A stretch of DNA of 64,000 nt. Origin: Acidobacteriota bacterium (lineage in GTDB: Bacteria > Acidobacteriota > Terriglobia > Versatilivoradales > Versatilivoraceae). This document shows, in pieces, positions 1 to 64,000 of the stretch. How positions within the stretch are numbered: position 1 is the stretch's first letter; each line of letters begins with the position of its first letter. The stretch spans positions 9,768 through 73,767 of the forward strand of contig JAKEER010000295.1 of NCBI GenBank assembly GCA_022616615.1, read 5' to 3'. A model generated the notes under the pieces. It did not search any database and was not told the DNA's origin. It saw only the letters and a program-made list of their open reading frames with translations. The translations under genes and the position numbers were made by a program.

Positions 1-132
1 AACCTCCACCCCATCATGGGGCAGACACCCCTGGTCATGTTTTATCCGGGTCGTTACGACGGCCAGTCGGTGCGGCTATTTGGAAAGCTGAAACAGAACA
101 ACTACTACCGGGCCTTCAACCTCATTCCGTAA
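1..132 (+). CDS. brxB: BREX protein BrxB (DUF1788), C-terminal end only (5' partial)
   Basis: Frame 1 reads ...TPLVMFYPGRYDGQSVRLFGKLKQNNYYRAFNLIP*. This C-terminal signature and the position directly upstream of brxC fit DUF1788/BrxB. Confidence 0.7.
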   Translation, partial: NLHPIMGQTPLVMFYPGRYDGQSVRLFGKLKQNNYYRAFNLIP

Positions 133-146
133 GAGGAGAGCCAGGC

Positions 147-3100
147 ATGCTGATCCAGAACCTTTTTGAGCGAAATATCCATCGCCCCATCAACGGGGTC
201 GTCAAGGCCGATCAACTCGACGATTCCTCCGTCTGGCAGGAGCTGGACGAGTTTGTCGTCACTCGCGAACTGGACCAACATCTCCGCCGGTTCTTCTCCG
301 CTTACACCGACGCCATCAGCCAGAAGAAAGACCCCGATGTGGCAAGCAAGATTGGCGTCTGGGTTTCCGGTTTCTTTGGATCAGGCAAATCGCACTTCAT
401 CAAAGTTCTTTCCTACCTGCTTCGTAACCACGAGCATTCCCATGAGGGCCAGACCAAGAGAGCTACTGAATTTTTTCAAAGCAAGATCCAAGACGCCATG
501 CTGTTTGGCGACATTCAGCGATCTGTCGCATCAAATACGGATGTCATTCTATTCAATATCGACAGCAAGGCCGACAGTCGCGCTGGACGGGACGCCATTC
601 TCCAAGTCTTCTTGAAGGTCTTGAATGAAATGCAGGGCTACAGCGGCGATCATCCGCACATCGCTCACATGGAACGCTATCTGGAGAGCAAGGGAAAGCT
701 GCAACAGTTTCACGAGGCGTACGAGGCGGCGACAGGCGCCGGCTGGCACACCGAGCGCGACGCCTATCAGTTCAACCGGGACGAAGTCGTCAAGGCGCTC
801 ACCGGCACCCTCAACCTCAGCAAAGAATCAGCGGACAAGTGGATTGATGGGGCCGAAACCAGCTTTGCCCTTACTATTGAGAACCTCTGCAAGTGGGTTA
901 AAGACTACCTGGACTCCAAAGGTCCGGATCATCGCCTGCTGTTTCTGGTCGATGAAGTCGGTCAGTTTATTGGCACTGATTCCCATCTCATGCTCAATCT
1001 GCAAACAATCACTGAAGAATTGGGAACGATCTGCCAAGGCCGCGCCTGGGTCGTCGTCACTTCGCAAGAAGACATCGATTCTGTCCTGGGTGAGATGAAG
1101 CAAAGCCGCGCCAACGATTTTTCCAAGATCCAGGGCCGATTCAGAACTCGTCTCTCGCTGTCCAGTGCCAACGTCGATGAAGTCATTCAATCCCGGCTGC
1201 TGGCCAAGCACCAGGAAGTGGAGGAGGAGCTTCGAGACATTTTCAAGACCAAAGGCGACATCCTTAAAAACCACCTCACCTTCACCCAATGCGGGATGAC
1301 GCTCAAGCCCTATAAGGACCGCGACGACTTCGTTAGGAACTACCCCTTCGCTCCTTACCAGTTTCAGCTCGTACAAAAAATCTTCGAAGCCATTCGACGG
1401 GCCGGAGCCACCGGTCTGCACCTGTCCCGTGGAGAACGTTCCGTCCTCGATGCTTTTCAGTCGGCAGGCAAGCAAGTCGCACTCAACGAAATCGGGATTC
1501 TTGTCCCGCTCTATCGATTCTACCCATCCATTGAGAGCTTCCTCGACACTGCGGTCAAACGCACCATCGACCAAGCCAGAGTCAATGCCAGCCTGGAGGA
1601 CTTTGACATCCACCTTCTCCAAGTTCTTTTCCTCATTCGATACGTCGATGAAATGAAAGGCAACGTCGATAACCTGGTCACCCTTTGCCTCGACCAGATC
1701 GATGCCGACCGGCTGGCACTGCGGCGCAAGATCGAAGCTAGTCTTGGACGGCTGGAGAAAGAAACGCTCATCAGTCGCAATGGCGATATCTATTTCTTTC
1801 TCACCAACGAAGAAAGAGACATCGGCCGGGAGATCAAGTCGGTTGAGATCAACTCTGGTGAAGAGCCAAAGCTCCTGGGTGAACTCATCTTCACTGAAGT
1901 CTTGAAAGATCAACGAAAGTACCGCTACCCCGTCAACAAGATGGATTTCGCATTCAACCGCGTCTGCGACCTTTACACAGTTGGCAATCGGTCAGACGGG
2001 GCTCTCCAAGTCTCGGTCGTCACGCCTTTGAATGATGACTACGACTACTACGACAAAGGGAAACGTATTCTCGAAAGTGGCGCGGAAGGTGGGCAAGTCC
2101 TCTTCAAGTTGGGCAATGACGACAAGCTAAGCCGCGAACTGCGGATCTATCTGCAAACCGACAAATACGTCAAGCATAAGAGCGATGGCACTCAGGCAGA
2201 ATCAACCAAAAAGATTCTCAGGGGAATCGCTGAAGACAATCAGGAACGGCGCGGCCGGCTCGTCACCTTGCTAGACGAGCTGTTAGCGAGTTCGGAAGCC
2301 TACGCGGCCAGCCAGCAGCTCAAACTGAAGTCCACGGGCTCCATCACGTCGCTCCACGAATCATTGGAATATCTCGTTCGAAACACTTTCAACAAGATGG
2401 GTTATCTCAAGAAGATCCATCCCGATCCTCTTCCGGAGATCCAGGCCATCCTTCGCAGCAATGATATCGCTCAAGAGACGTTGGACTTGGACATGGAGGA
2501 TGGAAACAAGCAAGCTGTGGATTACCTCCGCAATTATGTCGAACTCTGCTCGGCCACGAGCAAGCAAGTTGTGCTGTACGACCTCATCGACAAAAAGTTC
2601 TCCCTGCGGCCTTACGGCTGGCCTGAAAACGAAGTGCTTGTCATCGTGGCTCGTCTTCTGGTTCTGGGGCAAATCAGCCTCATGATGGATGGTGCCCTCA
2701 TTCCGCTCGACAAGGTCTACGAAGCCATCACCTCACCCGCCAAGCAGCGCAAGATTCTCCTCATCAAACGGCAGACTTCCGATCCAGCGGCTGTGCAGAA
2801 AGCCCGAAGCCTGGGGAAGGAGCTGTTTCATGAAATGGGACCAGACGGTGAAGACCCACTCTTCACGCATTTGCAGATAAAACTCAAAGGCTGGCAGTCC
2901 TCCCTCAACACTTACAAGCCTCTGGCCGACACTGGCGACTACCCGGGCAAAGCGGAGATCGATGATGGACTAGTCCTGATCAAGAAGCTGCTCAGCGACA
3001 CCAGCAGCTTCAAGTTCATCGAACGCTTCAACACATTGAAAGACGACCTGCTGGAATTCGCTGGTCATTTCCAGGATCTGGAGCAGTTCTACGAACACCA

Positions 3101-3740
3101 GAAGCCCTCCTGGGAGAAACTTCGGAAGGCGCATAGCCAGTTCCAGCTCAACCGAATGGAACTGGACCGCGATGGTAAGGCAGGCCCTCCTTTCAGGCGC
3201 ATTGAGCAGATACTTGACGCCAAGAGTCCCTATGCATTGATCCATGAGGGAGAGAAACTGATTAACTCTGTGGCTGGAGTCAACACGGCACTGCTCACCG
3301 AACGCCGCAATCAGGTTGACGAAAGGATCAACGGCTACGTGGCCACTCTCAGCAAAGACATCGCTGCGGCCAACGGCGACGAGAACCTTCGCGTGGCCTG
3401 CCTCCGCCAGTTGGAGTCAGTCCGCCAGCAGATCGCTTCAGAAAACAGCCTGGCCCACATCACCCAAGCGGAAGGCGAGGCTCTCAAGGAATTCGATTTG
3501 GCTGTGGCTCGGATTGAGGTATTCGCCAAGAATGCTGCCGAGAAGGAGACGATCAAAGATCCATCGAAAGACCCGCACAAGCCAACGTCAGCCATCAAGA
3601 AGCAGCGGATTGTCGAACCCGCCAAGCTGGTCAAGACGATCTATCTCGAAACGACAGAGGACGTAGCTGGCTTTCTTGATGATTTACGGCAGGAGCTTGA
3701 AACGGGCATCAACAACAACGAACGCATTCAGATCCGCTGA
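147..3740 (+). CDS. brxC: BREX system P-loop ATPase BrxC (DUF499 family), apparently intact
   Basis: 1197-aa ORF. The N-terminus MLIQNLFERNIHRPINGVVKADQ and Walker A GFFGSGKSHFIKVL are typical of BrxC/PglY. Size and position in the brxB-brxC-pglX-pglZ-brxL order fit. Confidence 0.85.
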   Translation: MLIQNLFERNIHRPINGVVKADQLDDSSVWQELDEFVVTRELDQHLRRFFSAYTDAISQKKDPDVASKIGVWVSGFFGSGKSHFIKVLSYLLRNHEHSHEGQTKRATEFFQSKIQDAMLFGDIQRSVASNTDVILFNIDSKADSRAGRDAILQVFLKVLNEMQGYSGDHPHIAHMERYLESKGKLQQFHEAYEAATGAGWHTERDAYQFNRDEVVKALTGTLNLSKESADKWIDGAETSFALTIENLCKWVKDYLDSKGPDHRLLFLVDEVGQFIGTDSHLMLNLQTITEELGTICQGRAWVVVTSQEDIDSVLGEMKQSRANDFSKIQGRFRTRLSLSSANVDEVIQSRLLAKHQEVEEELRDIFKTKGDILKNHLTFTQCGMTLKPYKDRDDFVRNYPFAPYQFQLVQKIFEAIRRAGATGLHLSRGERSVLDAFQSAGKQVALNEIGILVPLYRFYPSIESFLDTAVKRTIDQARVNASLEDFDIHLLQVLFLIRYVDEMKGNVDNLVTLCLDQIDADRLALRRKIEASLGRLEKETLISRNGDIYFFLTNEERDIGREIKSVEINSGEEPKLLGELIFTEVLKDQRKYRYPVNKMDFAFNRVCDLYTVGNRSDGALQVSVVTPLNDDYDYYDKGKRILESGAEGGQVLFKLGNDDKLSRELRIYLQTDKYVKHKSDGTQAESTKKILRGIAEDNQERRGRLVTLLDELLASSEAYAASQQLKLKSTGSITSLHESLEYLVRNTFNKMGYLKKIHPDPLPEIQAILRSNDIAQETLDLDMEDGNKQAVDYLRNYVELCSATSKQVVLYDLIDKKFSLRPYGWPENEVLVIVARLLVLGQISLMMDGALIPLDKVYEAITSPAKQRKILLIKRQTSDPAAVQKARSLGKELFHEMGPDGEDPLFTHLQIKLKGWQSSLNTYKPLADTGDYPGKAEIDDGLVLIKKLLSDTSSFKFIERFNTLKDDLLEFAGHFQDLEQFYEHQKPSWEKLRKAHSQFQLNRMELDRDGKAGPPFRRIEQILDAKSPYALIHEGEKLINSVAGVNTALLTERRNQVDERINGYVATLSKDIAAANGDENLRVACLRQLESVRQQIASENSLAHITQAEGEALKEFDLAVARIEVFAKNAAEKETIKDPSKDPHKPTSAIKKQRIVEPAKLVKTIYLETTEDVAGFLDDLRQELETGINNNERIQIR

Positions 3741-3746
3741 AATGCT

Positions 3747-3888
3747 AACCACGGATTTCACCGATGACACTGATCAAAGCAGGAAAAGCCAGATCACGTG
3801 AGGTTAATCAAGCGAATTGCGGAGGCGCACAAAACGGTTGAGTTTTTCCACCTCAGGTTCCATCTGTGTTATCCGTGTCATCCGTGGT
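3747..3888. repeat. Inverted pair of CACGGAT-word repeats (R1 3747-3779 forward, R2 3864-3888 reverse) in the brxC/GxxExxY junction
   Basis: R1 is aaccacggatttcaccgatgacactgatcaaag. R2 is ctgtgttatccgtgtcatccgtggt, the reverse complement of accacggatgacacggataacacag. The arms are separated by ~85 nt. Confidence 0.85.
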
Positions 3889-3891
3889 CGA

Positions 3892-4278
3892 GTGAATTCA
3901 GTGATTGCCAAAGAGTTGATCCACAAGGAACTGAGCGAGTCGATCATCGGAGCGGCGATGACGGTTCTGAACACGTTGAAGCCAGGCTTGGATGAAAAGC
4001 TCTATGAGAAAGGATTGGTCATCGAGCTTCGCAAACGGAATCATCAGGTGGAGCAACAGCGGCAGTTTCCGGTGCGCTATGAGGGTCAACTGATCGGAAC
4101 ACTCACCCCAGACTTGATTGTTGACGGCCTGGTGATTGTAGATACCAAGGTTGTCACGGCATTCAACGAAACCCACATGGCGCAGATGTTGGGTTACCTG
4201 AACATCACCGGATTGCGCTTAGCATTATTGCTGAACTTCAAGAACGCCAAGTTGGAATGGAAGCGAGTGGTCCGCTAA
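3892..4278 (+). CDS. GxxExxY protein (PD-(D/E)XK nuclease-fold family)
   Basis: ELSESIIGAAMTVLNTLKPGLDEKLYEKGLVIEL contains the G-x-x-E-x-x-Y motif (GLDEKLY). D...DTK and LLLNF...EWKRV are typical of the family. The start is taken at GTG 3892, after repeat R2; the longer ORF from 3817 translates the repeat. Confidence 0.8.
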   Translation: MNSVIAKELIHKELSESIIGAAMTVLNTLKPGLDEKLYEKGLVIELRKRNHQVEQQRQFPVRYEGQLIGTLTPDLIVDGLVIVDTKVVTAFNETHMAQMLGYLNITGLRLALLLNFKNAKLEWKRVVR

Positions 4279-4498
4279 CCACGGATTACACGGATGACAC
4301 GGATAAAGGCTGAAGATCAGATTGTGCGAAACTGATTTCAACCTGCATTTACTATTCAGGTTTTAGGCTGCTATCTGTTGAACAACCTGGATCGTTATTG
4401 GTTTGAAGGCTGACGAACATCCTTGTCGTCCACAGGTCTGTGACTCGTGGCCGATTATCGCAATGCTTTAATCGGTGTTATCCGTGTCATCCGTGGTT
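4277..4498. repeat. Inverted pair of CACGGAT-word repeats (R3 4277-4309 forward, R4 4473-4498 reverse) in the GxxExxY/pglX junction
   Basis: R3 is aaccacggattacacggatgacacggataaagg and overlaps the GxxExxY stop codon. R4 is cggtgttatccgtgtcatccgtggtt. A ~160-nt spacer lies between them. Confidence 0.9.
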
Positions 4499-4512
4499 GT
4501 CTTTTGCTTTAT

Positions 4513-5186
4513 ATGAATCGCACCAAGCTCAAGAACTACGCTACCCAGGCACGTCGCGACTTCATCCAGGCCGTCACAGATCGTGCGGCCTACCACGGCC
4601 TCACCGCCAAGAAGGTGGAGCCTGTTACCCAGAAGGGTGACGTGGCCATCATCGAGGGCACGGCGTTTCCCCGGAGCGCCGTCCGGAAACGGAAGCGGCT
4701 GGAAGAACGGATCAGCCAGCATGGCTTTCAGCAGACGATGGAAGCGATGGCCTATACCTGGCCACAGGGTTGTACAAAGACCACCTGCAAACTTACAAGA
4801 AGCGCCCCATCTACTGGCTGTTTTCAAGCGGCAAACAGAGGGCGTTCCAGTGCCTTGTCTATCTCCACCGCTACCACGAAGGCACCCTGGCACGAATGCG
4901 CACGGAATACGTGATTCCCCTTCAGGGCAAGATCGCAGCCCGTCTTGAGCATCTAGCGCGTGATATTGCAGGAGCGGCCTCGACGACTCTCCGTCGAAAA
5001 CTGGAGAAGGAACGTGACGCGCTTCTAAAACATCAGAACGAACTACGCACGTTCGACGAAAAACTGCGCCACTACGCCGACCAGCGCATCAGCCTGGACC
5101 TCGATGATGGTGTGAAGGTGAACTACGGCAAGTTCGGCGACCTCCTGGCTGAAGTTAAAGCCATAACCGGAGGAAGCGACGACTAA
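4513..5186 (+). pseudogene. pglX: pglX (BREX adenine methyltransferase) remnant: N-terminal ~83 codons fused out of frame to C-terminal ~135 codons, methyltransferase core missing
   Basis: 4513-4761 encodes MNRTKLKNYATQARRDFIQAVTDRAAYHGL...MEAMAYTW, a PglX N-terminus. 4770-5186, in another frame, encodes ...KKRPIYWLFSSGKQRAFQCLVYLHRYHEGTLARMRTEYV...DLDDGVKVNYGKF, a PglX C-terminus. Intact PglX proteins are roughly 1100-1250 aa. Confidence 0.8.
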
Positions 5187-5203
5187 CTTCAGCCAAGAGG
5201 CTT

Positions 5204-5291
5204 GACCACGGATCACACGGATGGCACGGATAGTGCAGGTGCAAGACAAGGAATTGGATTTCTATCGGTGTCATCCATGTGATCCGTGGTT
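5204..5291. repeat. Inverted pair of CACGGAT-word repeats (R5 5204-5233, R6 5262-5291), hairpin with 28-nt loop
   Basis: R5 is gaccacggatcacacggatggcacggatag. R6 is ctatcggtgtcatccatgtgatccgtggtt. 26 of 30 positions are complementary. Confidence 0.9.
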
Positions 5292-5335
5292 CAATAACCG
5301 TCGTTGAATCGCTTGTAAGGAAGGAGTAACTCCAT

Positions 5336-5569
5336 ATGTCTTCGAACGTCACGTTGCAGGAAGCCCAGGCCCACTTGGCTGAGCTGATCGCCAAACTGGC
5401 CCCTGGTGAGGAAGTCGTCATCCTCCAAAATGACCAACCCATAGCGAAGCTCGTAGGCGAACCCGCGGCGATCCGTCAACCCCGGCAACCGGGCAGCGCC
5501 AAAGGCAGGCTAACGATCTTGGCAAACGATGACGACCATCTGGATGACTTCAAAGAGTACATGCAATGA
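5336..5569 (+). CDS. Type II antitoxin, Phd/YefM (prevent-host-death) family
   Basis: 77 aa. MSSNVTLQEAQAHLAELIAKLAPGEEVVILQNDQPIAKLV is a typical Phd/YefM-like N-terminus. The ATGA overlap with the downstream PIN gene indicates translational coupling. Confidence 0.75.
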   Translation: MSSNVTLQEAQAHLAELIAKLAPGEEVVILQNDQPIAKLVGEPAAIRQPRQPGSAKGRLTILANDDDHLDDFKEYMQ

Positions 5570-5952
5570 GGCTGCTGCTCGACACGCATACGTTCTTGTG
5601 GTTTCTGCTGAATGACGCGCAATTGACTGAAACCGCAAGGAGCTTGATTGCCGATTCCGGCAACGACATTGAGATCAGCCCGGCCAGCATCTGGGAGATT
5701 GCCATCAAGATCAGCTTGGGCAAGTACGCGCTAACCGAACCGCTCGAAGCGTTCATGGAACGCGAGATGACGGCAAACGGATTCCGCCTTTTGGCGCTTG
5801 AGATCAAGCACATCTCGGTGGTCACGACGCTGCCGTTCCATCACCGCGATCCCTTCGACAGATTGTTGGTGGCACAGGCCATCGCCGAGCAGATCCCAAT
5901 CATCAGCGGAGACCAGATGCTGGATGCCTACCCCGTGCAGCGGCTGTGGTAA
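5566..5952 (+). CDS. vapC: Type II toxin VapC (PIN-domain ribonuclease)
   Basis: 128 aa. LLLDTHTFLWF...SPASIWEIAIKISLGK...HHRDPFDRLLVAQA carries the PIN acidic residues and typical VapC motifs. Confidence 0.8.
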   Translation: MRLLLDTHTFLWFLLNDAQLTETARSLIADSGNDIEISPASIWEIAIKISLGKYALTEPLEAFMEREMTANGFRLLALEIKHISVVTTLPFHHRDPFDRLLVAQAIAEQIPIISGDQMLDAYPVQRLW

Positions 5953-5959
5953 GGATTTT

Positions 5960-6122
5960 GATCACGGATAGCACGGACAACACGTGTGAAGTAAGCCTTG
6001 ACACCATGAAGAATGTAGCCCCAGTGACTTTATTTTATGGCAAGGTCCCCTGTTGATGATGCCAGTAACGACCCGAGTTGGGACCAAGTCTCTTATCAGT
6101 GTTATCCGTGTCATCAGTGGTT
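5960..6122. repeat. Inverted pair of CACGGAT-word repeats (R7 5960-5984, R8 6097-6122) in the vapC/pglZ junction
   Basis: R7 is gatcacggatagcacggacaacacg. R8 is cagtgttatccgtgtcatcagtggtt. This pair is a more degenerate copy of the same family. Confidence 0.8.
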
Positions 6123-6133
6123 GAGAACTGCTA

Positions 6134-8777
6134 ATGGATTCCAAGCAAATCAACGACGCGCTGGACCGCGTCTTTAACCAGGAGGCAGAACGGATCGTCT
6201 TCTGGAACGATCCTGATGCTGAGTTCCGGGAGTTCGTGGACCGTCTCCCCATTCTCACGTTCGGCAGCGTGAGCGTGAACATTCTGCGTCTGGACCAGAC
6301 CAGCGCCCTTGAGGCCAAGATCCGGTTGGAACAGGAAGCTCCAGATCATCGCTTCTTGGTCTACTCGCCAACGGAAGAGCCTGACTACGAGAAGGACTGG
6401 TTGCTGGACATCCGCCTCTTCAGCCGCAGCTTTCGTGCTGACAAAGCTTCAATCGTGCTCGACGAGCTTGGCCTGACAAACCAACACCTTCGGCTACACC
6501 TGGCCGAACGGCGCAAGTTCTTCGACAACAAGGAGCGCCTTCAGAAGATGAAGTCCCTGGTCGCGGCAGACGACGCCGCTGCCGATCTGGACCAGAAGAT
6601 GATCGCGGTGGTCGCTAAGGCGGAGCAGCCTGAGTTCTTCAACATCATCCGCACACTATTCCACACTTTCGCCGAAACAGCCCAGGGCATTGACTTGGAT
6701 ACTCCGCCTACGGTCTGGGAGCAGGTTGAGAGATTTGATTTAGCCGAGCCCTTCTGGCAGATGGTGAGAACTTGCATTCGGTTATTCGGAACAAGACCCG
6801 AACCTGAAGAACTTCCTCATTCAACTGTTTGTTACCGATTTTGCTCAGCAGTTAAAGACAGGGTTGCCACCCGCTCTTCAGCATCTTCAATTGCCCTCGG
6901 GAGGCCGGGCGAACGCCGTTGTCTGCCTGGCTCAGTGGCGCGACAGTAGCAGCAAGGGAAGCAGCTATGATCGTCTTTCCGCCTTGGTTGCTGCCCTGAT
7001 CAAGCTCTGGGATTGCCTCGGTTCCACTGAGATGGGTGGTCTGATTGACGTGATGACGTTCCGGATTGTGGACCAGAAAATTGCCAACACCTTGTGCGAG
7101 CGAGTGAAGAACACGGCAGACACGATCAATGCGGATGAGGTCCGTGCCATCGCGACCCGCCGACAAGCAGGCCATTGGGCTTCACTAAGCGTTTCCGGAG
7201 CGCCCGAGGTTCTTCGAAAGCCACTCCATGCGGTTTTCGATGCGTTGGTGGCTGCCAGCGAGTTCTTTGCCTTGCGGAACCAACACCAGAGCAGCTTCGA
7301 TTTTGCTGATGCCGCTGGGCTGTATCGCGCCTATGAGAAGGAACTCTACCGCTACGACCAGTTGTATCGGCATTTCTGCGAGTCCGCCGATGATGCCGAG
7401 GCGGAGGGCTGGGATGTTCTCAAGTCTCTGCGCGAGTCTTTGGAAGCCTGTTATGCCAACTGGTATCTCCCTACGCTTGGCCTGAGTTGGGGCAAGTTTG
7501 TCGAACCAGCAAGCCAACTCCCCTTGTTGACCCATTGGCGGATTGATGAAGTTCCCAGCCAGCAGCAGTTCTTCGAAGAGCACGTTCGGAGACGATTGGA
7601 AGAAGCCGAGAACCGCAAGGTTTACGTCATTATCAGCGATGCTTTCCGCTATGAAGCAGCCGAGGAGCTGAGCCGCGAACTCAACGGCAAGTATCGCTTT
7701 GAAGCCAGCCTCACATCTCAACTGGGGGTGCTGCCTTCTTATACCGCTTTGGGGATGGCCAGTTTACTGCCCCACAAGAAGTTGGCCTACAAGGCCAATG
7801 GTGAGGTTCTCGTGGACGATTTGCCCACCGTTACGCTTGAGGACCGGAACGATATCCTTGCTGCGAGAAGCGGAATGACTTGCAAGCCTACGGATTTGAC
7901 GGAGAGAAAGAAGGACGAAGGAAGAGAGTTCGTCAGTGGAAAACGAGTGGTTTACATCTACCACAACACGATTGACGCCACGGGTGAATCGAACATCACT
8001 GAGGGACGAACTTTTCATGCAGTGCGAACGGCGATTAATGAGCTGGCCTCCCTGGTGAGTTACATCATCAACAACCTGAACGGCAACTTCATTCTGATCA
8101 CGGCAGATCATGGGTTCCTTTTCACTGAGACAACTCCCGGTGAGCCTGAGAAGAGCAAAGTTCAGCAGAAGCCGGAAGGCACCGTCCAATTAAAGAAGCG
8201 ATATCTGATCGGGCAGGATCTTCCCGACCATGAATCGGTTTGGCACGGCAGGACTTCAATCACAGCAGAGGCCGAGGGAGATATGGAGTTTTGGATTCCC
8301 AAGGCAGCCAATCGGTTCCATTTCCTTGGTGGAGGACGCTTTATCCACGGTGGCGCGATGCCGCAAGAGACTGTCGTTCCGCTCATTACGGTGAGGCACG
8401 TCAAAGGGAAGTCTATTAAGGACACCACTACCAAGTTTGTCACGGTCCATGTGCTGGGAAGCAGCCACAAGATCACGACGAACCGGCACCGATTTGAATT
8501 GATTCAGATGGAGCCAGTAACCGAGCGGGTCAAACCGGTGACCCTCAAGGTAGCCATCTACGAAGGCGATGAGCCCGTGACCAACATCGAAGCCGTGACC
8601 TTCGATAGTGCCTCAGACAAGATGGAGGACCGGAGAAAGTGGGTTCCTTTGGTCTTGCGGGATCGGCAGTACAACAAGAAGACCTCCTACTATCTGATTT
8701 TGCGAGACTCCAAAACCAACCTCGAACAACAGCGGGTTGAAGTGACAATTGACAAGGCATTCAGCGATGACTTCTGA
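6134..8777 (+). pseudogene. pglZ: pglZ (BREX alkaline-phosphatase-fold protein) with a single frameshift near 6765
   Basis: The N-terminal ORF (6134-, frame 2) reads to ...LAEPFWQMV. Homology continues in frame 3 from 6768 as ELAFGYSEQDPNLKNFLIQLFVTDFAQQL...AQWRDSS...ITADHGFLF (PglZ domain). A frame-3 stop TGA lies at 6765-6767. Confidence 0.75.
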
Positions 8778-9145
8778 CACCGACAAACTGCAATTCAATC
8801 TGGACGATCTGCTGAACCGGCACTTTGCCGGCCGGGTGGTTCGCAAGGATCTGACCAAACTGGTGAAGGAAGGCGCCAACGTTCCAGTGTACGTGCTGGA
8901 ATATCTGTTGGGATCGTACTGCGCCTCAAACGATGAGGCGGTCATCGAGGACGGTCTCAAGACGGTGAAAAAGATCCTCGCGGAAAACTACGTCCGGCCC
9001 GACGAGGCCGAAAAAGTGAAATCGACGATTCGGGAGCGCGGCAGCCTGAAGGTGATCGACAAGATTTCCGTAACACTTAATGAAAAAAGGGATGTCTACG
9101 AGGCCCTGCTTGCAAACCTGGGAGTGAAAGGCGTGGAAGTGACCA
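8767..9145 (+). pseudogene. brxL: brxL (BREX Lon-like protease) 5' remnant, about 125 of about 680 codons
   Basis: MTSDTDKLQFNLDDLLNRHFAGRVVRKDLTKLVKEGANVPVYVLEYLLGSYCASNDEAVIEDGL...VRPDEAEKVKS...VIDKISVTLNEKRDVYEALLANLGVKGVEV matches the BrxL N-terminus. The ATG overlaps the pglZ end. After ~9145 the ORF continues to 9672 in unrelated low-complexity sequence. Confidence 0.75.
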
Positions 9146-9149
9146 GTAG

Positions 9150-9309
9150 CACCTCTGCAGCACTTCGAGCACCGGCGGCAGGACTTCATAATCGACTTCG
9201 ATCAAGTCGAGCGCCTCTTCGGCCAGATGTGAGCACGCTCTCTCCGCTGGTGCAGCAGAGCGACCGCCTCCTTCAAACTCTTGGGTGTGGCATAATCAAA
9301 GGCGCGCAA
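9150..9309 (-). pseudogene. Juxtaposed fragments of xanthine dehydrogenase/CO dehydrogenase family genes (FAD-subunit N-terminus plus a molybdopterin-subunit internal piece)
   Basis: The minus strand reads (TTG)RAFDYATPKSLKEAVALLHQ, like a CoxM/XdhB N-terminus. It then switches frame to AEEALDLIEVDYEVLPPVLEVLQ, like a CoxL/XdhA internal motif. Both pieces are far too short to be functional. Confidence 0.4.
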
Positions 9310-9578
9310 GAGGTTTCCTCACTTTCTTTTCGCTGTTTTTCGCTGTGTCTCGGAACAGTTCCAGCAGGATTTCTCCAGGCAGTTAGAATGAAATGGAGCG
9401 CTGGCGGCTGGCATCACAAGCGAAGCCCACGCGGCACGCAACGAGGATCACTGGGCGCTCCACAGGCCTGCAAAGGTACTCGGCCTCCCTCACTTCAGCC
9501 GCCGCCGGGGTCAGAAGGCCAGAAACTTGCTAGGTCGCTTGGCGCGATGAGATTCACAGTTCAGTCAAGTTCAGAAGA

Positions 9579-9653
9579 GTGGCAGCGGCATCCTGCCGCT
9601 GCCGGCCAGCGGCATCCTGCCGCTGCCGGCCAGCGGCTGGAAGCCGCTGCCAC
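9579..9653. repeat. Tandem 24-bp repeat (2.5 copies); each unit is a CAGCGGC/GCCGCTG hairpin, and the whole is bracketed by gtggcagcgg/ccgctgccac
   Basis: cagcggcatcctgccgctgccggc occurs at 9583-9606 and again at 9607-9630. A variant, cagcggctggaagccgctgcc, follows. Confidence 0.9.
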
Positions 9654-9820
9654 TTTAGCTGTCCTCGGCTGACCCAGCGGCCTGATCTCGCTGTAGCCCA
9701 GGAGTCAGCAAGGGCTGTACCTCGACACGATCACCTCGAGGGAGCCTTGCCTTTTTCCTAGACACTGTTGAATTGTTCATCTAAGATCTCGCCTGCTTTG
9801 CGCAGGAAGAAGTCAGCTTT

Positions 9821-9924
9821 CAGGTCTCGGGCTCCGTGCAATCTGAAACCGCAAACCCCGCCAGGTTCGGAAGAAAGCAACGGTAGTGGAGCTTCAGATG
9901 TGCCGCGGAATCACCCGGGGCCTG
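9821..9924 (+). ncRNA. ffs: Signal recognition particle RNA, small (4.5S) type
   Basis: GCCAGGUUCGGAAGAAAGCAACGG matches the conserved SRP domain IV (E. coli CAGGUCCGGAAGGAAGCAGCC), including the GGAA tetraloop. The closing helix caggtctcggg/cccggggcctg has 9 WC and 2 GU pairs, and there is an internal helix atctgaa/ttcagat. The position directly upstream of dnaX-ybaB-recR is a common synteny. Confidence 0.7.
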
Positions 9925-10046
9925 GCCAGATTTGGTGCTTATCGAAAAGAGCACTCTCTGAACAGACTGGGCAGGCCTTTTCTGGCGTCCGATCTCCTGA
10001 TCCTCGAAGAATCCGCATTTCCTGACCCGATTCCCAGCACATTGTC

Positions 10047-11693
10047 ATGAGCTATCAGGTGATTGCCCGCAAGTATCGTCCGCAGACCTTTGACGAGGTG
10101 GTGGGCCAGAATGCTGCGGCCCAGACGCTGCGCAACGCCATTCTGCAGAATCGCATCGCGCACGCGTATCTTTTCGCAGGCGCGCGCGGCGTCGGCAAGA
10201 CCTCCACGGCTCGCATCCTGGCCAAAGCGCTCAACTGTGCGCAAGGGACGACGGTGACGCCCTGCAACGAGTGCGCCTCCTGCGTCGAAATCACTGCCGG
10301 AAACTCGCTTGACGTCCTCGAGATCGATGCCGCTTCAAATCGCGGCATCGACGAGATCCGCGAGCTGCGAGAGAACGTGAAGTATGCCGCCGCGCGGGAC
10401 CGTTACAAGGTCTTCATCATCGACGAAGTGCACATGCTGACCACTGAGGCCTTCAATGCGCTGCTGAAGACGCTGGAAGAGCCACCCCCGCAGGTTGTGT
10501 TTATTCTAGCGACCACGGAGTTGCACAAGGTGCCGTCGACTATCTTGTCGCGCTGCCAGCATTTCAATTTCCGGGCCATCAGTTACCAGGAGGTTCTGGG
10601 GCAGTTGAAGAAGATCGCCGCTGAAGAGCGCATTCAGATCAGCGACGAAGCCCTGAATGCCATTGCCCGAGCCTCGGAAGGCAGCCTGCGGGATGCGCAA
10701 TCGCAGCTGGACCAAATCATCTCGTTCTGCGGTAGTGAAATTCGAGATGAGCAGGTTCGCGACCTGCTGGGGATTGTTCCCCAGCAGGTGCTGGACGATT
10801 TCACCGCAGCGCTCGTACAGCAGGATGCGCGGAAGGTTCTGGGGCTGGTCGATCATCTCGTGTCGAGCGGGCTGAACTTGCAACACTTTGTGCGAGAGAT
10901 GCTGGCGCACTTTAGAAACCTGCTGATGTTGAAGATTGCGGGCGAAGACCCGAAACTCATTCCGCTCGCGCCGGCAGAAATGAGCCGCGCCCGCGAGCTG
11001 GCGGCGCATTTTTCAGAAGAGGACCTGACGCGCTTTTTCAACATTCTGGTGTCGGCGGACGGAGAAATGCGCTGGTCGTCGCAGCCACGCTTTCATCTGG
11101 AGATGACGCTCACTCGAATTGTCCATGCGAAGCGGCTCGTCCCGATTGAAGAACTGATTGCTCAACTGGGCGGCGGGGGTCTGCCAGCGGCTGGAGATCC
11201 TCCGGCCAAAGGCTCTACGCAATTGCCTCAGGCTCCTGCAACTAGCCGTTTCACGGCGGCAGGGCCGGCCCGGTCCGTGTCTGAGACTATGTCTGCCTTA
11301 TCAGCGGCTACTGAGAGCAGTCTGGTCGAAGCGTTGAGCGCTGCCCTCGCCCAGCGTTCGCCGATGGTGTCTTCGCTGATGGAGCACGCGCGCGACATCC
11401 GGCAGACGGACGCGGGTCTTGAAATTGAGTTTGGAAAGCAAGACCGGTTTTCGCTTGACATGCTCCAGTCACCAGAAAACTTCAACTTGGTAAAGGAAGT
11501 GACAGATTCCATCGCTGGGAAGCCGCAAACTGTCAAGCTGCTGCTGGAGGCTGGCGCCGCAGGGGAAGCGATGCCTGTGCCTGCGCCGGACGAGAAAAGG
11601 GAGTTGCTGGAACGGGTGAAGGAAGATGCCGGTGTGAAAGCCTTTCTAGATACTTTTCATGCTGAGATCACGGATGTAAAGGATTTGAAGTAA
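10047..11693 (+). CDS. dnaX: DNA polymerase III subunit gamma/tau
   Basis: 548 aa. YRPQTFDEVVGQ, the Walker A GARGVGKTSTARILAK, the Zn module CNECASC, and DEVHML with SRCQHF are all present. Confidence 0.95.
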   Translation: MSYQVIARKYRPQTFDEVVGQNAAAQTLRNAILQNRIAHAYLFAGARGVGKTSTARILAKALNCAQGTTVTPCNECASCVEITAGNSLDVLEIDAASNRGIDEIRELRENVKYAAARDRYKVFIIDEVHMLTTEAFNALLKTLEEPPPQVVFILATTELHKVPSTILSRCQHFNFRAISYQEVLGQLKKIAAEERIQISDEALNAIARASEGSLRDAQSQLDQIISFCGSEIRDEQVRDLLGIVPQQVLDDFTAALVQQDARKVLGLVDHLVSSGLNLQHFVREMLAHFRNLLMLKIAGEDPKLIPLAPAEMSRARELAAHFSEEDLTRFFNILVSADGEMRWSSQPRFHLEMTLTRIVHAKRLVPIEELIAQLGGGGLPAAGDPPAKGSTQLPQAPATSRFTAAGPARSVSETMSALSAATESSLVEALSAALAQRSPMVSSLMEHARDIRQTDAGLEIEFGKQDRFSLDMLQSPENFNLVKEVTDSIAGKPQTVKLLLEAGAAGEAMPVPAPDEKRELLERVKEDAGVKAFLDTFHAEITDVKDLK

Positions 11694-11702
11694 GTCCTGG
11701 GG

Positions 11703-11719
11703 GCGGGCATCTTGCCCGC
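11703..11719 (+). terminator. Stem-loop just after the dnaX stop (possible terminator)
   Basis: gcgggca-tct-tgcccgc forms a 7-bp perfect stem followed by ttctt. The U-tract is weak. Confidence 0.35.
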
Positions 11720-11907
11720 TTCTTGCAGCCCTGAAGATTGGGCGTCTTTGTTCCGTTCCTCGGCTGAATAGGGGCGGGCGCTGTCACAGCCAGTATTGGG
11801 GTGATGCGACCGGAGGTTGCGAAAAGCTCCATTCGAGCAAGACGATTCCCGGATCATTCCTCAGACCACCCCTCGTGCCGCCACGCGACCGCCGTCGCTG
11901 CGCGGCA

Positions 11908-11933
11908 CTTCCCTCCTGATCTCAGGAGGGAAG
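11908..11933. repeat. Perfect 12-bp-arm palindrome cttccctcctga-tc-tcaggagggaag
   Basis: Read directly from the sequence. A related palindrome, cccctcctcatctgaggagggg, occurs at 58749-58770. Confidence 0.9.
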
Positions 11934-12020
11934 TCCGAAAAACGTCCAATCTGCAACGCAGTCTTCAGGCCTGCCGTTTCCTGGGGCCCTGCCGCCGGAT
12001 TGCGCGCGGGGACGCCCGCG

Positions 12021-12154
12021 CAGGGTCCCGTCAAAGTCGCAAGCCCTCCCTTACGGTCGGGCTACTGAACAGGCCAGAGCTCAAATCAGTAGCCCGCGCG
12101 TCAGCAAGGGCTCTGCTTCATCGCAGTGACTTACAGGACTTTGACGGGACCCTG
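12021..12154. repeat. 134-bp nested palindromic element in the dnaX/ybaB spacer
   Basis: The outer arms cagggtcccgtcaaagtc (12021-12038) and gactttgacgggaccctg (12137-12154) are 18 bp and perfect. The inner arms cgggctactga (12058-12068) and tcagtagcccg (12086-12096) are 11 bp and perfect. Confidence 0.9.
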
Positions 12155-12230
12155 GATGCCCGCGCTGCCGGCCTTCCCAATTCCGGGCTTTTGAGCTATC
12201 TTTAGAATCAAACTTCCAAGTGAGGGCCCC

Positions 12231-12533
12231 ATGAAAAACATGCAGCAAATTATGAAGCAGGCCCAGAAGATGCAGGAGCAGCTTCAGAAGCAAATGGCTG
12301 AAATGTCGGTGGAGGGCAGCGCCGGCGGGGGCATGGTGAGCGTGAAGCTCAACGGGCTGAAGCAGGTGCTAAGCGTCAAGATCGAACCGGACGCCGTCAC
12401 TTCCGGCGACGTGGAAATGCTGCAGGACCTGATCGTGGCTGCGTTTAACGAAGCTGCCCGCAAAGTGGATGATGAGCTTTCCGGGCAAATTGGCGGCCTC
12501 ACGGGAGGGCTGAAAATTCCGGGGTTGTTCTGA
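12231..12533 (+). CDS. ybaB: Nucleoid-associated protein YbaB/EbfC
   Basis: 100 aa. [20 protein letters not shown]...[11 protein letters not shown]...[16 protein letters not shown] is typical, and the gene lies between dnaX and recR. Confidence 0.9.
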
Positions 12534-13138
12534 TGCGAGACTACGCGGGGCCGGTCGAGATCTTAATCGAGGAATTCAAGAAGCTGCCCGGTATTGGTTC
12601 GAAATCCGCTCAACGCCTGGCCTTCTTCGTGATCCGCACGCCGAAGAAAGAAGCGGAAAAGCTGGCCCACGCTATCCTCCAAGTGAAGGAGTCTATCCGC
12701 CACTGTTCGGTTTGCAACAACATGACGGACATAGATCCTTGCCGCTACTGTATGGATGCTTCCCGAGACCGCAGCATCCTTTGTGTTTTGGAAGAACCGC
12801 ACAACCTGCTCGCCATCGAAAGGACCCGCGAGTATCACGGCTTGTATCACGTCCTGCTGGGGGTGATCTCACCGCTTCAAGGAGTTGGGCCTGATCAGCT
12901 GCAGATTCCTGGCCTGATGCAGCGATTGAAACAGGGTGAGGTGAAGGAAGTGATCCTCGCCACCAACCCTAACATCGAAGGGGAAGCCACTGCTCTTTAT
13001 CTTTCCCGCCTCATCAAACCGCTCAACATCAAAGTGACTCGCATTGCCACTGGCGTGCCCGTTGGCGGCGACCTCGAATACGCCGATCACATTACCGTAT
13101 CTCGCGCTCTTGAAGGGCGCCGCGACTTTTCGGCCTGA
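12533..13138 (+). CDS. recR: Recombination protein RecR
   Basis: 201 aa. [14 protein letters not shown] (HhH), the C4 zinc finger [13 protein letters not shown], and a Toprim region are present. Confidence 0.95.
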
Positions 13139-13633
13139 TGCCACCTTCTCCCAAACCGTGCGACGGGCGCACCCTAACGGGCCGGAGCAGCAAGAGTCGT
13201 CGTGCTGAGCAGGCTCTCAGACAGCGAGGGGCAGATGCATTGGCTATCGAGAGAGTTCAAGGCGCCAGAGCAGGTCGCCGTGCTCGACGATCAATCGCAA
13301 ATGCCTTCAGAGCTGAGCAATCGGCAAATTAGTCCTTGACCCACTCGGGGCGGTTCTCTATGATTCCCCCACCCTGCGATGTTCGTGTTGGCACACCAAT
13401 ATTTGTACCAACACCTATTTGTAAGGGATCCCGTGTCGTTTCACGGTGTGCAAGCTTCACCATGTGAAGTTTCCTAAAGTGAAAGCTAGGGAGCCCACCT
13501 GGTTACCAGGTGCAAATAGAGTGCCTCACGGCAAAGCGGGGTTTTCGTGTTTCTGGCGCTGGCCTGGAAAACAGTGACAAGAGCGCGGCGAAGGACACCG
13601 CGTCCTACCCTTCGACCCTCACATGGAGCCATC

Positions 13634-14314
13634 ATGAATTCCGTACACTGGTTGTGTGGAATGGCCTTACTGGGAGCTTTCGTCTCTGGCAATTCTGTCT
13701 TGGCGGATGGGAAGTGGATTGTCTTGTTCGACGGCAAGTCAAAGGAGGCCTGGCGCGGATACCAGCGCCGGGATTTTCCAGACAAAGGCTGGGTGATCGA
13801 CCAGGGAGCATTCAAGACGGTCGTGGACGGCGAGCATGTAGATCTAGTCACGAAGCAGAAGTTTCGCAACTTTGAGCTTGAGCTGGAGTGGAAGGTTTCC
13901 CCAGGCGGCAATGGAGGCATTTTCTACCGCGCAAGTGAAGAGGACAAGGAAATCTGGCACAGCGCCCCAGAAATTCAAGTGCTGGACGACGACCGGCATC
14001 GGGATGGGAAGAATCCGAAAACCTCCGCAGGATCACTTTATGCTTTGGTCGCTCCAGTCGGCAAGAAGCTTCGACCCGTGGGCGACTTTAATCAGTTCCG
14101 GCTAGTGCTGCGGAGCAATCACGGAGAACACTGGGTTAACGGCCTGAAGATTGTCGAGTACGACCTAGGCAGCCCGAAGCTGAAAGAGCTGATTGCCGAG
14201 AGTAAGTTCAAGGACATGCCCAGCTTCGCACGGTTACCGGAAGGTCACATCGGAATTCAGCACCATGGACAGGAAGTTTGGTATCGAAACATTCGAGTTC
14301 GAGACCTGCCTTAG
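13634..14314 (+). CDS. Exported DUF1080 (3-keto-disaccharide hydrolase-like) domain protein
   Basis: Signal peptide MNSVHWLCGMALLGAFVSGNSVLA, then WIVLFDGKS...W.GY...GW....G.....DLVTK..F.NFELELEWK...GGNGGIFYR...H.G.VWYRNIRVRDL, the typical DUF1080 pattern. The start was moved to ATG 13634. Confidence 0.8.
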   Translation: MNSVHWLCGMALLGAFVSGNSVLADGKWIVLFDGKSKEAWRGYQRRDFPDKGWVIDQGAFKTVVDGEHVDLVTKQKFRNFELELEWKVSPGGNGGIFYRASEEDKEIWHSAPEIQVLDDDRHRDGKNPKTSAGSLYALVAPVGKKLRPVGDFNQFRLVLRSNHGEHWVNGLKIVEYDLGSPKLKELIAESKFKDMPSFARLPEGHIGIQHHGQEVWYRNIRVRDLP

Positions 14315-14530
14315 CTTGTTGCCCTTGCTCTGAGATCGCCCGCAGGAACATGGAGCTGCAGGCCTTCCAGATGATCTGGGTTCCAACACCCGTGGCCCTG
14401 CCGGTTTCTGATCCACCCCTTACAGCGTTGGATGCCTCTGAGACCTGATTGAGCCTGGCTACACTCCGTGGTTAAGAGGGATGCCGCGCATTCTTGCCTT
14501 GCACAGTGCGCATTCAGCTTCTACGAAATA

Positions 14531-14559
14531 TTGTAATTCCCTGAGTCGTGAATTATAAT
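14531..14559 (+). promoter_or_regulatory. Candidate sigma-70 promoter upstream of rny
   Basis: TTGTAA (14531-14536), a 17-nt spacer, then TATAAT (14554-14559), about 170 nt upstream of the rny ATG. Confidence 0.4.
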
Positions 14560-14728
14560 CCAGCCAAAGACGTAAACGTTTGACCTGTTTTGTCCTCGAG
14601 TCCAGTCTGGATCAAGGTTTCCAGCATGTTAACTTCAAGTTCTCTTTTTGTGGCATCCATGTTGGTCTTTGTCTGCGCTGGCGCCCGGTCAGAAAAGCGT
14701 CCGGGTCTGATACCATTTAGGAGACGCC

Positions 14729-16291
14729 ATGAATTCGGTCACATATTTTGCGTTGGCGGCGGCAGTTGGCTTGATTCTTGTTCTCACGATCATGCTCCTC
14801 AAGAACAAGCAGATTTTAAGTTCGCTGAAAACTGCGGACCAGACGGCTCAGAAGATCATAGGAGATTCAAAGCGAGAAGCCGAGACCATCAAAAGAGAAG
14901 CCCACTTAGAGGCCAAGGACAGAAGCCTCAATCTACGGGCAGAGGTTGAAAAGCAGACCAAGGATCGAAAACTGGAACTACACAGCCTGGAAAAGAGGCT
15001 GGGGCAGCGCGAGGAGTTGCTCGAGAAGAAGGAGCAAGCGCTGATCTTGAAGGAGAGAGAGCTGGGCCAGAAGGAGAAGCGCTTCGCTGAGAAGGAATAC
15101 GCCCTGGCCTTGGATGAAAAAAGGGTCAAGGAGCTAGTTCACGAGCAAAAGCGGCAGTTGGAAGTTGTTTCGGGAATGACTGCTGAGGAGGCCAAGCGGC
15201 AGTTCCTGAAGCAGGTCGAGACCGATGCGCGCCGCGACGCTGTGGCCATCACCCGTCGCATCGAAGAGGAAGCGCGGCAGACGGGCCAGGAGCAGGCAAA
15301 AGAAATCATCACGATGTGCATTCAGCGGTGCGCTGGAGAGCATGTTGTGGAATCGGCTGTGTCTGTCGTTGATCTCCCGGGCGATGAGATGAAGGGCCGC
15401 ATCATCGGCCGAGAGGGCCGAAACATCCGTGCCCTTGAAGTAGCCACCGGCTGCGACCTCATTATCGATGATACGCCGGAAGCGATCATCGTCTCCGGCT
15501 TCGACCCTATGCGCCGCGAGATCGCCAAGATGTCGATCGAGAAGCTGATTTCGGATGGGCGCATTCACCCGGCTCGAATCGAAGAGGTGGTAGAAAAGGT
15601 TAAGAAGGAACTCGACGAGAAAGTTGCCAAAGAGGGAGAGGCTGCGGCCCTGGAAGTCGGTGTGCACGACCTGCACCCGGAAATGATTCGGCTGCTGGGC
15701 CGGCTGAGGTATCGGACCAGCTACGGGCAGAATGTCTTGAACCATTCCAAGGAAGTTGCCTTTCTGGCTGGAATGATGGCTGCTGAAGTCCGAGCGGATG
15801 TAGCAGTGGCCAAACGTGCTGGATTGCTGCACGACGTTGGAAAAGCGATAGACCGGGAAGTGGAAGGGACGCATATTCAGCTTGGAGTTCAGGTTGCGCG
15901 CAAGTGCGGCGAACCGGAAGCCGTGATTCATGCCATGGAGGCGCATCATTTTGACGTGGAGTTCCGCACCCTGGAAGCACAACTCGTTCAGGCGGCCGAC
16001 GCTTTGTCTGCGGCACGTCCTGGCGCGCGACGTGAGATTCTTGAAACCTACGTGAAGCGCCTCGAAAAATTGGAAAACCTGGCCGACTCCTTCGAGGGGG
16101 TCTCCAAGTGTTACGCGCTTCAGGCGGGACGCGAACTGCGTATCATGGTGGAGAGCGACAAGGTCAGCGATGAACAGGCTTTCTGCCTAACGCGCAACAT
16201 TGCCCGCAAAATCGAGAATGAGCTGCAGTACCCAGGGCAAATCAAGGTGACTGTGATCCGCGAAATGCGTGTGGTGGATTACGCGCGGTAG
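14729..16291 (+). CDS. rny: Ribonuclease Y
   Basis: 520 aa with an N-terminal TM helix, a coiled coil, a KH domain (GRIIGREGRNIRALE) and an HD domain (LLHDVGKA). Confidence 0.95.
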   Translation: MNSVTYFALAAAVGLILVLTIMLLKNKQILSSLKTADQTAQKIIGDSKREAETIKREAHLEAKDRSLNLRAEVEKQTKDRKLELHSLEKRLGQREELLEKKEQALILKERELGQKEKRFAEKEYALALDEKRVKELVHEQKRQLEVVSGMTAEEAKRQFLKQVETDARRDAVAITRRIEEEARQTGQEQAKEIITMCIQRCAGEHVVESAVSVVDLPGDEMKGRIIGREGRNIRALEVATGCDLIIDDTPEAIIVSGFDPMRREIAKMSIEKLISDGRIHPARIEEVVEKVKKELDEKVAKEGEAAALEVGVHDLHPEMIRLLGRLRYRTSYGQNVLNHSKEVAFLAGMMAAEVRADVAVAKRAGLLHDVGKAIDREVEGTHIQLGVQVARKCGEPEAVIHAMEAHHFDVEFRTLEAQLVQAADALSAARPGARREILETYVKRLEKLENLADSFEGVSKCYALQAGRELRIMVESDKVSDEQAFCLTRNIARKIENELQYPGQIKVTVIREMRVVDYAR

Positions 16292-16593
16292 TCCCCCCGG
16301 GGCCGCCAATGGCCACGCAGCATTAGTGTGATCCTGGAGCTTCAGGGCCGCAGAGTCTGAAAGCGACACGCAACTCTGCGCGACAATCGTTCAGATACCA
16401 GCGATTCATCCTGGCACCCTTTCCAACGAGTCAAACAGCAAATAGGATGCACAGAACGCCGAGGACAAGCACCGGATTGATGAGGCCTTGACTCGCAGCT
16501 ATTGTTGTTTCGCGGCCAAGTGTTTCCAGTCTGGTTTGTCCTGAGGTCCGTGGCATCCTGTTTGTTTTTTTGTAGTAAGAAGCGGCGGAAACG

Positions 16594-17382
16594 ATGAAGA
16601 TTTTCTTTGTTGGCGACATCGTTGGGCGTCCGGGCCGGGCTGCCCTGAAGAATCACCTGGGTCATATCCTCGAAACGAGGGGCGTTGAATTGTGCATTGC
16701 CAACGCTGAGAACTCGGCGTCGGGCAACGGGATAACTCCCCGATTGGGAGAGGAACTGCTGGGCCTCAACATCGACGTGCTGACGTCGGGCAACCACATC
16801 TTTGATAAGAAGGAAGTGCTGCCCTATTTTGAGCAGGAGCCGCGTCTGCTGAGACCCGCCAACTATCCGCCCAGCGCTCCAGGAAGGGGATTGTTGGCGG
16901 GCCAGACACGCAGTGGGATTCCTTTTGCCGTGATCAACCTTCAGGGGCGCGTGTTTATGCCCGCGATTGACTGCCCCTTTCGAACTGGCGAGAATCTGCT
17001 CGCTTCGCTAGCCCCAGAAGTGAAGGTGATCTTTGTAGATTTCCACGCGGAGGCAACGGCCGAAAAGCAAGCGATGGGCTGGTATTTCGATGGCCGAATT
17101 TCTGCGATCGTGGGAACGCACACGCATGTCCCCACTGCTGATGAACAGATACTGCCCGGTGGAACTGCCTACATCTCCGATTCAGGCATGACAGGGCCGC
17201 ACGACTCGATCATCGGTGTCAGCAAGGAGATTATTCTGCCCAAATTCATCAGCCAGTTGCCTGCTCGGTTTGAGACCGCCACCGAGGATGTGCGCATCAA
17301 TGCCGTTGAAGTGGAGGTGAACCCGGAAACCGGGCGTGCGGTGAACATCGAACGGTTCTGTATGAGGGTTTATGATAGCTAG
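16594..17382 (+). CDS. ymdB: YmdB-family metallophosphoesterase (TIGR00282)
   Basis: 262 aa. MKIFFVGDIVGRPGR...NAENSASGNGIT...VDFHAEATAEK...GTHTHVPTAD. Pairing downstream of rny is conserved. Confidence 0.9.
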   Translation: MKIFFVGDIVGRPGRAALKNHLGHILETRGVELCIANAENSASGNGITPRLGEELLGLNIDVLTSGNHIFDKKEVLPYFEQEPRLLRPANYPPSAPGRGLLAGQTRSGIPFAVINLQGRVFMPAIDCPFRTGENLLASLAPEVKVIFVDFHAEATAEKQAMGWYFDGRISAIVGTHTHVPTADEQILPGGTAYISDSGMTGPHDSIIGVSKEIILPKFISQLPARFETATEDVRINAVEVEVNPETGRAVNIERFCMRVYDS

Positions 17383-17491
17383 TTTCTGGCGGGTCCGCCT
17401 AGTCGAGGCGCCAGCCGCGTGCCCAAGAGTTTCCTTGCCGCCCCTCGTGGAAACCGGGCTGCCTGAACTTGTGGGAAGTTGAGGATTCATC

Positions 17492-18817
17492 ATGTTTGAT
17501 CAGTTGTCACAAAAGCTTCAGAGGGTTTTCAAAAACTTGCGTGGTGAAGGGCGACTGACGGCCGAGCACATCGAAGAGGCGCTAAAAGAGATTCGCATGG
17601 CTCTGCTTGAGGCCGATGTGAATTTCAAAGTCGTCAAGCAGTTTGTCGAGTCCGTTAAGATCAAAGCCCTGGGACAAGATGTCTTGAGCAGCCTGACACC
17701 TGGCCAGCAGGTGATTAAGATCGTCCGGGATGAGCTAGTGGAGATGCTGGGCGGCGAGTCGGCCAGTCTGAATTTCCCGGCGAAACGTCCTAATGTTTTT
17801 CTAATCGTGGGGCTGCAGGGATCAGGAAAAACTACCTCCACGGGCAAGCTGGCGCGCTGGCTGAATCGCAACGGACACCGTGCTTTTCTGCTCTCCATCG
17901 ATATCTACCGGCCTGCAGCGCGCGCGCAGTTGGCCATTCTGGCCAAAGACCTCGGCGTGCCTGTCTATCCAGGGGTTGGAGCCGAAGACCCGCTGAAGCT
18001 TTGCCGGGCGGCCATGCGCGAGGCGGAAAATTCAGGATGCGACGTCTTGTTGATTGACACGGCTGGACGTTTGCACATCGACGAACAGTTGATGCAGGAA
18101 CTCCGGCAGGTGAAACAGGCCGTCGGCCCGGCGGAGATTTTGTTCGTAGCTGATGCGATGACCGGCCAGGATGCCGTCAAAAGTGCCCAGGAGTTTCACA
18201 CTCAGCTTGGCTTGACTGGCGTCATCCTCACCAAGATGGACGGCGACGCCCGTGGGGGTGCCGCGCTGTCTATCAAGGCCGTTACCGGACAGCCTGTGAA
18301 GTTCGTGGGTGTGGGGGAAAAGGCGGATGCGCTGGAGCCGTTTCATCCAGACCGGCTGGTTTCGCGTATCCTCGGAATGGGCGATGTACTCTCACTGATC
18401 GAGAAGGCGCAGGAAGCGATAGATCAGGAACAAGCCGTCGAACTGGAGAAGAAATTCCGTGAAGACTCATTCACCCTCGAAGACTTTCGTGATCAGCTTC
18501 GCCAGATGCGCAAGCTCGGCCCGCTGGAGCAGATTCTCGGGATGCTACCTCAGGTCGGCCCTTTCAAAGACCTGAATAGAGTGAAAGTGGATGAGAAAGA
18601 GCTGTTGCACGTCGAAGCGATCATCAACTCCATGACACCCAAAGAACGCGCGCATCACCAGATCATCAATGGCAGCCGCCGCAAGCGCATTGCCCGCGGC
18701 AGTGGCACGTCCGTCCAGAAGGTGAACCAGTTGCTCAAACAGTATGTTCAAGCGCGCAAGATGATGAAGCAAATGAGCAGCGGCATGATGGGCAGACTCG
18801 GACGGATGAAGTTTTGA
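17492..18817 (+). CDS. ffh: Signal recognition particle protein Ffh
   Basis: 441 aa. GLQGSGKTTSTGKLA, DTAGRL, TKMDGDARGGAALS, and a Met-rich M domain are present. Confidence 0.95.
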   Translation: MFDQLSQKLQRVFKNLRGEGRLTAEHIEEALKEIRMALLEADVNFKVVKQFVESVKIKALGQDVLSSLTPGQQVIKIVRDELVEMLGGESASLNFPAKRPNVFLIVGLQGSGKTTSTGKLARWLNRNGHRAFLLSIDIYRPAARAQLAILAKDLGVPVYPGVGAEDPLKLCRAAMREAENSGCDVLLIDTAGRLHIDEQLMQELRQVKQAVGPAEILFVADAMTGQDAVKSAQEFHTQLGLTGVILTKMDGDARGGAALSIKAVTGQPVKFVGVGEKADALEPFHPDRLVSRILGMGDVLSLIEKAQEAIDQEQAVELEKKFREDSFTLEDFRDQLRQMRKLGPLEQILGMLPQVGPFKDLNRVKVDEKELLHVEAIINSMTPKERAHHQIINGSRRKRIARGSGTSVQKVNQLLKQYVQARKMMKQMSSGMMGRLGRMKF

Positions 18818-18829
18818 AGCGCGAGTTTC

Positions 18830-18912
18830 GAAGCACGAAGTGTGAAGCATGGTCTTGAAGTGGAAAATGAGTGTTTCGAGCCGCGTACTTGGAAGTTTGT
18901 ACTTCGTGCTTC
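18830..18912. repeat. Heptamer-word palindrome downstream of ffh
   Basis: The arms gaagcacgaagt (18830-18841) and acttcgtgcttc (18901-18912) are 12 bp and perfect. The left flank reads as 7-nt words tgaagcg|cgagttt|cgaagca|cgaagtg|tgaagca. Confidence 0.85.
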
Positions 18913-18915
18913 CAA

Positions 18916-19335
18916 GTGGAGTTCAGAGAATTGCCTTCCCAACCTAATCAATCCGAGGGTGATCCGGCATCGCCGGCCACGGTCCTGGTCGTTGATGACG
19001 AGCCTGCCATTCGGAGTTTGTTAACGCGGTTTCTCAGCAAATCCGGCTACACCGTCTTGGAGAGCGCAGATGGACGGGACGCTCTGGAGCAGCTGCGTCA
19101 GCGCAAAGTGGATCTTCTCATTTCGGATATCGTCATGCCGGAAAGGGATGGGTTGGAGGTCCTGCGATCTCTACGGAACGATTTTGCAGGATTGAAGGTC
19201 ATCGTTATGTCGGGTGCTTTTGATGGAAGGTTTCTCAGGACTGCCGAGATGCTGGGCGCTCACGCCACGCTGCAAAAACCGTTGCGCCTGGACGCTGTGT
19301 TTGAGACCGTACGCCAAGTGCTCGGAATGGATTGA
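18916..19335 (+). CDS. Single-domain response regulator (CheY-like receiver)
   Basis: VLVVDDEPAIRSLL...DLLISDIVMPERDGLEVL...KVIVMSG...LQKP. The start is uncertain: GTG 18871, GTG 18916 or TTG 18931. Confidence 0.8.
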   Translation: MEFRELPSQPNQSEGDPASPATVLVVDDEPAIRSLLTRFLSKSGYTVLESADGRDALEQLRQRKVDLLISDIVMPERDGLEVLRSLRNDFAGLKVIVMSGAFDGRFLRTAEMLGAHATLQKPLRLDAVFETVRQVLGMD

Positions 19336-19340
19336 GTCTT

Positions 19341-19381
19341 GAAGTGCGAAGTTCGAAGTGCAAAAGGAGTTCGCGCACTTC
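19341..19381. terminator. Hairpin between convergent genes (bidirectional terminator candidate), GAAGTGC word family
   Basis: gaagtgcg (19341-19348) pairs with cgcacttc (19374-19381). The words read gaagtgc|gaagttc|gaagtgc. It lies between the response regulator stop (19335) and the stop of the minus-strand gene (19383). Confidence 0.5.
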
Positions 19382-19382
19382 G

Positions 19383-20405
19383 CTAGCTTTTCTGCACGAG
19401 TTCTCTCAATCGGAGCAGGACTTCAGCAGAGATATCATTCGGCACTGAGCAGCCGGGCGACAGGATAAAGCGGCGTTTCTGCATGGCCAGGGTTGCGGCG
19501 TGAACGTCGTTAGCGAGTTCCTCTGGCATTTGGCTCGCGATCTTTCCTTCGTTCAAGCCACCCATCAAAGTTCCCGTAAATTTTCTTCGGATGTCAGACA
19601 GGCCGATGCCGGTTCCATGAGCTGAATAATTCATCACCTGGACCGGATAAGTGACCAGAGTGTCCCAGTGCGGCTTGTTGCCGTGAACGTGAAGCACATT
19701 GAGAATGCTTTTGTCTCTGACAGCCTCGAGGATGATGAGATCTGATTCGCGACCCATCTTGACGTAGTCTTGCGGGTCTGTCACAAAGTGATCGGCTGCT
19801 GACACCGCCAGAAAGATGCCCGCTGCCCCAGCATCCAGGGCCAGCCGTGCGTGGTTAACCTGGGACTCTGAGATCGCCCGGAGAACAGTCTTGAACAGCT
19901 TTGGGTCGTTTTCCTTCAGTTGCGCCAGATCCTTCTTTGACGAGAGCTTCTCAGCGACATTCCAGGATTGAAAAATCGTCTCAACGAACAGCGCCTGTCC
20001 TTTCAATTCCTTGTTGATCAGCCGCAGCGCCTTGATCTGTTCCGGAAAGGGGTTCTTGAGCGGCTCGAGTCTTTGCCAGTCTTCCGGCTCAGAGATTTTA
20101 TCCAGCCCCTCCGGCGGCGGGTAGGGGGAATCGCTCATGACTTTGAGCAAATCGACGTCAAACTTTCGGTAGAAATCGAGCGTTGCCTCTGCGTGTTTTT
20201 CACCAGGCAATTTCTCCAGTCCGAAATGATGCCAGCAGGTGAAGGGCACGCGGTCAACGCGCTCTCCCCGCAAGGCGGCTCTAACCCGTTCGACCTTGCC
20301 CATGTGAGATCTCCCACTGGCCAGTAGGGCTGGGCCGGCGGTGCTGGCAGAGGCGAGAACGCTGGCAAGCTTGAGAAAGTCCCGGCGCGAAAGTGCGCTT
20401 CCCAT
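19383..20405 (-). CDS. Uroporphyrinogen decarboxylase (URO-D) family protein with a twin-arginine signal
   Basis: The start was moved to ATG 20405: MGSALSRRDFLKLASVLASASTAGPALLA matches the Tat consensus SRRxFLK. The body has URO-D/MtaA-like motifs (RVPFTCWHHF, LHVHGN, ILSPGCSVP). Confidence 0.6.
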   Translation of the reverse strand: MGSALSRRDFLKLASVLASASTAGPALLASGRSHMGKVERVRAALRGERVDRVPFTCWHHFGLEKLPGEKHAEATLDFYRKFDVDLLKVMSDSPYPPPEGLDKISEPEDWQRLEPLKNPFPEQIKALRLINKELKGQALFVETIFQSWNVAEKLSSKKDLAQLKENDPKLFKTVLRAISESQVNHARLALDAGAAGIFLAVSAADHFVTDPQDYVKMGRESDLIILEAVRDKSILNVLHVHGNKPHWDTLVTYPVQVMNYSAHGTGIGLSDIRRKFTGTLMGGLNEGKIASQMPEELANDVHAATLAMQKRRFILSPGCSVPNDISAEVLLRLRELVQKS

Positions 20406-20487
20406 TGTGTCAGTGTCCTTTCCATACGGACTGCGACGAGGGGCATTGTAGCATTTCGATCCGGAAAGTCGCGAAGTTTGGGTTATA

Positions 20488-20507
20488 CTCTCGAACTTTT
20501 CGAGAGG
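20488..20507. promoter_or_regulatory. Palindrome in a divergent promoter region (possible operator)
   Basis: ctctcgaa-ctt-ttcgagag has 8-bp perfect arms. It lies between the divergent starts at 20405 (-) and 20520 (+). Confidence 0.3.
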
Positions 20508-20519
20508 CAGAGCAACACG

Positions 20520-21617
20520 ATGGCGATGCATTTTTATGGCCGAAAGAACGCGGTTGGCGGTGCTGTAAACAGGCCGAGGGAGGCCGATCGGGCGCTGCTT
20601 GTGGCGGTCTTGGTCTTGCTGGCAGCAGTGTCTCTGGCCAGCTGCCAAACCCAACGGGCCGGTCCTCGCCCCAGGCTCCGACTCGGTTATTTTGCCAACT
20701 TGACTCATGCGCAGGCGCTGATTGGCCTTGCCAATGGAGAGTTTCAGAGACACCTGGGCTCCCACGTCGAGTTTGTTCCGAAACTCTTCGGTTCGGGCCC
20801 AGCGGCCATTGAAGCTTTGCTGGCAGACGAGGTTGATCTGACCTATGTGGGGCCTTCCCCGGCGATCAACGGATTTATCCGGTCGGAAGGGAAAGCGCTG
20901 CGCGTGATCGCAGGCGCTGCTCAGGGCGGCGCGGTTTTCGTGCGGCGAGCCGATGTTGTCTTAAATCGGAAGGAGGATTTCGCCGGGAAACGTTTCGCTT
21001 CGCCTCAGATTGGCAACACCCAGGATATCTCGCTGCGAACGTATCTCGCCGAGATGGGGCACTTCACCAAGGAGAGGGGCGGAAGCGTCGAGGTTTTGCC
21101 AATGGCCAACGCGGACATCCTGACGCTCTTTCTGCGCCAAGAGCTGGATGGGGCTTGGGTTCCAGAGCCCTGGGGCGCCATTCTCGTTCATCGTGCACAG
21201 GCCGTAATTTTGGTGGATGAGCGCGACCTGTGGCCTAACCGAAGGTTTGCTACCACGCTCCTTGTGGCTTCCCAGAAGGTCCTGGATGAAAAGCCCGAAT
21301 GGGTGCAGCACTTTGTGAACGCCCATGTGGAACTCACCCACTGGATTCAGGGGCATCACCAGGAAATCGGACAGCTCCTCAATCAGGAACTTGCCAGGCA
21401 TACGCGGAAGCGCCTCGACGAAGGAATCCTTGCTGATGCCTTGAGTCGGTTGGAAGTGACTTTTGATCCGCTGCCGGATTCACTGGAGACGTTCTTTAAA
21501 CGCGCGAGAAAACTGCGGTACTTGAAGAAAGGCGACCTCAAGGGAATTCTGGAACTCCGCTACCTAGAACAGGCCCGTAGGGAAGCAGACGCTGCGGCGA
21601 ACTTTCCGACCCACTGA
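20520..21617 (+). CDS. ABC transporter substrate-binding lipoprotein, NitT/TauT (sulfonate/nitrate/taurine) family
   Basis: Lipobox LLAAVSLASC. RLGYFANLTHAQALIG and the NMT1/SsuA-like body fit the family. The start was moved to ATG 20520. Confidence 0.6.
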   Translation: MAMHFYGRKNAVGGAVNRPREADRALLVAVLVLLAAVSLASCQTQRAGPRPRLRLGYFANLTHAQALIGLANGEFQRHLGSHVEFVPKLFGSGPAAIEALLADEVDLTYVGPSPAINGFIRSEGKALRVIAGAAQGGAVFVRRADVVLNRKEDFAGKRFASPQIGNTQDISLRTYLAEMGHFTKERGGSVEVLPMANADILTLFLRQELDGAWVPEPWGAILVHRAQAVILVDERDLWPNRRFATTLLVASQKVLDEKPEWVQHFVNAHVELTHWIQGHHQEIGQLLNQELARHTRKRLDEGILADALSRLEVTFDPLPDSLETFFKRARKLRYLKKGDLKGILELRYLEQARREADAAANFPTH

Positions 21618-21665
21618 GCACCTTCAGTTGTGCCGGGCGCCGACCTGCGCTGGTGAACCCTGGAT

Positions 21666-21978
21666 CTAGCTGCCAGGCTCAATGCCGACTGAATGGGCCA
21701 AGTATTTGCGGAATTGCAGAATCATCGATATCACACGCTGATGTTTTTGGGTATTGACGTCGTGAAACTGGAATCCGTTTAGGGCGTCGTAAAGACTGTT
21801 TCGGACTCCTGCGACAATGTCTCCGGTGGCCGACGGCTTCGTTGAGTTGCTGCAGGTTCTGGATGAGCGGATTGATTCTGCCAAGGGCGTCTTCGAGCAT
21901 TGTCATGGCTTCGAGGGCGCCTTTTTTGGAATGGCGGTCGATGTCGGTCAACTCTCCAAAAAGACTCTGCCTTTCCAA
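21666..21978 (-). pseudogene. Small helical protein apparently split by a frameshift near 21826-21838 (or an assembly error)
   Basis: ORF 21679-21978 looks protein-like only up to ...LIQNLQQLNEAVGH. ORF 21666-21884 looks protein-like only from GDIVAGVRNSLYDALNGFQFHDVNTQKHQRVISMILQFRKYL. Joining them gives a ~104-aa product. Confidence 0.35.
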
Positions 21979-22090
21979 TCGCGTTCAACTCCTCTTCATT
22001 TTCAGAATCTTTGCATGCCAGCCTTTCGCTGCGAACGACAAAGGACGGCGGCCCGAAGCAAGAGAGCGGGCATCACTCCTCCCGTTGCCT

Positions 22091-23437
22091 CTAAGCGGAT
22101 TCCTGCATGAATGCGATTTCCTCTTCAAAGGTCAATCCCATGCCCAGATCCAGCTCCGACACACCGAGCGCCAAGCCCATGCCACCCCCCAGCTCATTCT
22201 TGTCAAAACAGCCTCTTTCCAAAGCCCGGATGACCTGCTGCACGGTGTTCCGCATGTTGTCGGGTGTTTGGTCCAGGGTTGCTTCGTTAATAAGATTCAA
22301 GAGATCGAGATAAAAGCTGGATTGGCCATAGACCACGAGCTTATTGAGGCTCTCCCGGGCATCCCGCACTTCATTGGCGCGCAACTGCACAAGGACTAGC
22401 CTCTTCAAGTAGCCTTCCAGTTTTTCCTTGTCGTTCATTCGAATGAGAACGGTGATCAAGGTTCTGAGCAAACGGCCGTTGGTCTCGTCGAGTTCGAGCA
22501 GGGAATCGAGCAGCACCTTCAACGTGCTCTCATCGCGGAGTCGGATAGAGGTTTCGAAGATGTCTTCCACGATTTCGAGACTGGCATTCAAGTCCTTCCT
22601 CACAATTAGCCCTTCCAAGATCTTGAGGGCCGGCTTGTAGAGAGTGGGGCATTGCCGCACGCTGCCCTGAATCAACTGCCGGGCTGTCTCGAAACTGCCG
22701 TCCTGCAGGAACATCTCCGATAGGACTAACTTGAACTCCGGATCCTGATCCAGCGCCAGAGCGTTGAGATACTCCAAGCCGCGTTGAGTAAGATCGATCT
22801 TTTGAAGCAGGAGAAAAAAAGACTTCGCTGTATCTTTGTCCTTCGGCTGTAACCGAAAGATGTTCTCCGCAACCTGAGCCGCGGCCATCGAGTTTCCCTG
22901 TTGCGCATAAAGTGTGGCGCTTTGCAGGAAGCCTCTAACAGCGTCGGTGATGTTTCCGCTGAACTCCAGCGACTCGGCCAGAATCCTCTGGCTCTCAGCA
23001 CAGCTGGGATCCAAACTACAGATCTTTTTCAGAATCGTGATGGATTCCGCATACTCATTGAGGCCCATTTTCAGCTTTGCCAACATCTGGTAGTGGGTCT
23101 TCGCATTCTGAGCCTGTCCCTGCCGCTCGCAGAGTTGGGCCAGTAGTGTCATGGCTTCCTGATTCTTGGGAGAGAGCTTCAGAATCTTCCGATAGGTTGC
23201 CATCGCGTTCGAGTGCAGCTCGCGGTATTCGAACGCTTCGGCCAGCTTGTGATACCAGACTAAGGCATTGTCCTTGTCGTCCAGTCGGACATAAAGGTCG
23301 CCGATTGTGTTGACAATGGTTGTATCGTCAGGTTCCGACTCGTGAATCTTAAGGTACTGCTCTAGAGCCAGTGTCAGCTTACCCAGGACAATGTATTTGC
23401 CAGCCTGTTGAAGGAGTTTGTCAGTTTTGGGATTCAT
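22091..23437 (-). CDS. Tetratricopeptide (TPR) repeat protein
   Basis: 448 aa from ATG 23437, preceded by gagagag. It contains multiple TPR-like helical repeats (A..Y.K.L...P.....A...LA..Y). Confidence 0.7.
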   Translation of the reverse strand: MNPKTDKLLQQAGKYIVLGKLTLALEQYLKIHESEPDDTTIVNTIGDLYVRLDDKDNALVWYHKLAEAFEYRELHSNAMATYRKILKLSPKNQEAMTLLAQLCERQGQAQNAKTHYQMLAKLKMGLNEYAESITILKKICSLDPSCAESQRILAESLEFSGNITDAVRGFLQSATLYAQQGNSMAAAQVAENIFRLQPKDKDTAKSFFLLLQKIDLTQRGLEYLNALALDQDPEFKLVLSEMFLQDGSFETARQLIQGSVRQCPTLYKPALKILEGLIVRKDLNASLEIVEDIFETSIRLRDESTLKVLLDSLLELDETNGRLLRTLITVLIRMNDKEKLEGYLKRLVLVQLRANEVRDARESLNKLVVYGQSSFYLDLLNLINEATLDQTPDNMRNTVQQVIRALERGCFDKNELGGGMGLALGVSELDLGMGLTFEEEIAFMQESA

Positions 23438-23825
23438 GATTTTGCTCTCTCTCGATCCGTTTAGTTGCTGCCTCTTTCGCCAACCCATAAATCACGCCAT
23501 CTGCCAAAACGTAGCTTTGGCTTAAGTATCTGTTACAGAACGCCTTAGGCGACAGGTTTATCTGGCTTGGATTTTTGACCGAAGATGCAATGTCCGAAAA
23601 TCGGTCATTCTGTTATCTCGGTCTTGCTAGGACTCTCTCAAGGGGGCTGGGCGCACTCAAGTGTCGTCCTGGCTGGGGGCTAGGCTGACCGGGGGTTTTC
23701 GAACAGACCCGAGAACCGTACAGACTAGACAGCCCTGCTCGCCCTGCCGGCCTTGGCCGTTGCCTTTCGGAAACCAAAGGCATAGGATGGCGCCTTCCTA
23801 ACCGGCTGTTGGGATCTCAAGTACT

Positions 23826-24815
23826 GTGACGACACGTTTAGCCCTCATCAGTCTGGAACACGTTCATGCGGGGCATTACCTGACCTCCCTCAAGCGCCTG
23901 CCCGGCGTGGATGTGGTCGCCGTGGCCGAATCCGATGCGCGGCGGCTCTTTGCCCATGCCGGCCTGCTCGAGGGACTTTCGGTGATTCCCGACTACCATG
24001 TGCTCCTCGGTTCGGGCGTTGTCGACGGCGTCCTGGTCTGTTCGGCCAACAGTCGCCACAAGGAGATGGTTCTTGATTTTGCCAGGACGAATGTTCCAAT
24101 CCTCTGCGAGAAGCCCATTGCGACTCAGGCTGCGGACGCGCGGGAGATGCTGGCAATCTGCCAAGCCCATGATGTTCCACTAGGAATCTGTTTCCCGGTT
24201 CGCTTCAGCGAGCCGTTGCGCCACGCGAAGCGGTTGATCAAGCATGGAAACCTTGGCCAGGTGGTCGCCGTCAAAGCGACCAACCATGGCACGATGCCGG
24301 GAGATTGGTTTACCGACCCGCAGCTTTCGGGCGGCGGCGCGGTCATGGACCACACGGTTCACGTTGTTGACGCGCTACGCTGGCTGTTCGAGGCAGAGTT
24401 CACTCAGGTGTTCGCTCACGCAGCCCGCCGGCTTCATGCGATTCCGGTGGAAGATGTGGGTCTTCTCACGCTGGAGATGAGCAACGAAGTGTTTGTCACG
24501 CTGGACACAAGTTGGTCGCGCCCCAATCAGTCCTTTCCGATCTGGGGTGACTGCAATTTGGAGATCATTGGAACCGGCGGGGTCCTGAGTCTGGAGCTGT
24601 TTCCTTGGACTCTCAACCATTACTCGGAATCTGCGGGCAAACATTCGGCTGAGGCTCGCGACGGAGACCTCAGCTTGCGTCTCCTGGAAAACTTCCTCTG
24701 GACGATTCAGGGCCGGGCCGAGCTGTCGGCCACTGGCGTAGATGGATTGCGGGCCCTGGAGGTAGTGGAAGCGGCGTATAAGTCGGTCGCCACACAACAA
24801 GTAGTGCCGCTGTGA
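23826..24815 (+). CDS. Gfo/Idh/MocA family oxidoreductase
   Basis: 329 aa with an N-terminal Rossmann region, the EKP motif (ILCEKPIA) and the typical C-terminal alpha/beta domain. Confidence 0.85.
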   Translation: MTTRLALISLEHVHAGHYLTSLKRLPGVDVVAVAESDARRLFAHAGLLEGLSVIPDYHVLLGSGVVDGVLVCSANSRHKEMVLDFARTNVPILCEKPIATQAADAREMLAICQAHDVPLGICFPVRFSEPLRHAKRLIKHGNLGQVVAVKATNHGTMPGDWFTDPQLSGGGAVMDHTVHVVDALRWLFEAEFTQVFAHAARRLHAIPVEDVGLLTLEMSNEVFVTLDTSWSRPNQSFPIWGDCNLEIIGTGGVLSLELFPWTLNHYSESAGKHSAEARDGDLSLRLLENFLWTIQGRAELSATGVDGLRALEVVEAAYKSVATQQVVPL

Positions 24816-24853
24816 GGTCTATAGTTAGGGCGTGAATCACGCGCCCAGCAGGC

Positions 24854-24930
24854 GAAGATCTGAGATCGCAGATTTGAAATTTCAAATGGTTACTCAGCAC
24901 GCAAACCACAGATCGAAATCTCAAATCAAC
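24854..24930. repeat. Heptamer-word array with an internal palindrome at the junction of the two Gfo/Idh/MocA genes
   Basis: The words read gaagatc|tgagatc|gcagatt|tgaaatt|tcaaatg. The palindrome is atttgaaatttcaaat. A second cluster, cagatcgaaatctcaaatca, lies at 24908-24928. Confidence 0.8.
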
Positions 24931-25914
24931 CTGGCGATTCTGGGCGCTGGCAATATGGGACGGCGTCTGGCCAAGTCTTTTCAGGGCATTCCAGAGGTTT
25001 TAATCAAGTACGTTTACAGCCGCGCCCTGGCTCAGGCAGATAGTCTTGCCAGTCTGCACGGCGCGAGGGCCGTGAAGGAAACTGCCAGGATATTCGAAGA
25101 CACTGAAGTCGATGTTGTCGTCCTTTGCCTTCCGACCTTTACTCGACTCGAAACTCTGAAGCCGGCGCTGGAGTTTGGCAAACACGTCTTTTGCGAGAAG
25201 CCGCTGGCTCTCAATCAAGCGATGGCGGATGAAATGCGGGACTTGCTGGCGGGCTATCCACAGACGGTCATGGTGGGTCAGGTTCTTCGATTCTTCTGGG
25301 AATACGCACGACTTCGTGCGCGAGTGTTAGCGGGAGACGTCGGCCAAGTTGGAACGGTGCGCCTTTCGCGTTGCGTGGGATATCCGGGCGCCGAGTCGTG
25401 GTTTGCCGATCCCGACAAGAGTGGTGGCGTTATTCTCGATCTCTTGATCCATGATCTGGACTTTCTGCGCTGGACGTTCGGCGAGGTGAAACAAGTATTT
25501 GCAAAGGCATTGACACATAGCCAGCGTGGAAAACTTGATTACGCATTGTTGAACCTGCTACTCCAATCTGGCGCCTTGGCGCACATCGAGGGAAGCTGGG
25601 CTCACCCGGTCGGCAGCTTTCATCAAACTGTGGAGATCTGTGGCAGTCTTGGAATGCTGCACTACGACAATCTAACCTGCCAAAATCTGAAGGTGGTCTC
25701 GACTGCCGAGGCGGAAACGGGTCCCAGCTCGCGCATCTCGCTGCCGGAAGCGGATCCGAGCAACGATCCCTACGTTGCCGAGGCTCGTCACTTCATTGAC
25801 TGCATCCGCAATCAGCGCAAACCTGATGTGCCCGCCGAAGACTCTCTAAAGTCCTGCGAGCTGGCATTCCGCTGCATCGAATCGGCTCGGCAAGGCGTGC
25901 CTCTGCCAGTGTAG
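24886..25914 (+). CDS. Gfo/Idh/MocA family oxidoreductase
   Basis: INLAILGAGNMGRR (Rossmann) and FCEKPLA (EKP motif). The start ATG 24886 lies inside the word repeat, so the start is uncertain. Confidence 0.85.
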   Translation: MVTQHANHRSKSQINLAILGAGNMGRRLAKSFQGIPEVLIKYVYSRALAQADSLASLHGARAVKETARIFEDTEVDVVVLCLPTFTRLETLKPALEFGKHVFCEKPLALNQAMADEMRDLLAGYPQTVMVGQVLRFFWEYARLRARVLAGDVGQVGTVRLSRCVGYPGAESWFADPDKSGGVILDLLIHDLDFLRWTFGEVKQVFAKALTHSQRGKLDYALLNLLLQSGALAHIEGSWAHPVGSFHQTVEICGSLGMLHYDNLTCQNLKVVSTAEAETGPSSRISLPEADPSNDPYVAEARHFIDCIRNQRKPDVPAEDSLKSCELAFRCIESARQGVPLPV

Positions 25915-26091
25915 CGTCCGGTTTGGAGCGGGACGCAGAGCGGAAGAGGTTCTTCATAGTGCTGCGCAGCTTCGACCTGACTGCCTCGCTTGGATGGTTC
26001 AACTGAATTGACATCCCCAACCGACTTGCATAGCATTGGCCCGTTTTCTCGCGACAATCTGTCCTGCATGGCTGTTGTAAGGAGAGCACTC

Positions 26092-27462
26092 ATGGATCGA
26101 CGTGAAGTCTTGCGATGGATTTCTGCCGGTGCGATGGCCGGAGGTTCTACGCTTTTCTCGCAGCGTAGCCCGCTGGCGCCGCTTTGGGCCCAGGAAAAAC
26201 CGGCGTCTACCAAGGGGTTGCCCTCGTTGAAGATCAAGGACATCAAGACGGTGCTGAGTGCTCCCAACCGAATCCGGCTGGTAGTGGTCAAGGTCGAGAC
26301 CAGCGAACCAGGCTTGCATGGCTGGGGATGTGCCACTTGGACACAGCGCGCTTATGTGGTGGAAACGGCCGTCGAGAAGTACCTGAAGCCGTTTCTGACC
26401 GGGCGAAACGCGGATGAGATCGAGGATATCTGGCAGTCTGCGTACGTCAGTTCCTATTGGCGGAACGGTCCGGCCATGTTTAACGCAATGAGCGGAGTTG
26501 ACATGGCTCTGTGGGACATCAAGGCCAAGCGGGCCAACATGCCGCTCTACCAGTTGCTGGGTGGGAAGTGCCGTTTCGCTGCCGATTGCTACTATCATGC
26601 TAGCGGCCAGGACTTTCAGGAACTGGAAGAGAACGCTCGCCGGGGAATGGAGCTCGGCTACCGGCACATTCGCATTCAGTCTGGTATTCCCGGCCTGGCA
26701 ACCTATGGCGCCCCATCGCGCAACCAGCGTGCGGGCCAAGATGTGGACGCAGGACCTACCGATCCAAAGGACATTTGGGAGCCGGCTGCCTACTGTCGCA
26801 TGCTGCCCAAGCTGTTCGAGCACTGCCGCGCCAAACTGGGCGACGACGTGGAGCTGTTGCACGACATTCACGAGCGCGTGACGCTGAACCAGGGAGTCAA
26901 CCTCTGCAAGGAACTGGAGAAGTACCGGCCCTTCTTTATCGAGGACCCCTTCCCGCCGGAAGACAACGAGCACTTCCGGCTGGTTCGGCAGCAGTGTGCA
27001 ACGCCGATTGCGATGGGTGAGCTGTTCAACACCATGCACGAGCACGTGCCGCTGATTGCGGGACGCCTGATCGACTATATCCGCACGCACATCTCGCAGA
27101 TCGGCGGCCTCAGCATGGCTCGCAAAGTAGGCGCCCTTTGCGAATTCTTCGGCGTCAAGACGGCGTGGCACGGTCCTGGTGACGCTTCACCCGTTGCGCA
27201 TGCAACGCAGCTGGCGCTGGAACTGGCCAGCTACAACTTTGGTATTCATGAGGGCGGGCGGTTCCCGAAGGAAACAGCAGAGGTCTTCAAGGGCTGCCCG
27301 GAGACCAAGAACGGTTATCTCTACGCCAACGAAGTTCCAGGTCATGGCATCGAGGTCGACGAGGAGCTGGCCAAGAAGTTTCCGTTCCCGAGCGGCCCGC
27401 GCAACTTCGACTATAGTTGGGGCACTACGCGCAGGCGCGATGGAACAGTGATTAGGCCCTAG
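26092..27462 (+). CDS. Enolase-superfamily dehydratase (D-mannonate/D-galactonate dehydratase-like, ManD/RspA subgroup) with a Tat-like leader
   Basis: MDRREVLRWISAGAMAGGSTLF, then IKDIKTVLSAPNRIRLVVVKVETSEPGLHGWGCAT...MALWDIKAK...MPLYQLLGG. ATG 26092 is preceded by aaggag. Confidence 0.75.
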   Translation: MDRREVLRWISAGAMAGGSTLFSQRSPLAPLWAQEKPASTKGLPSLKIKDIKTVLSAPNRIRLVVVKVETSEPGLHGWGCATWTQRAYVVETAVEKYLKPFLTGRNADEIEDIWQSAYVSSYWRNGPAMFNAMSGVDMALWDIKAKRANMPLYQLLGGKCRFAADCYYHASGQDFQELEENARRGMELGYRHIRIQSGIPGLATYGAPSRNQRAGQDVDAGPTDPKDIWEPAAYCRMLPKLFEHCRAKLGDDVELLHDIHERVTLNQGVNLCKELEKYRPFFIEDPFPPEDNEHFRLVRQQCATPIAMGELFNTMHEHVPLIAGRLIDYIRTHISQIGGLSMARKVGALCEFFGVKTAWHGPGDASPVAHATQLALELASYNFGIHEGGRFPKETAEVFKGCPETKNGYLYANEVPGHGIEVDEELAKKFPFPSGPRNFDYSWGTTRRRDGTVIRP

Positions 27463-27463
27463 G

Positions 27464-27492
27464 GAAGTGCGAAGGACGAAGTGCGAAGGTCG
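27464..27492. repeat. Direct array of four 7-nt words, gaagtgc|gaaggac|gaagtgc|gaaggtc
   Basis: Read directly from the sequence. The word family is the same as at 19341-19360. No inverted partner was found nearby. Confidence 0.85.
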
Positions 27493-27702
27493 GTCGCGAA
27501 AAGCTTTGAGTTGTTGAAGCCCTGGCTGCGCAGTGTTCATATCAACGAGCTTTGGAAGAAAGAGTATCCTTGGCGCGAGCTGTTTGGCCTGCTGAGGAAG
27601 GCTGGATTCAACCGGTATAAGCTGGCAGAGATTGACGGGAATCCAGACTGTGTCCGCTTGATGCGTCATTACCGGGCGTTGTGGCTGGAACTTAATAGAT
27701 AA
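27481..27702 (+). pseudogene. 3' remnant (about 70 codons) of a sugar phosphate isomerase/epimerase (xylose isomerase-like TIM barrel) gene
   Basis: LLKPWLRSVHINELWKKEYPWRELFGLLRKAGFNRYKLAEIDGNPDCVRLMRHYRALWLEL resembles the C-terminal end of ~280-300-aa TIM-barrel proteins. The N-terminal ~75% is absent. Confidence 0.5.
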
Positions 27703-27820
27703 TGCCAAGATAGGGCGACCGGCCTCAGCCCGCTGTCCGGGTCTTGTCCGAGGACGGCGCGGTGAGGACACCACGCCCTACGTTGAATTTCGCGTCATCA
27801 ACTATAACAGGAGGGGTTGA

Positions 27821-28804
27821 ATGAGAAGAGCACAGTTACTGATGTCCACAGGGCTCATGTTGGTCATGGCCACACTTTGGATCGCGGCGTGGAAAACTGC
27901 AGTCGAAGCTACTCCGGGAAACGTAAAGCAGATTGCTCCTGGTGTCTGGTTCCGAGAGGGAGAGATCAAGGACAAGGGCCACTGCAACAATATCTGGATC
28001 GAGATGAAGGATTACTTGATCGTCGTAGATGCCAACTTTCCCAGCGGCGCCGAGGCCTGCCTGGCAGACATCAAGAAGACATCGCAGAAGCCGGTGAAGT
28101 ACGTCTTCGATACGCATCACCACGGTGATCACGCGTACGGCAATCCAGTGTGGACCAAGCTTGGAGCCACCACGCTGGCATACGTTGGAGTTGCCGAAGA
28201 GATGAAACGCTACGAGCCGAAACGCTGGCAGGACAGCGCCAAGGGACGCAAGGACGTCAGCGCGCTGAATCTGTCTACGGCAGAGCCGCCAAAGCAAACC
28301 TTCAAAGAGAAGCAGTTTGTATTAGAAGATGGTGCGCGCCGCGTGGAGTTTCACTTCTTCGGCTGGGCGCACACCCGCGGCGACGGGTTCGTTTATCTCC
28401 CAAAGGAAAGTATCATTTGCACGGGAGATGCGGTGGTGAATGGACCCTTCAACTATATGGGCGACGGCAATTCAGCTAATTGGCCGAACGTCATCGACCA
28501 GGTGAAGAAGCTGAAAGTCTCCACGATACTGCCAGGTCACGGCATTCCAGGTGGAAGCGAAGTACTAGACGGGCAGCGACAATTCTTTGTGGAACTGCGG
28601 AAGACTGTGGGAGAAGCGGTGAAGAGCGGCAAGAAGCTGGAAGACTTGGTTGCCAAGAAGGACGACAAACCTGCAACGACGAGTCTGCACCTTCCCGCCT
28701 CGGTTAAGAATTGGACCGGTGATTTTTTGGCCGGGCAGGTTGAAGTGGTTTACAAGGAGATGACCCAGAATAAGCCGCATGGCGAGATCCTAGGCGGAAA
28801 GTAG
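27821..28804 (+). CDS. Exported MBL-fold metallo-hydrolase
   Basis: Signal peptide MRRAQLLMSTGLMLVMATLWIAA and the HxHxDH motif (THHHGDHAYG), with downstream H and D ligands (GWAHTRGD, PGHG). Confidence 0.8.
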   Translation: MRRAQLLMSTGLMLVMATLWIAAWKTAVEATPGNVKQIAPGVWFREGEIKDKGHCNNIWIEMKDYLIVVDANFPSGAEACLADIKKTSQKPVKYVFDTHHHGDHAYGNPVWTKLGATTLAYVGVAEEMKRYEPKRWQDSAKGRKDVSALNLSTAEPPKQTFKEKQFVLEDGARRVEFHFFGWAHTRGDGFVYLPKESIICTGDAVVNGPFNYMGDGNSANWPNVIDQVKKLKVSTILPGHGIPGGSEVLDGQRQFFVELRKTVGEAVKSGKKLEDLVAKKDDKPATTSLHLPASVKNWTGDFLAGQVEVVYKEMTQNKPHGEILGGK

Positions 28805-28809
28805 GTTGC

Positions 28810-28960
28810 ATCGGTTGGGACAAGCACCGGATCATCGTTACTCCGATCGCGCACGAAGAATTCCAGGGCATTCGGGTCACGCCGAATGTTTACACCACAC
28901 TGACTGAGATCGATGGATTCTGCGTGGCGATGGAGAGGGTGGTTCGAGCGGGATTGCGAC
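28810..28960 (+). pseudogene. C-terminal fragment of a class V aminotransferase-fold (PLP) gene
   Basis: Frame 1 reads RIIVTPIAHEEFQGIRVTPNVYTTLTEIDGFCVAMERVVRAG, typical of the last ~45 aa of class V aminotransferases/cysteine desulfurase-like enzymes. No upstream body exists; the MBL gene ends at 28804. Confidence 0.4.
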
Positions 28961-29133
28961 CGTTGCGAAGAGACTTGCCTTGTAGCTCCCGACTGAGGAG
29001 GCGGGTGGCTGGCGAGGGCCGCCTCCTCGCGTCGCCGGCTACGCGTCGCATTTCGCAGAAACGCCACCGGCTTGCCTATAGCAGTGCCCGCCACGAACTC
29101 TCAAGCTTCAAATTCATTCAATGTGAGGTCGAC

Positions 29134-30213
29134 ATGAAACGTCGCCTGTTCGAGACGACATGGTTAATCTTCTTTGCCATTTCCGCCGCCAGAACCCTTC
29201 TTTGCCAGACTCCATCCCAATGGAAAGCCCACGACATGAACCGCCCGCGTCCGCCTGTTGTCAAGCCGGCCGACCAGAAATTACCCGTTTCCCCGCCCTC
29301 GGATGCCGTGGTTCTGTTTGATGGCCGCGATCTCTCCCAGTGGCGCAGTCAGGACGGCGGCCCCGCGAAATGGGTGGCGGCCAACGGTTACATGGAATCG
29401 GTCAAGGGTAGCGGGTATGTTGTATCTCGGGGCACTTTCGGCGACGTGCAGTTGCATGTGGAATGGGCTGCGCCCGTGCCTGTAGTGGGAAAAAGCCAGG
29501 GGCGCGGCAATAGCGGCGTGTTCTTGATGGGCCAGTATGAGATACAGGTGCTGGACTCTTACGAGAATGACACTTACGCCGACGGCCAAGCCGCATCGGT
29601 CTACGGCCAATACCCGCCGCTGGCAAATGTCTGCCGTCCTCCAGGCGAGTGGCAGAGCTACGATATCGTCTTCCGCCGACCGCGTTTCGATCGAACCGGC
29701 GGACTGCTCAAACCGGCGCGGATCACGATTTTACACAACGGCATTTTGGTCCAGGACAATGTGGAGCTCTGGGGACCGACCAACTGGCTGCAGCATTCAC
29801 CCTACCAAGCCCATCCTGACAAACTGCCGATTTCACTGCAGGACCACGGCAATCCGGTGCGCTTTCGCAACATCTGGCTGCGCGAGCTTCCCGAGTGGAA
29901 TGATCCCGGGCCGGCAAACGTCAAGAGCCAGCTTGTGCTGGTTCTGCAATCACAGGAATTGGACCGCTATGTGGGAACGTATCAGCGGCAGACCAGCAAC
30001 AAAGAGATCTACACCATCAAACGGGATGGACAGAAGCTGCGCGCAAACTTCTGGGGCCCGGCAGAAATCGAACTGGTTCCCAACTCCGAGCACGAGTTCT
30101 CTCTGCGTTGGACTGCGGGCAGGCTGGTGTTTGATCTTGCAGCTGATGGAAGGCCCACCGGGTTTACATTTCATCTCGGCGGGGAGGAGTATCCAGTCAA
30201 GAGGATCGAGTGA
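29134..30213 (+). CDS. Exported DUF1080 (3-keto-disaccharide hydrolase-like) protein with an extra C-terminal domain
   Basis: The start was moved to ATG 29134 (MKRRLFETTWLIFFAISAARTLLCQ, a signal peptide). VLFDGRDLSQW...GDVQLHVEW...GNSGVFLMG.YEIQVLD...LQDHGNPVRFRNIWLREL. Confidence 0.8.
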   Translation: MKRRLFETTWLIFFAISAARTLLCQTPSQWKAHDMNRPRPPVVKPADQKLPVSPPSDAVVLFDGRDLSQWRSQDGGPAKWVAANGYMESVKGSGYVVSRGTFGDVQLHVEWAAPVPVVGKSQGRGNSGVFLMGQYEIQVLDSYENDTYADGQAASVYGQYPPLANVCRPPGEWQSYDIVFRRPRFDRTGGLLKPARITILHNGILVQDNVELWGPTNWLQHSPYQAHPDKLPISLQDHGNPVRFRNIWLRELPEWNDPGPANVKSQLVLVLQSQELDRYVGTYQRQTSNKEIYTIKRDGQKLRANFWGPAEIELVPNSEHEFSLRWTAGRLVFDLAADGRPTGFTFHLGGEEYPVKRIE

Positions 30214-30227
30214 GGTTTGAGGGTGGG

Positions 30228-30246
30228 AGCCGCTGTCCCAGCGGCT
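30228..30246. terminator. Stem-loop after the DUF1080 gene, between convergent transcription units
   Basis: agccgctg-tcc-cagcggct forms an 8-bp perfect stem followed by gtctttg. It uses the same CAGCGGC word as the 9583-9650 repeat. Confidence 0.45.
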
Positions 30247-30972
30247 GTCTTTGAGCGGTCGCCTACACGGTTGTGGTTGCATTCCCATCCAGTACGGCAG
30301 CAGGAAGAAGGCGCCGTCGTCTTCGTGGTCCCATTGCTACCGCCATCCAATTGATAAGGACTCCCGTTCCATTTCATGATGACTCGTTCGCCCGGCGGAA
30401 GTGGCAGCACCGCCTGCGGTCTTTGAAACCGATCGCTGTCCTGGCGGGACTGAACATCCCATCGAAAGGAGCTGGGCGTGTTCCAGGAGACCAGGTTCAT
30501 GGGAATCCGCTGCAGTGTCCAGACGGAGTTCATCAAATCAAAGTCTGCCGAATCTGTTGCGGCCGCATAGATGAAGTTCCACCGCCTCAAGCTTTGCAAG
30601 TAAGTGGAGTGCAGCGCAGGCTGGGGAGAATGGCCAGTTCGTCGTCTGCTAGCCATCTTGAGGATACGGCTGTAGCTTGAAGGGCTGCTGGGATGCCATG
30701 GCGGGCAAGGGGGCGCGTGCCAGAGTCGAAAGAGCCAGAGCACCTAGACGAAAACTCAGGATCAAGCACTTGATGGGCATGATGGTTCCTGAAAGCCGCA
30801 TTCGATTTCAGCACGAAGAGTCTCATGCAAAGTTCCAAAGAGCCAAAGAAGCAGAGCATAGCGTGCGCTGCGTTTTCAAATGCAGCACTCACTCCTTTCG
30901 GGACTTCTGTCCTTGGACTCTCTGCGATTTTGCTTGAGACTCTTCGTGCTGGTCCAGAGGGAAGCATTCCTG

Positions 30973-31956
30973 TTACTTGAACGAGGCGCACAGAAACGCC
31001 AGGGACTCACCGAGGTGCAGGCTGACAAGTTCCCACCCGTGCGGCTCGTTGGGATGTTCCTTGAAGGTGTGCGCAATCTGGCGTTCGGTCAGGACGGCGT
31101 CCAGCGCCTTGAGGCCCCGGCCCAAGCCGATGCTTTGGTTGTAACGGTCGGCAGTACCGTAATCGAAATAGATACGCAGGTTGCCGAGACTGGCTGTTTT
31201 GGCGAGGTCCAGCGGGTTATTAGCGCGCCAGCGCTCAACCTCTAAGGGATTACCAAACATGGGAGTAATCATGCGCGTGAACCACTCAAAGCGTCCGCTG
31301 TTCCTGGTCTGTCCTGACATTTGGGCAGGATCGGCGGGGAAAACGATGGGAGAATGCGCCGCCGTGGCCGAGTAGAGATCCTTGTGTTTGAACGCAATCT
31401 TCAAGGCGCCAAAACCTCCCATGGATGTGCCTCCGATGCTTCTCGACTGCCTGCCGGGTTTGGCGCGGTAGGCCTTCTCGACGTGCTGGATCAAATCGCT
31501 CGTGATGAGGTCTTCGTAGTTCCGACTGCCATCGACGTAATTCGTGTAAAAGCTGTTGTCGCCCTTAGGGTGAACCATGAGGATTTCAGGAGCTTTTTTC
31601 TCAGCAATCAGTTTGTCTACTTGCTCGTGCAGATGGCCGTAACGATCTACCGTCCAACTCGTGTGGTCGTTGTTCAGTCCGTGCAGAAAGTACACGACCG
31701 GATAGGTACGGCCGCTTTTGGCATAAGACGGTGGCAAGTAGATGGAAAACTCCCGCTCTTCCTTAAGAGCCGGGCTAGCCAGGGAACCGAACTCAACTCG
31801 CGCGCCGCTCGCTAGCTCGATGGCGCCGCGTTCACTGCGGCGGCGTTCGCTCAGCGTCCGCTCTTGCCCGGCCGCCTGTGAAAACAAACGGCACGGTTGG
31901 ACAAGCGTCAAAGCAAGCAGGCTCACAAGAAAGACTCGCGGTGATGTGTTGCGCAT
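30973..31956 (-). CDS. Exported alpha/beta hydrolase, putative esterase (esterase D-like) family
   Basis: 327 aa with a signal peptide, YPVVYFLHG and the GxSxG nucleophile elbow GGTSMGGFGAL. Confidence 0.8.
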   Translation of the reverse strand: MRNTSPRVFLVSLLALTLVQPCRLFSQAAGQERTLSERRRSERGAIELASGARVEFGSLASPALKEEREFSIYLPPSYAKSGRTYPVVYFLHGLNNDHTSWTVDRYGHLHEQVDKLIAEKKAPEILMVHPKGDNSFYTNYVDGSRNYEDLITSDLIQHVEKAYRAKPGRQSRSIGGTSMGGFGALKIAFKHKDLYSATAAHSPIVFPADPAQMSGQTRNSGRFEWFTRMITPMFGNPLEVERWRANNPLDLAKTASLGNLRIYFDYGTADRYNQSIGLGRGLKALDAVLTERQIAHTFKEHPNEPHGWELVSLHLGESLAFLCASFK

Positions 31957-32217
31957 AACCCTCCAACAGTCGATCGATTCAGTCGGAGGAGTTCTAGCAT
32001 TTCACTTGCGCAAACTCCAGAAGAAAACCGGCAGGCGAAGTAGAAGGCGACCCATGTGTTCTGCCCAGTGCGCCATTCGTGCCTACCGGCGCAGTCGGAC
32101 GCACGGGTTCGTCAGCGCCAGCGACCTGTCTGTTTGAGCCCCCTGCTCCATCGTGGGATAATGAAGCCGTGCTTGCCATCCTTAATAGTGTCCTAAAAGA
32201 ACAACGGAGAAGCTGTC

Positions 32218-33945
32218 ATGCCAGACCGAAAAACCTCCTGGATTGTTGCCATACTCCTACTCGCTTTGGGCCTTTTCTTTGTCCTGGTACTGTATGGCGC
32301 CTACCGGTTGATGCGACCGGGGAAGACAGAAATTACCCAAAAGAGCGTTCTGGAAGTCGACTTGGGCGGCGAAATCGCGGAACTGCCGTCGCCATCCTCT
32401 TTGGCCAGGCTGCTGGATAAAGACGCCGTTTCCATGGTGGACATGGAACGTGCCTTTCGGGCTGCAGCCAAAGACCCCCAAATTACTTCCCTGTTCCTTT
32501 CAATTCATTCCCTGGGAATGCCCTGGGCGCAGGTCGAGGAACTGCGCGACTTTCTCAAAGAGTTCAAGAAGTCCAACAAGAAAGTGATCACTCACCTTCA
32601 GTTGGATATGGCGGAAGAGAAAGAGATGTACCTCGCCTCGCTGGCCGACGAAATCTACCTCAATCCGGACGCGGGATTGCTCATTAACGGCCTGGCAGCC
32701 GAAGTGGAGTTCTACAAACGGACCATGGACAAGCTGAAAGTCGAGCCGCAATTCCTGCAGTTTAAGGAATTCAAGAGCGCAGAATCCTTTACGCGGGAGA
32801 AGATGACTCCCGAGTACCGATCCATGCTGGAGAGCATTCTCAGTGACATTCAGGGGCGCTTTGTCCAGACCGTGGCCCAGGAACGGCGAATCGAGCCAGA
32901 ACGCTTGCAGGAGCTGATCAAAACCGGTATGGCAACAGCGTCGATGGCGCTTAAGGAACGCTTGGTGACAGCGCTGGGCTATGAAGATGAGATTCAGACA
33001 AAACTACTGCCTGAGAAGAGCAAAGAGTACAGGTCTGTGAGCGTTGCCAAGTATTTGAAAGCTGTTCGCGACCGCAGCGGGAAGAAAGCAAAGCATCGCG
33101 TAGCCCTCATTGGAGGCCTGGGTCCGATCACTTCGGGAGCTGGCGACGATGTTTGGGGAAATATCATGGGCGGAGAGACGATGGCGGCCCGACTGCGCGA
33201 AATCCGCAAAGCTAAAGAGGTGAAAGGGGTGTTGTTCCGGGTCAACAGCCCCGGTGGATCGGCAGTCGGTTCGGACAAAGTGTGGCGGGAAGTGCGTCTG
33301 CTGGAGCGCGAAGGCAAGCCAGTGGTGGTGAGCATGAGCGGTGTGGCGGGATCGGGCGGTTACTACATCGCCATGGGAGCGCGCAAAATTGTGGCCCAGC
33401 CTTCCACGATTACGGGTTCAATCGGTGTGATCTTTGGCAAGTTTAACGTTCGCGGACTCTATGAGCACTGGCTGGGCATCACGACCGACGAAATCAAGTT
33501 GGCTGACAACGCGAACATCTTTTCGCCGCTGCATTCATTGTCCGAAGAACAGAAGGCGCAGATCCGAAGCTGGATGGAAGACATCTATCATACCTTTGTG
33601 AAAAAGGCGGCGGAAGGCCGGGGGATGAGGTTTGAAGAGCTCGAGGCGAAGGCTCACGGACGCATTTATACTGGCTCCCAGGCGAAGAATTTGAAGTTGA
33701 TTGATGAAGTCGGCGGATTAAATACCGCGCTGGCGCTGCTTAAGAAAGAACTCAAGATTGCGGATAGTGAAGAGGTTGAGCTGGTGCTGTATCCGAAACC
33801 CAAGAGTGTCTGGCAGTCTTTGGCTGAAGGTGATTTCTTTGGGAGTTCTTTTCCGAGAGTGTCGGTGGAGTCGCTGAGACAGACTGTGCGCTCGATGGAA
33901 ACGCCAGCTCCCTGGCTGCTTGCCCCGGCGGTGGAGATCCGGTAG
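32218..33945 (+). CDS. sppA: Signal peptide peptidase SppA, 67K type
   Basis: 575 aa with an N-terminal TM helix and two ClpP/crotonase-like S49 domains (VNSPGGSAVGS, SMSGVAGSGGYYIA). Confidence 0.9.
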   Translation: MPDRKTSWIVAILLLALGLFFVLVLYGAYRLMRPGKTEITQKSVLEVDLGGEIAELPSPSSLARLLDKDAVSMVDMERAFRAAAKDPQITSLFLSIHSLGMPWAQVEELRDFLKEFKKSNKKVITHLQLDMAEEKEMYLASLADEIYLNPDAGLLINGLAAEVEFYKRTMDKLKVEPQFLQFKEFKSAESFTREKMTPEYRSMLESILSDIQGRFVQTVAQERRIEPERLQELIKTGMATASMALKERLVTALGYEDEIQTKLLPEKSKEYRSVSVAKYLKAVRDRSGKKAKHRVALIGGLGPITSGAGDDVWGNIMGGETMAARLREIRKAKEVKGVLFRVNSPGGSAVGSDKVWREVRLLEREGKPVVVSMSGVAGSGGYYIAMGARKIVAQPSTITGSIGVIFGKFNVRGLYEHWLGITTDEIKLADNANIFSPLHSLSEEQKAQIRSWMEDIYHTFVKKAAEGRGMRFEELEAKAHGRIYTGSQAKNLKLIDEVGGLNTALALLKKELKIADSEEVELVLYPKPKSVWQSLAEGDFFGSSFPRVSVESLRQTVRSMETPAPWLLAPAVEIR

Positions 33946-34597
33946 GAGCCGGAATGGATCGGCAGACCGCCGGGACAAGCAAGACGATCCGAAGGCCATG
34001 AGAAATTTCTGTACCCCATCGTTATTCCGATCGTTGTTGAATTCCCCGTTCTGAACCGCCGTGGCGAACTCGGCCCCGGCTTCGTGCACCCGAGGGTCTT
34101 CCAGGCCATGCCCAGGGCCTCGATTTCGCACACAAAACTCGCTTGTTTCACGTCTCCGATGAAAATCCCCCTTTGAAGAGATTTGAAGAAGGGGAAGAAG
34201 GCGAAGCGACGGCGGTCGCCGAACCTTCAGGGGGTTATCTTGAAAGGTTGGGAATGGCAGATAGACAACCCCCTGCGCGCCGCGCCGCCCGCTTTGTTAA
34301 GGGGAAATATTTTCACAGGTCGTGGCGCCGCAACGCGGCATCAGAAACTCCTAAGAAAATCCCTGTCGGCAGGGACGCAGCCAGACTGGGCCCTTCCCTC
34401 GGAGCCGTGAGAAAAAAGTGGGAGGGCGAGCGTCCCCACGAGCCGGTTGTCAGCGACCCCCACCCGGAGCGGCTCGTAGGCTCGCCCCCCCACTCCAACC
34501 GGCCTCGAAATTTTCACAGCTCCATTCCCAAGAGTGTTGGTTTTCTACAGTGTTCATTCCGCAGCAGCATGCTTCCTATTCTTCCTATTCGGAGCAA

Positions 34598-34625
34598 TTG
34601 ACTTAACAAATTTCTGTCTTATAAT
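34598..34625 (+). promoter_or_regulatory. Candidate sigma-70 promoter of the sigma factor gene
   Basis: TTGACT (34598-34603), a 16-nt spacer, then TATAAT (34620-34625), about 50 nt upstream of ATG 34679. Confidence 0.5.
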
Positions 34626-34678
34626 CTAAAACGAAAATTTTAGGTAGCATAGTTGTGGAATGATTAGACCTCTAAGTC

Positions 34679-36277
34679 ATGAAAGCCAACCTGCACGAAG
34701 GAATTTGGGAACGTCTGGCCCACTTGGAGCGTGAAGGTGACGAGGAAGAGACCAGCTCGGAAACGCTTTGGGGGGGCGCAACCGGCGGTTCCCTGTCGAT
34801 TTTTGAAGAGCCTGCCGCCCCAGAACTGCACGCGGGTTCCGACGAGGAAAAGGAATGGCATCCTGAACTGACGCCGACGGAGCCAGAAACCGAACTCGTC
34901 GCGATCAATCCGGATTCTGTTTCACGCTATCTTCACGAAATGGGCGCCGTCCCATTGCTCACGCGGGAGAGAGAGTTTTTTCTTTTCAAGAATCTGTTTC
35001 GAATCAAAACGCGCCAGGCAAGACTGGTAGGCCGCCTGCGATTGAGCTCTGAGTGCTTGCTGCAGCAGGCTGAAGAGTCTCTGCGCAATGGGCATTTTGA
35101 CTTGTTTGAGTTGAACGACGAGCCTGATGCGGGCCGTTCTTCCGTGGTCCAAAAGGAGCGCCTCGCGAACTTTCAAGCGAAAGCGCTGGTGATCTACGCA
35201 GAGATGGAGCGGCTGGAAAAGCAGCAGTCGCGTCGCGGGCCATGCCGCCACAGCGGTGCTGCTTTGCGCAACTATCGAAAATGCCTGGTGCGCCTCGGCA
35301 GGCTTTGGGTGCAATTCATGCCCGGAGAGAAACTGCGGGCTGCGGTGTTTGAAGACGTTAGGCGGGTCAGCCAGGAGATGGCAAGCCTGCAGTGCCCGAT
35401 GGAAAAGCATCAGCTGGCCAGACAGCGCAATGGCCGCGCGCAGCACTTGCGCGGGGAGCTTCAGCGCTTGCAAGACATGCTGCAGCAGAAAGAACGGCAA
35501 GTTCGGGGTGATGCAGGGTCGTTGCGTCGAACCGTCGAAGCTTACGAACGGCTTGACCGCCGCAAGCGGGAGCTCCGGGACGCTATCATTGAAGCCAATC
35601 TCCGCCTCGTGGTTTCGATTGCAAAGAAGTACTTCCATCACAATCTAAATTTTCTCGACTTGGTTCAGGAGGGAAATCTAGGCCTGATGAGAGCGGCTGA
35701 TAAATTTGATTACCGCAGAGAGATCAAGTTTTCGACTTATGCCACTTGGTGGATCCGGCAGTCGATCATGCGCTCGATTTTTACTCAGGGTAGGACGGTG
35801 CGTGTGCCAGAGCACCTGTCTCTGACAGCGCAAAAACTGTTGCGAGCAAAGCGACATTTGAGCGCCAAACTGAAACGTGAGCCCCTGGCCGAGGAAATCG
35901 CCAAAGCCGTGAATCTGCCGCTCGCCAAGGTAGTGGCAGCTTTTCGGTCAGCGCAGGATTCAGTTTCCCTTGATTCGACCTCGGGTCCTCTGGAACTGCA
36001 GCGGCTCAACCTGTTGGCCGACGGGCAAAGGCTGAACCCGGCAGAGCTGGCGATTGTGCGCGATCTCCAGACGAAATGCAGGCTGCTTCTGCAGAACCTG
36101 AGTCAGCGGGAGCGCGAGGTCTTGCGGCTGCGTTACGGTTTCGGCGACACCGGCGAGCAGACGCTCGAAGAAGTGGGCCGCCGATTCATGCTCACGCGTG
36201 AGCGGATTCGGCAGATCGAGAAGGAAGCGCTGGGTAAGCTTAGGAATTCGGCGCTTCGCTTTCACACCCGCTCTTAA
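34679..36277 (+). CDS. rpoD: RNA polymerase sigma-70 family factor (RpoD-like, group 1/2)
   Basis: 532 aa. Region 2 ([56 protein letters not shown]), region 3 (TVRVPEH) and region 4 ([14 protein letters not shown]...[20 protein letters not shown]) are all present. Confidence 0.85.
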
Positions 36278-36314
36278 GGTGTTAAGATGAACGAGTTCCT
36301 GGGAGTAGACACGA

Positions 36315-36689
36315 ATGGCGCCCCTTCCGAAAGAAATCAATAATCCGGAGATGCCTCTGTTTCCGATTGGCATTGTTGCTGAGTTACTGCAAGTGACTGA
36401 TCAGACGCTGCGCGTTTATGAGAAATGCGGAATAATCAAACCTTCCCGCCGAAACAAGGACCGTTACTATTCAGCCAACGATATTGTCTGGCTCAAATGT
36501 ATTCGAAGATTTATGAAGGAGGATGGCATCAATCTCAAAGGCATTGAGAAGCTGATGCAGTTTGTGCCCTGTTACGAAATCAGCCCCTGCGAGGACTGCG
36601 CTCACTGCACCGCGCACGTCAAACGCTGCCTCCCGCAGCCGAAGAACTCCCGCCGGTTTCCAGGAGGCCCTTCCAAGAAGATGACCTAA
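36315..36689 (+). CDS. MerR-family transcriptional regulator (HspR-like HTH) with a Cys-rich tail
   Basis: FPIGIVAELLQVTDQTLRVYEKCGIIKPSRRNKDRYYSANDIVWLKCI is a MerR wHTH. The C-terminal CYEISPCEDCAHC cluster follows. Confidence 0.7.
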   Translation: MAPLPKEINNPEMPLFPIGIVAELLQVTDQTLRVYEKCGIIKPSRRNKDRYYSANDIVWLKCIRRFMKEDGINLKGIEKLMQFVPCYEISPCEDCAHCTAHVKRCLPQPKNSRRFPGGPSKKMT

Positions 36690-36837
36690 AGCGAGCGATA
36701 CCACGGCTCGCTTCACCACAAATCCTTCCTGCCGCCTCGCGGAGCGTGCCCTCCTCGTGGTGTGCTGGCAGCGCCTCTTCTCGCCAAGTTGGCAAGCAGA
36801 AGCACTCGCGGATGCGTAGCCGGAGCCCTCAGATACC

Positions 36838-37569
36838 CTACCCCTCAATCGTGACATCGAACTGACTCAACGCAATCCGCTGTCTTGTTGGATTGCCCTG
36901 CACCGTCATTCGGTAATTTCCCCTTCCCAAAGCTGAACGCGTCAAGAGGAGCGTCACCAGGTCTTCGTTAAACAGCCTCTGCTGTGGAAGGGCGATGCTC
37001 TGATTCCAGACCAGCCGCGTTTCCTGGTAAATGCTGATTTCCACTTCCTGCAACTCCACCTTTGGAAGCGAGAACACCAGGATTGCCTGCTCGGCTTGAG
37101 TGAAATCGATATTGATCAGATCTGGCGTAGCGGATTTTTTGGATCCCAGGTACAACAGGGGCGACAGGTAAAGTCCTGAGCCCGTGACCGCACGGCCCTG
37201 CTGCTGCCGTTGCGTCAACTGGAGCTCCAGCTCGGCCAGTTTTCGTTCCAGCGTAATGACGCGTGTCTGGGACACATCTAGTTTTTGCTGCAGCTCCTGA
37301 TTCGCCTGGTCCAGGTGGCGAAGCGTGGAACTCGAAGTCAGCCCCTTGTAGGCCGGAAACAAGAGAAAGGCGGTGAAAACAAGTGCGCCGAGCGTTACCG
37401 GAACCGGAATGACCAGCGTTGCCATCCACGCCTTGAGCAGCTTCAGCCAGGCAGAGATTCCTGTAATGTGATCAGTTTTGGAATGCCCAGTTGAATCTTG
37501 GGGAGGCAGGGGAGGCGGCGATCCGGCAGCCTCGCCTTCTTTTTCATCTCGATCGTCGGGGGTGTGCAT
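36838..37569 (-). CDS. Hypothetical membrane-anchored coiled-coil protein
   Basis: ATG 37569 is preceded by ggagaa. It has an acidic/proline N-terminus, one TM helix (ATLVIPVPVTLGALVFTAFLLF) and a coiled coil (LQQKLDVSQTRVITLERKLAELELQL). I recognised no family. Confidence 0.5.
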   Translation of the reverse strand: MHTPDDRDEKEGEAAGSPPPLPPQDSTGHSKTDHITGISAWLKLLKAWMATLVIPVPVTLGALVFTAFLLFPAYKGLTSSSTLRHLDQANQELQQKLDVSQTRVITLERKLAELELQLTQRQQQGRAVTGSGLYLSPLLYLGSKKSATPDLINIDFTQAEQAILVFSLPKVELQEVEISIYQETRLVWNQSIALPQQRLFNEDLVTLLLTRSALGRGNYRMTVQGNPTRQRIALSQFDVTIEG

Positions 37570-37700
37570 AAGGATTCTCCTAACAAATTCTCTTTGGCAA
37601 GTGCGACGGCTTGACGCCGGTTCCAATCCGACTCATCCAAAGCACTTTGAATCAGTAGAGTAGTATTTGGTGCTGCGGATTCAGCAGTATTCCAATCTGC

Positions 37701-37726
37701 AAAAAAAAGCGGCGGCAACCTGCCGC
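37701..37726 (-). terminator. Intrinsic terminator-like hairpin on the minus strand
   Basis: The minus strand reads GCGGCA-GGT-TGCCGC-CGC-TTTTTTTT (T8). No annotated minus-strand gene ends immediately upstream of it. Confidence 0.5.
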
Positions 37727-38148
37727 ACTCTGAATGATGAAACTCCATACTTATCGGCAATTTCATCTGGCGTGTTGCAGGGGTGAGAACCTAGCTGGAC
37801 TTTAACGGTAAGCCCGTTCCATTCTGCCCAACTGCAACGTAGGTTAAATTCATATGAAGCTATTTTTTATCTGATACTTGCAAGAAGAAACAAGAAAGGC
37901 AAGAGAGTTGCAATCGCTTAGTGAAGATACAGAAGTGATTCCGAATAGTAGAAACCTACGGAGCTCTCTCTTGCGAAACTCTCTCTATCTCGAATTACAG
38001 GTTCTCATCCCAGTTGGAATCCTCCTCATTGTGGCGTCGCGGTTTGTGAAGCGCTGGTTGGTCCGCCCCGCTAAGGTCAGCGATGCCCCAGCCACCGTCA
38101 CGAACGTTCGAGCAGCAGCGGCGGGAAAGGTGTAGCCTGCCGACTCTC

Positions 38149-38463
38149 ATGAGCGCAGCGAAGCATTTCACCAAAAGCTATTTCGAACACGATTTTCCTA
38201 AACTGCAAAAGCTGGTAGATCGTAACGCCCAGCCGCTCTCAGTGATTTTGACTCTAGATGAGGGGCATCGGATTGAATTGCGGGAGTTTGAACTGACTCG
38301 CTTGGGCCTGATTGTCAAAATTTCTTCAGGGGAATATTCCATTCCCTTTCACACCATTCGCAGCATCCAATTTGTTCCGCAGAACATGAAGTGCCTGATT
38401 CTGTCTGCGCAGCGTCTTTCGCCCTCGGCAGAAGCAGTCCACGGTTCCCTCGAGTTGTCCTAG
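38149..38463 (+). CDS. Hypothetical protein
   Basis: 104-aa ORF from ATG 38149 (MSAAKHFTKSYFEHDFPKLQKLVD...) with protein-like composition. I recognised no family. Confidence 0.35.
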   Translation: MSAAKHFTKSYFEHDFPKLQKLVDRNAQPLSVILTLDEGHRIELREFELTRLGLIVKISSGEYSIPFHTIRSIQFVPQNMKCLILSAQRLSPSAEAVHGSLELS

Positions 38464-38543
38464 CTAGAGGCGAACCGCAAGGGGAGCGATGCCTTCCTGG
38501 GTCCCGATTTTCTCCTGAACTCTTCACATTCAAAGGGACCTTT

Positions 38544-40379
38544 TCACCAGCCCACTGGCTTGCCTTTATTCTGTTCATCCAGCCACTTCTGCAGTGGAGC
38601 GAAGTAGTCAAGAATGGCAGTGGCATCCATTTGGCGCTGACCGGTGATGACTTCCAAAGCCTCCGGCCAGGGCTTGCTAAGTCCCAGAGAGAGCATGTCC
38701 TTCAGTCGTTGTCCGGCTTCTTTGCTTTCATAAATGGAGCAACGATTCAGCGGCCCCTGACATCCGGCGGACTGCGCTAGTGACCGGTGAAACTGAAACT
38801 GCAGAATATGGGCGAGGAAGTAGCGCGCGTAGGGCACGTTTGCCGCCACATGGTATTTGGCTGCAGGGTCGAAGTCATTCTCGCTGCGCGGAACAGACGC
38901 CGCCACGCCTTGGTATTTCTGCCGAAGCTGCCACCAAGTTTCGTTGTACTTTTCCGGCGGAGTCTCGCCCGAAAAAACCCTCCAGCGCCACTGGTCGATC
39001 AGCAGGCCGAAGGGCAGAAACGCGATCTTCTCCAGCGCCGTGCGCAGCAGCAGGCCAATGTCTTTGGAGGCATCGGGGGCCTTATTCAAGAGGCCCAGCT
39101 TTACCAGATATTCAGGCGTCAAAGACAAGGCGATGGTGTCTCCCACGGCTTCATGGAAGCCATCGTTGGCACTGTCGCGAAAGAGCATCGGCTGGCGGTT
39201 GTAAGCCCGTTGGAAAAAGTTATGTCCGAGCTCGTGGTGAATCGTGTTGAAATCCTCGGCGGTAATGTCGATGCACATCTTAATGCGGAGATCGTCCACA
39301 TTGTCAACATCCCAGGCGCTAGCGTGGCAGACAACTTCGCGGTCTCTGGGCTTTACGAACAGAGAGCGCTCCCAGAACGTTGTTGGCAGAGGGTCGAATC
39401 CCAGCGACAGGAAGAACTGCTCTCCATACCTTACCATCTGCCTGTAGTCGGTGTTTCTGCTTTTGAGAATTTCCGTTAGATCGAATCCGGGATCGGCCTT
39501 CTGCGGAGCCACTAACGGATAGATGTTCTCCCAGCTCTGCGCCCACATGTTTCCGAGCAGATGGGCTGGAATCGGTCCCGTTGCCGGAACGAGGTCGTTA
39601 TACTTTTCTCTCAAACGATTCCGAACGTAGGCATGGAGCGACAGATAAAAGGGTCGAACTTGGTTCCACAATCGATCAAGCTCTTTGGCAAAAGCATCTG
39701 GCGGCATGTCGTACTTCGAACGCCACATTGCGCCCGTGTCGGCAAACCCCAGCTCGCGCGCGCCTTTGTTGGCCAATTCTACGTAACGTTTGAAGCCTTT
39801 GCGCATCGGCGGCGCAATGCGATGCCATCCAACCCACGCGTCTAACAATTGCTTGGCATCCCGGCTGTTGGCCAGGAGACGGGTCAGATCCTCCAGCGTG
39901 AGGCATTTTTCCTGTCCCTCGGGGCAGTATTTCCCTTTGCCATACGTTCCTTCCATTGAGGCGACCAGGCGTGTGAGCTCTTCGCTTTCCTTGGGATCTG
40001 ATGGCGCGGCCAGCGTCAACGAAAGCTTCAACAACTTCAGCTTGCGTGCCAGATCCGCCGGCAGCTTTAGCCCGTCAAATCGCTTGGAGCGTTTTGCGAA
40101 GTCAACACCGGCGGCAATAGCCCGTTCGTTGGCCTGAGCCGAAAGGATTTCGGTATCTTCGGTGATGTAGGTTGCCTGCACCCAATTGGCGCGGGAGGCA
40201 TCCATAGAGAGAGTCAATAGCCTGGCCTCGGCTGCGTCGACAAATGCTTTCGCTTCGGCGACCGAGGGTTGCTTCGGGGGTGACTTGCTCGTCTTCGGTG
40301 TTCCCTGGGAAAAGCCTAGGGCTATCGAGCCGCAGCAGAGAGCCAGCCAGGAAAAACGGAGAGAGCGCAAAAGAATCAT
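38544..40379 (-). CDS. Peptidase family M2 (angiotensin-converting-enzyme-like peptidyl-dipeptidase), exported
   Basis: 611 aa with a signal peptide, the zinc motif HHELGH plus the downstream HEAVGD, and overall ACE-like length. Confidence 0.85.
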   Translation of the reverse strand: MILLRSLRFSWLALCCGSIALGFSQGTPKTSKSPPKQPSVAEAKAFVDAAEARLLTLSMDASRANWVQATYITEDTEILSAQANERAIAAGVDFAKRSKRFDGLKLPADLARKLKLLKLSLTLAAPSDPKESEELTRLVASMEGTYGKGKYCPEGQEKCLTLEDLTRLLANSRDAKQLLDAWVGWHRIAPPMRKGFKRYVELANKGARELGFADTGAMWRSKYDMPPDAFAKELDRLWNQVRPFYLSLHAYVRNRLREKYNDLVPATGPIPAHLLGNMWAQSWENIYPLVAPQKADPGFDLTEILKSRNTDYRQMVRYGEQFFLSLGFDPLPTTFWERSLFVKPRDREVVCHASAWDVDNVDDLRIKMCIDITAEDFNTIHHELGHNFFQRAYNRQPMLFRDSANDGFHEAVGDTIALSLTPEYLVKLGLLNKAPDASKDIGLLLRTALEKIAFLPFGLLIDQWRWRVFSGETPPEKYNETWWQLRQKYQGVAASVPRSENDFDPAAKYHVAANVPYARYFLAHILQFQFHRSLAQSAGCQGPLNRCSIYESKEAGQRLKDMLSLGLSKPWPEALEVITGQRQMDATAILDYFAPLQKWLDEQNKGKPVGW

Positions 40380-40466
40380 TTTTGTTTCCTCCGTTGAAAT
40401 TGAGTTTAGAGTTCAAGCTTTGGCCTGCACCGGGTGCGGAGCCACCCGCTGCCTGAAGGCGGTGCT

Positions 40467-41309
40467 CTAAACTTGTCTTCGGCTGCACTTCACCAGATAG
40501 CCCGTCCCCAAATCACTCCTGAGAAATGGCCGTTGGGCATGCAGGCAGAGAAACCAAACCTGCTCCCGGAACAGCCAGTCTGAAAACCCTGGAAACCGGC
40601 GGCTGCCGCTCGAAGTCGTTTTCTCGAAGTCGGTCATCCGCGCATCACCTTCTTCAAGCACGTGAACTGCAGATGACGATCCCCGAAAGAATGCGGAAGA
40701 TAGCGGATAGGTCATATTCAGGACAGGAAAACCGTAGCACCAGAGACGCTCAACCTGGAAGCCACAGTTCTCCAGCTTCTCCACCAACTCCTTCTTTTCG
40801 TAGCGCCGAGCATGGCCAGCGAGGGTGTCATTCCTTGTCCATTGCCGCATGTGGGCGGGAACAGAGAACACCAGCGTGCCTCCAGGTTTCAGCAACTCCA
40901 CCCACTTCTGCAGGCAGTCCGAATCCTGCGCATAGTGCTCCAGCACCTCAAACCCGACAATGAGGTCAAAGCGCTCGTGTACCGAGAAGAAGTTCTGAGC
41001 CTTGAATTCAACGCATCCAGCCCGGAAGCTCTCGCTTTTCTCATGCTCAGCAATCAGCTCTCGGTTCAAATCGAGACAAAGTCCCTGAAAGCCCAGCTTT
41101 ACCAGGTCCTCAAAAAATCGGCCGCGGCCCACACCAATCTCCAAGAACCGTCCCGGGGGCACTCCCTCTAGAAGCCGCGTCGTGAGGAAGCGCCGGTAAA
41201 GATAAGCCAGAGTGGGATTCGGCGAGTTTCGCAATTTACGAATAGTTTGGAAGCTAGCCGGTCTCTGTATGGACGCCTTGGCTTTTGCCGGAACCGAACT
41301 GGCCCGCAT
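40467..41309 (-). CDS. Class I SAM-dependent methyltransferase
   Basis: The start was moved to ATG 41309. Motif I is FLEIGVGRGRF, with LKPGGTLVFSVP also present. Confidence 0.75.
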   Translation of the reverse strand: MRASSVPAKAKASIQRPASFQTIRKLRNSPNPTLAYLYRRFLTTRLLEGVPPGRFLEIGVGRGRFFEDLVKLGFQGLCLDLNRELIAEHEKSESFRAGCVEFKAQNFFSVHERFDLIVGFEVLEHYAQDSDCLQKWVELLKPGGTLVFSVPAHMRQWTRNDTLAGHARRYEKKELVEKLENCGFQVERLWCYGFPVLNMTYPLSSAFFRGSSSAVHVLEEGDARMTDFEKTTSSGSRRFPGFSDWLFREQVWFLCLHAQRPFLRSDLGTGYLVKCSRRQV

Positions 41310-42217
41310 GACGCATCTACCCTTTCGAGAATCTCTTCTGACACCGGCGCGGGTGAAACACAGCACGAAAGAGCTGAAAAAGCCGAACCGCAGAGACACG
41401 AGGCACAGAGAGCGGGCGGGCGAGACAAAGAATCCTGAAGGCTCTGGGAACGGCGCCGTTTTTCAAGCTCACCGTCTGTGCCCCTTGCACGATGAACCCT
41501 TCAAACTATAGGGGCTGGCTGAAACTGCGGTCAACAGAATAGATGCTTGGACCTTGTTGGTTAAGGCCTAGCTAGTTAGGGCGGAAACGTTGACTTGTCC
41601 GCTGCTCCAGAATACGCTGCCCAACGGCACCGACCTTGAAATTGCCTTGCTGAGGAAGCTAAGGGCCCATGCTGAAGACCCCGGAGCCGCCCTAATGGAG
41701 CTCATCAATCAGACCCCTTCTCCTGTCCCTTTCTCCAGTTCCTGGCACGTCGACATGTACGCATAGAAGATCTGAAAACAGGTTCCGAACAGAGTGGGGA
41801 GACGACTTCCGAGCCGCCGGAAAGTGCTTCGTGCTGCTACCGGATCGATCCTCTGGCCTCAGCGACAACAAACGGCACACCCCCAGGATTTTCATCCGAC
41901 CGGACAAGCCTCCGGCAGTTGAACGAATCGTTCAATGTCCCCCAAAGGCATGGAACGAATTGAGGAAGTCGACGGCTAGAGACGGGATTACCTTTTTGTC
42001 AAGTGTCTGAAAAATCGACTCATCCCGGCCCGCTCTGGCCGTAGGGCGTTGGACGCCCGATTGCAGCCTGAATGGCAGTTCAGTTCAGGACGTAAGAAGC
42101 TTTTGCTGAAGTCGACAAGAGCGGGACCGCTGGATGGTTTTTGAATTGGAAGCCAATCGAGATATGATAAGCGCCGCTCACCGAGCGATTCAAAACTTTT
42201 GAAATGAGGAATGTGGA

Positions 42218-43225
42218 ATGGCAAAGGTCTATCACGAGGAAGATGCCGATCTAGTTCATCTCAAGGGAAGGAAGATCGCTGTCATCGGTTACGGCAGCCA
42301 GGGCCACGCCCATGCGCTGAACCTGCAGGATAGCGGACTGGACGTTGTGGTCGGTCTCTACAAGGGCAGCAAGTCGTGGGAGAAGGCGGCGAAAGCCGGC
42401 CTGAACGTGGCCACGGTTGAGCAAGCTTCCTCAGAAGCGCAGGTCATCATGATTCTGGTTCCCGACCAGACGCAGAGGCCGCTGTTTGAGACCTCCATCC
42501 GTCCGAACCTGACCGAGGGCAAGACGCTGATGTTTAGTCATGGCTTCAACATTCACTTCAACCAGGTGGTGCCTCCGACGGACGTCGATGTGTCGATGAT
42601 CGCTCCCAAAGGTCCTGGCCATATGGTGCGCAACGTCTTCGTTGAGGGGGCTGGCGTTCCAGCTCTGCTGGCGATCCAGCAGGACTATACGGGGCATGCC
42701 CGAGATCTGGCTCTGGCTTATGCAAAGGGCATTGGCGCGGCGCGCGCCGGCGTCATTGAAACCACTTTCAAAGAAGAGACGGAAACCGATCTGTTCGGTG
42801 AGCAAGCAGTCTTGTGTGGTGGCACTTCGGCGCTAGTGAAAGCCGGCTTCGAAACGCTGGTGAACGCGGGTTACCAGCCCGAGGTCGCCTATTTTGAATG
42901 CCTGCACGAGCTGAAGCTGATCGTCGACTTGATGTATCAGGGCGGCCTCGCTTACATGCGTTATTCCATCAGCGATACGGCCGAGTACGGCGACTATACA
43001 CGCGGCCCCAGAATTGTGAATGCAGCTGTCAGAACGGAAATGAAGAAAATTCTCGAAGAGGTCTGCAACGGCAGCTTTGCCAAGGAGTTCATTCTGGAGA
43101 ATCAGGCTGGACGCGCTTCCATGAACGCTTACCGGCGTCAGGAAGCGGCTCATTCGATAGAAGAGGTTGGCAAGGGTTTGCGTGGCATGATGAGCTGGAT
43201 GCGGAAGAAAGGCGCAACTGGCTAG
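42218..43225 (+). CDS. ilvC: Ketol-acid reductoisomerase (NADP+)
   Basis: 335 aa. [12 protein letters not shown]...[21 protein letters not shown]...GFNIHF... Confidence 0.95.
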
Positions 43226-43232
43226 GAAAAGC

Positions 43233-43383
43233 AAACCGCGGAGACGCAGAGGCGCGGAGAGCTAGGAACAAGCGTTGGATCGTTCTTTCCATTCCGAAAA
43301 TCGAAGATTGAGGATGGAGTATGGCCAGGCAATATTCTATCGAGGTGGCAGCGACCAAAGCTTTCTCTGCGTCTCCGCGGTTT
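43233..43383. repeat. 19-bp perfect inverted repeat flanking a 113-nt loop in the ilvC/cimA spacer
   Basis: The arms are aaaccgcggagacgcagag (43233-43251) and ctctgcgtctccgcggttt (43365-43383). The loop contains the 7-nt words aaaatcg|aagattg|aggatgg|agtatgg. Confidence 0.9.
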
Positions 43384-43403
43384 GTAGTTTCTTAGAGATT
43401 CGC

Positions 43404-45008
43404 ATGAAAAAAATTCAGATCTACGACACGACACTGCGCGACGGTTCCCAAGGCGAGGACATCTCGTTTTCCGTTGATGACAAGCTGCACATCGCCAGAA
43501 AGCTGGACGAACTGGGTATTGATTATATTGAAGGCGGCTGGCCCGGTTCGAACTTCAAAGACATGGCCTTCTTCAAGCGGGTCTCCGAGCTTGGGTTGAA
43601 GCACGCCCGAGTTGCAGCCTTCGGCAGCACCGCTCATCCCAAGAATAGTAAGGTCGAGGATGACAACAACATTCAGGCGCTGATCGAGTCGGGCACGCCG
43701 GTGGTCACCATCTTCGGCAAGAGCTGGGATCTGCATGTGAAGGTGGCACTGGGCATTTCGCTGGAGCGGAACCTCGAACTGATCGGCGATTCGGTGGCTT
43801 ATCTCAGGTCACTGGGCAAGGAAGTGATTTACGATGCCGAACACTTTTTCGACGGCCTTAAGGCGGATCGGGAATATGCCTTAGCAACGCTGAAAGCTGC
43901 CGAGCAGGCTGGCGCCGGCACGATTGTTCTGTGCGATACCAACGGCGGAACGCTCACCGAAGAGATTCGTGATTGCTTGCGGTCTGCCGTCGAGCGTCTG
44001 AAGACCCCCATCGGCATTCACACTCATAACGACTCGGACATGGCCGTGGCCAACTCGGTGATCGCCATTCGCCACGGAGCCGTGCACGTGCAAGGAACCT
44101 TCAACAGCTACGGTGAACGCTGCGGCAACGCCAACCTCTGTTCCATCATTCCCAACATCGAGTTGAAGCTGGGAATGCGCGCGATTGGTCAGGAGAAGCT
44201 GCGGAATCTGACCGAAGTCTCGCACTACGTCAGCGAAATTGCTAATATGCATCATCGGCAGGACTTTCCCTTTGTTGGCAAGAGCGCCTTTGCCCATAAA
44301 GGCGGCATTCATGTCAGTGCCGTTATGAAGGAACCCCTGGCGTACGAGCATATCCCACCGGAGACTGTCGGCAACGAGCGCCGAGTGCTGATTTCAGAGC
44401 TTTCGGGCAAGAGCAACGTGCTCTACAAGGCCGAGCGCATGGGCTTGCAACTCGATAAGGCGTCTCCCGGCGCCCAGGCCGTCGTCAACAAGTTGAAGGA
44501 GATGGAGCACTATGGCTATCAGTTTGAAGGCGCCGAGGCTTCCTTTGAGATTCTGTTCAACAAGCTAATGAACGAGCACAGTGAGTTTTTCGATCTCGAC
44601 GGGTTCCGTGTAATCACCGAGAGGAAGGGAAGCAACTCGTCCACGTCGGAGGCTGTCATCAAGCTGCGCGTGGATGGAACTGAAGAACACACGGCGGCAG
44701 AAGGGGTGGGGCCGGTCAGCGCCTTGGATCACGCTTTGCGCAAGTCGCTGACGACGTTTTTCCCGTGCATCAAGGATATTCGGCTGACTGACTACAAAGT
44801 CCGCGTTCTGAATGCCAAGGGAGCCACCGACGCCAAGGTACGCGTGCTAATCGAGACGAGCGACGGCCACGAATCCTGGGGCACCGTCGGCGTTTCTGAA
44901 AACCTAATTGAAGCCAGTTGGCTGGCGCTGGTCGACAGCATCACGTACAAGTTGAAGAAAGAGTACGGATTCAAGAACAAGGAGGCCCGGGAAAGGGTCA
45001 AGGGATAA
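43404..45008 (+). CDS. cimA: (R)-citramalate synthase (LeuA-like, CimA type)
   Basis: 534 aa from ATG 43404. [50 protein letters not shown] is CimA-type, and a C-terminal LeuA-dimer regulatory domain is present. Confidence 0.8.
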
Positions 45009-45017
45009 GTGGGTTAA

Positions 45018-45171
45018 GGGTCAAGGGTGAAGGCGAAAGGGTCAAGGCCGGAATGACGAATGACTAAGCTCGAATGACTAATGACGGATAACGGTCTGGC
45101 CATTCGTCATTCGAACTTCGACATTCGTCATTCTCCTCTTTTCTTGACCCTTTCGCCTTCACCCTTGACCC
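45018..45171. repeat. 154-bp near-perfect palindrome built from heptamer words (29-bp perfect outer arms)
   Basis: gggtcaagggtgaaggcgaaagggtcaag (45018-45046) is exactly complementary to cttgaccctttcgccttcacccttgaccc (45143-45171). The inner arms, gaatgac-type words (45051-45088) and cattcgtcattc-type words (45101-45133), are also largely complementary. Confidence 0.95.
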
Positions 45172-45198
45172 TTCAAAAGGCCTTGACACTTTGAGCCT

Positions 45199-46470
45199 AT
45201 GCCTATTTTCCAAGACCCCGTCGAAATAGAAGGTCATCTGATCGATTCAGGCATTCTCAAGTATGCCTTCGACAAAATTGTCGAGCACCAGGGTCAGTTT
45301 GAGGTGCTGGATTTTCGCATTGGGAGAAATAACCAGGAGACGTCCAAAGTTCGCCTGATGGTCCGGGCGGGGAGCCCGGAGCAGTTAGAGCGGATTCTGG
45401 CGGCGCTGGAAGACTTCGGCGCCGTGGTGGATTGGGACGACTGTCAGTTCCTTGCTGCGCAACAGGACAACATCCTGCCCGACGACTTCTACTCCACGAC
45501 GAATTTCGACACCTTCGTTAAGCTGAATGGCGAATGGTTTCCGGTGACGAACCAGAAAATGGACTCTGTGATCGTGTGGGAGGATGGCTGTGCCACGACC
45601 AAGAAGATCAGCGAAGTGAAAGCTGGCGATCAGGTCGCTGTGGGCCGGAAAGGCATCCGCGTCAAGCCTCAGGAGCGCAGCCGCGAATATTCGGTGTTTG
45701 ATTTCATGTCCAACGATCTGACGGCCGAGAACAACAAAAGTCTGCTCATTGCGGAGATCGCCAAGGCAATCGCCCAGGCAAAAGAAACGGGCGGGAAAGT
45801 TGCACTGGTGCCCGGGCCGGCCATCATTCATTCAGGCGCCGACCGGTACCTAAAAGAGATCCTTCAGATGGGTTTCATTGATGTCGTGCTTACCGGTAAT
45901 GCCTTTGCGGTTCACGACATCGAAAAGGCGATGCTCAATACGTCGCTGGGTGTCAATCAGAGCACTGGAAAGCCGGAAGAAGGCGGACACCGCAATCATC
46001 TTTGGGCGATCAATGAAATCAACAAAGCCGGCGGCATTCCGAAGGCCATCGAAGCCGGCGTCCTCAAATCGGGTCTGATGTACGAATGTGTCCGCCAGGG
46101 CGTTCGCTACGTGCTGGCGGGTTCGATTCGCGATGATGGTCCGTTGGTGGATGTGGTTACCGACTGCGTGCAGGCACAGAAGAAATACATTGCCGCACTG
46201 GAAGATGTGTCTGTGGTGTTGATGCTGGCTTCCACGCTTCACAGCATTGCGGTGGGTAATCTGCTGAGAGGCAGTGTGAAGACCGTTTGCGTGGACATCC
46301 ATGAGGCGACGCCCATGAAACTCAGCAATCGGGGCAGCAAGCAGGCCATTGGCCTGGTTACGGATGTTTCGTTCTTTTTGAGCATCCTGGCTGCGGAGCT
46401 CAGACGACACCAGCAGGAAACCGTGGGGCACATTTCACACCTCACGGATCACGCGTCACGTGATGCTTGA
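45199..46470 (+). CDS. TIGR00300 / LOR-SDH conserved-region family protein (ornithine cyclodeaminase-like, function uncertain here)
   Basis: 423 aa. MPIFQDPVEIEGHLIDSGIL...LDFRIGR..., then a Rossmann-like half (VALVPGPAIIHSG...VVLTGNAFAVHDIE...GHRNHL.AIN). Recognition is from memory of the family, not from a search. Confidence 0.55.
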   Translation: MPIFQDPVEIEGHLIDSGILKYAFDKIVEHQGQFEVLDFRIGRNNQETSKVRLMVRAGSPEQLERILAALEDFGAVVDWDDCQFLAAQQDNILPDDFYSTTNFDTFVKLNGEWFPVTNQKMDSVIVWEDGCATTKKISEVKAGDQVAVGRKGIRVKPQERSREYSVFDFMSNDLTAENNKSLLIAEIAKAIAQAKETGGKVALVPGPAIIHSGADRYLKEILQMGFIDVVLTGNAFAVHDIEKAMLNTSLGVNQSTGKPEEGGHRNHLWAINEINKAGGIPKAIEAGVLKSGLMYECVRQGVRYVLAGSIRDDGPLVDVVTDCVQAQKKYIAALEDVSVVLMLASTLHSIAVGNLLRGSVKTVCVDIHEATPMKLSNRGSKQAIGLVTDVSFFLSILAAELRRHQQETVGHISHLTDHASRDA

Positions 46471-46486
46471 AACGTGATCCGTGAGG
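46440..46486. repeat. 14-bp perfect inverted repeat overlapping the 3' end of the TIGR00300-like gene
   Basis: cctcacggatcacg (46440-46453) pairs with cgtgatccgtgagg (46473-46486). The words read cacggat|cacgcgt|cacgtga, and the CACGGAT word also builds the BREX-island repeats. Confidence 0.9.
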
Positions 46487-46525
46487 CGCAAGATGGAGAG
46501 TGGCATCAACTAAGGAGGAGAAACC

Positions 46526-48088
46526 GTGGAAGAGAAGATCTACATCTTTGATACAACCCTGCGGGATGGAGAGCAGTCTCCGGGCGCTAGTATGAATCTG
46601 GAAGAGAAGTTGAAACTCGCGCGGCAGTTGGAGGCCTTGCAGGTGGATATCATCGAAGCTGGCTTTCCGATTGCTTCTGACGGCGACTTCGAGTCGGTGC
46701 GCCAGATCGCCAAAGAGGTTCGCTCGGTGTCCATCGCGGGGCTGGCGCGCGCCACGGAGCTGGATATCCGCCGTGCCTGGCAGGCGCTTGAGCTCGCGGC
46801 CAAACCACGCATCCACACCTTCATTGCGACTTCTGACATTCACCTTCAATACAAGCTAAAGCGAAGCCGCGAACAGGTGCTGGAGCAGGCCGCAGAAGCC
46901 GTGCGGCTGGCCAGGTCGCTTTGCGACGACGTTGAATTCTCAGCCGAAGATGCCGGCCGCAGCGATCTGGACTATTTGTGCCAGGTGGTGGAAGCAGCCA
47001 TCCGCGAAGGGGCTACGACCATCAATATTCCCGACACAGTGGGTTATTGCATACCCGACGAGTTTGGAAACATTTTCAGAGTGCTGCGCGAGAAGGTGCC
47101 GAATATCGCCAAGGCGCGACTGAGCAGCCATTGCCATAACGATTTGGGGTTCGCCGTGGCGAATTCGCTAGCAGCGCTCCTGAACGGCGCGCGCCAAGTG
47201 GAATGCACGATCAACGGCATTGGTGAGCGGGCGGGTAACGCCTCACTCGAAGAAGTCGTGATGGCTTTGAAAGTGCGCAAGGAGAAATTGGGTTTCACGA
47301 CTGGGGTCGTCAGCGAGGAGATTTACAAGACGAGCCACCTGCTTTCCAATACTACGGGCATGATGGTCCAGGCCAACAAGGCCATCGTCGGCAAGAATGC
47401 GTTTGCCCATGAAGCGGGCATTCATCAGGACGGCGTTTTGAAGCAGGCTCTCACCTATGAGATCATGACGCCACAGTCGGTGGGAATTCCAACCAACAAC
47501 ATCGTTCTGGGCAAGCACTCCGGCCGCCACGCTCTCTTGAAACGCTATGAGTCACTAGGCTACACCTTGGGCAAAGAAGAACTCGATCGCGCCTACATGC
47601 TGTTTACCAAGCTGGCCGACAAGAAGAAGAGCGTCTACGACGAAGACTTGCTCGCCATCATTCACGACGGCCTTAAGATTATTCCCGAACGCTACCATTT
47701 GAAATATGTGCATGCCACCGGCGGCAACCAGGTTCTGGCCAGCGCCACCGTGAGGCTCAGTAAAGATGAAGAGTTTCAGGTCGAATCGGCCACAGGCGAC
47801 GGCCCGGTGGAAGCCACCTATCGGGCCATCGACCGAATCACCGGGATGCCCGGAAGATTGATTGACTATTCAGTGCACGCGGTCAGCCGCGGGAAGGATG
47901 CCGTGGGCGAAGTCTTCGTACACGCAAGTTTTGACGGGCGGAGTTTCAGCGGAAAGGCAGCCAGCTCAGACATCATCGATGCAAGCGCGCGCGCCTACCT
48001 CAACGCGGTCAACAAGGCGATTCACGAGCGCGAAACGCTGGCCGCAAACCGGGTGGCGGCTCAGGGGGTGACGGTCCCACAAGGGTGA
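46526..48088 (+). CDS. leuA: 2-isopropylmalate synthase
   Basis: 520 aa. GTG 46526 follows aaggaggag. [30 protein letters not shown] and a LeuA allosteric C-terminal domain are present. Confidence 0.95.
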
Positions 48089-48126
48089 GGTCGAAGCCAC
48101 ATCAGAAAGTTCCCTCCTTGGCCAAG

Positions 48127-48157
48127 CTCCCCCAAGCGGGGCGAGGGGAGCGGACAC
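48127..48157. repeat. REP-like ~30-bp element, copy A (inverted relative to copy B at 55798)
   Basis: ctcccccaagcggggcgaggggagcggacac is the reverse complement of gtgtccgctcccctcgccccgcttgggggag. Copy B reads gtccgctcccctcgccccgtttggggag. Confidence 0.85.
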
Positions 48158-48243
48158 CCAAGAGTGGCGTTCTCTAACCAGCGCTCGGATTGGTAAGCCT
48201 CTGAGAAATCACCATTCCACACAACCTCAGGAAGGAAAATCCT

Positions 48244-49314
48244 GTGCAGAAAAAAATTACAGTCATACCCGGTGATGGCATCGGGACCGAAGTCATCGAA
48301 CAGGCCTTGCTGGTTCTCGACAAAATCGAAAAAGTCTACAGACATCGCTTCGAGCGCCAGGAGGCTGTCGCCGGTGGCGCTGCTCTGAACGCAACGGGTG
48401 TGCCGCTGCCCGCTGAAACTCTGGAGAGGTGCAAAGCTAGCGACGCTGTCCTGCTGGGCGCCTTGGGAGGGCCGAAGTGGGACAGCAATCCTCCCGGCAT
48501 GAAGCCTGAGAATGGCCTGCTGGGGTTGCGCGCGGGGCTTGGTCTCTATGCCAATCTCCGACCGGCGCGAATCTATCCGGCTCTGGCTAATGCGTCCACC
48601 CTAAAGAGAGAAGTGGTCGAAGGCGTCGATTTGCTTATTGTCCGCGAATTAACCGGCGGCATCTACTTCGGGAAGCCACGCGGAGTCTCGAAGGAAGGTG
48701 AGGAAGAAGTTGGAGTTAATACGGAAATTTATCGAACGTCCGAGATTCGGCGCATTGCCAAGGTTGGCTTTGAGGCAGCCCGAAAGCGCCGCCGTATACT
48801 GACCTCGGTAGATAAAGCTAATGTTCTGGAAGTCTCGCAGCTGTGGCGCCGCGTTGTGACCGACGTGGGCAAAGACTTTCCCGACGTTGAACTCAGTCAT
48901 CTCTACGTGGATAACTGTGCGATGCAGCTAATAGCCAACCCGAAGCAGTTCGATGTTGTAGTGACTTCGAACCTTTTCGGCGACATCCTGAGTGATGAAG
49001 CAGCCATGCTTACCGGTTCCATCGGCATGCTGCCGTCTGCCAGCCTGGGCGGCAACATCGGCATCTACGAGCCAGTGCATGGCAGCGCGCCAGACATTGC
49101 CGGAAAAGAAATCGCCAATCCTATTGCCACCATCGCTTCGCTCGCCATGATGTTGAAGTATTCTTTTGGCCTGCAGAAAGAATCGGACGCCATCGAGCAG
49201 GCGATTGTCTCCGTCCTGGAAGCTGGTTATAGGACTGCGGATCTAAAGGAAGAAGGCAAGACAACCGTCGGCACAAAGCAGATGGGAGAGCTAATCATCG
49301 AGCGGGTCGGGTAG
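48244..49314 (+). CDS. leuB: 3-isopropylmalate dehydrogenase
   Basis: 356 aa. [25 protein letters not shown] and [26 protein letters not shown] are present. Confidence 0.95.
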
Positions 49315-49350
49315 GGAAGCGCTGAGGATTAGAGTTTTGCATCCATCAGT

Positions 49351-49737
49351 TTAATCGCGAGGAGTCTCGGCGCGACCTAACGGCAGGTGTCGAACTCGGA
49401 GTCGAGTAGGCTGCACACTCACCATGGCCCCAGCAATCAGAGGTTGTTGTGTCTGAGTGGTCACATTGAACAGGAGTTCGGCCAGTTCTGCCGCTCGGAG
49501 CTTCTCGATTCGAATTCGAATCACCGAAGGCGAGGAGCAGCCGGAGAGAGCCAGTAATGTGTGGAAGTCGGCATCCAGAGTCACAACGACTCGACCGACT
49601 TCTCGGGCTGTGTCAAGAATGGATGGATCGTCGGCAGAAGCCATTGCCAGTTCGCCCACATGGACAGTGTCAATTCCGCGCGAGCGCAAGAGCTCAGCAG
49701 ATCCACGCGGCAATCCTTGATCCAAAAGCAACTTCAT
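49351..49737 (-). CDS. DUF5615 family PIN-like (Mut7-C-like) protein, putative toxin
   Basis: 128 aa. MKLLLDQGLPRGSAELLRSRGIDTVHVGE...D..IL..A......VVTLDADF. ATGA overlap with the upstream DUF433 gene. Confidence 0.7.
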   Translation of the reverse strand: MKLLLDQGLPRGSAELLRSRGIDTVHVGELAMASADDPSILDTAREVGRVVVTLDADFHTLLALSGCSSPSVIRIRIEKLRAAELAELLFNVTTQTQQPLIAGAMVSVQPTRLRVRHLPLGRAETPRD

Positions 49738-49982
49738 ATCGCGCGAGGCAGCTCAATCACTTCATCGTCCAAACTGGCGGCCGCATAAGCCAGGGCCTGT
49801 TCGATGTCTTCATCCTCAAGTTCTGGATACTGGCGCCGGAGCTCCTCGCGGTTTGGGTAGAGCGCAATAGCTTCTAAGACACGTTTCACTGTTAGGCGCA
49901 TGCTTCGGACGCATGGCTGCCCATTCATCTGGCCGGGATTGCTTGTAATTCTGTCGAATCGTCTTGCGCGTGTTTCCATCAT
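49734..49982 (-). CDS. DUF433 domain protein, putative antitoxin
   Basis: 82 aa from ATG 49982 (aggagg RBS). RITSNPGQMNGQPCVRSMRLTVKRVLEAIA...PELEDEDIEQALAYAA is the typical DUF433 pattern. Confidence 0.7.
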   Translation of the reverse strand: MMETRARRFDRITSNPGQMNGQPCVRSMRLTVKRVLEAIALYPNREELRRQYPELEDEDIEQALAYAAASLDDEVIELPRAI

Positions 49983-50090
49983 TCTGCCTCCTGCCGGAAA
50001 CTGCTCTCCGCTTGTGCAGACAGGGCTATCGGATACCCACATCCTACTAGAGAACGTGCCCTCAATGCCATAACCTGTCCAGACCAGGGC

Positions 50091-50819
50091 TCAAAGCGAC
50101 TGCAGCACCTGCCGCGTTCCCATGAAAAGCAGCACGCCGCCGAATACGCACAGCGAGAGCTTGACGCCTGGCTCCTCGTTCACTTCCGGCATCAGGTCCG
50201 AGGCTGCCACGTAGATCGTCACTCCGGCTGACAAGGGCAATCCATACTGGACCAATCCCTTCGACATCCCCATCATTAAGACACCTGCCAGAGTAGCCAC
50301 TCCCAGTGCCGCGGCAGACAGGAGCGAAAAAGTCTTGCCGCGTCCGGAAGCCATCATGATGGAAGCGACGGTGAATCCCTCGGGCAGCTTGTGAAGGATT
50401 ACTGCCAAAAACAAGATGATGCCCAGTTGATAAGAGAGGATGAATCCTGAGGCGATCGCCACGCCGTCAAAAAAGCAGTGCGAAAGCAGGCCGATAAGGG
50501 CGGAGGTGCCGACGTGCGGATCGAGCAGCTCTTCCGTGTGCACCTCTTCGCCGAAATGGAAGTGGGGCGCAAAGCCGTGCTCAAAAAGATGGACCAGGAG
50601 ATAACCGCCCAGAACAAAGGCTGGCGAAGAATGCAGCAGCTCTAGGCTTTCGGGAATCATCTCCAGAAAAGCTGCGGCCAACATAAAGCCAGACCCGAAG
50701 GCGAGAAAGTACTTGAGGTACTCCCGATGCCAGTTGGTCTTGATGATGATCAGTCCGCCAAAGAGATTGGCTGCGGCGGCAAGGCTGCCAAACAGCAGGC
50801 TGGTGGCGAGAGGAGACAT
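50091..50819 (-). CDS. ZIP family metal (zinc) transporter
   Basis: 242 aa and polytopic. HCFFDGVAIASGF and HKLPEGFTVASIM are ZupT-like motifs. Confidence 0.8.
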   Translation of the reverse strand: MSPLATSLLFGSLAAAANLFGGLIIIKTNWHREYLKYFLAFGSGFMLAAAFLEMIPESLELLHSSPAFVLGGYLLVHLFEHGFAPHFHFGEEVHTEELLDPHVGTSALIGLLSHCFFDGVAIASGFILSYQLGIILFLAVILHKLPEGFTVASIMMASGRGKTFSLLSAAALGVATLAGVLMMGMSKGLVQYGLPLSAGVTIYVAASDLMPEVNEEPGVKLSLCVFGGVLLFMGTRQVLQSL

Positions 50820-50823
50820 TAAG

Positions 50824-50974
50824 AATTGTCGATTGCTGATTTTCGATTGTCGATTACGGGAGCCAGTTCTTATAAGGTGAGCTCGAAAGACAAAACCAGT
50901 TCATGTTGCGCTGATCGTTTGTCGCTGACTTGATCAATTGTCAATCGGCAATCTGCAATCGACCATCGGCAATT
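50824..50974. repeat. Heptamer-word inverted repeat between ychF and the ZIP transporter gene
   Basis: The left arm reads aattgtc|gattgct|gattttc|gattgtc|gatt (50824-50855). The right arm reads caattgt|caatcgg|caatctg|caatcga|ccatcgg|caatt (50935-50974). The arms are complementary at about 19 of 22 positions over the core. Confidence 0.85.
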
Positions 50975-50979
50975 CCTGT

Positions 50980-52065
50980 TCATCCGCTGTGGCGGAAGTT
51001 GACGACGTCGCCGTCCAGGACGACATACTCCTTGCCTTCGAGTTTCAGGCAAGCTTTCTCACGGGCGGCAGCAAGAGTTTTCAGCTGCAGCAGTTTGTCG
51101 CAGTGCACCACCTCGGCGCGAATGAAACAGCGCTCGATGTCTGAGTGAATCACTCCGGCAGCCTTCAGAGCGGGCGTGCCACGCCTAATCGTCCAGGCGC
51201 GGCATTCGTCTGCTCCTACCGTGAAGAAGGAAATCAGACCCAAAAGATCGTAGGTGACGCGGATGAGGCGGTCGAGCCCGGATTCCTTCAGGCCGTAATC
51301 TGCCAGAAACGCCTGGGCATCTTCTCCGGAAAGCTCTACGAGTTCAGCCTCGATTTTGCCACAAACGGCGGTGACGCCTACGTTAACCAGCGCCGCCGTC
51401 TCTTGCAGTTGGTATGCGCTGGTGACGTCTTCGACTTTGGAAGCATCCGCGTCCGACAGGTTCAACACATGCACGATGGGTCTTTCTGAAAGAAAGGTAA
51501 ACCCCCGAAGAACTCTCTTCTGATCCTCGCTGAGAGGCATGGCCCGGAGCGGTTTTTCAGCCTCCAGCCAGCCCTTGCATTGGCCGAGAAGCTCCAGCTC
51601 TTTCTCATTGTCCTGGTTCTTCACCTTCTTGATGTCTTTGGCAAGGCGCTCGACACGCTTCTCAATGATGGCGAGATCGGACAGGATCAGCTCGAGCTCC
51701 AGATTCGAGATGTCCCGTTTGGGATTGATCGGGCCTTCGGAATGGGGCATCGCTTCATCTTCGAAAGCGCGCACCACGTTCACCAACGCGTCCACGTTCT
51801 TCAGGTTTCCCAGCGGCGCGGCGTTCTTACTGTCGCCCTTTACCAGGCCGGCCACGTCAATGTATTCGACGGTGGCGTGGGTCGTCTTCTTGGGATTGAA
51901 AAGTGCGGCAAGTTCGTCGAGCCGAGGATCAGGAACGGTTGCGACCCCGATATGTGCTTCCGTCTTGCCACCGGAGAACTTTCCGGTATCGATGTGAGCT
52001 TTGGTGAGGATCTTGAAGAGAGTGGTCTTGCCGCCCGAGGGGAATCCGATAATTCCAGCCTTCAA
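50980..52065 (-). CDS. ychF: Redox-regulated ribosome-binding ATPase YchF
   Basis: 361 aa. MKAGIIGFPSGGKTTLF, DVAGLVKG and a C-terminal TGS-like domain (FFTVGADECRAWTI) are present. Confidence 0.95.
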   Translation of the reverse strand: MKAGIIGFPSGGKTTLFKILTKAHIDTGKFSGGKTEAHIGVATVPDPRLDELAALFNPKKTTHATVEYIDVAGLVKGDSKNAAPLGNLKNVDALVNVVRAFEDEAMPHSEGPINPKRDISNLELELILSDLAIIEKRVERLAKDIKKVKNQDNEKELELLGQCKGWLEAEKPLRAMPLSEDQKRVLRGFTFLSERPIVHVLNLSDADASKVEDVTSAYQLQETAALVNVGVTAVCGKIEAELVELSGEDAQAFLADYGLKESGLDRLIRVTYDLLGLISFFTVGADECRAWTIRRGTPALKAAGVIHSDIERCFIRAEVVHCDKLLQLKTLAAAREKACLKLEGKEYVVLDGDVVNFRHSG

Positions 52066-52160
52066 CGTTGTTCTCCAAGCGGTTTAAGTATGGAGCAGTC
52101 TGCCTGCACAAGACAGGCCTGCCTCTGCAAAACGCGACATCTTAGCACAAACTGACGATG

Positions 52161-53186
52161 CTAGACGCCATCGACCTCAACCATCGCTTTGATGACTTTC
52201 GTTTTCGGATCGAGCCAGGACGGAAAAGCGTCAATCATAGCTGCCAACGACACGCGATGCGTAATCCAAGGCATCGTGTTAATCTGGCCGCTCTCCATCA
52301 GCGAAATAATCCGCGCAAAATTAGCTGGAGTGGAGTTGCGGCTGCAGAGCAACGTCAGCTCGCGGCGGTGAGCGTCGGGATCGTGGAAGCTGACATCTCC
52401 CAGCATCAGGCCGACCAGAATCAAGCGGCCGCTGTGGGCAACCAGATCAAAAGCCTGGATCATCGACTGGCGGTTTCCAGTCGCGTCAAACACGGCTGTC
52501 GGCATGTCTCCCGAGGTCAGTTCCAGAATGCGAGCCGCGCTATCCTTTCCCGCAGGCACGGTCAAATCTATCTTGAACTGATCGTGGCAAAAGTTCAGCC
52601 TGTCTTCGTTTACGTCCGTCACGACGACCCTCGCTCCAGCGAGCTGAGCAAACTGGATGACGGCCAGCCCGATGGGTCCGGCGCCAATCACCAGCGCAAA
52701 CTCTCCCGGCGCCAGCGAGGCGCGATCCACAGCATGGGCGCCAATACCCAGCGTTTCAACCAGGGCCAGTTGCTCCAGCGTCAAGGCGCGCGATCGGTGC
52801 AGCTTGGCGGCCGGAACCGTGATGAGCTCCCGCATGCCTCCGTCGGTGTGAACCCCCAGACACTTCAGCTCTACGCAGCAGTTCGGACGACCTCTGCGGC
52901 AGGCGATACAGGCGCCACAGTTCAGATAGGGCTCAACAGCGCATCGGTCGCCTGCCTGCAGGCCCGATTCGATCGAAGCCACCGAAACGACTTCAACGCC
53001 CAATTCGTGCCCCAGAATGCGCGGATAGGAAAAGAAGGGCTGGTCGCCTTTGAACGCATGAATGTCTGTCCCGCAAATGCCAACGCGGCGAACCCGCACC
53101 ACTGCCTGGCCTGGCAAAGGTCCTGCCGGAGGCTCCGTTTCCGCAAGTTGAAACTGGCCGGGGTTGTCGAGAATAACGGTCTTCAT
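52161..53186 (-). CDS. Zinc-binding medium-chain alcohol/polyol dehydrogenase
   Basis: The start was moved to ATG 53186. GICGTDIHAF...GHELG, the structural Zn Cys cluster (CGACIACRRGRPNCC) and the Rossmann VIGAGPIGL are present. The plus-strand ORF 52158-53249 is its shadow. Confidence 0.85.
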   Translation of the reverse strand: MKTVILDNPGQFQLAETEPPAGPLPGQAVVRVRRVGICGTDIHAFKGDQPFFSYPRILGHELGVEVVSVASIESGLQAGDRCAVEPYLNCGACIACRRGRPNCCVELKCLGVHTDGGMRELITVPAAKLHRSRALTLEQLALVETLGIGAHAVDRASLAPGEFALVIGAGPIGLAVIQFAQLAGARVVVTDVNEDRLNFCHDQFKIDLTVPAGKDSAARILELTSGDMPTAVFDATGNRQSMIQAFDLVAHSGRLILVGLMLGDVSFHDPDAHRRELTLLCSRNSTPANFARIISLMESGQINTMPWITHRVSLAAMIDAFPSWLDPKTKVIKAMVEVDGV

Positions 53187-53866
53187 TTGTTTGGATCCCT
53201 TCGGATAGTGATTGCACAACAACCTATTCAAAGCAACCTAAGACTATAGAAGGACTGCAACTGTTTCAATTGTTGTGTTCCCGCAGGAATCCCATGATGC
53301 GACCGGCTGCGAAAGCGCAACAAGGCGCGGCGCCGCTCCTGCTGCCCGGCTATTTCTGATCTGCTGCCCGTTGTGTTCGACCCGGCTTCGTCATATGATC
53401 GGGCGCGGTGAACGAGAGTGAGGGTCGGAAATGAAAGCGAGATTAAGTCATTCGACGATTCCTCGGGTGGCGCCTACATGGCGTAGGTTGCCATGTGGGC
53501 GTACGCTCCGCATACATCGCAAAAAGCAGGATGTATGCGCCACCCAGAAAGAAACTTAACAAAGTAGTACTAGTTGGGCTGCCGGCCATCAACGCCATCG
53601 TTGCAGAGGCATGTCCAACGCGTACTCGATCCCAATCAACTCGATCTGCCGCCGCTGGCTGGGGATATTTTCTTCGCCGCAGGCATGCAGGTGCTGCAGG
53701 CGCGGCGGGCGGCTTCGGCGGGCCTTTCTGGCGGACTGCTGGGCAGGGGTAGCCAGCAGCCAGAAGGCAAGCCCCATTCTAGGAAGGGCCTTCGTTATCT
53801 CGAATGGGCTTTGAACTTGCCTTCAAGCATCTTTTCCAGAAAACTCAATAAATACTAAAAATCCTC

Positions 53867-53896
53867 TTGACTTTGCCGATAATGCGTCCGTATAGT
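53867..53896 (+). promoter_or_regulatory. Candidate dcw-cluster promoter (Pmra)
   Basis: TTGACT (53867-53872), an 18-nt spacer, then TATAGT (53891-53896), about 100 nt upstream of mraZ. Confidence 0.5.
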
Positions 53897-53902
53897 CGCG
53901 CG

Positions 53903-53922
53903 GTGGAGTAAAGTGGACTAAA
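53903..53922 (+). promoter_or_regulatory. Putative MraZ operator: two tandem decamers, GTGGAGTAAA GTGGACTAAA
   Basis: This direct repeat has 10-bp periodicity and lies immediately downstream of the -10 element. MraZ is known to bind GTGG-containing direct repeats spaced one helical turn apart in its own promoter. Confidence 0.5.
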
Positions 53923-53997
53923 AAGGTTTTTGATGGGAAAAGAGAGCTGAAATTCACTGATTTTTGGGGTGAATTTATCAGCTTGAGCTGGAGATCC

Positions 53998-54441
53998 ATG
54001 CTCAGAGGTAGCTACGCAGCCAAGGTGGACGAGAAGGGCCGACTGAAGCTTCCTTCGGATTTTCGCTCCAAAATCGAGGAAGAATACGGATCTAAGTTCT
54101 ACATTACAGCCAGTTTAGAGATCGACTCGGTTCATCTCTACCCTTTGCCGGTTTGGGAAGAGATTGAGCGCAAGCTGGCCGGCCAGCCTATGACTAATGC
54201 TTCAGTGGACAAGTTTATGGACATAACTGGCTACTATGGCGCTGAGGTAACTATGGACAGTCAGGGCAGGATACTGATTCCACAGCGCCTACGCGAGGCC
54301 GTCCAGATTCGAGATGAAGTGAATGTCATGGGTAAGATGCGTTTTCTTTCCATTTGGAATGACGAGAATTACAAGACCAAGCGTCTGAATCAGCCCTTTG
54401 GAAAAGATGATGCGCATGAGCTTTCCCAGCGGGGAATCTGA
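53998..54441 (+). CDS. mraZ: Transcriptional regulator MraZ
   Basis: MLRGSYAAKVDEKGRLKLPSDFR... plus a second SpoVT-AbrB repeat (MDSQGRILIPQRLR). The start is taken at ATG 53998. Confidence 0.9.
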   Translation: MLRGSYAAKVDEKGRLKLPSDFRSKIEEEYGSKFYITASLEIDSVHLYPLPVWEEIERKLAGQPMTNASVDKFMDITGYYGAEVTMDSQGRILIPQRLREAVQIRDEVNVMGKMRFLSIWNDENYKTKRLNQPFGKDDAHELSQRGI

Positions 54442-54518
54442 TCGAGAACACCATGCGAATTGCAGCAGTTGCACAGTCCCACTTTTTCCCACTGCCGGTC
54501 CGACCTTGGAGCGGGGAC

Positions 54519-55454
54519 ATGGCCAGTTTGGAGAGTGAGTCGATCCACTTGCCTGTTCTGTTGGATGAGGTGCTGGGCTTCCTACAGCCGGAGCGGGGTG
54601 GCTTCTTTATTGATGCCACGGTCGGTTTGGGTGGGCATGCCAAGGCTCTCCTGGGTGCTGGGGAACAGTCCGAGCTCCTCGGCATCGACCGCGATGCGGA
54701 GGCATTGATCCGGGCCAATGAGCGGTTGGCTCATTTTCAGGGGCGCTATCACTTGGTGCACGCCAATTTTTCCGAGATCGGCGACATTGCCGTCCAGAAA
54801 AGGATTGAGAGTTGTCAGGGAATTCTGGCGGATTTGGGAGTGTCATCCCTGCAGTTCGACTCATCCGACAGAGGTTTCAGCTTCCAGAGGGAGGGTCCGC
54901 TGGACATGAGGATGGATCGTGAGGCTGAGCTGACCGCTGGCGAAGTGGTGAATCATTATTCTGAAAGAGATCTGGCGAACCTCATTTTTAACTATGGCGA
55001 GGAGCACCGATCTCGAAGCATCGCGCGGGCGATTGTGGCATCCCGGCCGATTCACAGCACGAAGGTGTTGGCTGAGGTTGTTGCCAGAGCCGTCCATGCT
55101 CGGGGTTACCAGCGAATCCACCCGGCGACGCGCACGTTTCAAGCGCTCAGGATTTTCGTCAACAATGAGCTGAGCCGCATTCCAATGTTTATCTGGTCAG
55201 CGGTTGGTTTGCTTTGCAGCGGCGGGCGGCTGGCCATTATCAGTTTTCACTCGCTTGAAGACCGGGCGGTAAAGGAGACGTTGCGTTCGCTCAGTCAAGC
55301 TTGCACCTGCCCCCCAGGCATTTCCCAATGCCAATGCGGGCAGAAGAAGCTGTTGAAGTTGTTGACTAAGAAGCCGGCTGTGCCATCCGAAGCCGAGATC
55401 AGCCGGAACCCTAGAGCTCGCAGCGCCAAGCTGCGTGTGGCGGAGAGGATATAA
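54519..55454 (+). CDS. rsmH: 16S rRNA (cytosine1402-N4)-methyltransferase RsmH
   Basis: HLPVLLDEVLGFL...FIDATVGLGGHA...GILADLGVSSLQFD...ISFHSLEDR...NPRARSAKLRVAE. The start was moved to ATG 54519. Confidence 0.95.
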   Translation: MASLESESIHLPVLLDEVLGFLQPERGGFFIDATVGLGGHAKALLGAGEQSELLGIDRDAEALIRANERLAHFQGRYHLVHANFSEIGDIAVQKRIESCQGILADLGVSSLQFDSSDRGFSFQREGPLDMRMDREAELTAGEVVNHYSERDLANLIFNYGEEHRSRSIARAIVASRPIHSTKVLAEVVARAVHARGYQRIHPATRTFQALRIFVNNELSRIPMFIWSAVGLLCSGGRLAIISFHSLEDRAVKETLRSLSQACTCPPGISQCQCGQKKLLKLLTKKPAVPSEAEISRNPRARSAKLRVAERI

Positions 55455-55775
55455 CTATGGTCTCTCGCAAATGGCTTTACAGCTATCGGATACTCACTGC
55501 CAGGCTGCGCGAGGGGGCAGATGCGCCGTCGCCTCTTGCAAACAGCTTAACCGCGTCTTCTCACCAGCATCCCCTCTCCCTAAACGCCGAGCTGAGTGAG
55601 AACGACCCCAAGAAAACGGCTTCCTTGCTGACTGCCGGGGCAGAGAGGTGAACGTTGAAAGCCCTTCTCACATGGTTGCGGAGGCTGAGTGAGAGGTGTT
55701 TGCTGCCAGGACAAGCGGCATTGAACTTTGTTTGTCACATTTGGATTAGGTTGTTTTAGTAGTCAGACCAATAGT

Positions 55776-55825
55776 GAGCGGACACAACTTGTGTATGTCC
55801 GCTCCCCTCGCCCCGTTTGGGGAGA
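55776..55825. repeat. REP-like element copy B plus an adjacent 9-bp hairpin, in the rsmH/ftsL spacer
   Basis: gagcggaca...tgtccgctc forms the hairpin. gtccgctcccctcgccccgtttggggag (55798-55825) matches the reverse complement of 48127-48157. Confidence 0.85.
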
Positions 55826-55956
55826 GGCGTCGGGGATTGAGGGTTGGATTGAGGGGCGCTTATTCTGCCCTCGCAGTGTCCCCTACTTCTGTACTCATCA
55901 ATAAGAGCTCTTGACCAGCGCGCTGCGAGCAAGTCTTGGTCGAATGAGGAGGCACC

Positions 55957-56382
55957 ATGACGGAGATCTACATTGTTAGGCAGATTGACAATACCCGGCT
56001 GACCAAGGAAGTCGACTACCGGCGGACGAAGGAGTGCCTGTGGCTGATGTCCCTGGGCTTTTTCTGCCTCCTCATTTTTTTGTTTCTGGCGTGGCAGCAG
56101 TTCGAAGTCATTCGGGACGGGTACGAGGGCGAGGTGCTAAAGAAGGAAGCCACTCAACTGTCTGAAGAAAATCACCAACTGATATTGGAGCGCGCCTCGC
56201 TGCGCAGCCCCCAGCGAATTGACTTGATTGCCAAAAAGAAACTCGGACTCATTGCGCCGGCGCATGACCAGATTGTTGTTCTCTCAACGCCATTTCCCAC
56301 CGAGCCACCGGCGACTCTGGTGGCCAGGTCGGACAAGACAACCAGCGAGCCAGGCTTGGCCAAGCTGGCTGTCGTCCGGTAA
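55957..56382 (+). CDS. ftsL: Cell division protein FtsL
   Basis: 141 aa with a single TM helix (LWLMSLGFFCLLIFLFLAW) followed by a coiled coil. It lies between rsmH and ftsI. Confidence 0.75.
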   Translation: MTEIYIVRQIDNTRLTKEVDYRRTKECLWLMSLGFFCLLIFLFLAWQQFEVIRDGYEGEVLKKEATQLSEENHQLILERASLRSPQRIDLIAKKKLGLIAPAHDQIVVLSTPFPTEPPATLVARSDKTTSEPGLAKLAVVR

Positions 56383-56451
56383 TGCCGCGCTCTGTCTTCT
56401 CTGGGCACAGTTTACAAGCATCCGGCCGTTCCCTCCAATGGGTGTGCACCC

Positions 56452-58515
56452 ATGTCTGCCAAACCCAAGGATTCCTTCCCAGCGAGAATCTTCGTTCTCA
56501 GCAGCCTTTTTTTGATCTGGTCCTTCCTGCTGGTTTTCAGGCTCGTTCATTTGCAAATCTTCCAGTATGCAGAGCTGAGCGCGAAGGCCCGGCGCCAGCA
56601 GAGCCGCTCCTTCGAGATTAGCCCTCAGCGAGGCACGATTTACGACCGTCACGGGCGGGAACTCGCCGTCAGTGTCAGCGTCGATTCTGTCTATGCGATC
56701 TCATCTGAGATCTCCGACAAGAAGCAGGCGGCGGATCAGCTTGCCCGCGTCCTTACCCTGAAGCGGCAGGATGTTCTCGCCAAACTGAAAGCTACCCGCG
56801 GCTTCATCTGGCTCAAGCGCAAAGTCGACTATTCCGAAGTAGCCAAGGTCAAGGCCTTGGAGATACGTGGCGTTTACTTCGAAAAGGAAAGCAAGCGGTT
56901 CTATCCGAACCGCGAGCTGGCGGCTCATGTCCTGGGCTACGTAGGCATGGATAATGAAGGGCTCAGCGGGCTCGAGTTTGCGTATCAGAAGCAGATCGGT
57001 GGTTCGCCCGGCCGGGTTTTGCTGCTCTCGGATGCGCGGCAGCGTTCTTTTAGCAGTGTCGAAAAGGCGCCGGACCCAGGTGAAGATCTGGTGCTCACAA
57101 TCGATCAAACACTGCAGTATCTCGCAGAGCAGGAACTGGCAGCGCAGGTGCGGAAATCCAATGCGCTGGGAGGCACGGTGATTGTGATGGAGCCGAACTC
57201 CGGCGACGTCCTGGCCATGGCGAGCTACCCGGCGTTCAATCCGAACCATTATGCTAAGTATTCTCCCGAGCACTGGAAGAATCGTGCCATTCTCTCGATC
57301 TATGAGCCGGGTTCGACGTTCAAGATCTTCACTGCCGCCACTGCGCTCGAAGAGCGCCTCGCCAAGCCGGACGAGCCTATTGACTGCCTGAACGGGGCGA
57401 TTGTCGTGGGGAAGCATCGAATTCGGGATCACAAGCCCTATGGTGTTCTTCCCGTGCGCGAAGTGGTGGCCTACTCCAGCAACGTGGGCGCGGTGCAACT
57501 GGGTTTTCGCATCGGCAAAGAACGCTTCGAGAAATACATCCGCTCCTTCGGCTTCGGCGCACCCACGGCTGTGGATTTGCCAGGCGAGGCCAAGGGCTTG
57601 TTGCGCCCATCTTCCCAGTGGCCCACTGTGACGCTGGCCAACATCGCTATGGGGCAGGGCATTGGCGTGACACCGATGCAGTTGGTCACGGCCGTCAGTT
57701 CTATTGCCAATGGGGGCTATCGCGTCAGGCCTCGGATTGTGCGGCGCACGCGGTCGGGTGCGGTGGAAAAGGTGAGTTTTAAACCCGAGAGTGGGCGCAG
57801 CCGCATCCTCAGCAGTCGAACAGCATCGGAACTCACCGAAATGCTCACCGGCGTCGTGAAGCGCGGAACCGCCAAAAGCTCGCAACTGGAAGGCTTCAGT
57901 GCCGCCGGAAAAACGGGCACGGCCCAGAAGATTGATCCGAATGGGCGGTATTCCCATTCGCGCTTTATCGCCTCCTTTGTGGGGTTTGCGCCTGCCGAGC
58001 GCCCCGCGCTGGCAATGGTCGTGACCATTGACGAGCCGCGCGGTCGCTACTATGGTGGAGAAGTGGCGGCGCCCGTTTTCAGGAATATCGCGGAGCAGGC
58101 GTTGCGCTACCTAGCCGTCTCTCCAGACCAGGAACTGACCCCGGTTCAGTTGGCCAGAAGACGCCAATTGCAAGCTTCCATTCCAGACCTGGCGCACGAC
58201 CAGTTTGAACCCATGAACGCCAATTGGGAAGGCGAAGCGGACGAAACACCGGCGGCGCAACAAGAGGGCGTGCCGCTTTCTCCCGCCCCGCCTGCGGCTG
58301 AGCCGGACGCGGCGGTCAGCCTCAGCGAAGCGGCGACGATCGAAGTGCCCGATCTTCGGGGAAGGTCTCTGCGAACGGCAATCACGGAGGTCTCCAAGCT
58401 GGGCTTGCAGTTGGGCGCCTTTGGTTCTGGCCTCGTTGTTGAACAGTCGCCAGAGCCCGCTTCGAAAGTGGAGCCGGGATCGAAAGTAATGATCAAGCTG
58501 AGCCGGCGGTTGTAG
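56452..58515 (+). CDS. ftsI: Peptidoglycan D,D-transpeptidase FtsI (class B PBP) with a C-terminal PASTA domain
   Basis: 687 aa with a TM anchor, a PBP dimerisation domain, the SxxK motif (STFK), SSN and KTGT motifs, and a C-terminal PASTA-like VPDLRGRSLRTAITEV... Confidence 0.9.
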   Translation: MSAKPKDSFPARIFVLSSLFLIWSFLLVFRLVHLQIFQYAELSAKARRQQSRSFEISPQRGTIYDRHGRELAVSVSVDSVYAISSEISDKKQAADQLARVLTLKRQDVLAKLKATRGFIWLKRKVDYSEVAKVKALEIRGVYFEKESKRFYPNRELAAHVLGYVGMDNEGLSGLEFAYQKQIGGSPGRVLLLSDARQRSFSSVEKAPDPGEDLVLTIDQTLQYLAEQELAAQVRKSNALGGTVIVMEPNSGDVLAMASYPAFNPNHYAKYSPEHWKNRAILSIYEPGSTFKIFTAATALEERLAKPDEPIDCLNGAIVVGKHRIRDHKPYGVLPVREVVAYSSNVGAVQLGFRIGKERFEKYIRSFGFGAPTAVDLPGEAKGLLRPSSQWPTVTLANIAMGQGIGVTPMQLVTAVSSIANGGYRVRPRIVRRTRSGAVEKVSFKPESGRSRILSSRTASELTEMLTGVVKRGTAKSSQLEGFSAAGKTGTAQKIDPNGRYSHSRFIASFVGFAPAERPALAMVVTIDEPRGRYYGGEVAAPVFRNIAEQALRYLAVSPDQELTPVQLARRRQLQASIPDLAHDQFEPMNANWEGEADETPAAQQEGVPLSPAPPAAEPDAAVSLSEAATIEVPDLRGRSLRTAITEVSKLGLQLGAFGSGLVVEQSPEPASKVEPGSKVMIKLSRRL

Positions 58516-58568
58516 GATCTGAAGTGAGGCCAGAGATTTGTCCCCCTGGAGCTGTGAAAAAATTCAGT

Positions 58569-58770
58569 GGTAGGGACGCGCTGCTCCGCGTCCCTACCGG
58601 ATCACGTTTATGCGTCCAATCGAATTTTTTCCCACCTCCCCTTGGCAAGGTGGACTACAGGGGGTGTGCTACGAACTAATGAAGACTCCCTGCCGCAAAA
58701 AAAGCGGCGTCCCCCTTGGAAAAGGGGGACAAATGTAAAACTCCCAATCCCCTCCTCATCTGAGGAGGGG
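58569..58770. repeat. Cluster of four unrelated perfect hairpins in the ftsI/murE spacer
   Basis: ggtagggacgcg-ctgctc-cgcgtccctacc (58569-58598, 12 bp), gccgc-aaaaaaa-gcggc (58692-58708), gtccccctt-ggaa-aagggggac (58709-58730, 9 bp) and cccctcctca-tc-tgaggagggg (58749-58770, 10 bp). Confidence 0.9.
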
Positions 58771-58784
58771 CATAGTAGCCTTCC

Positions 58785-60257
58785 ATGCAGCTTTCACAGT
58801 TACTTCAAGATGTTGCACCCATTTCCGATGCGAGTTTTCGAAATGTTGAAATCCACGGCCTCGCCTATGATTCCAGGAAGGTGGGATCAGGTTATCTTTT
58901 CGTGGCAATCAAAGGAGAAAAGACGGACGGCAATTTTTTTACCGCTCAGGCCATGGAACGAGGCGCCGCGGCGATCCTTTCGGAAAACAGCGCCCCTGCG
59001 GGGTTCAGCGGTTGCTGGATTCAGGTGGGCAACGCCCGTCAGGCACTGGCCAAGGCCGCTGCCAGCTTTTACCAGAATCCCACCAGGGCGTTTGAACTGA
59101 TTGGAATCACCGGCACCAACGGGAAAACTTCAACCGCCTATCTCATCGAGTCGATCCTGCGGGCAGCGGGCGCGCGGGTGGGTGTGATTAGCACCATTGA
59201 GTATCGCGGGCCGGAAGGCAAGAGGGCTGCCGAGCGGACGACTCCAGAAAGTCTGGATCTGCAAGCGCTGTTCGCAAAATTTGTTGAGCAGCGCTGCCGC
59301 TTTATCGTCATGGAGGTGTCGTCGCACGCGCTCGACATGGAGCGTGCGCACTTCTGCCAGTTCCGGACCGCCGTTTTCACGAACCTGACGCAAGATCACC
59401 TGGACTATCATCACACGCTGGAGAATTATTTTCTTGCCAAGCAGCGGCTCTTTCTGGGAACCGGCTTGAAGCCTCCGGCCCAGTCAGTGATCAACCGCGA
59501 TGACCCGTACGGAGCCAGTCTCGAGCTGATCTGCGCGGGTCGCTGCCTTACCTATTCCACGGCGATGAGCGCTGATTTTCAGATTCTGGATTCGCGGCTG
59601 GAGAAGGCTGGCCTGTGGGTTCGGCTCAGAACTCCGGAGGCTATCCTGGAGATACAGACACGGTTGATGGGCAGACCTAACCTGTCGAATACCCTGGCAG
59701 CGGTGGCGGTGGCCTGGGACCTGGGCATTGAACCTGCTGCGATCCAGCGGGGCATTGAAAGCTGTGCGCCCATCCCGGGGCGGTTCGAGTGGATTGACTG
59801 CGGGCAGCCGTTCCACGTGTTTGTCGATTACGCACACACGCCCGATGCGCTGGAGAAGCTGTTGCTAACGACGCGCGAACTCAGGCCGAAACGCCTGCTG
59901 GTCTTATTCGGCTGTGGCGGGGAACGCGACCGCGCCAAGCGCCCCGCCATGGCCCGGATCGCCGAATCGCTGGCCGATTTTTGCTGGATCACCTCCGACA
60001 ATCCGCGCAATGAAGATCCGATGCAAATCCTTGCCGAGATCGAAAGTGGTTTCCAAGCTCGCCCAGTGCGCTACCAGCTGGAGCCCGATCGCCGAACGGC
60101 GATTCGAGAAGCTCTTCGCCAGGCGCAGCCGGGCGACGCGGTCGTCATCGCTGGCAAGGGTCACGAGACCTATCAGGTACGGGCCGATCGCACCGTTCAC
60201 TTTGACGATCGGGAGGAGGTCCGGCAGGCCCTCGGCGAGCTGGGGTTTTCGTCATGA
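58785..60257 (+). CDS. murE: UDP-N-acetylmuramoyl-L-alanyl-D-glutamate--2,6-diaminopimelate ligase
   Basis: 490 aa with GITGTNGKTST and the DNPR motif (ITSDNPRNEDP), which indicates meso-DAP specificity. Confidence 0.95.
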   Translation: MQLSQLLQDVAPISDASFRNVEIHGLAYDSRKVGSGYLFVAIKGEKTDGNFFTAQAMERGAAAILSENSAPAGFSGCWIQVGNARQALAKAAASFYQNPTRAFELIGITGTNGKTSTAYLIESILRAAGARVGVISTIEYRGPEGKRAAERTTPESLDLQALFAKFVEQRCRFIVMEVSSHALDMERAHFCQFRTAVFTNLTQDHLDYHHTLENYFLAKQRLFLGTGLKPPAQSVINRDDPYGASLELICAGRCLTYSTAMSADFQILDSRLEKAGLWVRLRTPEAILEIQTRLMGRPNLSNTLAAVAVAWDLGIEPAAIQRGIESCAPIPGRFEWIDCGQPFHVFVDYAHTPDALEKLLLTTRELRPKRLLVLFGCGGERDRAKRPAMARIAESLADFCWITSDNPRNEDPMQILAEIESGFQARPVRYQLEPDRRTAIREALRQAQPGDAVVIAGKGHETYQVRADRTVHFDDREEVRQALGELGFSS

Positions 60258-61654
60258 AGCTCAATGCCAAGGAGATCGCCAGTGCCGTGCAGGCGCAGCG
60301 TCTCAATGCTAGCGGCGCCATCATACCGGCGGGCTACTCGATCGATTCCCGAACGCTTGGCACTGGGGAGTGCTTCATTGCCATCCACGGGCCCAACTTC
60401 GATGGGCACGAATTCATTGCCGCAGCCTTGAAGCAGGGCGCCGCCCTCGTCATCGCTAGTTCGGAAACCAAGGTCCCGACAGAGGTCGACTGGCCGGTGA
60501 TTTTTGTCGACGACACGCTGGCTGCTCTGCAACGTCTTGGTAGATACGCGCGCCGCAAGTGGGGCAAAACAGTGATTGGCATCACCGGCAGCACCGGCAA
60601 AACAACCACGAAGGAGATTGCGAGTCTCCTGCTGCAGGCGCACTTCCGGGTCTTCAAGTCGGCTGGCAATTTCAATAACGACTTTGGGCTGCCACTTTCC
60701 ATTTTGAAGCTAGCCGAGGAACACGAGATCGCGGTGCTCGAGCTGGGCATGTCCCGCGCGGGTGAAATTGAGCGGCTGAGCGGGATCGCTAAACCCAACA
60801 TCGGTGTCGTCACCAACGTCCTCCCGGTGCACCTTGAGAATTTCCGTTCGATGCAAGGCGTCGCTCTGGCCAAGCGCGAGCTGATCGAGAGCCTGCCTGC
60901 AGGCGGAGTGGCCGTTCTAAACAATGACGACAGGCGGGTGCGCAAGTTTGGACGGGTGTTCCCAGGCAAAGTGCTAACCTTTGGCGTCGAAGCGGCTGCG
61001 GCCTACCGTGCCAGTGAGATTCGTTCTCTCGGTCTGGAGGGCCAGGAGTTCCGGCTGGACTACAAGGCGCAAGGGCACCGGCTACAGTTGCCGCTGATCG
61101 GCGAGCACAACGTCCACAATGCGCTTCCGGCGATCGCCGTGGCGCATCACTTGGGCGTCGGTTTTGAAACCATCCGCCAGAGCCTGCGCGCCCTCAGGCC
61201 GGCGCCCGGCCGCGGCGAGCTGCTGCGGTTTTGCGATGGTTTTGCCGTTTTGAACGACAGCTACAATTCGAACCCTGCAGCCCTGGAGGCAGTGATTGGA
61301 TTCTTGAAGGCGCTCGCCGGATTCAAGCGAAAGATCCTGGTTGCCGGGGAGATGCTGGAGCTTGGGCCTAAGGCCGAGCAGTTCCATCGGGATTGCGGCA
61401 GGCTGGCAGCTTCAGCCAGAGTTGACCGGATCGTTGGCGTGCGCGGGCTGGCCGAGTTCATCACGCGGGCCGCCCAGGAAGAAGGCCGCTCGGCTACCGA
61501 GACACCGTTCTTCGCAGATGCTGCCGCAGCGGGTGAGTGGCTCACGCGTGAAGTCATGGCTGGCGACTTTGTGGTGGTGAAGGGATCGCGAGGGGTCAGA
61601 ACCGAGAAGGTCATCGAGATTCTGAGGCGAGATCACGCTTTGGCGGGGAATTGA
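60254..61654 (+). CDS. murF: UDP-N-acetylmuramoyl-tripeptide--D-alanyl-D-alanine ligase
   Basis: 466 aa. GITGSTGKTTTKE, ELGMSRAGEI and DSYNSNP are present. A 4-bp overlap with murE. Confidence 0.95.
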   Translation: MKLNAKEIASAVQAQRLNASGAIIPAGYSIDSRTLGTGECFIAIHGPNFDGHEFIAAALKQGAALVIASSETKVPTEVDWPVIFVDDTLAALQRLGRYARRKWGKTVIGITGSTGKTTTKEIASLLLQAHFRVFKSAGNFNNDFGLPLSILKLAEEHEIAVLELGMSRAGEIERLSGIAKPNIGVVTNVLPVHLENFRSMQGVALAKRELIESLPAGGVAVLNNDDRRVRKFGRVFPGKVLTFGVEAAAAYRASEIRSLGLEGQEFRLDYKAQGHRLQLPLIGEHNVHNALPAIAVAHHLGVGFETIRQSLRALRPAPGRGELLRFCDGFAVLNDSYNSNPAALEAVIGFLKALAGFKRKILVAGEMLELGPKAEQFHRDCGRLAASARVDRIVGVRGLAEFITRAAQEEGRSATETPFFADAAAAGEWLTREVMAGDFVVVKGSRGVRTEKVIEILRRDHALAGN

Positions 61655-61687
61655 GAAACAACCTCGGCCAGGAGCCAGAAGCGATTC

Positions 61688-61810
61688 GTCATTGGTCATC
61701 TGACATTTTTCATCGCGCTCGGTCTGTACTGGACTGGCCACAGAAGCTCTGCTGGTTGCTGCGCCTTGCGATGACCAATGACACATGACCAATGACCAAT
61801 GAGAAATGAC
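61688..61810. repeat. Heptamer-word inverted repeat in the murF/mraY spacer (TGACCAA words)
   Basis: The left arm is gtcattggtcatctgacatttttcatcgc (61688-61716). The right arm reads gcgatga|ccaatga|cacatga|ccaatga|ccaatga|gaaatga|c (61768-61810). gtcattggtcat/atgaccaatgac are 12 bp and perfect. Confidence 0.9.
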
Positions 61811-61875
61811 TTTTGAGTTTGGATCGCAGGCTCCACGGCGCACCTCTGATAGGGTGCTGCACAGAACGAGGCGGA

Positions 61876-63018
61876 ATGCTCTACCACTTGCTGTATGAAT
61901 GGCTGTATCGGACCAATCCGAGCTACTCGGTGCTGAATGTTTTTCAATACGTCACGTTTCGCACAGCCTATGCAAGTTTGACGGCGCTGGCACTCGGCTT
62001 GATCATGGGGCCATGGCTCATCCACCGGCTGCAGCTCTTCCAAATCGGGCAGCAGATTCGCGAGGAAGGTCCGTCGCACCATCAGGTGAAGGCCGGGACG
62101 CCGACGATGGGCGGCATTTTGATCGTGGTCAGCACCGTGCTACCTACATTCCTGTGGGCCGATCTCACCAACTCTTTCACTTGGGTCGTGCTGGTTTCCA
62201 TCGTCGGATTTGGCGCCATTGGTTTTGCGGACGACTACATCAAAATCGTTAAGAGAAGAAGTCTCGGGCTCACGGGAAGGACGAAACTTGTGCTGCAGTT
62301 CAGTTTGAGCTTTGCTATCGGTTTGGCGCTCGTGTGGATGAGCGCAGCCAGGCTGTATAAGACGAACCTCATCGTTCCGTTCTTCAAACAGTTCACTCCC
62401 AGCTTGATTCTGGAAGGCTTCCTGAGTTCGCCTTACTTGTATTTGGTAGCGTTTCTGCCGTTCCTGATTTTCATTTCCATTGTGATTGTGGGATCGTCGA
62501 ACACCGTGAACCTCACCGATGGGCTGGACGGACTGGCCATTGGATGCGTCATCATTGCCAGTTCCGCGCTCACTGTCCTCACGTACGTCACGGGCCACGC
62601 CCGGTTTGCGAGCTATCTGGATATTCAGCATTTGCCGCAAGTTTCCGAGGTAACGATTTTCTGCGGCGCGCTGGTTGGGGCCTCGCTGGGGTTTCTCTGG
62701 TACAACTGTCACCCTGCCGAGGTCTTTATGGGAGATGTGGGGTCGCTGGCGCTCGGTGGCGCCATCGGAACCATTGCCGTACTCATCAAGCAGGAGATTT
62801 TGCTGGTCGCCATCGGCGGCGTTTTCGTGGCCGAGGGTTTGTCAGTAATGATTCAGGTGGCTTCATTCAAGCTGCGAGGTAAGCGGGTCTTCAAGATGGC
62901 GCCATTACACCATCACTTTGAGCTGCTGGGTTGGAAGGAAACCAAGGTGGTGGTTCGCTTTTGGATTGGGGCCCTCATCTTTGCGCTGTTCAGCTTGACG
63001 ACGCTGAAGCTGAGGTAG
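61876..63018 (+). CDS. mraY: Phospho-N-acetylmuramoyl-pentapeptide transferase
   Basis: 380 aa from ATG 61876. [30 protein letters not shown] and APLHHHFE are present. Confidence 0.95.
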
Positions 63019-63021
63019 AAA

Positions 63022-63163
63022 ACGAGGATAGAAGATTGAAGATAGAGGATAGAAGATAGAGATAGAGATAGAGGATTGAGGATTGAGGATTGAGGATTGA
63101 CGCGATGACACGCCTCCCTTAACCCTCAATTCTCGATCTTCAATCCTCCATCCTCCATCTTCA
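63022..63163. repeat. Heptamer-word inverted repeat in the mraY/murD spacer, including 4 perfect tandem GAGGATT units
   Basis: The left arm reads ...tagaaga|ttgaaga|tagagga|tagaaga|tagagat|agagata|gaggatt x4 (63071-63098). The right arm reads cctcaat|tctcgat|cttcaat|cctccat|cctccat|cttcagt (63123-63163), complementary words. Confidence 0.9.
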
Positions 63164-63184
63164 GTCTGAATCCAGGGCTTCAGG

Positions 63185-64000
63185 ATGACTCTAGATCTCA
63201 CAGGCAAAGAGATCGTCATCGTCGGCATGGCTCGCAGCGGGCTGGCGGCGGCGGAGTTCCTCTGGAAACGAGGTGCGCGTGTCACAGTATCCGACAACCG
63301 TCCTGCTGCGGTGCTGGAGTCTGAGGCCCGAATCCTTGCTGACCGGCAGATCCGATACGAAACTGGCGGTCACAGCTGGGAGCTATTTGGTGCGGCAGAC
63401 CTTATCGTCGTGAGTCCCGGTGTGCCGCTTAGCCTTCCGATTTTGCGACAGGCAACGCTTGCCGGCAGAGAGATCATCAGCGAAATCGAGCTGGCCTCAC
63501 GCTTTCTCAAGGGCAAGGTGATCGCAATCACGGGCACTAACGGCAAAACCACGACGACGGCCCTGACGGGAGAGATTCTCCGAACGGCCGGTTTCCACGT
63601 GCAGGTAGGTGGCAACATTGGCACGCCCCTGATCTCACTAGTGGATTCCTCGACGCCGGAGACATGGAGCGTCGTGGAGTTGAGCAGCTTTCAACTGGAG
63701 GCTGTGCCCACTTTTCGTCCGGACATCGCGGTGATCCTCAACCTCACGCCAGACCACTTGGATCGTTACGCTTCCTTCGAGGCTTACGCCCAGGCGAAGC
63801 TCAAGATCTTTCAGAATCAGATCGCCAGCGACTTCGCTGTAGTCAACCAGGAGGACGCAAGTCTGCAGAAGGCGGCAGAGAATTTGCATTCCCAGGTTTT
63901 TTGGTTCAGCGGCAGCCGCAAAGTGGGCCGCGGGACTCATGCTGGTGGGGGCGACCTTATCTTCGAGTCCAAGCGAGGAAGCGAAGTGGTCATGGCCTGC
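63185..64000 (+). CDS. murD: UDP-N-acetylmuramoylalanine--D-glutamate ligase (3' partial, runs off the window)
   Basis: The manual frame from ATG 63185 reads MTLDLTGKEIVIVGMARSGLAAAEFLWKRGARVTVSD...AITGTNGKTTTTAL...ELSSFQLE...LNLTPDHLDRY. It is not in the ORF track because there is no stop within the window. Confidence 0.9.
   Translation, partial: MTLDLTGKEIVIVGMARSGLAAAEFLWKRGARVTVSDNRPAAVLESEARILADRQIRYETGGHSWELFGAADLIVVSPGVPLSLPILRQATLAGREIISEIELASRFLKGKVIAITGTNGKTTTTALTGEILRTAGFHVQVGGNIGTPLISLVDSSTPETWSVVELSSFQLEAVPTFRPDIAVILNLTPDHLDRYASFEAYAQAKLKIFQNQIASDFAVVNQEDASLQKAAENLHSQVFWFSGSRKVGRGTHAGGGDLIFESKRGSEVVMAC

Follow-up and report, generated by a model that had tools for sequence, protein, structure and literature searches.

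Does a BREX locus with three broken core genes and an intact brxC represent a defence island caught in decay, or one re-purposed around brxC and its passenger genes? Defence systems are thought to be quickly gained and lost, and to our knowledge few natural cases detail the path of such a loss. The BREX types were reportedly first defined by Goldfarb et al. in 2015 (EMBO J). The locus in question lies at the left end of a 64,000-nucleotide stretch of DNA from an Acidobacteriota bacterium, referred to here as the window. Our analysis indicates that it is very probably a type 1 BREX island that was acquired horizontally, no longer functions as BREX and is decaying. Its features are listed in Table 1.

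Table 1. Features of the BREX island and its right flank. Positions are those of the window; positions marked C525 are those of the contig that contains it.
Feature	Position	Strand	Evidence or remark
brxA, upstream of the window	C525:8698-9327		Pfam BrxA 2-183/184
brxB, 3' end	1..132	+	whole gene C525:9324-9899; Pfam BrxB 2-124/124
brxC, intact, 1197 aa	147..3740	+	PADLOC BrxC 1-1189/1190; Pfam BrxC domains
Junction hairpin 1	3748..3888		inverted pair, 27-nt arm of three 9-nt CACGGAT units; RNA fold z-score -3.9
GxxExxY gene, PD-(D/E)XK fold, intact	3901..4278	+	PF13366 1e-35; TIGR04256
Junction hairpin 2	4277..4498		34-nt arms
pglX remnant, N-terminal 83 codons	4513..4761	+	PADLOC PglX 1-87/1174
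pglX remnant, C-terminal ~143 codons, different frame	4755..5186	+	PADLOC PglX 1043-1171/1174
Junction hairpin 3	5205..5290		29-nt arms, 90% complementary; RNA fold z-score -8.3
phd/vapB-type antitoxin gene, intact	5336..5569	+	PF02604 28.5 against a cut-off of 29.8 bits; NF050009 weak
vapC, PIN-domain toxin gene, intact	5566..5952	+	PF01850 2e-12; usual acidic residues in translation
Junction hairpin 4	5958..6121		left arm degenerate; right arm 6095-6121
pglZ, first 213 codons	6134..6772	+	PADLOC PglZ 1-236/855; frame runs to stop at 6949
pglZ frameshift site, TGCA	6773..6776	+	one codon in relatives
pglZ, remaining 666 codons, +1 frame, with PglZ domain	6777..8777	+	PADLOC PglZ 238-854/855; PF08665
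brxL remnant	8767..9153	+	alignment with residues 1-136 of intact BrxL (~690 aa); PF20442; PADLOC BrxL 5-125/680
coxL copy, 80 bp, directly at brxL break	9155..9234	+	97.5%; copied from within the resident coxL-like gene, C525:6595-6674
cox copy, right-hand (coxM 5' end and its upstream region)	9233..9452	+	82-86% identity; left copy C525:8326-8539
SRP RNA (ffs), native right flank	9825..9923	+	Rfam RF00169, 69.6 bits
dnaX, native right flank	10047..11693	+	Pfam

The gene order at the locus is brxA-brxB-brxC-[GxxExxY]-pglX'-[phd-vapC]-pglZ'-brxL', and the window begins inside it. The six BREX genes lie on one strand in the A-B-C-X-Z-L order of type 1 BREX, and the Pfam and PADLOC profile matches bear out the canonical order proposed in the initial annotation. 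Both brxA (PF08849) and brxB (PF08747) cover their full profiles, as expected of a type 1 system. BrxC, a P-loop ATPase of ~1200 residues, is encoded in one open frame as had been claimed, and its Walker A motif is kept (GFFGSGKS, residues 75-82). The island measures ~10.4 kb now and ~15 kb originally. It starts ~1.2 kb upstream of window position 1, and the range of 1-9320 first assigned to it fits neither border. Position 9320 lies inside a scar, since the brxL reading frame passes on through copied flanking cox sequence and stays open to 9672.

The island was inserted between a coxM-like gene and ffs-dnaX. Imperfect direct repeats of 214 bp, derived from the target region, are found at both of its ends; these are the right-hand cox copy and its left counterpart just ahead of brxA. 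In two genomes of the same genus the site is empty, with coxM and dnaX as neighbours 565 or 1197 bp apart, and BrxC is absent from both. No integrase or recombinase was found among the scanned ORFs, and no tRNA at the island borders. In these scans the locus does not show the marks of an integrase-borne genomic island, an integrase or recombinase gene and a tRNA or att site; it has only the 214-bp repeats. An old second cox operon was considered as the source of the right-hand cox fragments. It is unlikely as a single event, since the coxL piece is 97.5% identical to the resident gene and the adjacent coxM/intergenic piece 82-86%.

The methyltransferase gene pglX has lost its interior. The N-terminal piece ends in ...MAYTW, after which the frame is out of register and reaches a stop at 4914. 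The two pieces overlap by TACCTGG (4755-4761), which marks the deletion joint. Intact PglX used as a tblastn query matches with residues 17-99 and 1077-1219 only. Profile and tblastn results thus agree with the internal deletion noted initially, and place it additionally out of frame. About 2.9 kb, or ~975 codons, are gone, including the whole methyltransferase and target-recognition core, so that no N6-adenine methyltransferase core is left. The joint apparently carries 7 nt of microhomology, and the deletion may have arisen by slippage or illegitimate recombination at the repeat. We infer this microhomology and the ancestral joint sequence, since a near-identical intact relative was not found.

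The phosphatase-fold gene pglZ carries a frameshift, and the claimed lesion was confirmed at about 6772-6776 by profile pieces in two frames. TGCA is present where relatives carry a single codon, indicating one extra base, and pglZ is no longer the single open frame of a type 1 system. The site lies outside any homopolymer run. It has neither a slippery sequence nor a repeat, which rules out programmed frameshifting and phase variation in pglZ. When the shift is read through, PglZ departs from the consensus at 5 of 135 invariant columns (0-9 in relatives).

The 3' truncation described for the Lon-like gene brxL also holds. Homology to five intact BrxL proteins ends at nucleotide 9153 in tblastn searches of the locus. 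A continuation of the gene past this point was sought, and there was no match in any frame. The N-terminal domain alone (136 codons) is left, and the ATPase and Lon-like C-terminal domains are missing. The break may have been repaired with the 80-bp filler, copied from the nearby coxL.

These three lesions are not assembly errors, because they are shared by two other MAG assemblies and three sequencing runs, one of them a haplotype with 16 SNPs. GCA_022615935.1 and GCA_973798195.1 depart from window positions 1-12000 only by one SNP, in dnaX, and one indel, at 9699. Independent assemblies were checked by exact-protein look-up; the 271-aa PglZ fragment was matched, and the look-up gave no record for the 650-aa PglZ gene call. 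The lesions are also present in Logan per-run contigs of SRR16971109, SRR16971108 and SRR16971104 (spanning 4074/4277/6041-9206). Identity to the window is 100% in the first, and the other two differ by 16 and 4 SNPs, respectively, without gaps. Reproducibility was judged here from MAG and per-run contigs, the three runs probably belong to one study, and a minority intact allele may exist. The genome is a fragmented metagenome bin, and one study and one platform may underlie all runs, so that one might suspect a sequencing or assembly artefact over a gene that is intact in the organism, most plausibly at the 1-nt pglZ frameshift. We consider this very unlikely for any of the lesions. Three MAG assemblies and three per-run assemblies, the latter made with a different pipeline and including the ungapped 16-SNP haplotype, share the same base string; the pglZ site is not a homopolymer run, and pglX and brxL were rearranged on a kilobase scale, with joints that are unique. 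It is scarcely conceivable that the locus is instead the reversible OFF state of a phase-variable BREX. Such switching is documented at a pglX G tract in Streptomyces Pgl (PMC4365076), and a 1-nt frameshift is revertible in principle. However, the pglZ site has no simple repeat, the locus contains neither a recombinase nor a duplicated pglX cassette, and the two large deletions, the 2.9-kb loss from pglX and the truncation of brxL, are irreversible and effectively refute this reading.

The small genes inserted in the island are all open, as had been noted; profile searches found the GxxExxY gene, phd and vapC intact. The GxxExxY gene has a dN/dS of 0.04-0.07 against its paralog in a second island of the same genome (contig C549). 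phd and vapC overlap by ATGA (5566-5569) and have the layout of a putative VapBC type II toxin-antitoxin system; the pairing of a phd/vapB-type gene with the PIN gene is conserved in relatives. The PF13366/TIGR04256 match and the inverted arms of short tandem units around it place the GxxExxY gene among the hairpin-associated GxxExxY/PDDEXK_3 genes. Its design resembles that of GxxExxY genes with inverted repeat-array arms, the window having the gene itself and four junction hairpins built of 9-nt units, in gene-bearing and gene-less copies. Compared to those genes, the window island has a hairpin at every junction from brxC to pglZ. In relatives, the same hairpins lie between brxC and pglX and between pglX and pglZ, and they even occur in frame within pglX itself. 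Passenger genes and hairpins both recur in related BREX loci and are older than the decay. The passengers were not recruited after the damage, since the same junctions are occupied in intact relatives.

Two further BREX loci were found in the genome. One is complete and divergent, accompanied by a long pAgo, and located on a conjugative-type element with conjugation genes adjacent; it was placed in the same cell by co-binning, in a bin of 918 contigs with 8% estimated contamination. This second BREX and its pAgo are present in two other assemblies of the organism and in one Logan run. The other is the sister island on C549, which is almost erased. Its brxC is a frameshifted tail, and GxxExxY is its sole intact gene. 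The same fossil is found in both close assemblies and in a third NCBI assembly. Similar decay is seen in a brxC'-pglX' remnant on a metagenome contig. We found no closer intact relative of the window island than a BrxC with 75% identity among one-genome-per-species contigs and a PglZ with 69% among metagenome contigs.

Elsewhere in the genome, the arm sequence of the window hairpins recurs only in the sister fossil. In the fossil, pglX is gone exactly between two arms of like orientation, and the surviving arm resembles a hybrid of two window arms at three informative sites. The GxxExxY-type hairpins may act as recombination boundaries, by which this BREX lineage would gain or lose whole genes as cassettes. 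We put this forward tentatively and regard it as unlikely. If true, a small nuclease-linked hairpin element would shape how a major defence system is put together from modules.

The initial annotation had also proposed re-purposing around brxC and its passengers, and no positive support for this was found. In this view, selection keeps brxA-brxB-brxC as a working module, optionally together with the GxxExxY nuclease and VapBC, acting alone or supplying parts in trans to the second BREX. Consistent with it, all three genes are full length, Walker A is intact and invariant positions show no excess of changes; the same intact brxC is present in other assemblies, and the titles of published work name PglZ-BrxB and BrxC sub-complexes. 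BrxC deviates at 3 of 245 positions that are invariant in 21 relatives, which themselves deviate at 0-15. By this comparison BrxC shows neither increased nor reduced constraint. The intactness of brxC, or of the whole brxA-brxB-brxC half, is no sign of selection, since three lesions fall by chance within the same 8.3 of 13.1 kb with P about 0.25. Cross-complementation is unlikely, because the second BREX encodes a brxA, brxB and brxC set of its own and is only about 27-45% identical to the window island. In addition, brxA, brxB or brxC alone gave no protection in E. coli (PMC6326788), and brxC itself has decayed in the older sister fossil. A selected module is therefore quite improbable. Decay of the island remains the preferred reading: its lesions are real, disabling by published genetics, and found in independent assemblies and two haplotypes, and its site is empty in same-genus genomes. 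The decay is recent, since the broken genes are otherwise still well conserved.

The E. coli HS type 1 BREX (Gordeeva et al., 2019; PMC6326788) has the same six genes in the order brxA-brxB-brxC-pglX(brxX)-pglZ(brxZ)-brxL. In contrast to it, the window island has three naturally broken genes, passengers at brxC|pglX and pglX|pglZ, and an uncultured host, which by its BrxC relatives alone would look planctomycete-like. Published BREX genetics, including that of E. coli HS, requires PglX, PglZ and BrxC for methylation and BrxL for exclusion. The island is thus predicted to be able neither to methylate DNA, at the non-palindromic m6A motif typical of BREX, nor to exclude phage (PMC6326788, PMC9009780). 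Expressed by themselves in E. coli, brxL is highly toxic, brxX has a mild inhibitory effect, and brxA, brxB and brxC are harmless; deletion of brxZ or brxL provokes secondary inactivating mutations (PMC6326788). Partial BREX sets are thus harmful in the X-Z-L half, and this may be why the damage is concentrated there; brxA, brxB and brxC, harmless alone, may simply not have been hit yet. Such a toxicity-driven pattern is inseparable from chance with three lesions only, at the P value given above. The complete BREX elsewhere in the genome may also have relieved the selection to keep the island.

Two other systems are instructive. The StySA BREX of Salmonella LT2 laboratory lineages (Zaworski et al., 2022; PMC9009780) is a BREX-1 inactivated by core-gene mutations, in brxC and pglZ. 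It has passengers (an ATPase and a DUF4435 gene) between pglX and pglZ, and its partial genotypes can be toxic. The StySA lesions are point mutations from laboratory mutagenesis, whereas the window island has lost 2.9 kb by a natural deletion and also carries a frameshift and a truncated gene with filler DNA; brxC is mutated in the former and intact in the latter. In the Streptomyces coelicolor Pgl system (Hoskisson et al., 2015; PMC4365076), PglX and PglZ show a toxin-antitoxin-like dependence. A pglZ null is tolerated only with pglX off, and this offers an explanation for the loss of further core genes once one has gone. Unlike the window island, Pgl belongs to type 2 and has PglW but no BrxL; its pglX is turned on and off reversibly at a G tract and is not deleted.

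Three stages are thus found in one genome: a complete BREX on a conjugative-type element, a half-dead island and a nearly erased fossil. The mapped joints, the empty site in relatives and the flanking repeats make the path of loss readable in the window island. It is not a new kind of system; it is a useful worked example of defence-gene decay, ordinary but unusually well documented. The genes physically removed are those reported to be harmful without their partners, and the pattern fits the view that toxic partial sets are selected against and that this accounts for part of the decay of multi-gene defence systems.

HMM scans bore out the BREX-1 gene order given in the initial annotation. The source genome is a 9.58-Mb bin of 918 contigs (56% G+C, estimated at 94% complete and 8% contaminated). 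The island also has dnaX-ybaB-recR on its downstream side. brxC is intact, as claimed. The PADLOC profile is covered throughout and the product retains its Walker A motif. It departs at 3 of 245 positions invariant across 21 relatives, whose own range is 0-15. The nearest relatives of this BrxC, the product of a horizontally mobile gene, are mostly planctomycete MAGs.

Coordinates of the island, its surroundings and the other BREX loci of the genome
Feature	Location	Description
Window	C525:9768-73767	
coxL/S/M-like molybdenum hydroxylase operon	before brxA-brxB	opposite strand
brxA	C525:8698-9327	complete, upstream of window
brxB	C525:9324-9899 (end = window 132)	complete, starts upstream of window
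brxC	window 147-3740	end-to-end PADLOC profile match
SRP RNA	window 9825-9923	downstream of island
Sister BREX fossil	C549:12776-14404 (L002:4777-6405)	nearly erased, between housekeeping genes
Third BREX locus	C370 to C914 (L056, L057)	complete in other assemblies (L147, L148)

The three lesions described from the sequence, an internal deletion in pglX, a frameshift in pglZ and a 3' truncation of brxL, were all confirmed. Two pieces of pglX are left, in different frames. The N-terminal piece (nt 4513-4761), which ends in ...MEAMAYTW, covers profile positions 1-87; the C-terminal piece, from about nt 4755 (...YLATGLYKDHL...), covers positions 1043-1171. The lost part, about 975 codons, is the entire methyltransferase and recognition core. 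The left piece ends, and the right piece begins, with the same 7-base string, TACCTGG. Since comparison with the intact relative L025 places it possibly at both deletion edges, we infer a microhomology-mediated deletion. In pglZ, relatives encode M-V-K-A-S-F-G-Y where the window reads ATG GTG AGA ACT + TGCA + TTC GGT TAT, so that 4 bases stand in place of one codon. The site contains no repeat run. PglZ translated through the shift is altered at 5 of 135 invariant columns, compared to 0-9 in intact relatives, which argues for a recent frameshift. Similarity to five intact BrxL proteins ends at residue 136 (nt 9153), and their continuation is found in no other frame.

These lesions are not assembly artefacts. 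Two further NCBI assemblies contain the same 12 kb with just two differences, a SNP in dnaX and an indel at 9699. Logan per-run contigs from three runs cover the lesions and encode exactly the 271-aa PglZ fragment that results from the frameshift. The contigs are 100% identical to the window in SRR16971109, and differ without gaps by 16 SNPs in SRR16971108 and 4 in SRR16971104. The lesions are therefore common to at least two haplotypes. In the SRR16971108 haplotype, 14 of the 16 SNPs, mostly synonymous, fall within 250 bp at the pglZ-brxL boundary (window 8659-8908). This cluster looks like a recombination tract imported from a functional allele.

An 80-bp stretch starting at 9155 duplicates an internal part of the resident coxL gene (97.5% identity). 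From 9233 follows a 214-bp copy of the 5' end of coxM together with the sequence upstream of it (82-86% identity). The other copy of the 214-bp stretch directly precedes brxA; the island is therefore bounded by imperfect direct repeats. The two copies resemble each other more than either resembles the same-genus sequences. No integrase or tRNA was found at the island. BrxC has no match in two same-genus genomes, and weak matches in 2 of 38 more distant relatives. coxM and dnaX are neighbors in both same-genus genomes (spacing 565 and 1197 bp), which represents the empty insertion site. The island may have entered by Campbell-type insertion via the 214-bp homology. The 3' part of brxL would later have been deleted, and the gap patched with local filler DNA. 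About 55 nt 5' of coxM (GGCGCTGGCGGCTGGCATCA.AAGCGAAGCCCACGCGGCACGCAACGAGGATCAC; window 9400-9452 and C525:8480-8539) are conserved between the two copies and also in both same-genus genomes; they may be a cox operon regulatory element. A GC-rich short repeat (GGCAGCGGCATCCTGCCGCTGCCGGCCAGC...) at window 9553-9665 occurs on dozens of this genome's contigs.

All four gaps from brxC to pglZ contain two inverted copies of a 27-nt arm, which is composed of three 9-nt CACGGAT units. Strong folding is predicted for these junction hairpins (z-scores -3.9 and -8.3). Outside the island, the arm is found in this genome only on C549; similar arms are present in related BREX loci. Two planctomycete relatives carry a CACGGAT-type hairpin in frame within an otherwise open pglX (L005:8900-8990, L008:14560-14650), translated as ...TTDNTEDTD...SVSSVKSVV..., like Rickettsia palindromic elements inside genes. 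GxxExxY occupies the same brxC/pglX junction in related locus L003, and phd-vapC the same pglX/pglZ junction in L008, L019 and L076. These shared positions argue that the passengers were acquired before the damage.

The C549 fossil retains a frameshifted brxC tail, intact GxxExxY, and frameshifted phd and vapC, without pglX. It was also binned in other assemblies. Its GxxExxY is an old, separate copy (dS at least 1 and dN/dS 0.04-0.07 against the window copy). The arm 3' of it resembles a hybrid between two arms of the window, those at 4278 and 5205, suggesting that arm-arm recombination removed pglX. A metagenome BREX locus (L084:160-950) retains only part of brxC and a stub of the pglX C terminus, followed by intact-looking pglZ and brxL; pglX loss thus appears recurrent. 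In another relative, brxC is broken by about 1.4 kb between alignment residues 200 and 173 (L018:10597-11982). The third BREX locus is divergent but complete type 1: brxA, brxB, brxC, split pglX, pglZ and brxL, then a long pAgo (1108-1122 aa, SLFN_AlbA_2 plus Piwi). Its pglX consists of two ORFs (694 and 624 aa) flanking a Fic-domain gene; C183 holds a second copy of the N half and Fic. TraG/ArdC/ParA-type conjugation genes adjoin this locus.

The initial annotation offered two readings, a decaying defence island or one re-purposed around brxC. We found no evidence supporting re-purposing. Decay is borne out: the lesions are real, and disabling by published genetics. In E. coli, both methylation and protection depend on brxX (pglX), brxB, brxC and brxZ (pglZ); brxL is dispensable for methylation but required for protection (PMC6326788). 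Related dependences between genes are known in StySA (PMC9009780) and Pgl (PMC4365076). By analogy with these systems, the island would be dead as BREX. Expressed alone in E. coli, brxL shows high toxicity and brxX mild toxicity, and brxA, brxB, brxC and brxZ are harmless (PMC6326788). Chance alone would place all three lesions in the pglX-pglZ-brxL part, 8.3 of 13.1 kb, with a probability of (8.3/13.1)^3, about 0.25, so that with three lesions an effect of selection is inseparable from chance. The island genes physically removed are those harmful in E. coli, which suggests that selection may have aided the decay.

Follow-up and report, generated by a model that had tools for sequence, protein, structure and literature searches.

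Inverted heptad arrays at the junctions of a decayed BREX operon: a candidate dispersed palindromic element tied to GxxExxY nuclease genes

Hairpins in the intergenic spacers of a decayed BREX operon

The 64-kb stretch of DNA analysed here (the window) contains a BREX operon in which brxC is followed by a GxxExxY gene, a pglX remnant, a phd-vapC pair and pglZ; profile matches bear out these labels, which an earlier note on the sequence had assigned. The operon is decayed and no longer functional. brxC is intact, and brxA and brxB are present upstream in locus L121; brxL retains its N-terminal domain alone, pglZ is broken into two ORFs, and the full set of intact brxA, brxB, brxC, pglX, pglZ and brxL genes that marks a functional type 1 BREX system is not found in the window. 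The pglX remnant has lost ~1000 aa from its middle, which leaves ~85 N-terminal aa fused in a different frame to ~125 C-terminal aa.

Each of the four intergenic spacers from brxC to pglZ holds one inverted pair of repeat arms, a forward (F) and a reverse (R) copy, and all eight arms are present where the earlier note had located them (Table 1). An arm reads approximately as AAC followed by three CACGGAT heptads with a 9-nt period; three tandem heptads follow an AAC-type flank in 8/8 arms, 14 of the 24 heptads are perfect, and in each of the four F...R pairs the CACGGAT arm comes first and the loop is not conserved. The hp4 hairpin has decayed most, and the loops of hp1 and hp2 are unrelated to each other. 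A search of the window with CACGGATNNCACGGAT, allowing up to two mismatches, returned 17 matches where chance predicts 0.28; none of 100 shuffles reached 17, and 15 of the matches lie within 3750-6119. Fold prediction gives a single long stem for every pair. The pairs and stems described earlier are thus real, with loops that measure 32-166 nt rather than 28-160 nt. The spacers are nearly all hairpin: the F arm begins 6-20 nt past the upstream stop codon or overlaps it, the TAA stop of the GxxExxY gene being contained in GCTAACCACGG, the flank of the next F arm, and the R arm ends 11-44 nt from the next start codon. At 88-222 bp, with arms of ~31 nt and no ORF, the hairpins have the size and terminal inverted repeats of MITEs. 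As had been suspected, the repeats inflate ORF calls and are translated within ORFs; the ORF at 3817-4278 begins within the R arm, and database homologues have N-terminal extensions that are translated arms (e.g., 'SPQRTQRHTE' in P0199).

Table 1. Hairpins, arms and genes between brxC and pglZ (window coordinates)
Feature	Position	Strand	Description
hp1	3747..3889 (143 bp)	.	brxC / GxxExxY spacer; loop 87 nt; DNA fold z -4.1
hp1 F arm	3747-3774		AAC-CACGGAT-tt-CACCGAT-ga-CACTGAT
hp1 R arm	3862-3889		ATCTGTG-tt-ATCCGTG-tc-ATCCGTG-GTC
GxxExxY / PDDEXK_3 nuclease gene	3901..4278	+	125 aa, GTG start; PF13366 E 1.6e-35, TIGR04256 E 8.8e-38
hp2	4277..4498 (222 bp)	.	GxxExxY / pglX' spacer; loop 166 nt; RNA fold z -5.95
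hp2 F arm	4277-4304		all three heptads perfect
hp2 R arm	4471-4498		ATCGGTG-tt-ATCCGTG-tc-ATCCGTG-GTT
pglX remnant (pglX')	4513..5186	+	NF033452 (1210 positions) matched at 1-85 and 1086-1210, each by a separate ORF
hp3	5204..5291 (88 bp)	.	pglX' / phd spacer; loop 32 nt; DNA fold z -7.2
hp3 F arm	5204-5231		all three heptads perfect
hp3 R arm	5264-5291		ATCGGTG-tc-ATCCATG-tg-ATCCGTG-GTT
phd/vapB (5336-5569) + PIN vapC (5566-5952)	5336..5952	+	toxin-antitoxin pair between hp3 and hp4
hp4	5960..6122 (163 bp)	.	vapC / pglZ spacer; loop 107 nt; DNA fold z -2.0
hp4 F arm	5960-5987		GAT-CACGGAT-ag-CACGGAC-aa-CACGTGT
hp4 R arm	6095-6122		ATCAGTG-tt-ATCCGTG-tc-ATCAGTG-GTT

The proposal that each gene module is a cassette bracketed by arms is not supported. 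The pglX remnant is native, lies in its canonical position and is host context outside the element. The phd-vapC pair is host context as well, because other BREX loci have it at the same place, between pglX and pglZ, with no intact arms; in L206-L219, where the vapC|pglZ junction has no intact arms, this gap is 14 nt. The pglX|phd junction of L216 carries a weak two-heptad stretch, gTCGGTGgcTTCCGGGtg, which could be a relic of the element. Hairpins are facultative at BREX junctions, the brxC|pglX junction being arm-free and 5-26 nt long in 30/41 related BREX-1 loci in which both genes were found, and a specific link to BREX, also suggested earlier, is contradicted by these junctions and by the solo hairpins elsewhere that adjoin unrelated housekeeping genes. 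In the BREX loci L150, L152 and L160, arms are read through in frame in the PglX linker as TTDNTDGTDK...SVKSVKSV. Heptads of BREX loci differ by genome (CACGGAT; CACGGAA in L150; CACGAAT at five places in L160), which argues for independent colonisation. Arms bracket TA/Abi modules in two other genomes too (L160 and L022).

Occurrence and structure of the hairpins in other genomes

A scan of other genomes with the exact pattern (CACGGATnn)x3 matched at least 120 loci. About half of these have F...R pairing, the loops, 10-113 nt long, being unrelated from one genome to the next, and 48 short-loop F...R pairs were found in loci outside the window. The window arms have exactly the consensus derived from 55 hairpins of other genomes. 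Hosts include Verrucomicrobiota, Planctomycetota, Acidobacteriota, Bacteroidota, Leptospirales, Chloroflexota and others, together with a few archaeal MAGs, and the near-identical repeat recurs in at least eight phyla. The neighbours of 50 solo hairpins in these genomes are unrelated housekeeping genes. A semi-conserved flank, TTKAAC, precedes the three heptads and brings the arm to ~31 nt. The two arms of a hairpin match each other more closely than expected from column composition (covariation score 0.157 versus 0.083 +/- 0.007, with 0/500 shuffles as high), and two-sided changes are limited to the flank and the nn spacers. R arms alone or tandem arm arrays occur at some loci (L022, L081), which is unexpected under a simple inverted-repeat model. 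No description of this element was found in the searchable literature.

Mismatches in the stems, oriented by the flanking genes, show no strand bias (G.U 39 versus A.C 32), and spacers of all three types (convergent, divergent and co-directional) contain hairpins, at frequencies that neutral DNA would give. Rfam gave no match over 3600-6300 at gathering score or E <= 10, barring a chance IRES match inside vapC. The stems are followed by GTTxxx with no U-tract, and terminator-like sites number 4 against 2.6 +/- 1.6 expected, none of them a whole hairpin; together with the mixed spacer orientations, this speaks against intrinsic (Rho-independent) terminators and with them the insulating terminators proposed in the earlier note. 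The missing strand bias, U-tracts and Rfam family therefore point to hairpins that act as DNA rather than RNA.

In an alternative that we consider unlikely, the hairpins work at the RNA level: transcribed with the operon, the F...R duplex of 25-31 bp would be processed by RNase III, stabilise mRNA 3' ends or insulate against polarity, the inserted genes (GxxExxY, TA pairs) would be expressed or excised from the host transcript like 23S rRNA intervening sequences (IVSs), and sequence conservation would reflect joint spread with the gene and not protein recognition. The four window hairpins do lie within one co-directional operon and fold strongly, long stems enclose the entire gene as their loop in the F-gene-R layouts of L086, L087, L159 and L198, the fabD|fabG and V-ATPase operons tolerate insertions, and the stem reaches past the heptads with matched two-sided changes. 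However, G.U pairs are not in excess over A.C in the sense orientation, ~40% of spacer positions are unpaired, convergent and divergent spacers carry hairpins as often as neutral DNA would, L022 and L081 have arrays of a single arm type, and neither an Rfam family nor a terminator signature was found; RNA structure also leaves unexplained why seven bases are fixed across phyla yet clade-dependent. IVSs with the 'four-helix-bundle / S23p' ORF (TIGR02436) resemble the present element in having a small ORF annotated without a function inside inverted repeats, in being inserted into conserved transcription units and in their patchy distribution among phyla, with several copies in some genomes, but that protein has a different fold from GxxExxY, and IVS stems are RNase III substrates in rRNA, whereas no RNA-level signal was found here.

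The GxxExxY nuclease gene, its arms and its mobility

The GxxExxY gene between hp1 and hp2 is bounded by arms on both sides and is the resident gene-bearing partner of the arms. It belongs to a family (PF13366/TIGR04256) of 34,891 clusters at 50% identity (E <= 0.001). The catalytic E / D / (D/E)xK residues are conserved across GxxExxY clades, and an AF2 model of the protein (pLDDT 94) has the PD-(D/E)XK enzymes Cas4, lambda exonuclease and Hjc as fold neighbours; from its residues and predicted fold, the nuclease looks active. We know of no strand transfer by a 125-aa PD-(D/E)XK hydrolase, so by known chemistry GxxExxY is no complete transposase.

Arms lie within ~100 nt of 13/13 GxxExxY genes in loci L001-L172, a count that includes 3/3 GxxExxY genes of BREX loci fetched regardless of arms. 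In a sample drawn by protein similarity alone, arms were present at both gene ends in 16/16 places representing at least six contexts. All close homologues examined and most distant ones have arms at their ends; two distant genes, in L192 and L197, lack them. PDDEXK_3 alone recurs among the 101 Pfam families found in 92 ORFs that flank 50 solo hairpins. Solo hairpins outnumber gene copies by ~10 to 1, and among the matches listed a GxxExxY gene lies inside the same 8-kb block as a hairpin in 8/120 blocks. The earlier suggestion of a protein-binding array or of insertion or recombination sites pointed in the right direction, and the arms are the terminal repeats found with GxxExxY genes.

The GxxExxY gene is often multi-copy and horizontally spread (PMC3424549), as was also seen here. 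An identical 134-aa protein, P0028, occurs in at least four different neighbourhoods, and its population is a mosaic of modules joined around gene plus hairpin. Conserved operons are interrupted by GxxExxY genes at fabD|fabG, V-ATPase B|D and radA|FAD-dependent protein. Two hairpins on different contigs of one MAG (L092 and L107) have a common loop and an extended inverted repeat, and their similarity stops sharply ~20 nt outside the arms. Neither a target-site duplication nor a defined insertion target was recognisable at the L092/L107 ends or when the window was compared with empty BREX junctions, where the relatives (BrxC ~60% identical) are too distant for reconstruction at single-base level. 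The radA-linked copy in Bacteroides is at the same place in all contigs seen and thus has not been recently mobile.

Solo hairpins could also be footprints, if GxxExxY cassettes integrate and excise between directly repeated hairpins to yield a circle and one remaining hairpin, as with solo LTRs or attC, each solo hairpin then being a former cassette site or landing pad. The hairpin-gene-hairpin layouts of L178 and L043, in which the hairpins are direct repeats with loops included, are as this would predict, and so are the direct duplicates of flank and F arm that enclose the gene in L177, the P0028 mosaic and the hairpin-gene-hairpin layout of the window itself. We nonetheless judge it decidedly unlikely: the hp1 and hp2 loops are unrelated, the solo hairpins in their tenfold excess stand beside housekeeping genes where nothing else points to moving cassettes, the common loops of L092 and L107 fit copying of the hairpin itself, and no recombinase is associated.

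The heptad changes together with the protein clade. CRCGGAW heptads accompany 7/7 superclade I proteins, and CACAGAG, CACGAAG, CACAGAT, CGCGAAG or CGCAGAG, but never CACGGAT, accompany 7/7 superclade II proteins, the protein clades not being phylogenetically independent samples. The window protein belongs to superclade I and is accompanied by CACGGAT, so that heptad class and superclade agree. One Gemmatirosa replicon has two clades and two heptads together, each heptad beside its own GxxExxY clade, and Bacteroidota hosts have either heptad type, following the protein clade. The arm architecture is constant across clades while the heptad varies. The heptads are probably binding sites of GxxExxY.

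That the arms are instead arrays bound by a host protein (a nucleoid, partition or regulatory factor, for example), with no role in mobility and with GxxExxY merely adjacent, is very unlikely. Operator and iteron arrays typically consist of short motifs repeated in tandem at a fixed spacing, and arrays in one orientation exist (L022, L081), but the heptad follows the GxxExxY clade and not host taxonomy, even where two types coexist in one genome, and hosts in many phyla plus a few archaeal MAGs have no obvious common host factor.

Relation to known repeats and interpretation

In some respects the hairpins resemble REPINs and their RAYT partners: short palindromic doublets with a variable spacer are dispersed in intergenic DNA, many gene-less copies exist for each gene, the gene is flanked by its own repeats, and the repeat sequence co-varies with the protein clade. 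However, the partner here is a 125-aa PD-(D/E)XK nuclease (PF13366), whereas RAYT is a Y1 HUH transposase of the IS200/IS605 type; no Y1 transposase was present among the listed neighbours. Each arm is a three-heptad array with a 9-nt period, and the arms begin with (TTK)AAC-CACGGAT and lack the 5' GTAG/CTAC of REPs, which are single units with 5' GTAG, and the heptad is common to many phyla, in contrast to the species-specific REPs. RAYT genes typically occur in one copy and are passed on vertically. MITEs and their IS partners likewise have terminal inverted repeats, a short non-coding form, dispersed sharp-ended copies with common internal sequence in one genome and a longer form that carries a gene between the same ends; in the present element, however, conservation lies in the subterminal heptads and not in the variable outermost bases, and the partner gene, which encodes only the 125-aa nuclease, is outside recognised transposase families. 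Rickettsia palindromic elements (RPEs) also lie in frame in coding genes without breaking them, but RPEs are known only from Rickettsia and are not known to have heptad arrays or an associated nuclease gene.

It is hardly credible that the hairpins are attC-like sites of an integron-like platform, where a tyrosine recombinase would act on folded single strands and GxxExxY, pglX' and phd-vapC would be cassettes: they do form imperfect palindromes between co-directional genes, with variable loops, partly unpaired spacers, AAC/GTT bounds in ~80% of copies (the triplets conserved in attC R''/R' boxes) and a flank, TTTAAC/GTTAAA, that loosely fits RYYYAAC/GTTRRRY, but the outer four bases fit attC boxes only partly (the fourth is G in about half of the copies, and the outer RYYY/RRRY is not retained), heptad sequence and not structure alone is conserved, most hairpins are solitary and adjoin housekeeping genes, the constant partner is a PD-(D/E)XK nuclease and not IntI, and no integrase lies within 10 kb upstream or downstream of brxC or elsewhere in the window as listed. 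An array of unrelated promoterless cassettes, as in integrons or CALINs, is likewise not seen at this locus: the genes that the hairpins separate are those of BREX, in their canonical order, and so not cassettes.

Our preferred reading, to which we assign a probability of roughly 0.6, is that the eight arms constitute four copies of a dispersed, selfish, cross-phylum palindromic DNA element tied to GxxExxY and settled in the decayed BREX operon. In its gene-bearing form the same arms would flank the nuclease gene, as they do at 3901-4278 in the window, and the commoner gene-less hairpins would be the non-autonomous form, by analogy with REPIN-RAYT or MITE-IS. We infer that a GxxExxY oligomer would bind the heptads and nick or cut at or near the arm boundary, and that cutting may promote copying or recombination of arm-bounded DNA, chiefly over short range; mostly short-distance copying would account for the local cluster of hairpins. 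In the window, one gene and four hairpins have taken up the intergenic junctions of an already dead BREX-1 operon.

We extend this only tentatively to the family, in which GxxExxY/PDDEXK_3 proteins may be the mobilising site-specific nucleases of unrecognised pan-bacterial selfish palindromic elements, whose ends are 7-bp words at 9-bp spacing in a code that co-evolves with the protein. If so, a third symbiosis of repeat and enzyme would join IS/MITE and RAYT/REPIN, its elements being able to insert between operon genes, in defence loci and even, in frame, within proteins. The repeat matters for annotation because it inflates ORF calls and because real proteins contain translated arms, and as a cross-phylum repeat it is also relevant to studies of assembly and horizontal transfer. 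Repeated independent colonisation of BREX junctions and of the PglX linker bears on how defence loci take up embedded genes and on how such loci decay. The heptads CACGGAT, CACGGAA, CACGAAT, CACAGAG, CACGAAG and CACAGAT provide a ready-made specificity series with which a compact putative DNA-recognising nuclease of ~125 aa could be studied or re-engineered. For the very large PF13366/TIGR04256 family, the reading offers a concrete and testable function, the recognition of a defined heptad array beside its own gene.

Paired heptad arms in a decayed BREX-1 operon

The eight repeat copies that the earlier note had placed in 3747-6122, four forward (F) arms built on CACGGAT and four reverse-complementary (R) arms built on ATCCGTG, were recovered at the same positions. 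Each arm consists of three heptads with a 9-nt period, in most cases with AAC before them or GTT after them. A two-heptad pattern allowing up to two mismatches matches the 64-kb window 17 times against 0.28 expected, and 15 of the 17 matches fall within this region. The pairing that had been proposed also holds: one F and one R arm face each other inside each of four consecutive intergenic spacers, forming hairpins hp1 to hp4. Hairpins hp1-hp3 fold much better than shuffled sequence, the decayed hp4 being the exception. All four lie within 2.4 kb of the gene for a GxxExxY protein (PDDEXK_3, PF13366/TIGR04256), a small PD-(D/E)XK nuclease family; none occurs in the other 60 kb, which is ordinary housekeeping DNA. 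Two MAG assemblies and one Logan contig carry this locus too, hairpins included.

By its gene content, the BREX-1 operon that houses the hairpins is dead, and a second assembly (L122) gives identical gene calls for it. Bacterial small SRP RNA and 6S RNA genes lie directly 3′ of the brxL stub and downstream of dnaX-ybaB-recR, respectively.

Positions of features in the window and in other loci (L numbers) discussed in the text
Feature	Position	Description
brxC	147-3740	
hp1		brxC/GxxExxY spacer; unit 143 bp, loop 87 nt, fold z -4.1
GxxExxY/PDDEXK_3 gene	3901-4278	
hp2		GxxExxY/pglX′ spacer; unit 222 bp, loop 166 nt, fold z -5.95
pglX remnant (pglX′)	4513-5186	~1000 internal residues gone; two remaining parts in different frames
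hp3		pglX′/phd spacer; unit 88 bp, loop 32 nt, fold z -7.2
phd-vapC	5336-5952	
hp4		vapC/pglZ spacer; unit 163 bp, loop 107 nt, fold z -2.0; decayed copy
pglZ	from 6134	split into ORFs 6134-6949 and 6864-8777
brxL stub	8749-9672	BrxL_N domain alone kept
Small SRP RNA	9825-9923	69.6 bits
6S RNA	13368-13546	78.2 bits
One-heptad inverted repeat	46441-46485	at end of ORF 45199-46467
PglX-linker arms	L150:3578-3650; L152:12170-12250; L160	
Tandem R arms	L081:3461-3925	11 arms, 44-nt period
Tandem F arms	L061:2380-2700	77-nt period
VapBC/HicAB spacers	L022:300-2500	Ca. Anammoxibacter MAG
Frameshifted GxxExxY copy	L194:560-1000	Gemmatirosa plasmid 1
Long palindromes	L092:640-1080; L107:2670-3060	one Phycisphaerales MAG

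In hp1-hp4 the loop-proximal R heptad departs from the consensus at its fourth base (ATCTGTG, ATCGGTG, ATCGGTG and ATCAGTG), leaving a central mismatch against the third F heptad. L007, L177 and L178 show this as well, and the deviation may be a built-in asymmetry of the subfamily. The inverted repeat CTCACGGATCACG ... CGTGATCCGTGAG elsewhere in the window, with one heptad per arm, could be a degenerate one-unit relative, comparable to a Treponema copy (L196), or an unrelated hairpin.

BREX junctions in other loci

A link between the hairpins and BREX itself, as the note implied, did not survive comparison with 49 BREX-1 loci from metagenomes, in which the C-terminus of BrxC shares 43-71% identity with that of the window. 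Among the 41 with both brxC and a recognisable pglX start, 30 have an arm-free gap of 5-26 nt between these genes; the gap in the window is 775 nt and consists of hp1, the GxxExxY gene and hp2. Arms are present in five of the 49 loci (L150, L152, L159, L160 and L161), three of which (L150, L159 and L161) carry a GxxExxY gene directly 3′ of brxC. Because the heptad differs between BREX loci (CACGGAT; CACGGAA in L150; CACGAAT in five separate places in L160), we read each BREX genome as having been colonised independently by arms, rather than as having inherited them from a common BREX ancestor.

PglX has its variable linker, which follows ...HGYLDHGYRVLS, replaced in frame by a whole hairpin in L150 and L152 and by a single F arm in L160, so that one linker position in three loci holds three different heptad variants. 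The ORF reads through these arms as TTDNTDGTDK...SVKSVKSV, and native heptad-like CACGGCT words lie ~20 nt upstream of them. The junction between brxC and pglX is an insertion hot spot. Unrelated small ORFs without arms are embedded there in L126, L130-L133, L140 and L153; a conserved ORF of ~113 aa makes up a 374-nt insert in five loci, a 133-aa or a 345-aa ORF is found elsewhere, and AbiEi/AbiEii sits at the junction of L160.

The phd-vapC pair had been put forward as a cassette arriving with its arms, a proposal that fails since the pair is present between pglX and pglZ in 14 BREX contigs without intact arms. VapC homologues with 68-70% identity to that of the window occupy this place in at least 14 other BREX contigs (L206-L219), where the gap between vapC and pglZ is 14 nt, versus 181 nt in the window. 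Phd/VapC looks like a stable accessory of a BREX-1 sublineage and not a one-off insertion. In L216 a weak stretch of two heptads lies upstream of phd and could be the relic of an arm, and the window's spacer between pglX and phd is too divergent from those of L206 and L216, which are without intact arms, for alignment to separate gain from loss. Other selfish modules are bracketed by arms elsewhere: in L160, AbiE as well as another gene pair that includes a P-loop ATPase, and in the anammox MAG L022, VapBC and HicAB, the latter locus with R arms only. The L022 spacers hold R-type arrays with no F partner, alongside another periodic word, ATTAGTG (~10 nt), and further low-complexity repeats.

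Spread of the hairpins and association with the GxxExxY gene

The exact three-heptad pattern occurs at at least 120 loci in a one-genome-per-species collection, against ~0.3 expected by chance by our own calculation from the size of the collection. The matches listed come mainly from Verrucomicrobiota, Planctomycetota, Acidobacteriota and Bacteroidota, and also include Leptospirales, Chloroflexota, Gemmatimonadota, Lentisphaerota, Kiritimatiellota, Hydrogenedentota and a few archaeal MAGs. About half of the matches listed are paired F to R across short loops that are unrelated between genomes, and a few are tandem coding repeats of no relevance or arrays made of one arm type only. Two satellite-like tandem arrays, of R arms in L081 and of F arms in L061, have no inverted partner. 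Phages were rejected as carriers: of 89 viral stretches only 15 are paired, none carries a GxxExxY gene and most are tandem coding repeats; tblastn against a phage collection gave no match.

All 50 of the stand-alone (solo) hairpins examined are intergenic; co-directional neighbours flank 23 of them, convergent ones 13 and divergent ones 8. The 92 ORFs flanking them match 101 Pfam families, mostly of metabolism and housekeeping, and PDDEXK_3 is the sole family seen more than once. Arms stand within ~100 nt of each of the 13 GxxExxY genes in loci L001-L172. Thousands of homologues are 78-91% identical to the GxxExxY protein of the window. When homologues were chosen on protein similarity alone and their contigs then fetched, a sample unbiased with respect to arms, both gene ends carried arms in 16 of 16 places representing at least six contexts. 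The layouts include F-gene-R, hairpin-gene-hairpin (the window and L178) and F-gene-F...R, and in some of them the hairpin, or flank plus F arm, is directly duplicated on both sides of the gene. An identical 134-aa protein (P0028) is encoded on different contigs beside an AcnX operon, AbiE, a UPF0175/DUF3368 pair and an HTH gene, and these neighbourhoods make up a mosaic whose pieces meet around the gene and its hairpin. Distant GxxExxY genes split conserved operons between radA and the gene for a FAD-dependent protein (Bacteroides), fabD and fabG (Sphingomonas), ade and the mannose-1-phosphate guanylyltransferase gene (Bernardetia), and V-ATPase B and D (a metagenome contig), the first three in cultured organisms. 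Arms are not visible at two distant GxxExxY genes, L192 and L197.

The architecture is constant: three heptads of ~9-nt period make up each arm, the gene lies between inverted arms, and a solo hairpin often adjoins it; the heptad itself varies. Superclade I of the proteins (motifs GFLE...NFG; the window clade, L150, L049, L074, L196, L190 and L189) has C(A/G)CGGA(T/A) in 7 of 7 cases. Superclade II (motifs GLLES...NFN...GIKR; L191/L198, L193, L203, L204, L205, L195 and L194) has CACAGAG, CACGAAG, CACAGAT, CGCGAAG or CGCAGAG and never CACGGAT (7 of 7). In the sequences compared, the heptad thus co-varies with the protein clade, and host taxonomy does not explain this: Bacteroidota carry both heptad types according to protein clade, and on one Gemmatirosa replicon a clade I-like gene (CGCGGAT hairpin) coexists with a clade II-like, frameshifted gene (CGCAGAG hairpin). 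The second of these genes (L194) is split between two frames and adjoins a perfect CGCAGAG hairpin.

In both superclades the GxxExxY, PD and (D/E)xK motifs do not vary, nor do several more residues. A confident AlphaFold model of the protein (pLDDT 94) has as its nearest solved folds Cas4, lambda-type exonucleases, tRNA-splicing endonuclease and Hjc resolvase (TM ~0.45-0.58), and a PDB sequence search with GxxExxY gave no match. The model describes a predicted minimal PD-(D/E)XK nuclease, and its generic fold neighbours point to no particular function. In a survey from 2012, PDDEXK_3 appears among the families of unknown function and is credited with several transfers across divisions and domains (PMC3424549). 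A profile search returned 34,891 GxxExxY clusters at 50% identity. Its best-scoring representatives (P0361-P0376; 240-295 aa) contain two full GxxExxY domains; they may represent genuine tandem fusions, or two neighbouring genes read through across arms that are in frame.

A proposed repeat-plus-enzyme partnership

The best-supported interpretation is that the four hairpins and the GxxExxY gene constitute one selfish-DNA system lodged in a non-functional BREX operon, and the best-supported model, by analogy, is a partnership of repeat and enzyme like those of REPIN-RAYT or MITE-IS. In this model the GxxExxY nuclease would recognise the heptad arrays as its sites, and hairpins lacking the gene would be propagated or kept in trans, for the most part locally; binding, cleavage and joining are all inferred. 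A small hydrolase cannot, to our knowledge, be a complete transposase by known chemistry, so host recombination or replication must contribute.

Four rival explanations fit the covariation of heptad with protein clade and the absence of a strand signal less well than does the repeat-plus-enzyme model. They are an RNA-processing or insulating role, footprints of cassette excision comparable to solo LTRs, an array for a host factor, and attC-like sites. In 55 hairpins standard pairs make up 86.9%, versus 82.1% in shuffled controls, and the covariation score is 0.157 versus 0.083, with none of 500 shuffles as high. Two-sided changes occur nowhere but in the nn spacers and at six positions of the flank, and pairing is missing from ~40% of spacer cells. 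The covariation excess and the pairing imply that the two arms of one copy are more alike than the family consensus requires, which fits palindromic copying or weak structural selection; the seven conserved heptad bases are better explained by sequence recognition than by pairing. When hairpins were oriented by co-directional neighbours, G.U-compatible mismatches (39) showed no excess over A.C (32). The insulating terminators of the note find no backing, as U-tracts are absent and terminator-like sites are not in excess, and Rfam gave no relevant match at gathering score or E <= 10.

Two motif candidates were rejected. CsrA-type GGA sites and the TwoAYGGAY motif, whose AYGGAY is matched by ACGGAU in the heptad, were set aside since the GGA would be stem-paired, Rfam gives no match, and the element is found in lineages and spacer types that do not suit them. 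The DnaA box differs in its last three bases (TTATCCACA versus TTATCCGTG), and the distribution is wrong.

Signs of copying come from loops, which resemble each other only inside one genome; that they are remnants of a deleted GxxExxY gene was rejected, as tblastn gave nothing better than E 0.08. In one Phycisphaerales MAG, two copies on separate contigs have in common 87% of a loop segment as well as an extended inverted repeat (AACGGCAACGGC..TTTTAAC plus heptads); the likeness ends sharply ~20 nt outside the arms, and the flanks are unrelated. In these copies (L092 and L107) the element is a much longer palindrome, whose loop and outer ends consist of a second repeat, AACGGC hexamers, in inverted arrangement. 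No convincing target-site duplication was found at their ends or at the BREX junctions.

No prior description of the heptad repeats or of their link to GxxExxY was found in Rfam or in the searchable literature, with subscription journals mostly outside it. The system is similar in kind to known repeat-plus-enzyme systems; its enzyme class, its heptad-array ends and its sequence identity across phyla appear to be new.

Follow-up and report, generated by a model that had tools for sequence, protein, structure and literature searches.

A pglX remnant of two out-of-frame ends in a decaying BREX type 1 island of an acidobacterial genome

The pglX gene of a BREX type 1 island in this acidobacterial genome is retained only as its two ends, joined out of frame and lacking the methyltransferase core, and we are highly confident that the locus is a real pseudogene. 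A single internal deletion of ~2.86 kb removed residues ~84–1036 of a ~1180-aa BREX-1 methyltransferase. The stretch analyzed here, hereafter the window, comprises 64,000 nt (C525:9768–73767) of a metagenome-assembled genome (MAG) of 9.58 Mb in 918 contigs that is 94% complete and 8% contaminated. The island occupies the leftmost 9.5 kb of the window and the preceding 1.1 kb of the contig. Profile searches place its genes on one strand in the order brxA-brxB-brxC-[GxxExxY]-pglX'-[vapBC]-pglZ'-brxL', which is the BREX type 1 order (brxA-brxB-brxC-pglX-pglZ-brxL) with two inserted cassettes, GxxExxY and vapBC. Its features, in window coordinates, are as follows.

Directly upstream of the window on the contig: brxA and brxB
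147–3740, + strand: brxC, BREX P-loop ATPase, intact, 1197 aa (PDLC02471 positions 1–1189 of 1190, 1410 bits)
3838–4278, + strand: GxxExxY / PDDEXK_3 gene between brxC and pglX, start uncertain (3838, 3892 or 3901)
4513–4761, + strand: pglX N-terminal stub, 83 codons, corresponding to residues 1–83 of the full-length relative L098 at 78% identity
4755–4761, + strand: deletion junction TACCTGG, shared by the N-terminal (AYTW) and C-terminal (YLA) alignments
4755–5186, + strand: pglX C-terminal stub, 143 codons plus TAA, corresponding to L098 residues 1037–1179 at 82% identity, in a frame different from that of the N stub
4762–4914, + strand: out-of-frame tail of the N-stub frame, 50 nonsense codons, TGA at 4912–4914
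5336–5952, + strand: vapB-like antitoxin (5336–5569) and PIN-domain toxin (5566–5952), between pglX and pglZ
6134–8777, + strand: pglZ, frameshifted at about 6768–6777 with no residues lost (PDLC02547 positions 1–236 and 238–854 on two ORFs)
8749–9153, + strand: brxL remnant, first ~135 of ~688 codons (PDLC02506 positions 5–125 of 680; TIGR02653 positions 3–119 of 675)
9155–9452, + strand: right-hand scar, two copied segments beside the brxL truncation

The brxC product scores 1213 bits against NF033441 (cut-off 400) and aligns over residues 1–1197 with its relatives, at identities of up to ~70%. The GxxExxY gene scores 129 bits against TIGR04256 (cut-off 35), and Pfam PF13366 was found on the called genes in L091 and L092. 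The vapB-like/PIN pair gives weak matches to NF050009 and TIGR01552, with Pfam PhdYeFM_antitox (weak) and PIN on called genes.

Two ends of PglX and the joint between them

Homology to both ends of PglX is found in the position directly after brxC. The N stub, translated from 4513–4761, matches the PADLOC PglX profile PDLC02521 at positions 1–87 of 1174 (E 1.2e-21) and NCBIfam NF033452 at positions 1–85 of 1210 (E 3.3e-14), in agreement with the sequence-only reading, which had recognized a PglX N terminus here. The C stub, translated from 4770–5186, matches PDLC02521 at positions 1043–1171 of 1174 (E 2e-59), PDLC03600 at 1067–1200 of 1205 (E 6.4e-64) and NF033452 at 1086–1210 of 1210 (E 5.6e-56). 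That reading had also seen a C terminus in another frame, and rightly so, but the homology begins with YLATG at 4755 and not with KRPIYW. The NF033452 scores of the two stubs, 51.7 and 190.1 bits, respectively, are below the family cut-off of 500.

The PglX profile positions between the stubs, ~88–1042, are without any match, and the catalytic motif N/D/S-PP-Y/F/W ([NDS]PP[YFW]) is absent from all forward frames of 4400–5300. The remnant thus contains no N6-adenine methyltransferase domain with an NPPY-type motif, and the loss of the core that had been read from the sequence is upheld. Neither stub has acquired secondary stops. The C stub is reachable only from an internal TTG at 4770, and gene finders call a 138-aa ORF from a TTG. 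The shift of frame at the joint rules out a fused protein: translation from the N stub runs into nonsense, and the C stub lacks a proper start. A programmed frameshift linking the stubs was considered and rejected, there being no slippery heptamer at CCTGGCC.

The position of the joint was determined by blastx of 4400–5300 against full-length PglX. The N-terminal alignment, in the frame of 4513, ends at 4761, whereas the C-terminal alignment, in the frame of 4770, begins at 4755, such that the two overlap by the 7 nt TACCTGG (4755–4761). A search of 4755–4775 for microhomology, as had been proposed, thereby returned a positive answer. The true position of the joint is a few bases to the left of the 4760–4770 interval first given. 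The window sequence across it is GAAGCGATGGCCTA-TACCTGG-CCACAGGGTTGTACAAAGACCAC.

In relatives, the left site reads ...GCC TA(C/T) ACC TGG / TTC AAC... (A-Y-T-W-F-N) and the right site ...CGC / TAC CT(C/T) GCC ACx GGx TTC TAC AAG (R-Y-L-A-T-G-F-Y-K). The deletion would therefore have occurred between two short direct repeats, one in the A-Y-T-W codons and one in the Y-L-A codons, with one copy kept, either by replication slippage or by another route of microhomology-mediated illegitimate recombination. Slippage and microhomology-mediated deletion classically leave such a scar, in which one of two short direct repeats is retained, and a sequence common to both breakpoints, as reconstructed from relatives, is present once at the joint. 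With CTG as the ancestral Leu codon the microhomology would be 7 nt; with CTC, the codon of the closest relatives, it would be TACCT and one additional base. Its length could thus be 5–7 nt, the ancestral bases at both breakpoints being taken from relatives because no intact ancestor nearer than ~80% protein identity was found.

The extent of the deletion was estimated from relatives at 80 genomic loci fetched via the C stub and 80 metagenomic loci fetched via BrxC. Relative to the closest full-length relative (L098, 1180 aa), pairwise mapping of the stub endpoints, which the sequence-only reading had called for, leaves residues 84–1036 missing, equivalent to 2859 nt or ~2.86 kb. The distance between the two breakpoints is 2094–4300 nt (median 2907 nt) in 104 relatives and 2.77–2.94 kb among the 12 closest; the window has a 7-nt overlap instead. 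[quoted passage not shown] When these limits are scaled by position, which makes them approximate, roughly 40% of the N-terminal domain survives, counted from its start, together with the final ~140 residues of the C-terminal domain. What is lost is most of the N-terminal domain, the methyltransferase and target-recognition domains in full, and the beginning of the C-terminal domain.

The missing middle was not found elsewhere in the assembly, either by blastn with the stub region or by tblastn with the two closest full-length PglX proteins; the only match was a distant pglX in a second BREX locus, at 23–26% identity. A BrxC search of metagenome contigs for nearer intact relatives of the island reached ~70–76% identity at best, and the exact 33-nt left flank had no matches in JGI metagenome contigs.

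The joint in other assemblies

Exact-protein look-ups located the same locus in two further assemblies, GCA_022615935.1 (29-kb contig) and GCA_973798195.1 (95-kb contig). Over 13.7 kb, each matches the window at 99.993% identity, with the junction and the pglZ frameshift identical; the sole differences, a SNP at 10872 and a 1-nt indel at position 9699, fall outside the BREX genes. Among Logan per-run contigs, those of SRR16971109 (4113 nt) and SRR16971108 (3910 nt) contain the junction and the pglZ frameshift with no mismatches. The contig of SRR16971104 (1805 nt; L177) also holds the junction and ends at 5878, before pglZ; its sole difference in 1805 nt is a C to G change at 4762 (L177 position 689), abutting the junction heptamer. 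A one-off misassembly of the junction is therefore very unlikely, though these assemblies probably stem from one study (the SRR numbers are consecutive) and, not being fully independent, demonstrate reproducibility rather than wide distribution.

The population could be polymorphic, or pglX could be under an on/off switch, with an intact allele coexisting and the commoner deleted form being the one assembled. Disruption and phase variation of pglX are described as frequent in BREX/Pgl systems (PMC9122589, citing Goldfarb 2015 and Sumby & Smith 2003), and the SNP beside the junction in one run (4762 C to G) indicates that the population is less than strictly clonal. Unlike repeat-tract slippage or inversion, however, a deletion of 2.86 kb cannot be reversed, and the joint has no repeat tract, the locus no recombinase gene and the entire assembly no copy of the 2.86 kb. 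In every assembly, moreover, pglZ and brxL are defective too, and no alternative contig was found. We consider coexistence with an intact allele very improbable.

An assembly artefact, in which the conserved 5' and 3' ends of pglX were misjoined in a genome that truly carries the full-length gene, is exceedingly improbable. The source is a fragmented MAG of 918 contigs with 8% contamination, and the junction is known from assembled contigs, which would allow for such an error. Only 7 nt are common to the two sides of the joint, however, far under any assembler k-mer and incapable of collapsing a de Bruijn graph. The joint is also identical in the two further NCBI assemblies, whose contigs differ in length, and present in three per-run Logan assemblies, and the missing middle is on no orphan contig.

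Decay of the island and related loci in the same genome

The pglX deletion is one of three independent inactivating lesions in the island. In pglZ, blastx follows one frame to 6775 and the next from 6777, a 1-nt-type frameshift in non-homopolymer sequence. In brxL, blastx covers the first ~128–135 of ~688 residues and stops at 9150–9153. The core genes of a functional BREX type 1 system are thus not all intact: pglX is deleted, pglZ frameshifted and brxL truncated, whereas brxA, brxB and brxC look intact. With pglZ and brxL broken beside the loss of pglX, the island is dead, neither methylating nor defending. We infer that this decay is recent from the intact state of brxA, brxB and brxC and the lack of extra stops in the stubs.

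The truncated end of brxL abuts the right-hand scar. Its first segment (9155–9234, 80 nt) is a 97.5% copy of C525 6595–6674, inside a molybdenum-hydroxylase large-subunit gene 12 kb upstream; the second (9233–9452, 220 nt) is an 82% direct copy of C525 8326–8539, just upstream of brxA. The island is consequently bracketed by diverged direct repeats, and 9155–9452 could represent filler DNA plus old island-flanking repeats. Farther right, a palindromic block of tandem ~24-nt GC-rich units occupies 9573–9660, for which Rfam gives only spurious sub-gathering matches to microRNA families. A bacterial small SRP RNA (RF00169) lies at 9825–9923 (+), upstream of dnaX-ybaB-recR, with 69.6 bits against a gathering score of 40.

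The search for another pglX that had been suggested was productive: profiles run against the genome revealed, on contig C370 (also L178–L180; JAKEFR010000847.1), a second BREX-1 locus that is apparently complete. Both GCA_022615935.1, on a 67-kb contig, and GCA_973798195.1 contain this locus as well, and its occurrence in three binnings places it in the same organism. The gene order is brxA, brxB, brxC (1241 aa), PglX N-half, Fic, PglX C-half, pglZ (849 aa), brxL (684 aa) and Argonaute. Its pglX is split into a 694-aa half with an Eco57I-type methyltransferase domain and a 624-aa TRD/CTD half, between which lies a 288-aa Fic-domain gene (PADLOC PDC-S04/SoFic-like) with overlapping stops and starts. 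The Argonaute is a long form in which an SLFN_AlbA_2 domain is combined with Piwi. Part of this locus, including the split arrangement, recurs on contig C183 at 82% identity, in a copy that is either a paralogue or derived from a contaminating relative.

These findings change the picture drawn from the sequence alone, which had other BREX genes remaining and called the loss of the modification gene notable for self/non-self balance. The remaining genes are not all kept, given the state of pglZ and brxL, and the point about self/non-self balance does not stand: the island is broken at three genes, PglX is needed for defense as well, and a second pglX exists. Site recognition by PglX underlies both defense and methylation in the BREX-1 systems studied (PMC11842806). 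In E. coli HS, pglX could be deleted (PMC6326788), and the slow-growing deletions in Acinetobacter BREX are those of PglZ, BrxB and BrxR, not PglX (PMC9122589), with the caveat that a pglX deletion was not recovered in Salmonella StySA (PMC9009780).

The stubs might still be kept for a residual role, for example if a C-terminal-domain fragment were to bind DNA or BREX partners and modulate the second BREX system. The C stub has 143 uninterrupted codons at ~82% identity to relatives, the 138-aa ORF is called by gene finders from its TTG, and in E. coli BrxX the PglX C-terminal domain contacts DNA and Ocr (PMC11842806). There is no canonical start or translational coupling, however, and the fragment lacks the conserved metal-site aspartates, which are located further upstream in the C-terminal domain. 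A recent deletion would account for the absence of decay just as well, and the PglX of the second locus is only 23–26% identical to relatives of the deleted gene. A retained function is hence scarcely credible, and we take the stubs to have been neutral since the deletion.

A paralogous, older and more decayed remnant of this island type lies beside tRNA-Glu(CTC) at C549:12693–14476. It consists of the last ~100 codons of brxC (75% nucleotide identity), GxxExxY (87% amino-acid identity), one inverted CACGGAT pair, vapB (82% amino-acid identity) and a frameshifted vapC; pglX, pglZ, brxL, brxA, brxB and most of brxC are absent. The counterpart of window 4307–5204 is lacking, and the joint falls inside the repeat that follows both GxxExxY and pglX in the window. 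Apparently, pglX was lost whole there through recombination between flanking repeats. The remnant shares with the window the architecture of brxC 3' end, GxxExxY, CACGGAT pair and vapBC, at 75–78% nucleotide identity, but differs in that its pglX is gone entirely with the joint in a flanking repeat, whereas the window pglX is gutted internally at a microhomology. It shows the same decay path taken further, and the one genome thereby offers a natural decay series of an intact locus, a three-lesion locus and a near-erased remnant.

At all junctions from brxC to pglZ, a CACGGAT repeat of three units with a 9-nt period is present as an inverted pair:

3747–3774 (−) and 3862–3888 (+)
4277–4304 (−) and 4471–4498 (+)
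5204–5231 (−) and 5264–5291 (+)
5960–5987 (−) and 6095–6122 (+)

The two pairs that were folded form long hairpins (z −4.6 and −8.5), and the repeat region has no Rfam match. Genome-wide, the repeat has only 51 matches, 9 of them on C525 and 4 on C549. It also occurs at nearly every BREX junction of another locus (L024) and in two more (L021 and L016), from MAGs labeled as different phyla. As the cause of the pglX deletion the repeat was rejected, its nearest copies (4471–4498 and 5204–5231) lying away from the joint. More broadly, the collapse of pglX might belong to a wider turnover of a BREX island built like a cassette array, with the CACGGAT hairpins as insertion and recombination points at which genes such as GxxExxY and vapBC were gained and pglX lost, as on C549. 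We regard this as unlikely; if true, it would amount to an integron-like platform inside a defense island.

Comparison with known pglX loci and deletions

Other forms of pglX were observed among the collected loci. Three MAGs retain C-terminal remnants only, beginning at about residue 951 (L012), 872 (L017) and 1031 (L020) of 1177, and the pglX of L021 has an internal deletion of residues ~588–877. In metagenomic BREX-1 loci, tandem pglX genes follow brxC, three in L121:3757–13644 and two in L123:3649–10785; apart from the third in L121, which is cut off by the end of the contig, all are full-length, and the copies differ in their identity to the L011 PglX (47–59%).

The window pglX is a well-mapped pseudogene of a known kind and a case of ordinary gene decay; the split-pglX/Fic locus and the junction repeats are the more unusual features nearby. 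On its own it matters little, but it is a clean example of how the methyltransferase of a defense system dies, and of a whole BREX island decaying in an organism where a second BREX locus persists. It also calls for caution with automated defense calls, because fragments of this kind still match the PglX, PglZ and BrxL models strongly.

Compared with full-length BrxX (E. coli HS, PMC11842806; NF033452), the stubs correspond to both ends of the protein and lie in the canonical position after brxC, but ~80% of the protein is missing, including the SAM-binding/NPPY methyltransferase and target-recognition domains. Disrupted or irregular pglX genes are reported in BREX loci (Goldfarb et al. 2015, as cited in PMC9122589). 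Like those loci, the window has an inactivated methyltransferase gene in an otherwise recognizable BREX-1 operon; it differs from them in that the lesion is a large and irreversible microhomology deletion and not a premature stop, a repeat-tract slip or a recombinase-linked duplication. As in microhomology deletions of other bacterial pseudogenes, short direct repeats 2.86 kb apart appear to have left one copy with no mobile element at the joint. Nothing about the deletion is unusual by that comparison, in which the 7-nt figure depends on the ancestral codon reconstructed from relatives.

Follow-up and report, generated by a model that had tools for sequence, protein, structure and literature searches.

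Palindromes with heptanucleotide-array arms in the spacers of an Acidobacteriota contig: possible STRR-type, REP-like repeats

Results

Elements of the window

The window is a stretch of 64,000 nucleotides from a soil Acidobacteriota metagenome-assembled genome (GCA_022616615.1, JAKEER010000295.1:9768-73767). Its spacers contain tandem arrays of imperfect 7-nt words, mostly set as inverted pairs, and about 20 such elements are found in 73 kb of contig, every one of them in spacers. Ten are described here as elements A to J, all on the plus strand with the exception of H (minus strand); the z values compare the fold of the interval in brackets with dinucleotide shuffles.

Element A (18806-18915) is a GAAGCRC/GAAGTGY heptamer array at ~18810-18870 with a short and weak inverted partner at 18893-18912 (score 9.5), flanked by the ffh (SRP54) stop at 18817 on one side and a response-regulator gene on the other (z -2.5 for 18806-18915). 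In element B (19336-19385), located in the 47-nt spacer of two convergent genes, three GAAGTGC units run into GCGCACTTCGC, and a short hairpin results (z -1.8 for 19336-19385). Element C (24850-24932) is made of heptamer runs (AGATYTG/AAATYTC) whose dyad symmetry is weak (z -1.6 for 24850-24932), and its minus strand folds better (sense -16.1, antisense -26.3 kcal/mol). Element D (27464-27492) is a solo GAAGTGC/GAAGGWC array directly 3' of a stop codon; no inverted partner was found for it (partner score 6), and the fold of 27455-27500 has a z of +0.8.

Element E (43232-43384), between ilvC and a citramalate/isopropylmalate synthase-like gene (likely start ATG 43405), has two 20-nt arms, CAAACCGCGGAGACGCAGAG and its exact complement, of only two to three units, separated by a 113-nt loop that itself carries a GAAGATT/GAGGATG run (z -6.2 for 43228-43388). 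Element F (44993-45175) is a two-layer nested palindrome. Its outer arms of AAGGGTC words (45016-45046 and 45143-45173) are 31 nt long and 100% complementary, the inner arms of GAATGAC words (45051-45083 and 45101-45133) are 88% complementary, and the array begins within the last codons of the upstream cimA-like gene (overlap at 44993-45008; stop 45008). This element shows a z of -12.6 (45010-45178). Element G (46435-46487), between an LOR/SDH-like gene and leuA, is a hairpin of ~20 bp made of CACGGAT, CACGCGT and CACGTGA words (z -5.3 for 46428-46498). In element H (50825-50973) the inverted arms are an ATTGTCG and a CAATCGG array separated by an 80-nt loop. It takes up the spacer from the ychF stop (50980) to the start of the ZIP transporter gene (50819), two genes of the minus strand (z -3.0 for 50820-50979).

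The last two elements lie on either side of mraY. Element I (61684-61815), in the murF-mraY spacer, belongs to the GTCATT/AATGAC (STRR2-type) family; its left arm reads ATTCGTC ATTGGTC ATCTGAC ATTTTTC and its right arm GATGACC AATGACA CATGACC AATGACC AATGAGA AATGAC, with a loop of 51 nt (z -3.7 for 61676-61822). In element J (63024-63166) ~11 GAGGATA/GAAGATT units stand opposite CCTCAAT/CTTCAAT units; it starts 6 nt past the mraY stop and ends ~17 nt short of the murD start (z -7.8 for 63019-63175). Its words are similar to the final 13 nt of mraY (GAAGCTGAGGTAG against GAAGATAGAGGATAG), a hint of seeding in place.

The first-pass annotation, made from the sequence alone, had listed ten heptamer palindromes with different words at each locus, placed past stop codons or between genes of the same direction. 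The words are present at each of its positions and the placement is correct. Six or seven of the ten are full palindromes (43232, 45016, 46435, 50825, 61684 and 63024 are clear), but those at 18830, 19341 and 24854 have an array with a short or weak partner, and 27464 is unpaired. The words are indeed many, but 45051 and 61684 carry one family, and GAAGTGC occurs three times in the window.

Further members escaped that reading. Four palindromes of 9-nt-period CACGGATNN words lie at 3748-6119 on the plus strand, outside the range covered by it, with arm pairs at 3748-3774/3862-3888, 4277-4310/4465-4498, 5205-5233/5262-5290 and 5963-5984/6093-6119. Their arms are conserved around unrelated loops, and they lie on both sides of every gene in a decayed BREX locus; inverted arms enclose GxxExxY and VapBC genes at 3862-5990. 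Another long hairpin (30809-30951, strand not assigned) has 40-nt arms that are 83% complementary and a 63-nt loop (z -7.4), its inner part being composed of ~8-nt words (CAAAGTTC CAAAGAGC CAAAGAAG).

Period-7 arrays and their inverted partners

TRF detects 11 period-7 arrays in the window, as compared with an average of 1.2 in 50 dinucleotide shuffles of it. Autocorrelation over periods 2-15, with a stringent cut-off, gives hits for period 7 and its multiple 14 alone. For 9 of the 11 arrays a reverse-complement partner is present within 400 nt (partner scores 15-31), while the reverse-only and complement-only controls never score above 9.5. No partner was found for any of the 16 arrays of period 10-24 or coding-type period 9; the CACGGATNN family is the sole non-7 period with inverted partners. 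The excess over shuffles, for which the first-pass annotation had proposed a test, is strong, with pairing specific to these arrays; all but two of them are paired, the array at 27464 being solo.

In other dcw loci of Acidobacteriota and Nitrospinota (1.39 Mb) paired arrays account for 42/140 of period 7, 13/71 of period 8, 8/249 of period 9 and 0/74 of period 6, and in metagenome contigs (716 kb) for 223/426 of period 7. In ~34 of 48 paired loci the element starts about -18 to +30 nt from the end of the upstream ORF, and elements often finish adjoining the next gene. Within an element, left and right arm have variants in common above expectation (151, with 123 expected, of 196), and the arm-to-arm match (81-100%) is greater than that of neighbouring units (65-88%). 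The trinucleotide TCA/TGA is present in 19 of 32 paired words, with 7.7 expected.

Word families

The GTCATT/AATGAC elements are one dispersed repeat family and not locus-specific hairpins. Copies are present at 45051, at 61684 and in no fewer than three other dcw spacers directly beyond the window, in opposite orientation at 45051 and in the ftsQ-ftsA spacer. In the consecutive murF-mraY, murD-ftsW and ftsW-murG spacers the left arms are 63-83% identical in register, and the identity extends to the non-periodic lead AAsCGATT. The arm is ~41 nt long (consensus atcATTTGTCATTGGTCATTTGaCATTTTTCATTTGTCATTT), with conservation falling sharply at both sides, and is found in 105 distinct metagenome contexts on contigs with a GC content of 0.39-0.69; loops are unrelated between copies. 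The arm consensus ATCATTTGTCATTGGTCATTTGACATTTTTCATTTGTCATTT shows neither self-complementarity nor a conserved GTAG or CGTC tag. A 26-nt arm pattern of the 61684 element, GTCATTGNTCATNNGNCATTTTTCAT, matches at least 120 metagenome contigs, the hosts of which, according to exact protein look-ups, are Nostoc, an Oscillatoriaceae cyanobacterium and two to three Acidobacteriota lineages including Pyrinomonadaceae. In the Nostoc and Oscillatoriaceae contigs these arms are likewise paired into hairpins.

The CACGGAT arms are also conserved around unrelated loops; they recur alongside mraY in the loci L011 and L014, and are present in L012 and L025. In L070 the copies in two spacers are alike, loop included. 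The GAGGATT, AAGGGTC, GATTGTC, GCGGAGA and GAAGTGC words are not above random-word frequency in the metagenome set, so these elements may be locally born, and the GAGGATT, AAGGGTC and GAAGTGC words appear to be lineage-specific. The first-pass annotation had judged the pattern hard to reconcile with simple transposition of one element. The dispersed family, its sharp-edged arm, the in-register dcw copies and the L070 copies speak against this; its reservation that the elements might be copies of a few REP/MITE families proves half true, the main family being a dispersed repeat.

None of the elements was found to adjoin a transposase or another mobilising gene, and the genes called in L081 and L085-L088 include no member of the Y1_Tnp family. 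A repeat of the GGGGWSAS type (TIRYT-like inverted-repeat kind) shares spacers with the heptamer elements. Arms 1-1.3 kb apart flank ordinary genes, namely those for malate dehydrogenase, lexA (L207) and a secreted nuclease-like protein.

Turnover among relatives

All MraY relatives belong to the Acidobacteriota or Terriglobia. With element J, the mraY-murD spacer of the window measures 166 nt; in L085 (MraY 93% identical) it measures 10 nt. The 156-nt insert, with both arms, sits exactly between TAG and GGGCT, and no target-site duplication is present at this sole clean filled/empty pair. The murF-mraY element is common to the window and L085 and absent from L086 and L087, thus gain or loss is seen between relatives with MraY 89-93% identical. 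The orthologous left arm of this element in L085 has one additional ATTGGTC unit; in a strain 99.76% identical no change is observed in element I or J. In L085 an array also runs into the murD tail (LQGTGDREQVTGNR). The same dcw spacers of the more distant L007, L014, L069, L070 and L080 hold analogous hairpins with other words, in line with the first-pass annotation, which saw different words under a conserved architecture.

Tests for an RNA-level function

The elements lack a sense-strand RNA signature. Mismatches on the sense strand comprise 36 G:U, 25 A:C and 68 others, a comparison of low power (61 informative), the folding energies are alike on sense and antisense strands, and no compensatory changes were found among the substitutions between the window and L085. 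Nor are they canonical terminators: intrinsic (Rho-independent) terminators were rejected, as a scan of 44001-64000 calls none of the elements, the loops measure 17-113 nt, and a downstream T-run is absent apart from a weak TTTTGAGTTT after 61815. In Rfam only 6S and SRP RNA match in the window at the gathering threshold, and the E-value mode adds only chance miRNA-hairpin matches (63026-63173 and 46439-46487).

Discussion

Proposed origin and alternatives

In our reading, to which we give a probability of about one half, the loci are STRR-type, REP-like DNA palindromes, propagated by copying and remodelled by slippage. Each element has arms of 25-45 nt made up of 3-11 imperfect words, 7 nt long or, in some families, 8-9 nt. 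The arms generally face each other as inverted repeats across a loop that varies from 10 to 150 nt, and the element spans the interval from the stop codon to the next ribosome-binding site. These non-autonomous palindromic repeats would behave at the DNA level like REPs or MITEs, and their families would spread both inside genomes and from one soil bacterium to another. Their remodelling may comprise the gain or loss of whole 7-nt units by replication slippage, copying or co-inheritance between both arms, and the nesting of one element in the loop of another. When transcribed, an element would form a 20-40-bp stem between cistrons, which is probably a barrier or processing point in mRNA decay rather than a terminator. 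The non-random architecture and its recurrence in other loci and contigs, the family structure, the defined arm, the turnover, the unit-size change, the occurrence in both orientations, the sense/antisense symmetry, the variants common to both arms, the lack of terminator or Rfam character and the TIRYT transposases reported from Acidobacteria argue for this reading. Against it stand the absence of a transposase nearby, the loops, which are unrelated between copies, unlike those of classical MITEs, and the single arms, which lack self-complementarity, unlike REPs. The window words that are not above random frequency in the metagenome set and the likeness of element J to the end of mraY also count against it, as does the low power of the G:U comparison; also, the dcw hairpins of distant lineages could reflect selection for a hairpin there.

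Selection of this kind, acting on RNA, could explain the elements as intercistronic or 3'-end stem-loops that stabilise the mRNA, provide an RNase III or RNase E site or couple translation from stop to start, with a sequence free to drift, hence the different words. The position between ORF end and next gene, the analogous stems of other words in the same dcw spacers, the very stable folds and the arms bracketing whole genes (3862-5990; lexA in L207), similar to rRNA/IVS processing stems, are all consistent with this explanation. We nevertheless consider it unlikely, as presence varies in an essential operon among close relatives, G:U is not in excess over A:C, transversion mismatches are the commonest class, the antisense folds are equally stable, one family is inserted in both orientations, the window-L085 substitutions are non-compensatory, and U-tract and short loop are absent. 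Even less probable is that the words are repeated binding sites of a protein with a 7-nt footprint spacing. Such a protein might act on the nucleoid or in regulation, bind RNA in the manner of CSP or CsrA, or be a transposase that recognises subterminal repeats. The strict conservation of one word family across phyla, the surplus of TCA/TGA and the binding of heptamers by cold-shock proteins (PMC4679880) would suit such a protein, whereas many unrelated words occur in one genome, the sites would be base-paired inside a hairpin, and no candidate protein was found.

A purely local, immobile origin is about as unlikely as selection on RNA. Heptanucleotide slippage, with loops too large for mismatch repair, would seed an array near the stop codon and intrastrand template switching (quasi-palindrome correction) would mirror it as the second arm. 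The heptanucleotide excess among bacterial simple repeats and its explanation by polymerase slippage (literature cited in PMC4692102 and PMC4679880), the orthologous arms that differ by one 7-nt unit, the arrays entering gene 3' ends (element F, murD of L085), the likeness of element J to the mraY terminus, the many locus- or lineage-specific words and the better match between arms than between adjacent units point in this direction. It leaves unexplained why the TCATT arm keeps a fixed order of six units, with sharp edges, in 105 contexts and two phyla, as well as the in-register paralogous and loop-sharing copies; moreover, the arrays are identical between the 99.76% strains, and the whole element J with both arms appears at once at one site. 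Copy propagation could also be placed in a wider frame, which we put forward as speculative: STRRs would be part of a pan-bacterial modular hairpin DNA, the heptamer-word arms of which are copied across loci and phyla without a dedicated transposase, possibly by template switching at stalled forks with the words as microhomology. Arms would stack concentrically at gene boundaries and around genes (lexA, L207), and new words would be born locally out of the sequence beside the stop codon.

One arm shared by Nostoc and several Acidobacteriota lineages, nested palindromes at stop codons and turnover between relatives still 90% identical in MraY offer comparative material to separate mutational origin, mobility and function. 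In practical terms, the elements break short-read assemblies (two public contigs terminate within the array at 63099/63100) and distort gene calls, both at 3' ends and at start codons.

Comparison with known systems

Short tandemly repeated repetitive (STRR) sequences have been known since 1990 and are used in strain typing; the heptanucleotides of heterocystous cyanobacteria, as reportedly described by Mazel and colleagues in 1990, have the units CCCCAGT, TTGGTCA and CAACAGT. To our knowledge, the STRR heptamers have no agreed origin or function, and we know of no explanation so far for the heptanucleotide excess in bacterial genomes. The GTCATT/AATGAC family is presumably the TTGGTCA word. 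Tandem 7-nt words, intergenic location and many copies are common to both systems, and with GTCATTGNTCATNNGNCATTTTTCAT present in Nostoc and Oscillatoriaceae the comparison drawn by the first-pass annotation is more than an analogy. The match is limited to this family, as the GAGGATT, AAGGGTC, GAAGTGC, GATTGTC and GCGGAGA words differ from the classical units. The host also differs, being an Acidobacteriota and not a heterocystous cyanobacterium, and here inverted pairs and concentric layers of differing words at stop codons prevail, whereas only few inverted pairs were noted for one Nostoc word (Rehm et al., PMC4692102).

The architecture as such has a precedent in Xanthomonas, where intergenic GGGAATC heptamer repeats form 70-75 convergent, stem-loop-capable inverted pairs per genome, and close species differ in length and sequence while a single array stays single and a pair stays a pair (Rehm et al. 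2015, PMC4692102). Close convergent heptamer arrays in intergenic regions are found here as well. In Xanthomonas one G-rich, quadruplex-forming word is used genome-wide, which is absent here; the window has many words, mostly A/T-richer than the genome, and nested layers. In Geobacter metallireducens four or five heptanucleotides in tandem (GGGACCG, MTYCTGA) make up elements that occur in multiple copies, some of them depicted as strand-switching palindromes, but these are few fixed words, read as regulator sites and in part within genes (PMC2700814). The heptanucleotide excess in long prokaryotic simple-sequence repeats (Mrazek et al. 2007, as cited in PMC4692102 and PMC4679880) agrees with period 7 being favoured for non-coding tandem repeats and with slippage as the proposed cause; going by the citing papers, that work concerns the arrays as such, with palindrome pairing, families and stop-codon placement outside its scope.

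RAYT-like 'TIRYT' transposases, together with dispersed families of inverted repeats, are reported from Acidobacteria, and by definition a REP unit is short, imperfectly palindromic and tagged by GTAG or CGTC (Di Nocera et al. 2013, PMC3733652). The present elements resemble REP/REPIN (PMC3116915) and TIR families as short, abundant extragenic palindromes 3' of genes, often inverted dimers, patchy between species and lacking a target duplication like IS200/IS605-type elements. They differ in that the single arm is not a stem-loop, has no tag and is internally periodic, and no RAYT or TIRYT gene is seen next to any of them. From MITEs they are set apart by the absence of a target-site duplication (one pair), by unrelated loops and by distant arms that bracket housekeeping genes. 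A literature search found no description of such repeats in Acidobacteria, in agreement with the first-pass annotation. The system is thus known as far as STRR-type repeats are concerned, and partly new in its Acidobacteriota host and in its nested palindromes at stop codons.

Sequence context of the window

The window has a GC content of ~55% and includes a decayed BREX locus, ffh (SRP54), an ilvC/leuA-type cluster, ychF, and a dcw cluster spanning mraZ to mraY. The best identity of its MraY to species representatives is 66%, and all matches are from Acidobacteriota. By exact match, the window falls on contig CCZLGV010000168.1 of the Acidobacteria MAG GCA_973798195.1. A 6S RNA gene (13368–13546, 78 bits) and a small SRP RNA gene (9825–9923, 70 bits) are the only above-threshold Rfam matches in the window.

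The decayed type-1 BREX locus (147–9672) comprises BrxC (147–3740), N- and C-terminal pieces only of PglX (4447–5186), PglZ, apparently split across two frames (6134–6949 and 6864–8777), and the N-terminal part only of BrxL (8749–9672), together with an inserted GxxExxY/PDDEXK_3 gene (3892–4278) and an inserted VapBC pair (~5337–5952). Inverted repeats of the CACGGATNN family bracket each gene of the locus. A 24-nt tandem repeat, CAGCGGCATCCTGCCGCTGCCGGC (2.3–2.9 copies, 9578–9654), which is also a near-perfect palindrome, is found where the truncated BrxL ORF ends, a short distance upstream of the SRP RNA gene.

From position 51876 of the window onward, and over the next 9 kb of the contig (L081), the dcw spacers are unusually long (166–636 nt between mraY, murD, ftsW, murG, murC, ftsQ and ftsA), while most of them measure only 10–100 nt in relatives with 79–93% identical MraY. 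The surplus length consists of several kinds of palindromic repeat.

Heptamer arrays and their inverted partners

The heptamer feature is real. Eleven period-7 arrays were detected by TRF in the window, at or beside the loci listed in the first-pass annotation, where dinucleotide shuffling gives 1.2 (n = 50 shuffles), and a strict autocorrelation threshold applied to periods 2–15 returns matches only at period 7 and its multiple 14. Partners were sought as ungapped reverse complements within 400 nt, with reverse-only and complement-only searches as controls. Nine of the 11 arrays have such a partner (scores 15–31), and so do all six arrays of the 9-nt CACGGATNN family (3748–6119), whereas the control scores never exceed 9.5; arrays of any other period in the window have no partner within this distance. 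The same arms were recovered independently by a repeat finder. The heptamer-array palindromes are thus genuine and far from chance. The dyad symmetry proposed for every locus is, in turn, less general: none is found at 27464, and it is weak at 18830, 19341 and 24854. The fold z-scores range from −12.6 (45010–45178) to +0.8 (27455–27500). In the 15 strongest inverted repeats over the 73 kb of contig, the arms are period-7 in four cases, period-9 in three, period-8 in one and aperiodic in seven.

An additional hairpin at 30809–30951, absent from the first-pass annotation, has 40-nt arms that are 83% complementary (z −7.4), with an inner part built of ~8-nt words. The GAAGTGC arrays (18810–19381) flank a response-regulator gene (~18931–19335) in direct, not inverted, orientation, and have GTCTTGAAGTG in common.

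Repeat families

The left arms in the murF-mraY, murD-ftsW and ftsW-murG spacers show 63–83% in-register identity, which covers a non-periodic lead and an odd ATTTTTC unit, and the right arms are alike too. The inner hairpin of element F (a two-layer palindrome at 44993–45175) and the ftsQ-ftsA element belong to the same GTCATT-type family, in the opposite orientation. The CACGGAT palindromes have arms of ~30 nt common to the copies and unrelated loops; such arms also adjoin mraY in two of the other loci compared (L011, L014) and are present at other positions in L012 and L025. Two spacers of L070, murF-mraY and murD-ftsW, hold copies that are alike even through the loop. Because of these recurrent families, the assignment of a different word to each locus is only partly true. 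Apparent GAAGTGC matches across lineages proved to be coding-sequence coincidences.

The rsmH-ftsL, murD-ftsW and murC-ftsQ spacers (window 55798–55843; L081 12836–12881 and 17532–17577) also hold a further repeat family, rich in GC, TCGGCTCCCCTCGCCCC..GGGAGAGGGG..GGGGTGAGGGG. It contains the motif GGGGWSAS, which Di Nocera et al. (2013, PMC3733652) report from the inverted repeats on either side of RAYT-like TIRYT genes.

Position relative to genes

All the elements lie within spacers. Most begin a few nucleotides past a stop codon, as had been described, and extend to the ribosome-binding site of the next gene. Element J (63024–63166) runs from position +6 after the mraY stop to −17 before the murD start, element H (50825–50973, minus strand) fills the ychF-ZIP spacer, and the outer array of element F has its start within the final five codons of the cimA-like gene that precedes it. 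[quoted passage not shown]

Some coding ends are made of array sequence. The last codons and stop of the cimA-like gene (...GKGQGI*) are supplied by the heptamer array (44993–45008). In the close relative L085, MurD ends in ...LQGTGDREQVTGNR*, 8 residues longer than its orthologues, and the end and stop are likewise supplied by a heptamer array (L085 5654–5696). Of the 32 paired heptamer words in the window and L001–L088, 19 contain TCA or TGA (7.7 expected for letter-shuffled words) and 24 have a stop triplet in either arm (18.2 expected). Such arrays put stops in all three frames, 7 not being divisible by 3. Simple seeding from stop codons is not a general origin, because the triplets show no clear orientation between the arms (~12 cases in the left arm and ~7 in the right only, from words read by eye with no formal count). 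Logan contigs L083 and L084, from two independent public short-read assemblies, each stop within the GAGGATT array, at 63099–63100, so these repeats break assemblies.

Occurrence in other genomes

The comparison set consisted of 81 dcw loci (1.39 Mb) from other Acidobacteriota and a few Nitrospinota. Partners were found for 42 of 140 period-7 and 13 of 71 period-8 arrays, as compared with 8/249 for period 9, 3/103 for period 12 and 0/74 for period 6. Palindromes clearly built of heptamer or octamer words of their own, often immediately 5' or 3' of mraY, are present in L007, L012, L014, L040, L070, L075 and L080, as well as in two Nitrospinota loci, L067 and L069. The distribution is patchy, since most dcw loci show no such palindrome.

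Orthologous dcw spacers were compared with contigs whose MraY is 93, 90, 89 and 79% identical. With element J, the mraY-murD spacer of the window measures 166 nt, compared with 10 nt in L085; the element is a 156-nt insert placed precisely between the stop TAG and GGGCT, and this comparison shows no duplication of the target. The murF-mraY element has a homologue of 83% identity in L085, the closest relative and the only one to carry it (it is missing from L086 and L087), with one additional ATTGGTC unit and several non-compensated arm substitutions. In the murD-ftsW spacer, a GTCATT-type hairpin in the window faces a CAGGGAA/CAGGTGA hairpin in L085, which has overwritten the murD C-terminus. 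Judged from these spacers, turnover of the elements is fast between relatives. Hypervariable repeats of the contingency type are rejected at strain level: a 99.76% identical strain shows no change in either element examined.

The main family, with TCATT-type arms, has a wide distribution that spans phyla. Its arm pattern GTCATTGNTCATNNGNCATTTTTCAT matches at least 120 metagenome contigs, and the matches listed represent 105 distinct contexts (contig GC 0.39–0.69). Among them, the arm consensus atcATTTGTCATTGGTCATTTGaCATTTTTCATTTGTCATTT comprises six units, with conservation dropping to background on either side, and an inverted partner lies within 400 nt in 50 of the 105 contexts (median loop ~48 nt). 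The loops are unrelated and often hold arrays built of other words, so that the layers are concentric, as in element F; the conserved loop of element I (61684–61815, murF-mraY spacer) retrieved no match in the metagenome search. In 716 kb of the listed matching contigs there are 426 period-7 arrays, 223 of them paired, together with 83 period-6, 69 period-8 and 97 period-9 arrays. Hosts identified by exact protein match are Nostoc (L141), an Oscillatoriaceae cyanobacterium (L110), Pyrinomonadaceae (L142) and another Acidobacteriota lineage (L207). The words GAGGATT, AAGGGTC, GATTGTC, GCGGAGA and GAAGTGC are no commoner than a random word in the listed metagenome set.

The suggested link to the STRR repeats of heterocystous cyanobacteria is a real sequence relationship, given TTGGTCA, which we take to be the STRR2 unit (Mazel et al. 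1990), and the arm pattern is matched in Nostoc.

In L207 (1–1300; also in L177 and L198, of a high-GC Acidobacteriota lineage), inverted arms, both at least 200 nt long, enclose lexA. Different short-word arrays make up each arm in a fixed series (CGTAATCG-, TCATT- and ATTGGTT-type), and CTGGGAC- and CCGATGT-type arrays come next on the one side that reaches far enough to show them. Together, the arms form a giant layered palindrome around the whole gene.

Origin and possible function

The evidence is best fitted by copy-propagated palindromic repeats, REP-like in behaviour, which would also be reshaped locally through unit slippage. No mobilising enzyme was found beside any element, and the genes bracketed by distant arms (1–1.3 kb apart) encode malate dehydrogenase, LexA and a nuclease-like protein, not a transposase. 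RAYT-like TIRYT transposases with dispersed inverted-repeat families have been described in Koribacter, Terriglobus, Acidobacterium and Granulicella (Di Nocera et al., PMC3733652), and the GC-rich repeat with the GGGGWSAS motif of that study shares spacers with the heptamer elements. The lack of target duplication, seen at a single site, is compatible with this class of enzyme. A local origin of the lineage-specific words is plausible: the final 13 nt of mraY are similar to the units of element J, as they already are in the empty-site relative (L085), and arrays repeatedly overlap stop codons. Integron attC sites, with the core RYYYAAC/GTTRRRY, were rejected for the gene-bracketing CACGGAT repeats: the repeat ends, compared by eye, are unlike this core, and the elements also occur in housekeeping operons. 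No integrase domain was found among the scanned ORFs of the BREX locus.

The elements may have a selected role as RNA, but no test that was run supports it. The sense-strand arms form 785 Watson-Crick, 36 G:U and 25 A:C pairs and 68 other mismatches; the G:U to A:C difference is not significant, and transversions are the most frequent type of mismatch. Folding energies show no trend between sense and antisense strands, and a single family is found in both orientations. The Rfam search, at gathering and E-value thresholds, gave nothing relevant to the elements, a pattern scan of 44001–64000 for canonical terminators matched none of them, and CsrA-type sites seem unlikely, with GGA in only 3 of 9 words and in positions that would be base-paired. 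Variants common to both arms of one element number 151 of 196 (123 expected from population frequencies), which fits a hairpin inherited as a unit, or arm-to-arm copying.

Comparison with known systems

An excess of heptanucleotide repeats, with slippage as its explanation, is already known (Mrazek 2007, cited in PMC4692102 and PMC4679880). Convergent inverted heptamer pairs have been described in Xanthomonas, with the single word GGGAATC (PMC4692102), and tandem-heptanucleotide elements have been annotated in Geobacter (PMC2700814). In the literature searched, no description of such repeats was found for Acidobacteria, in agreement with the first-pass annotation. Set against these systems, the many words within one genome, the concentric layering of arrays, their placement at stop codons, and an STRR2-type arm common to Cyanobacteria and Acidobacteriota appear to be new.
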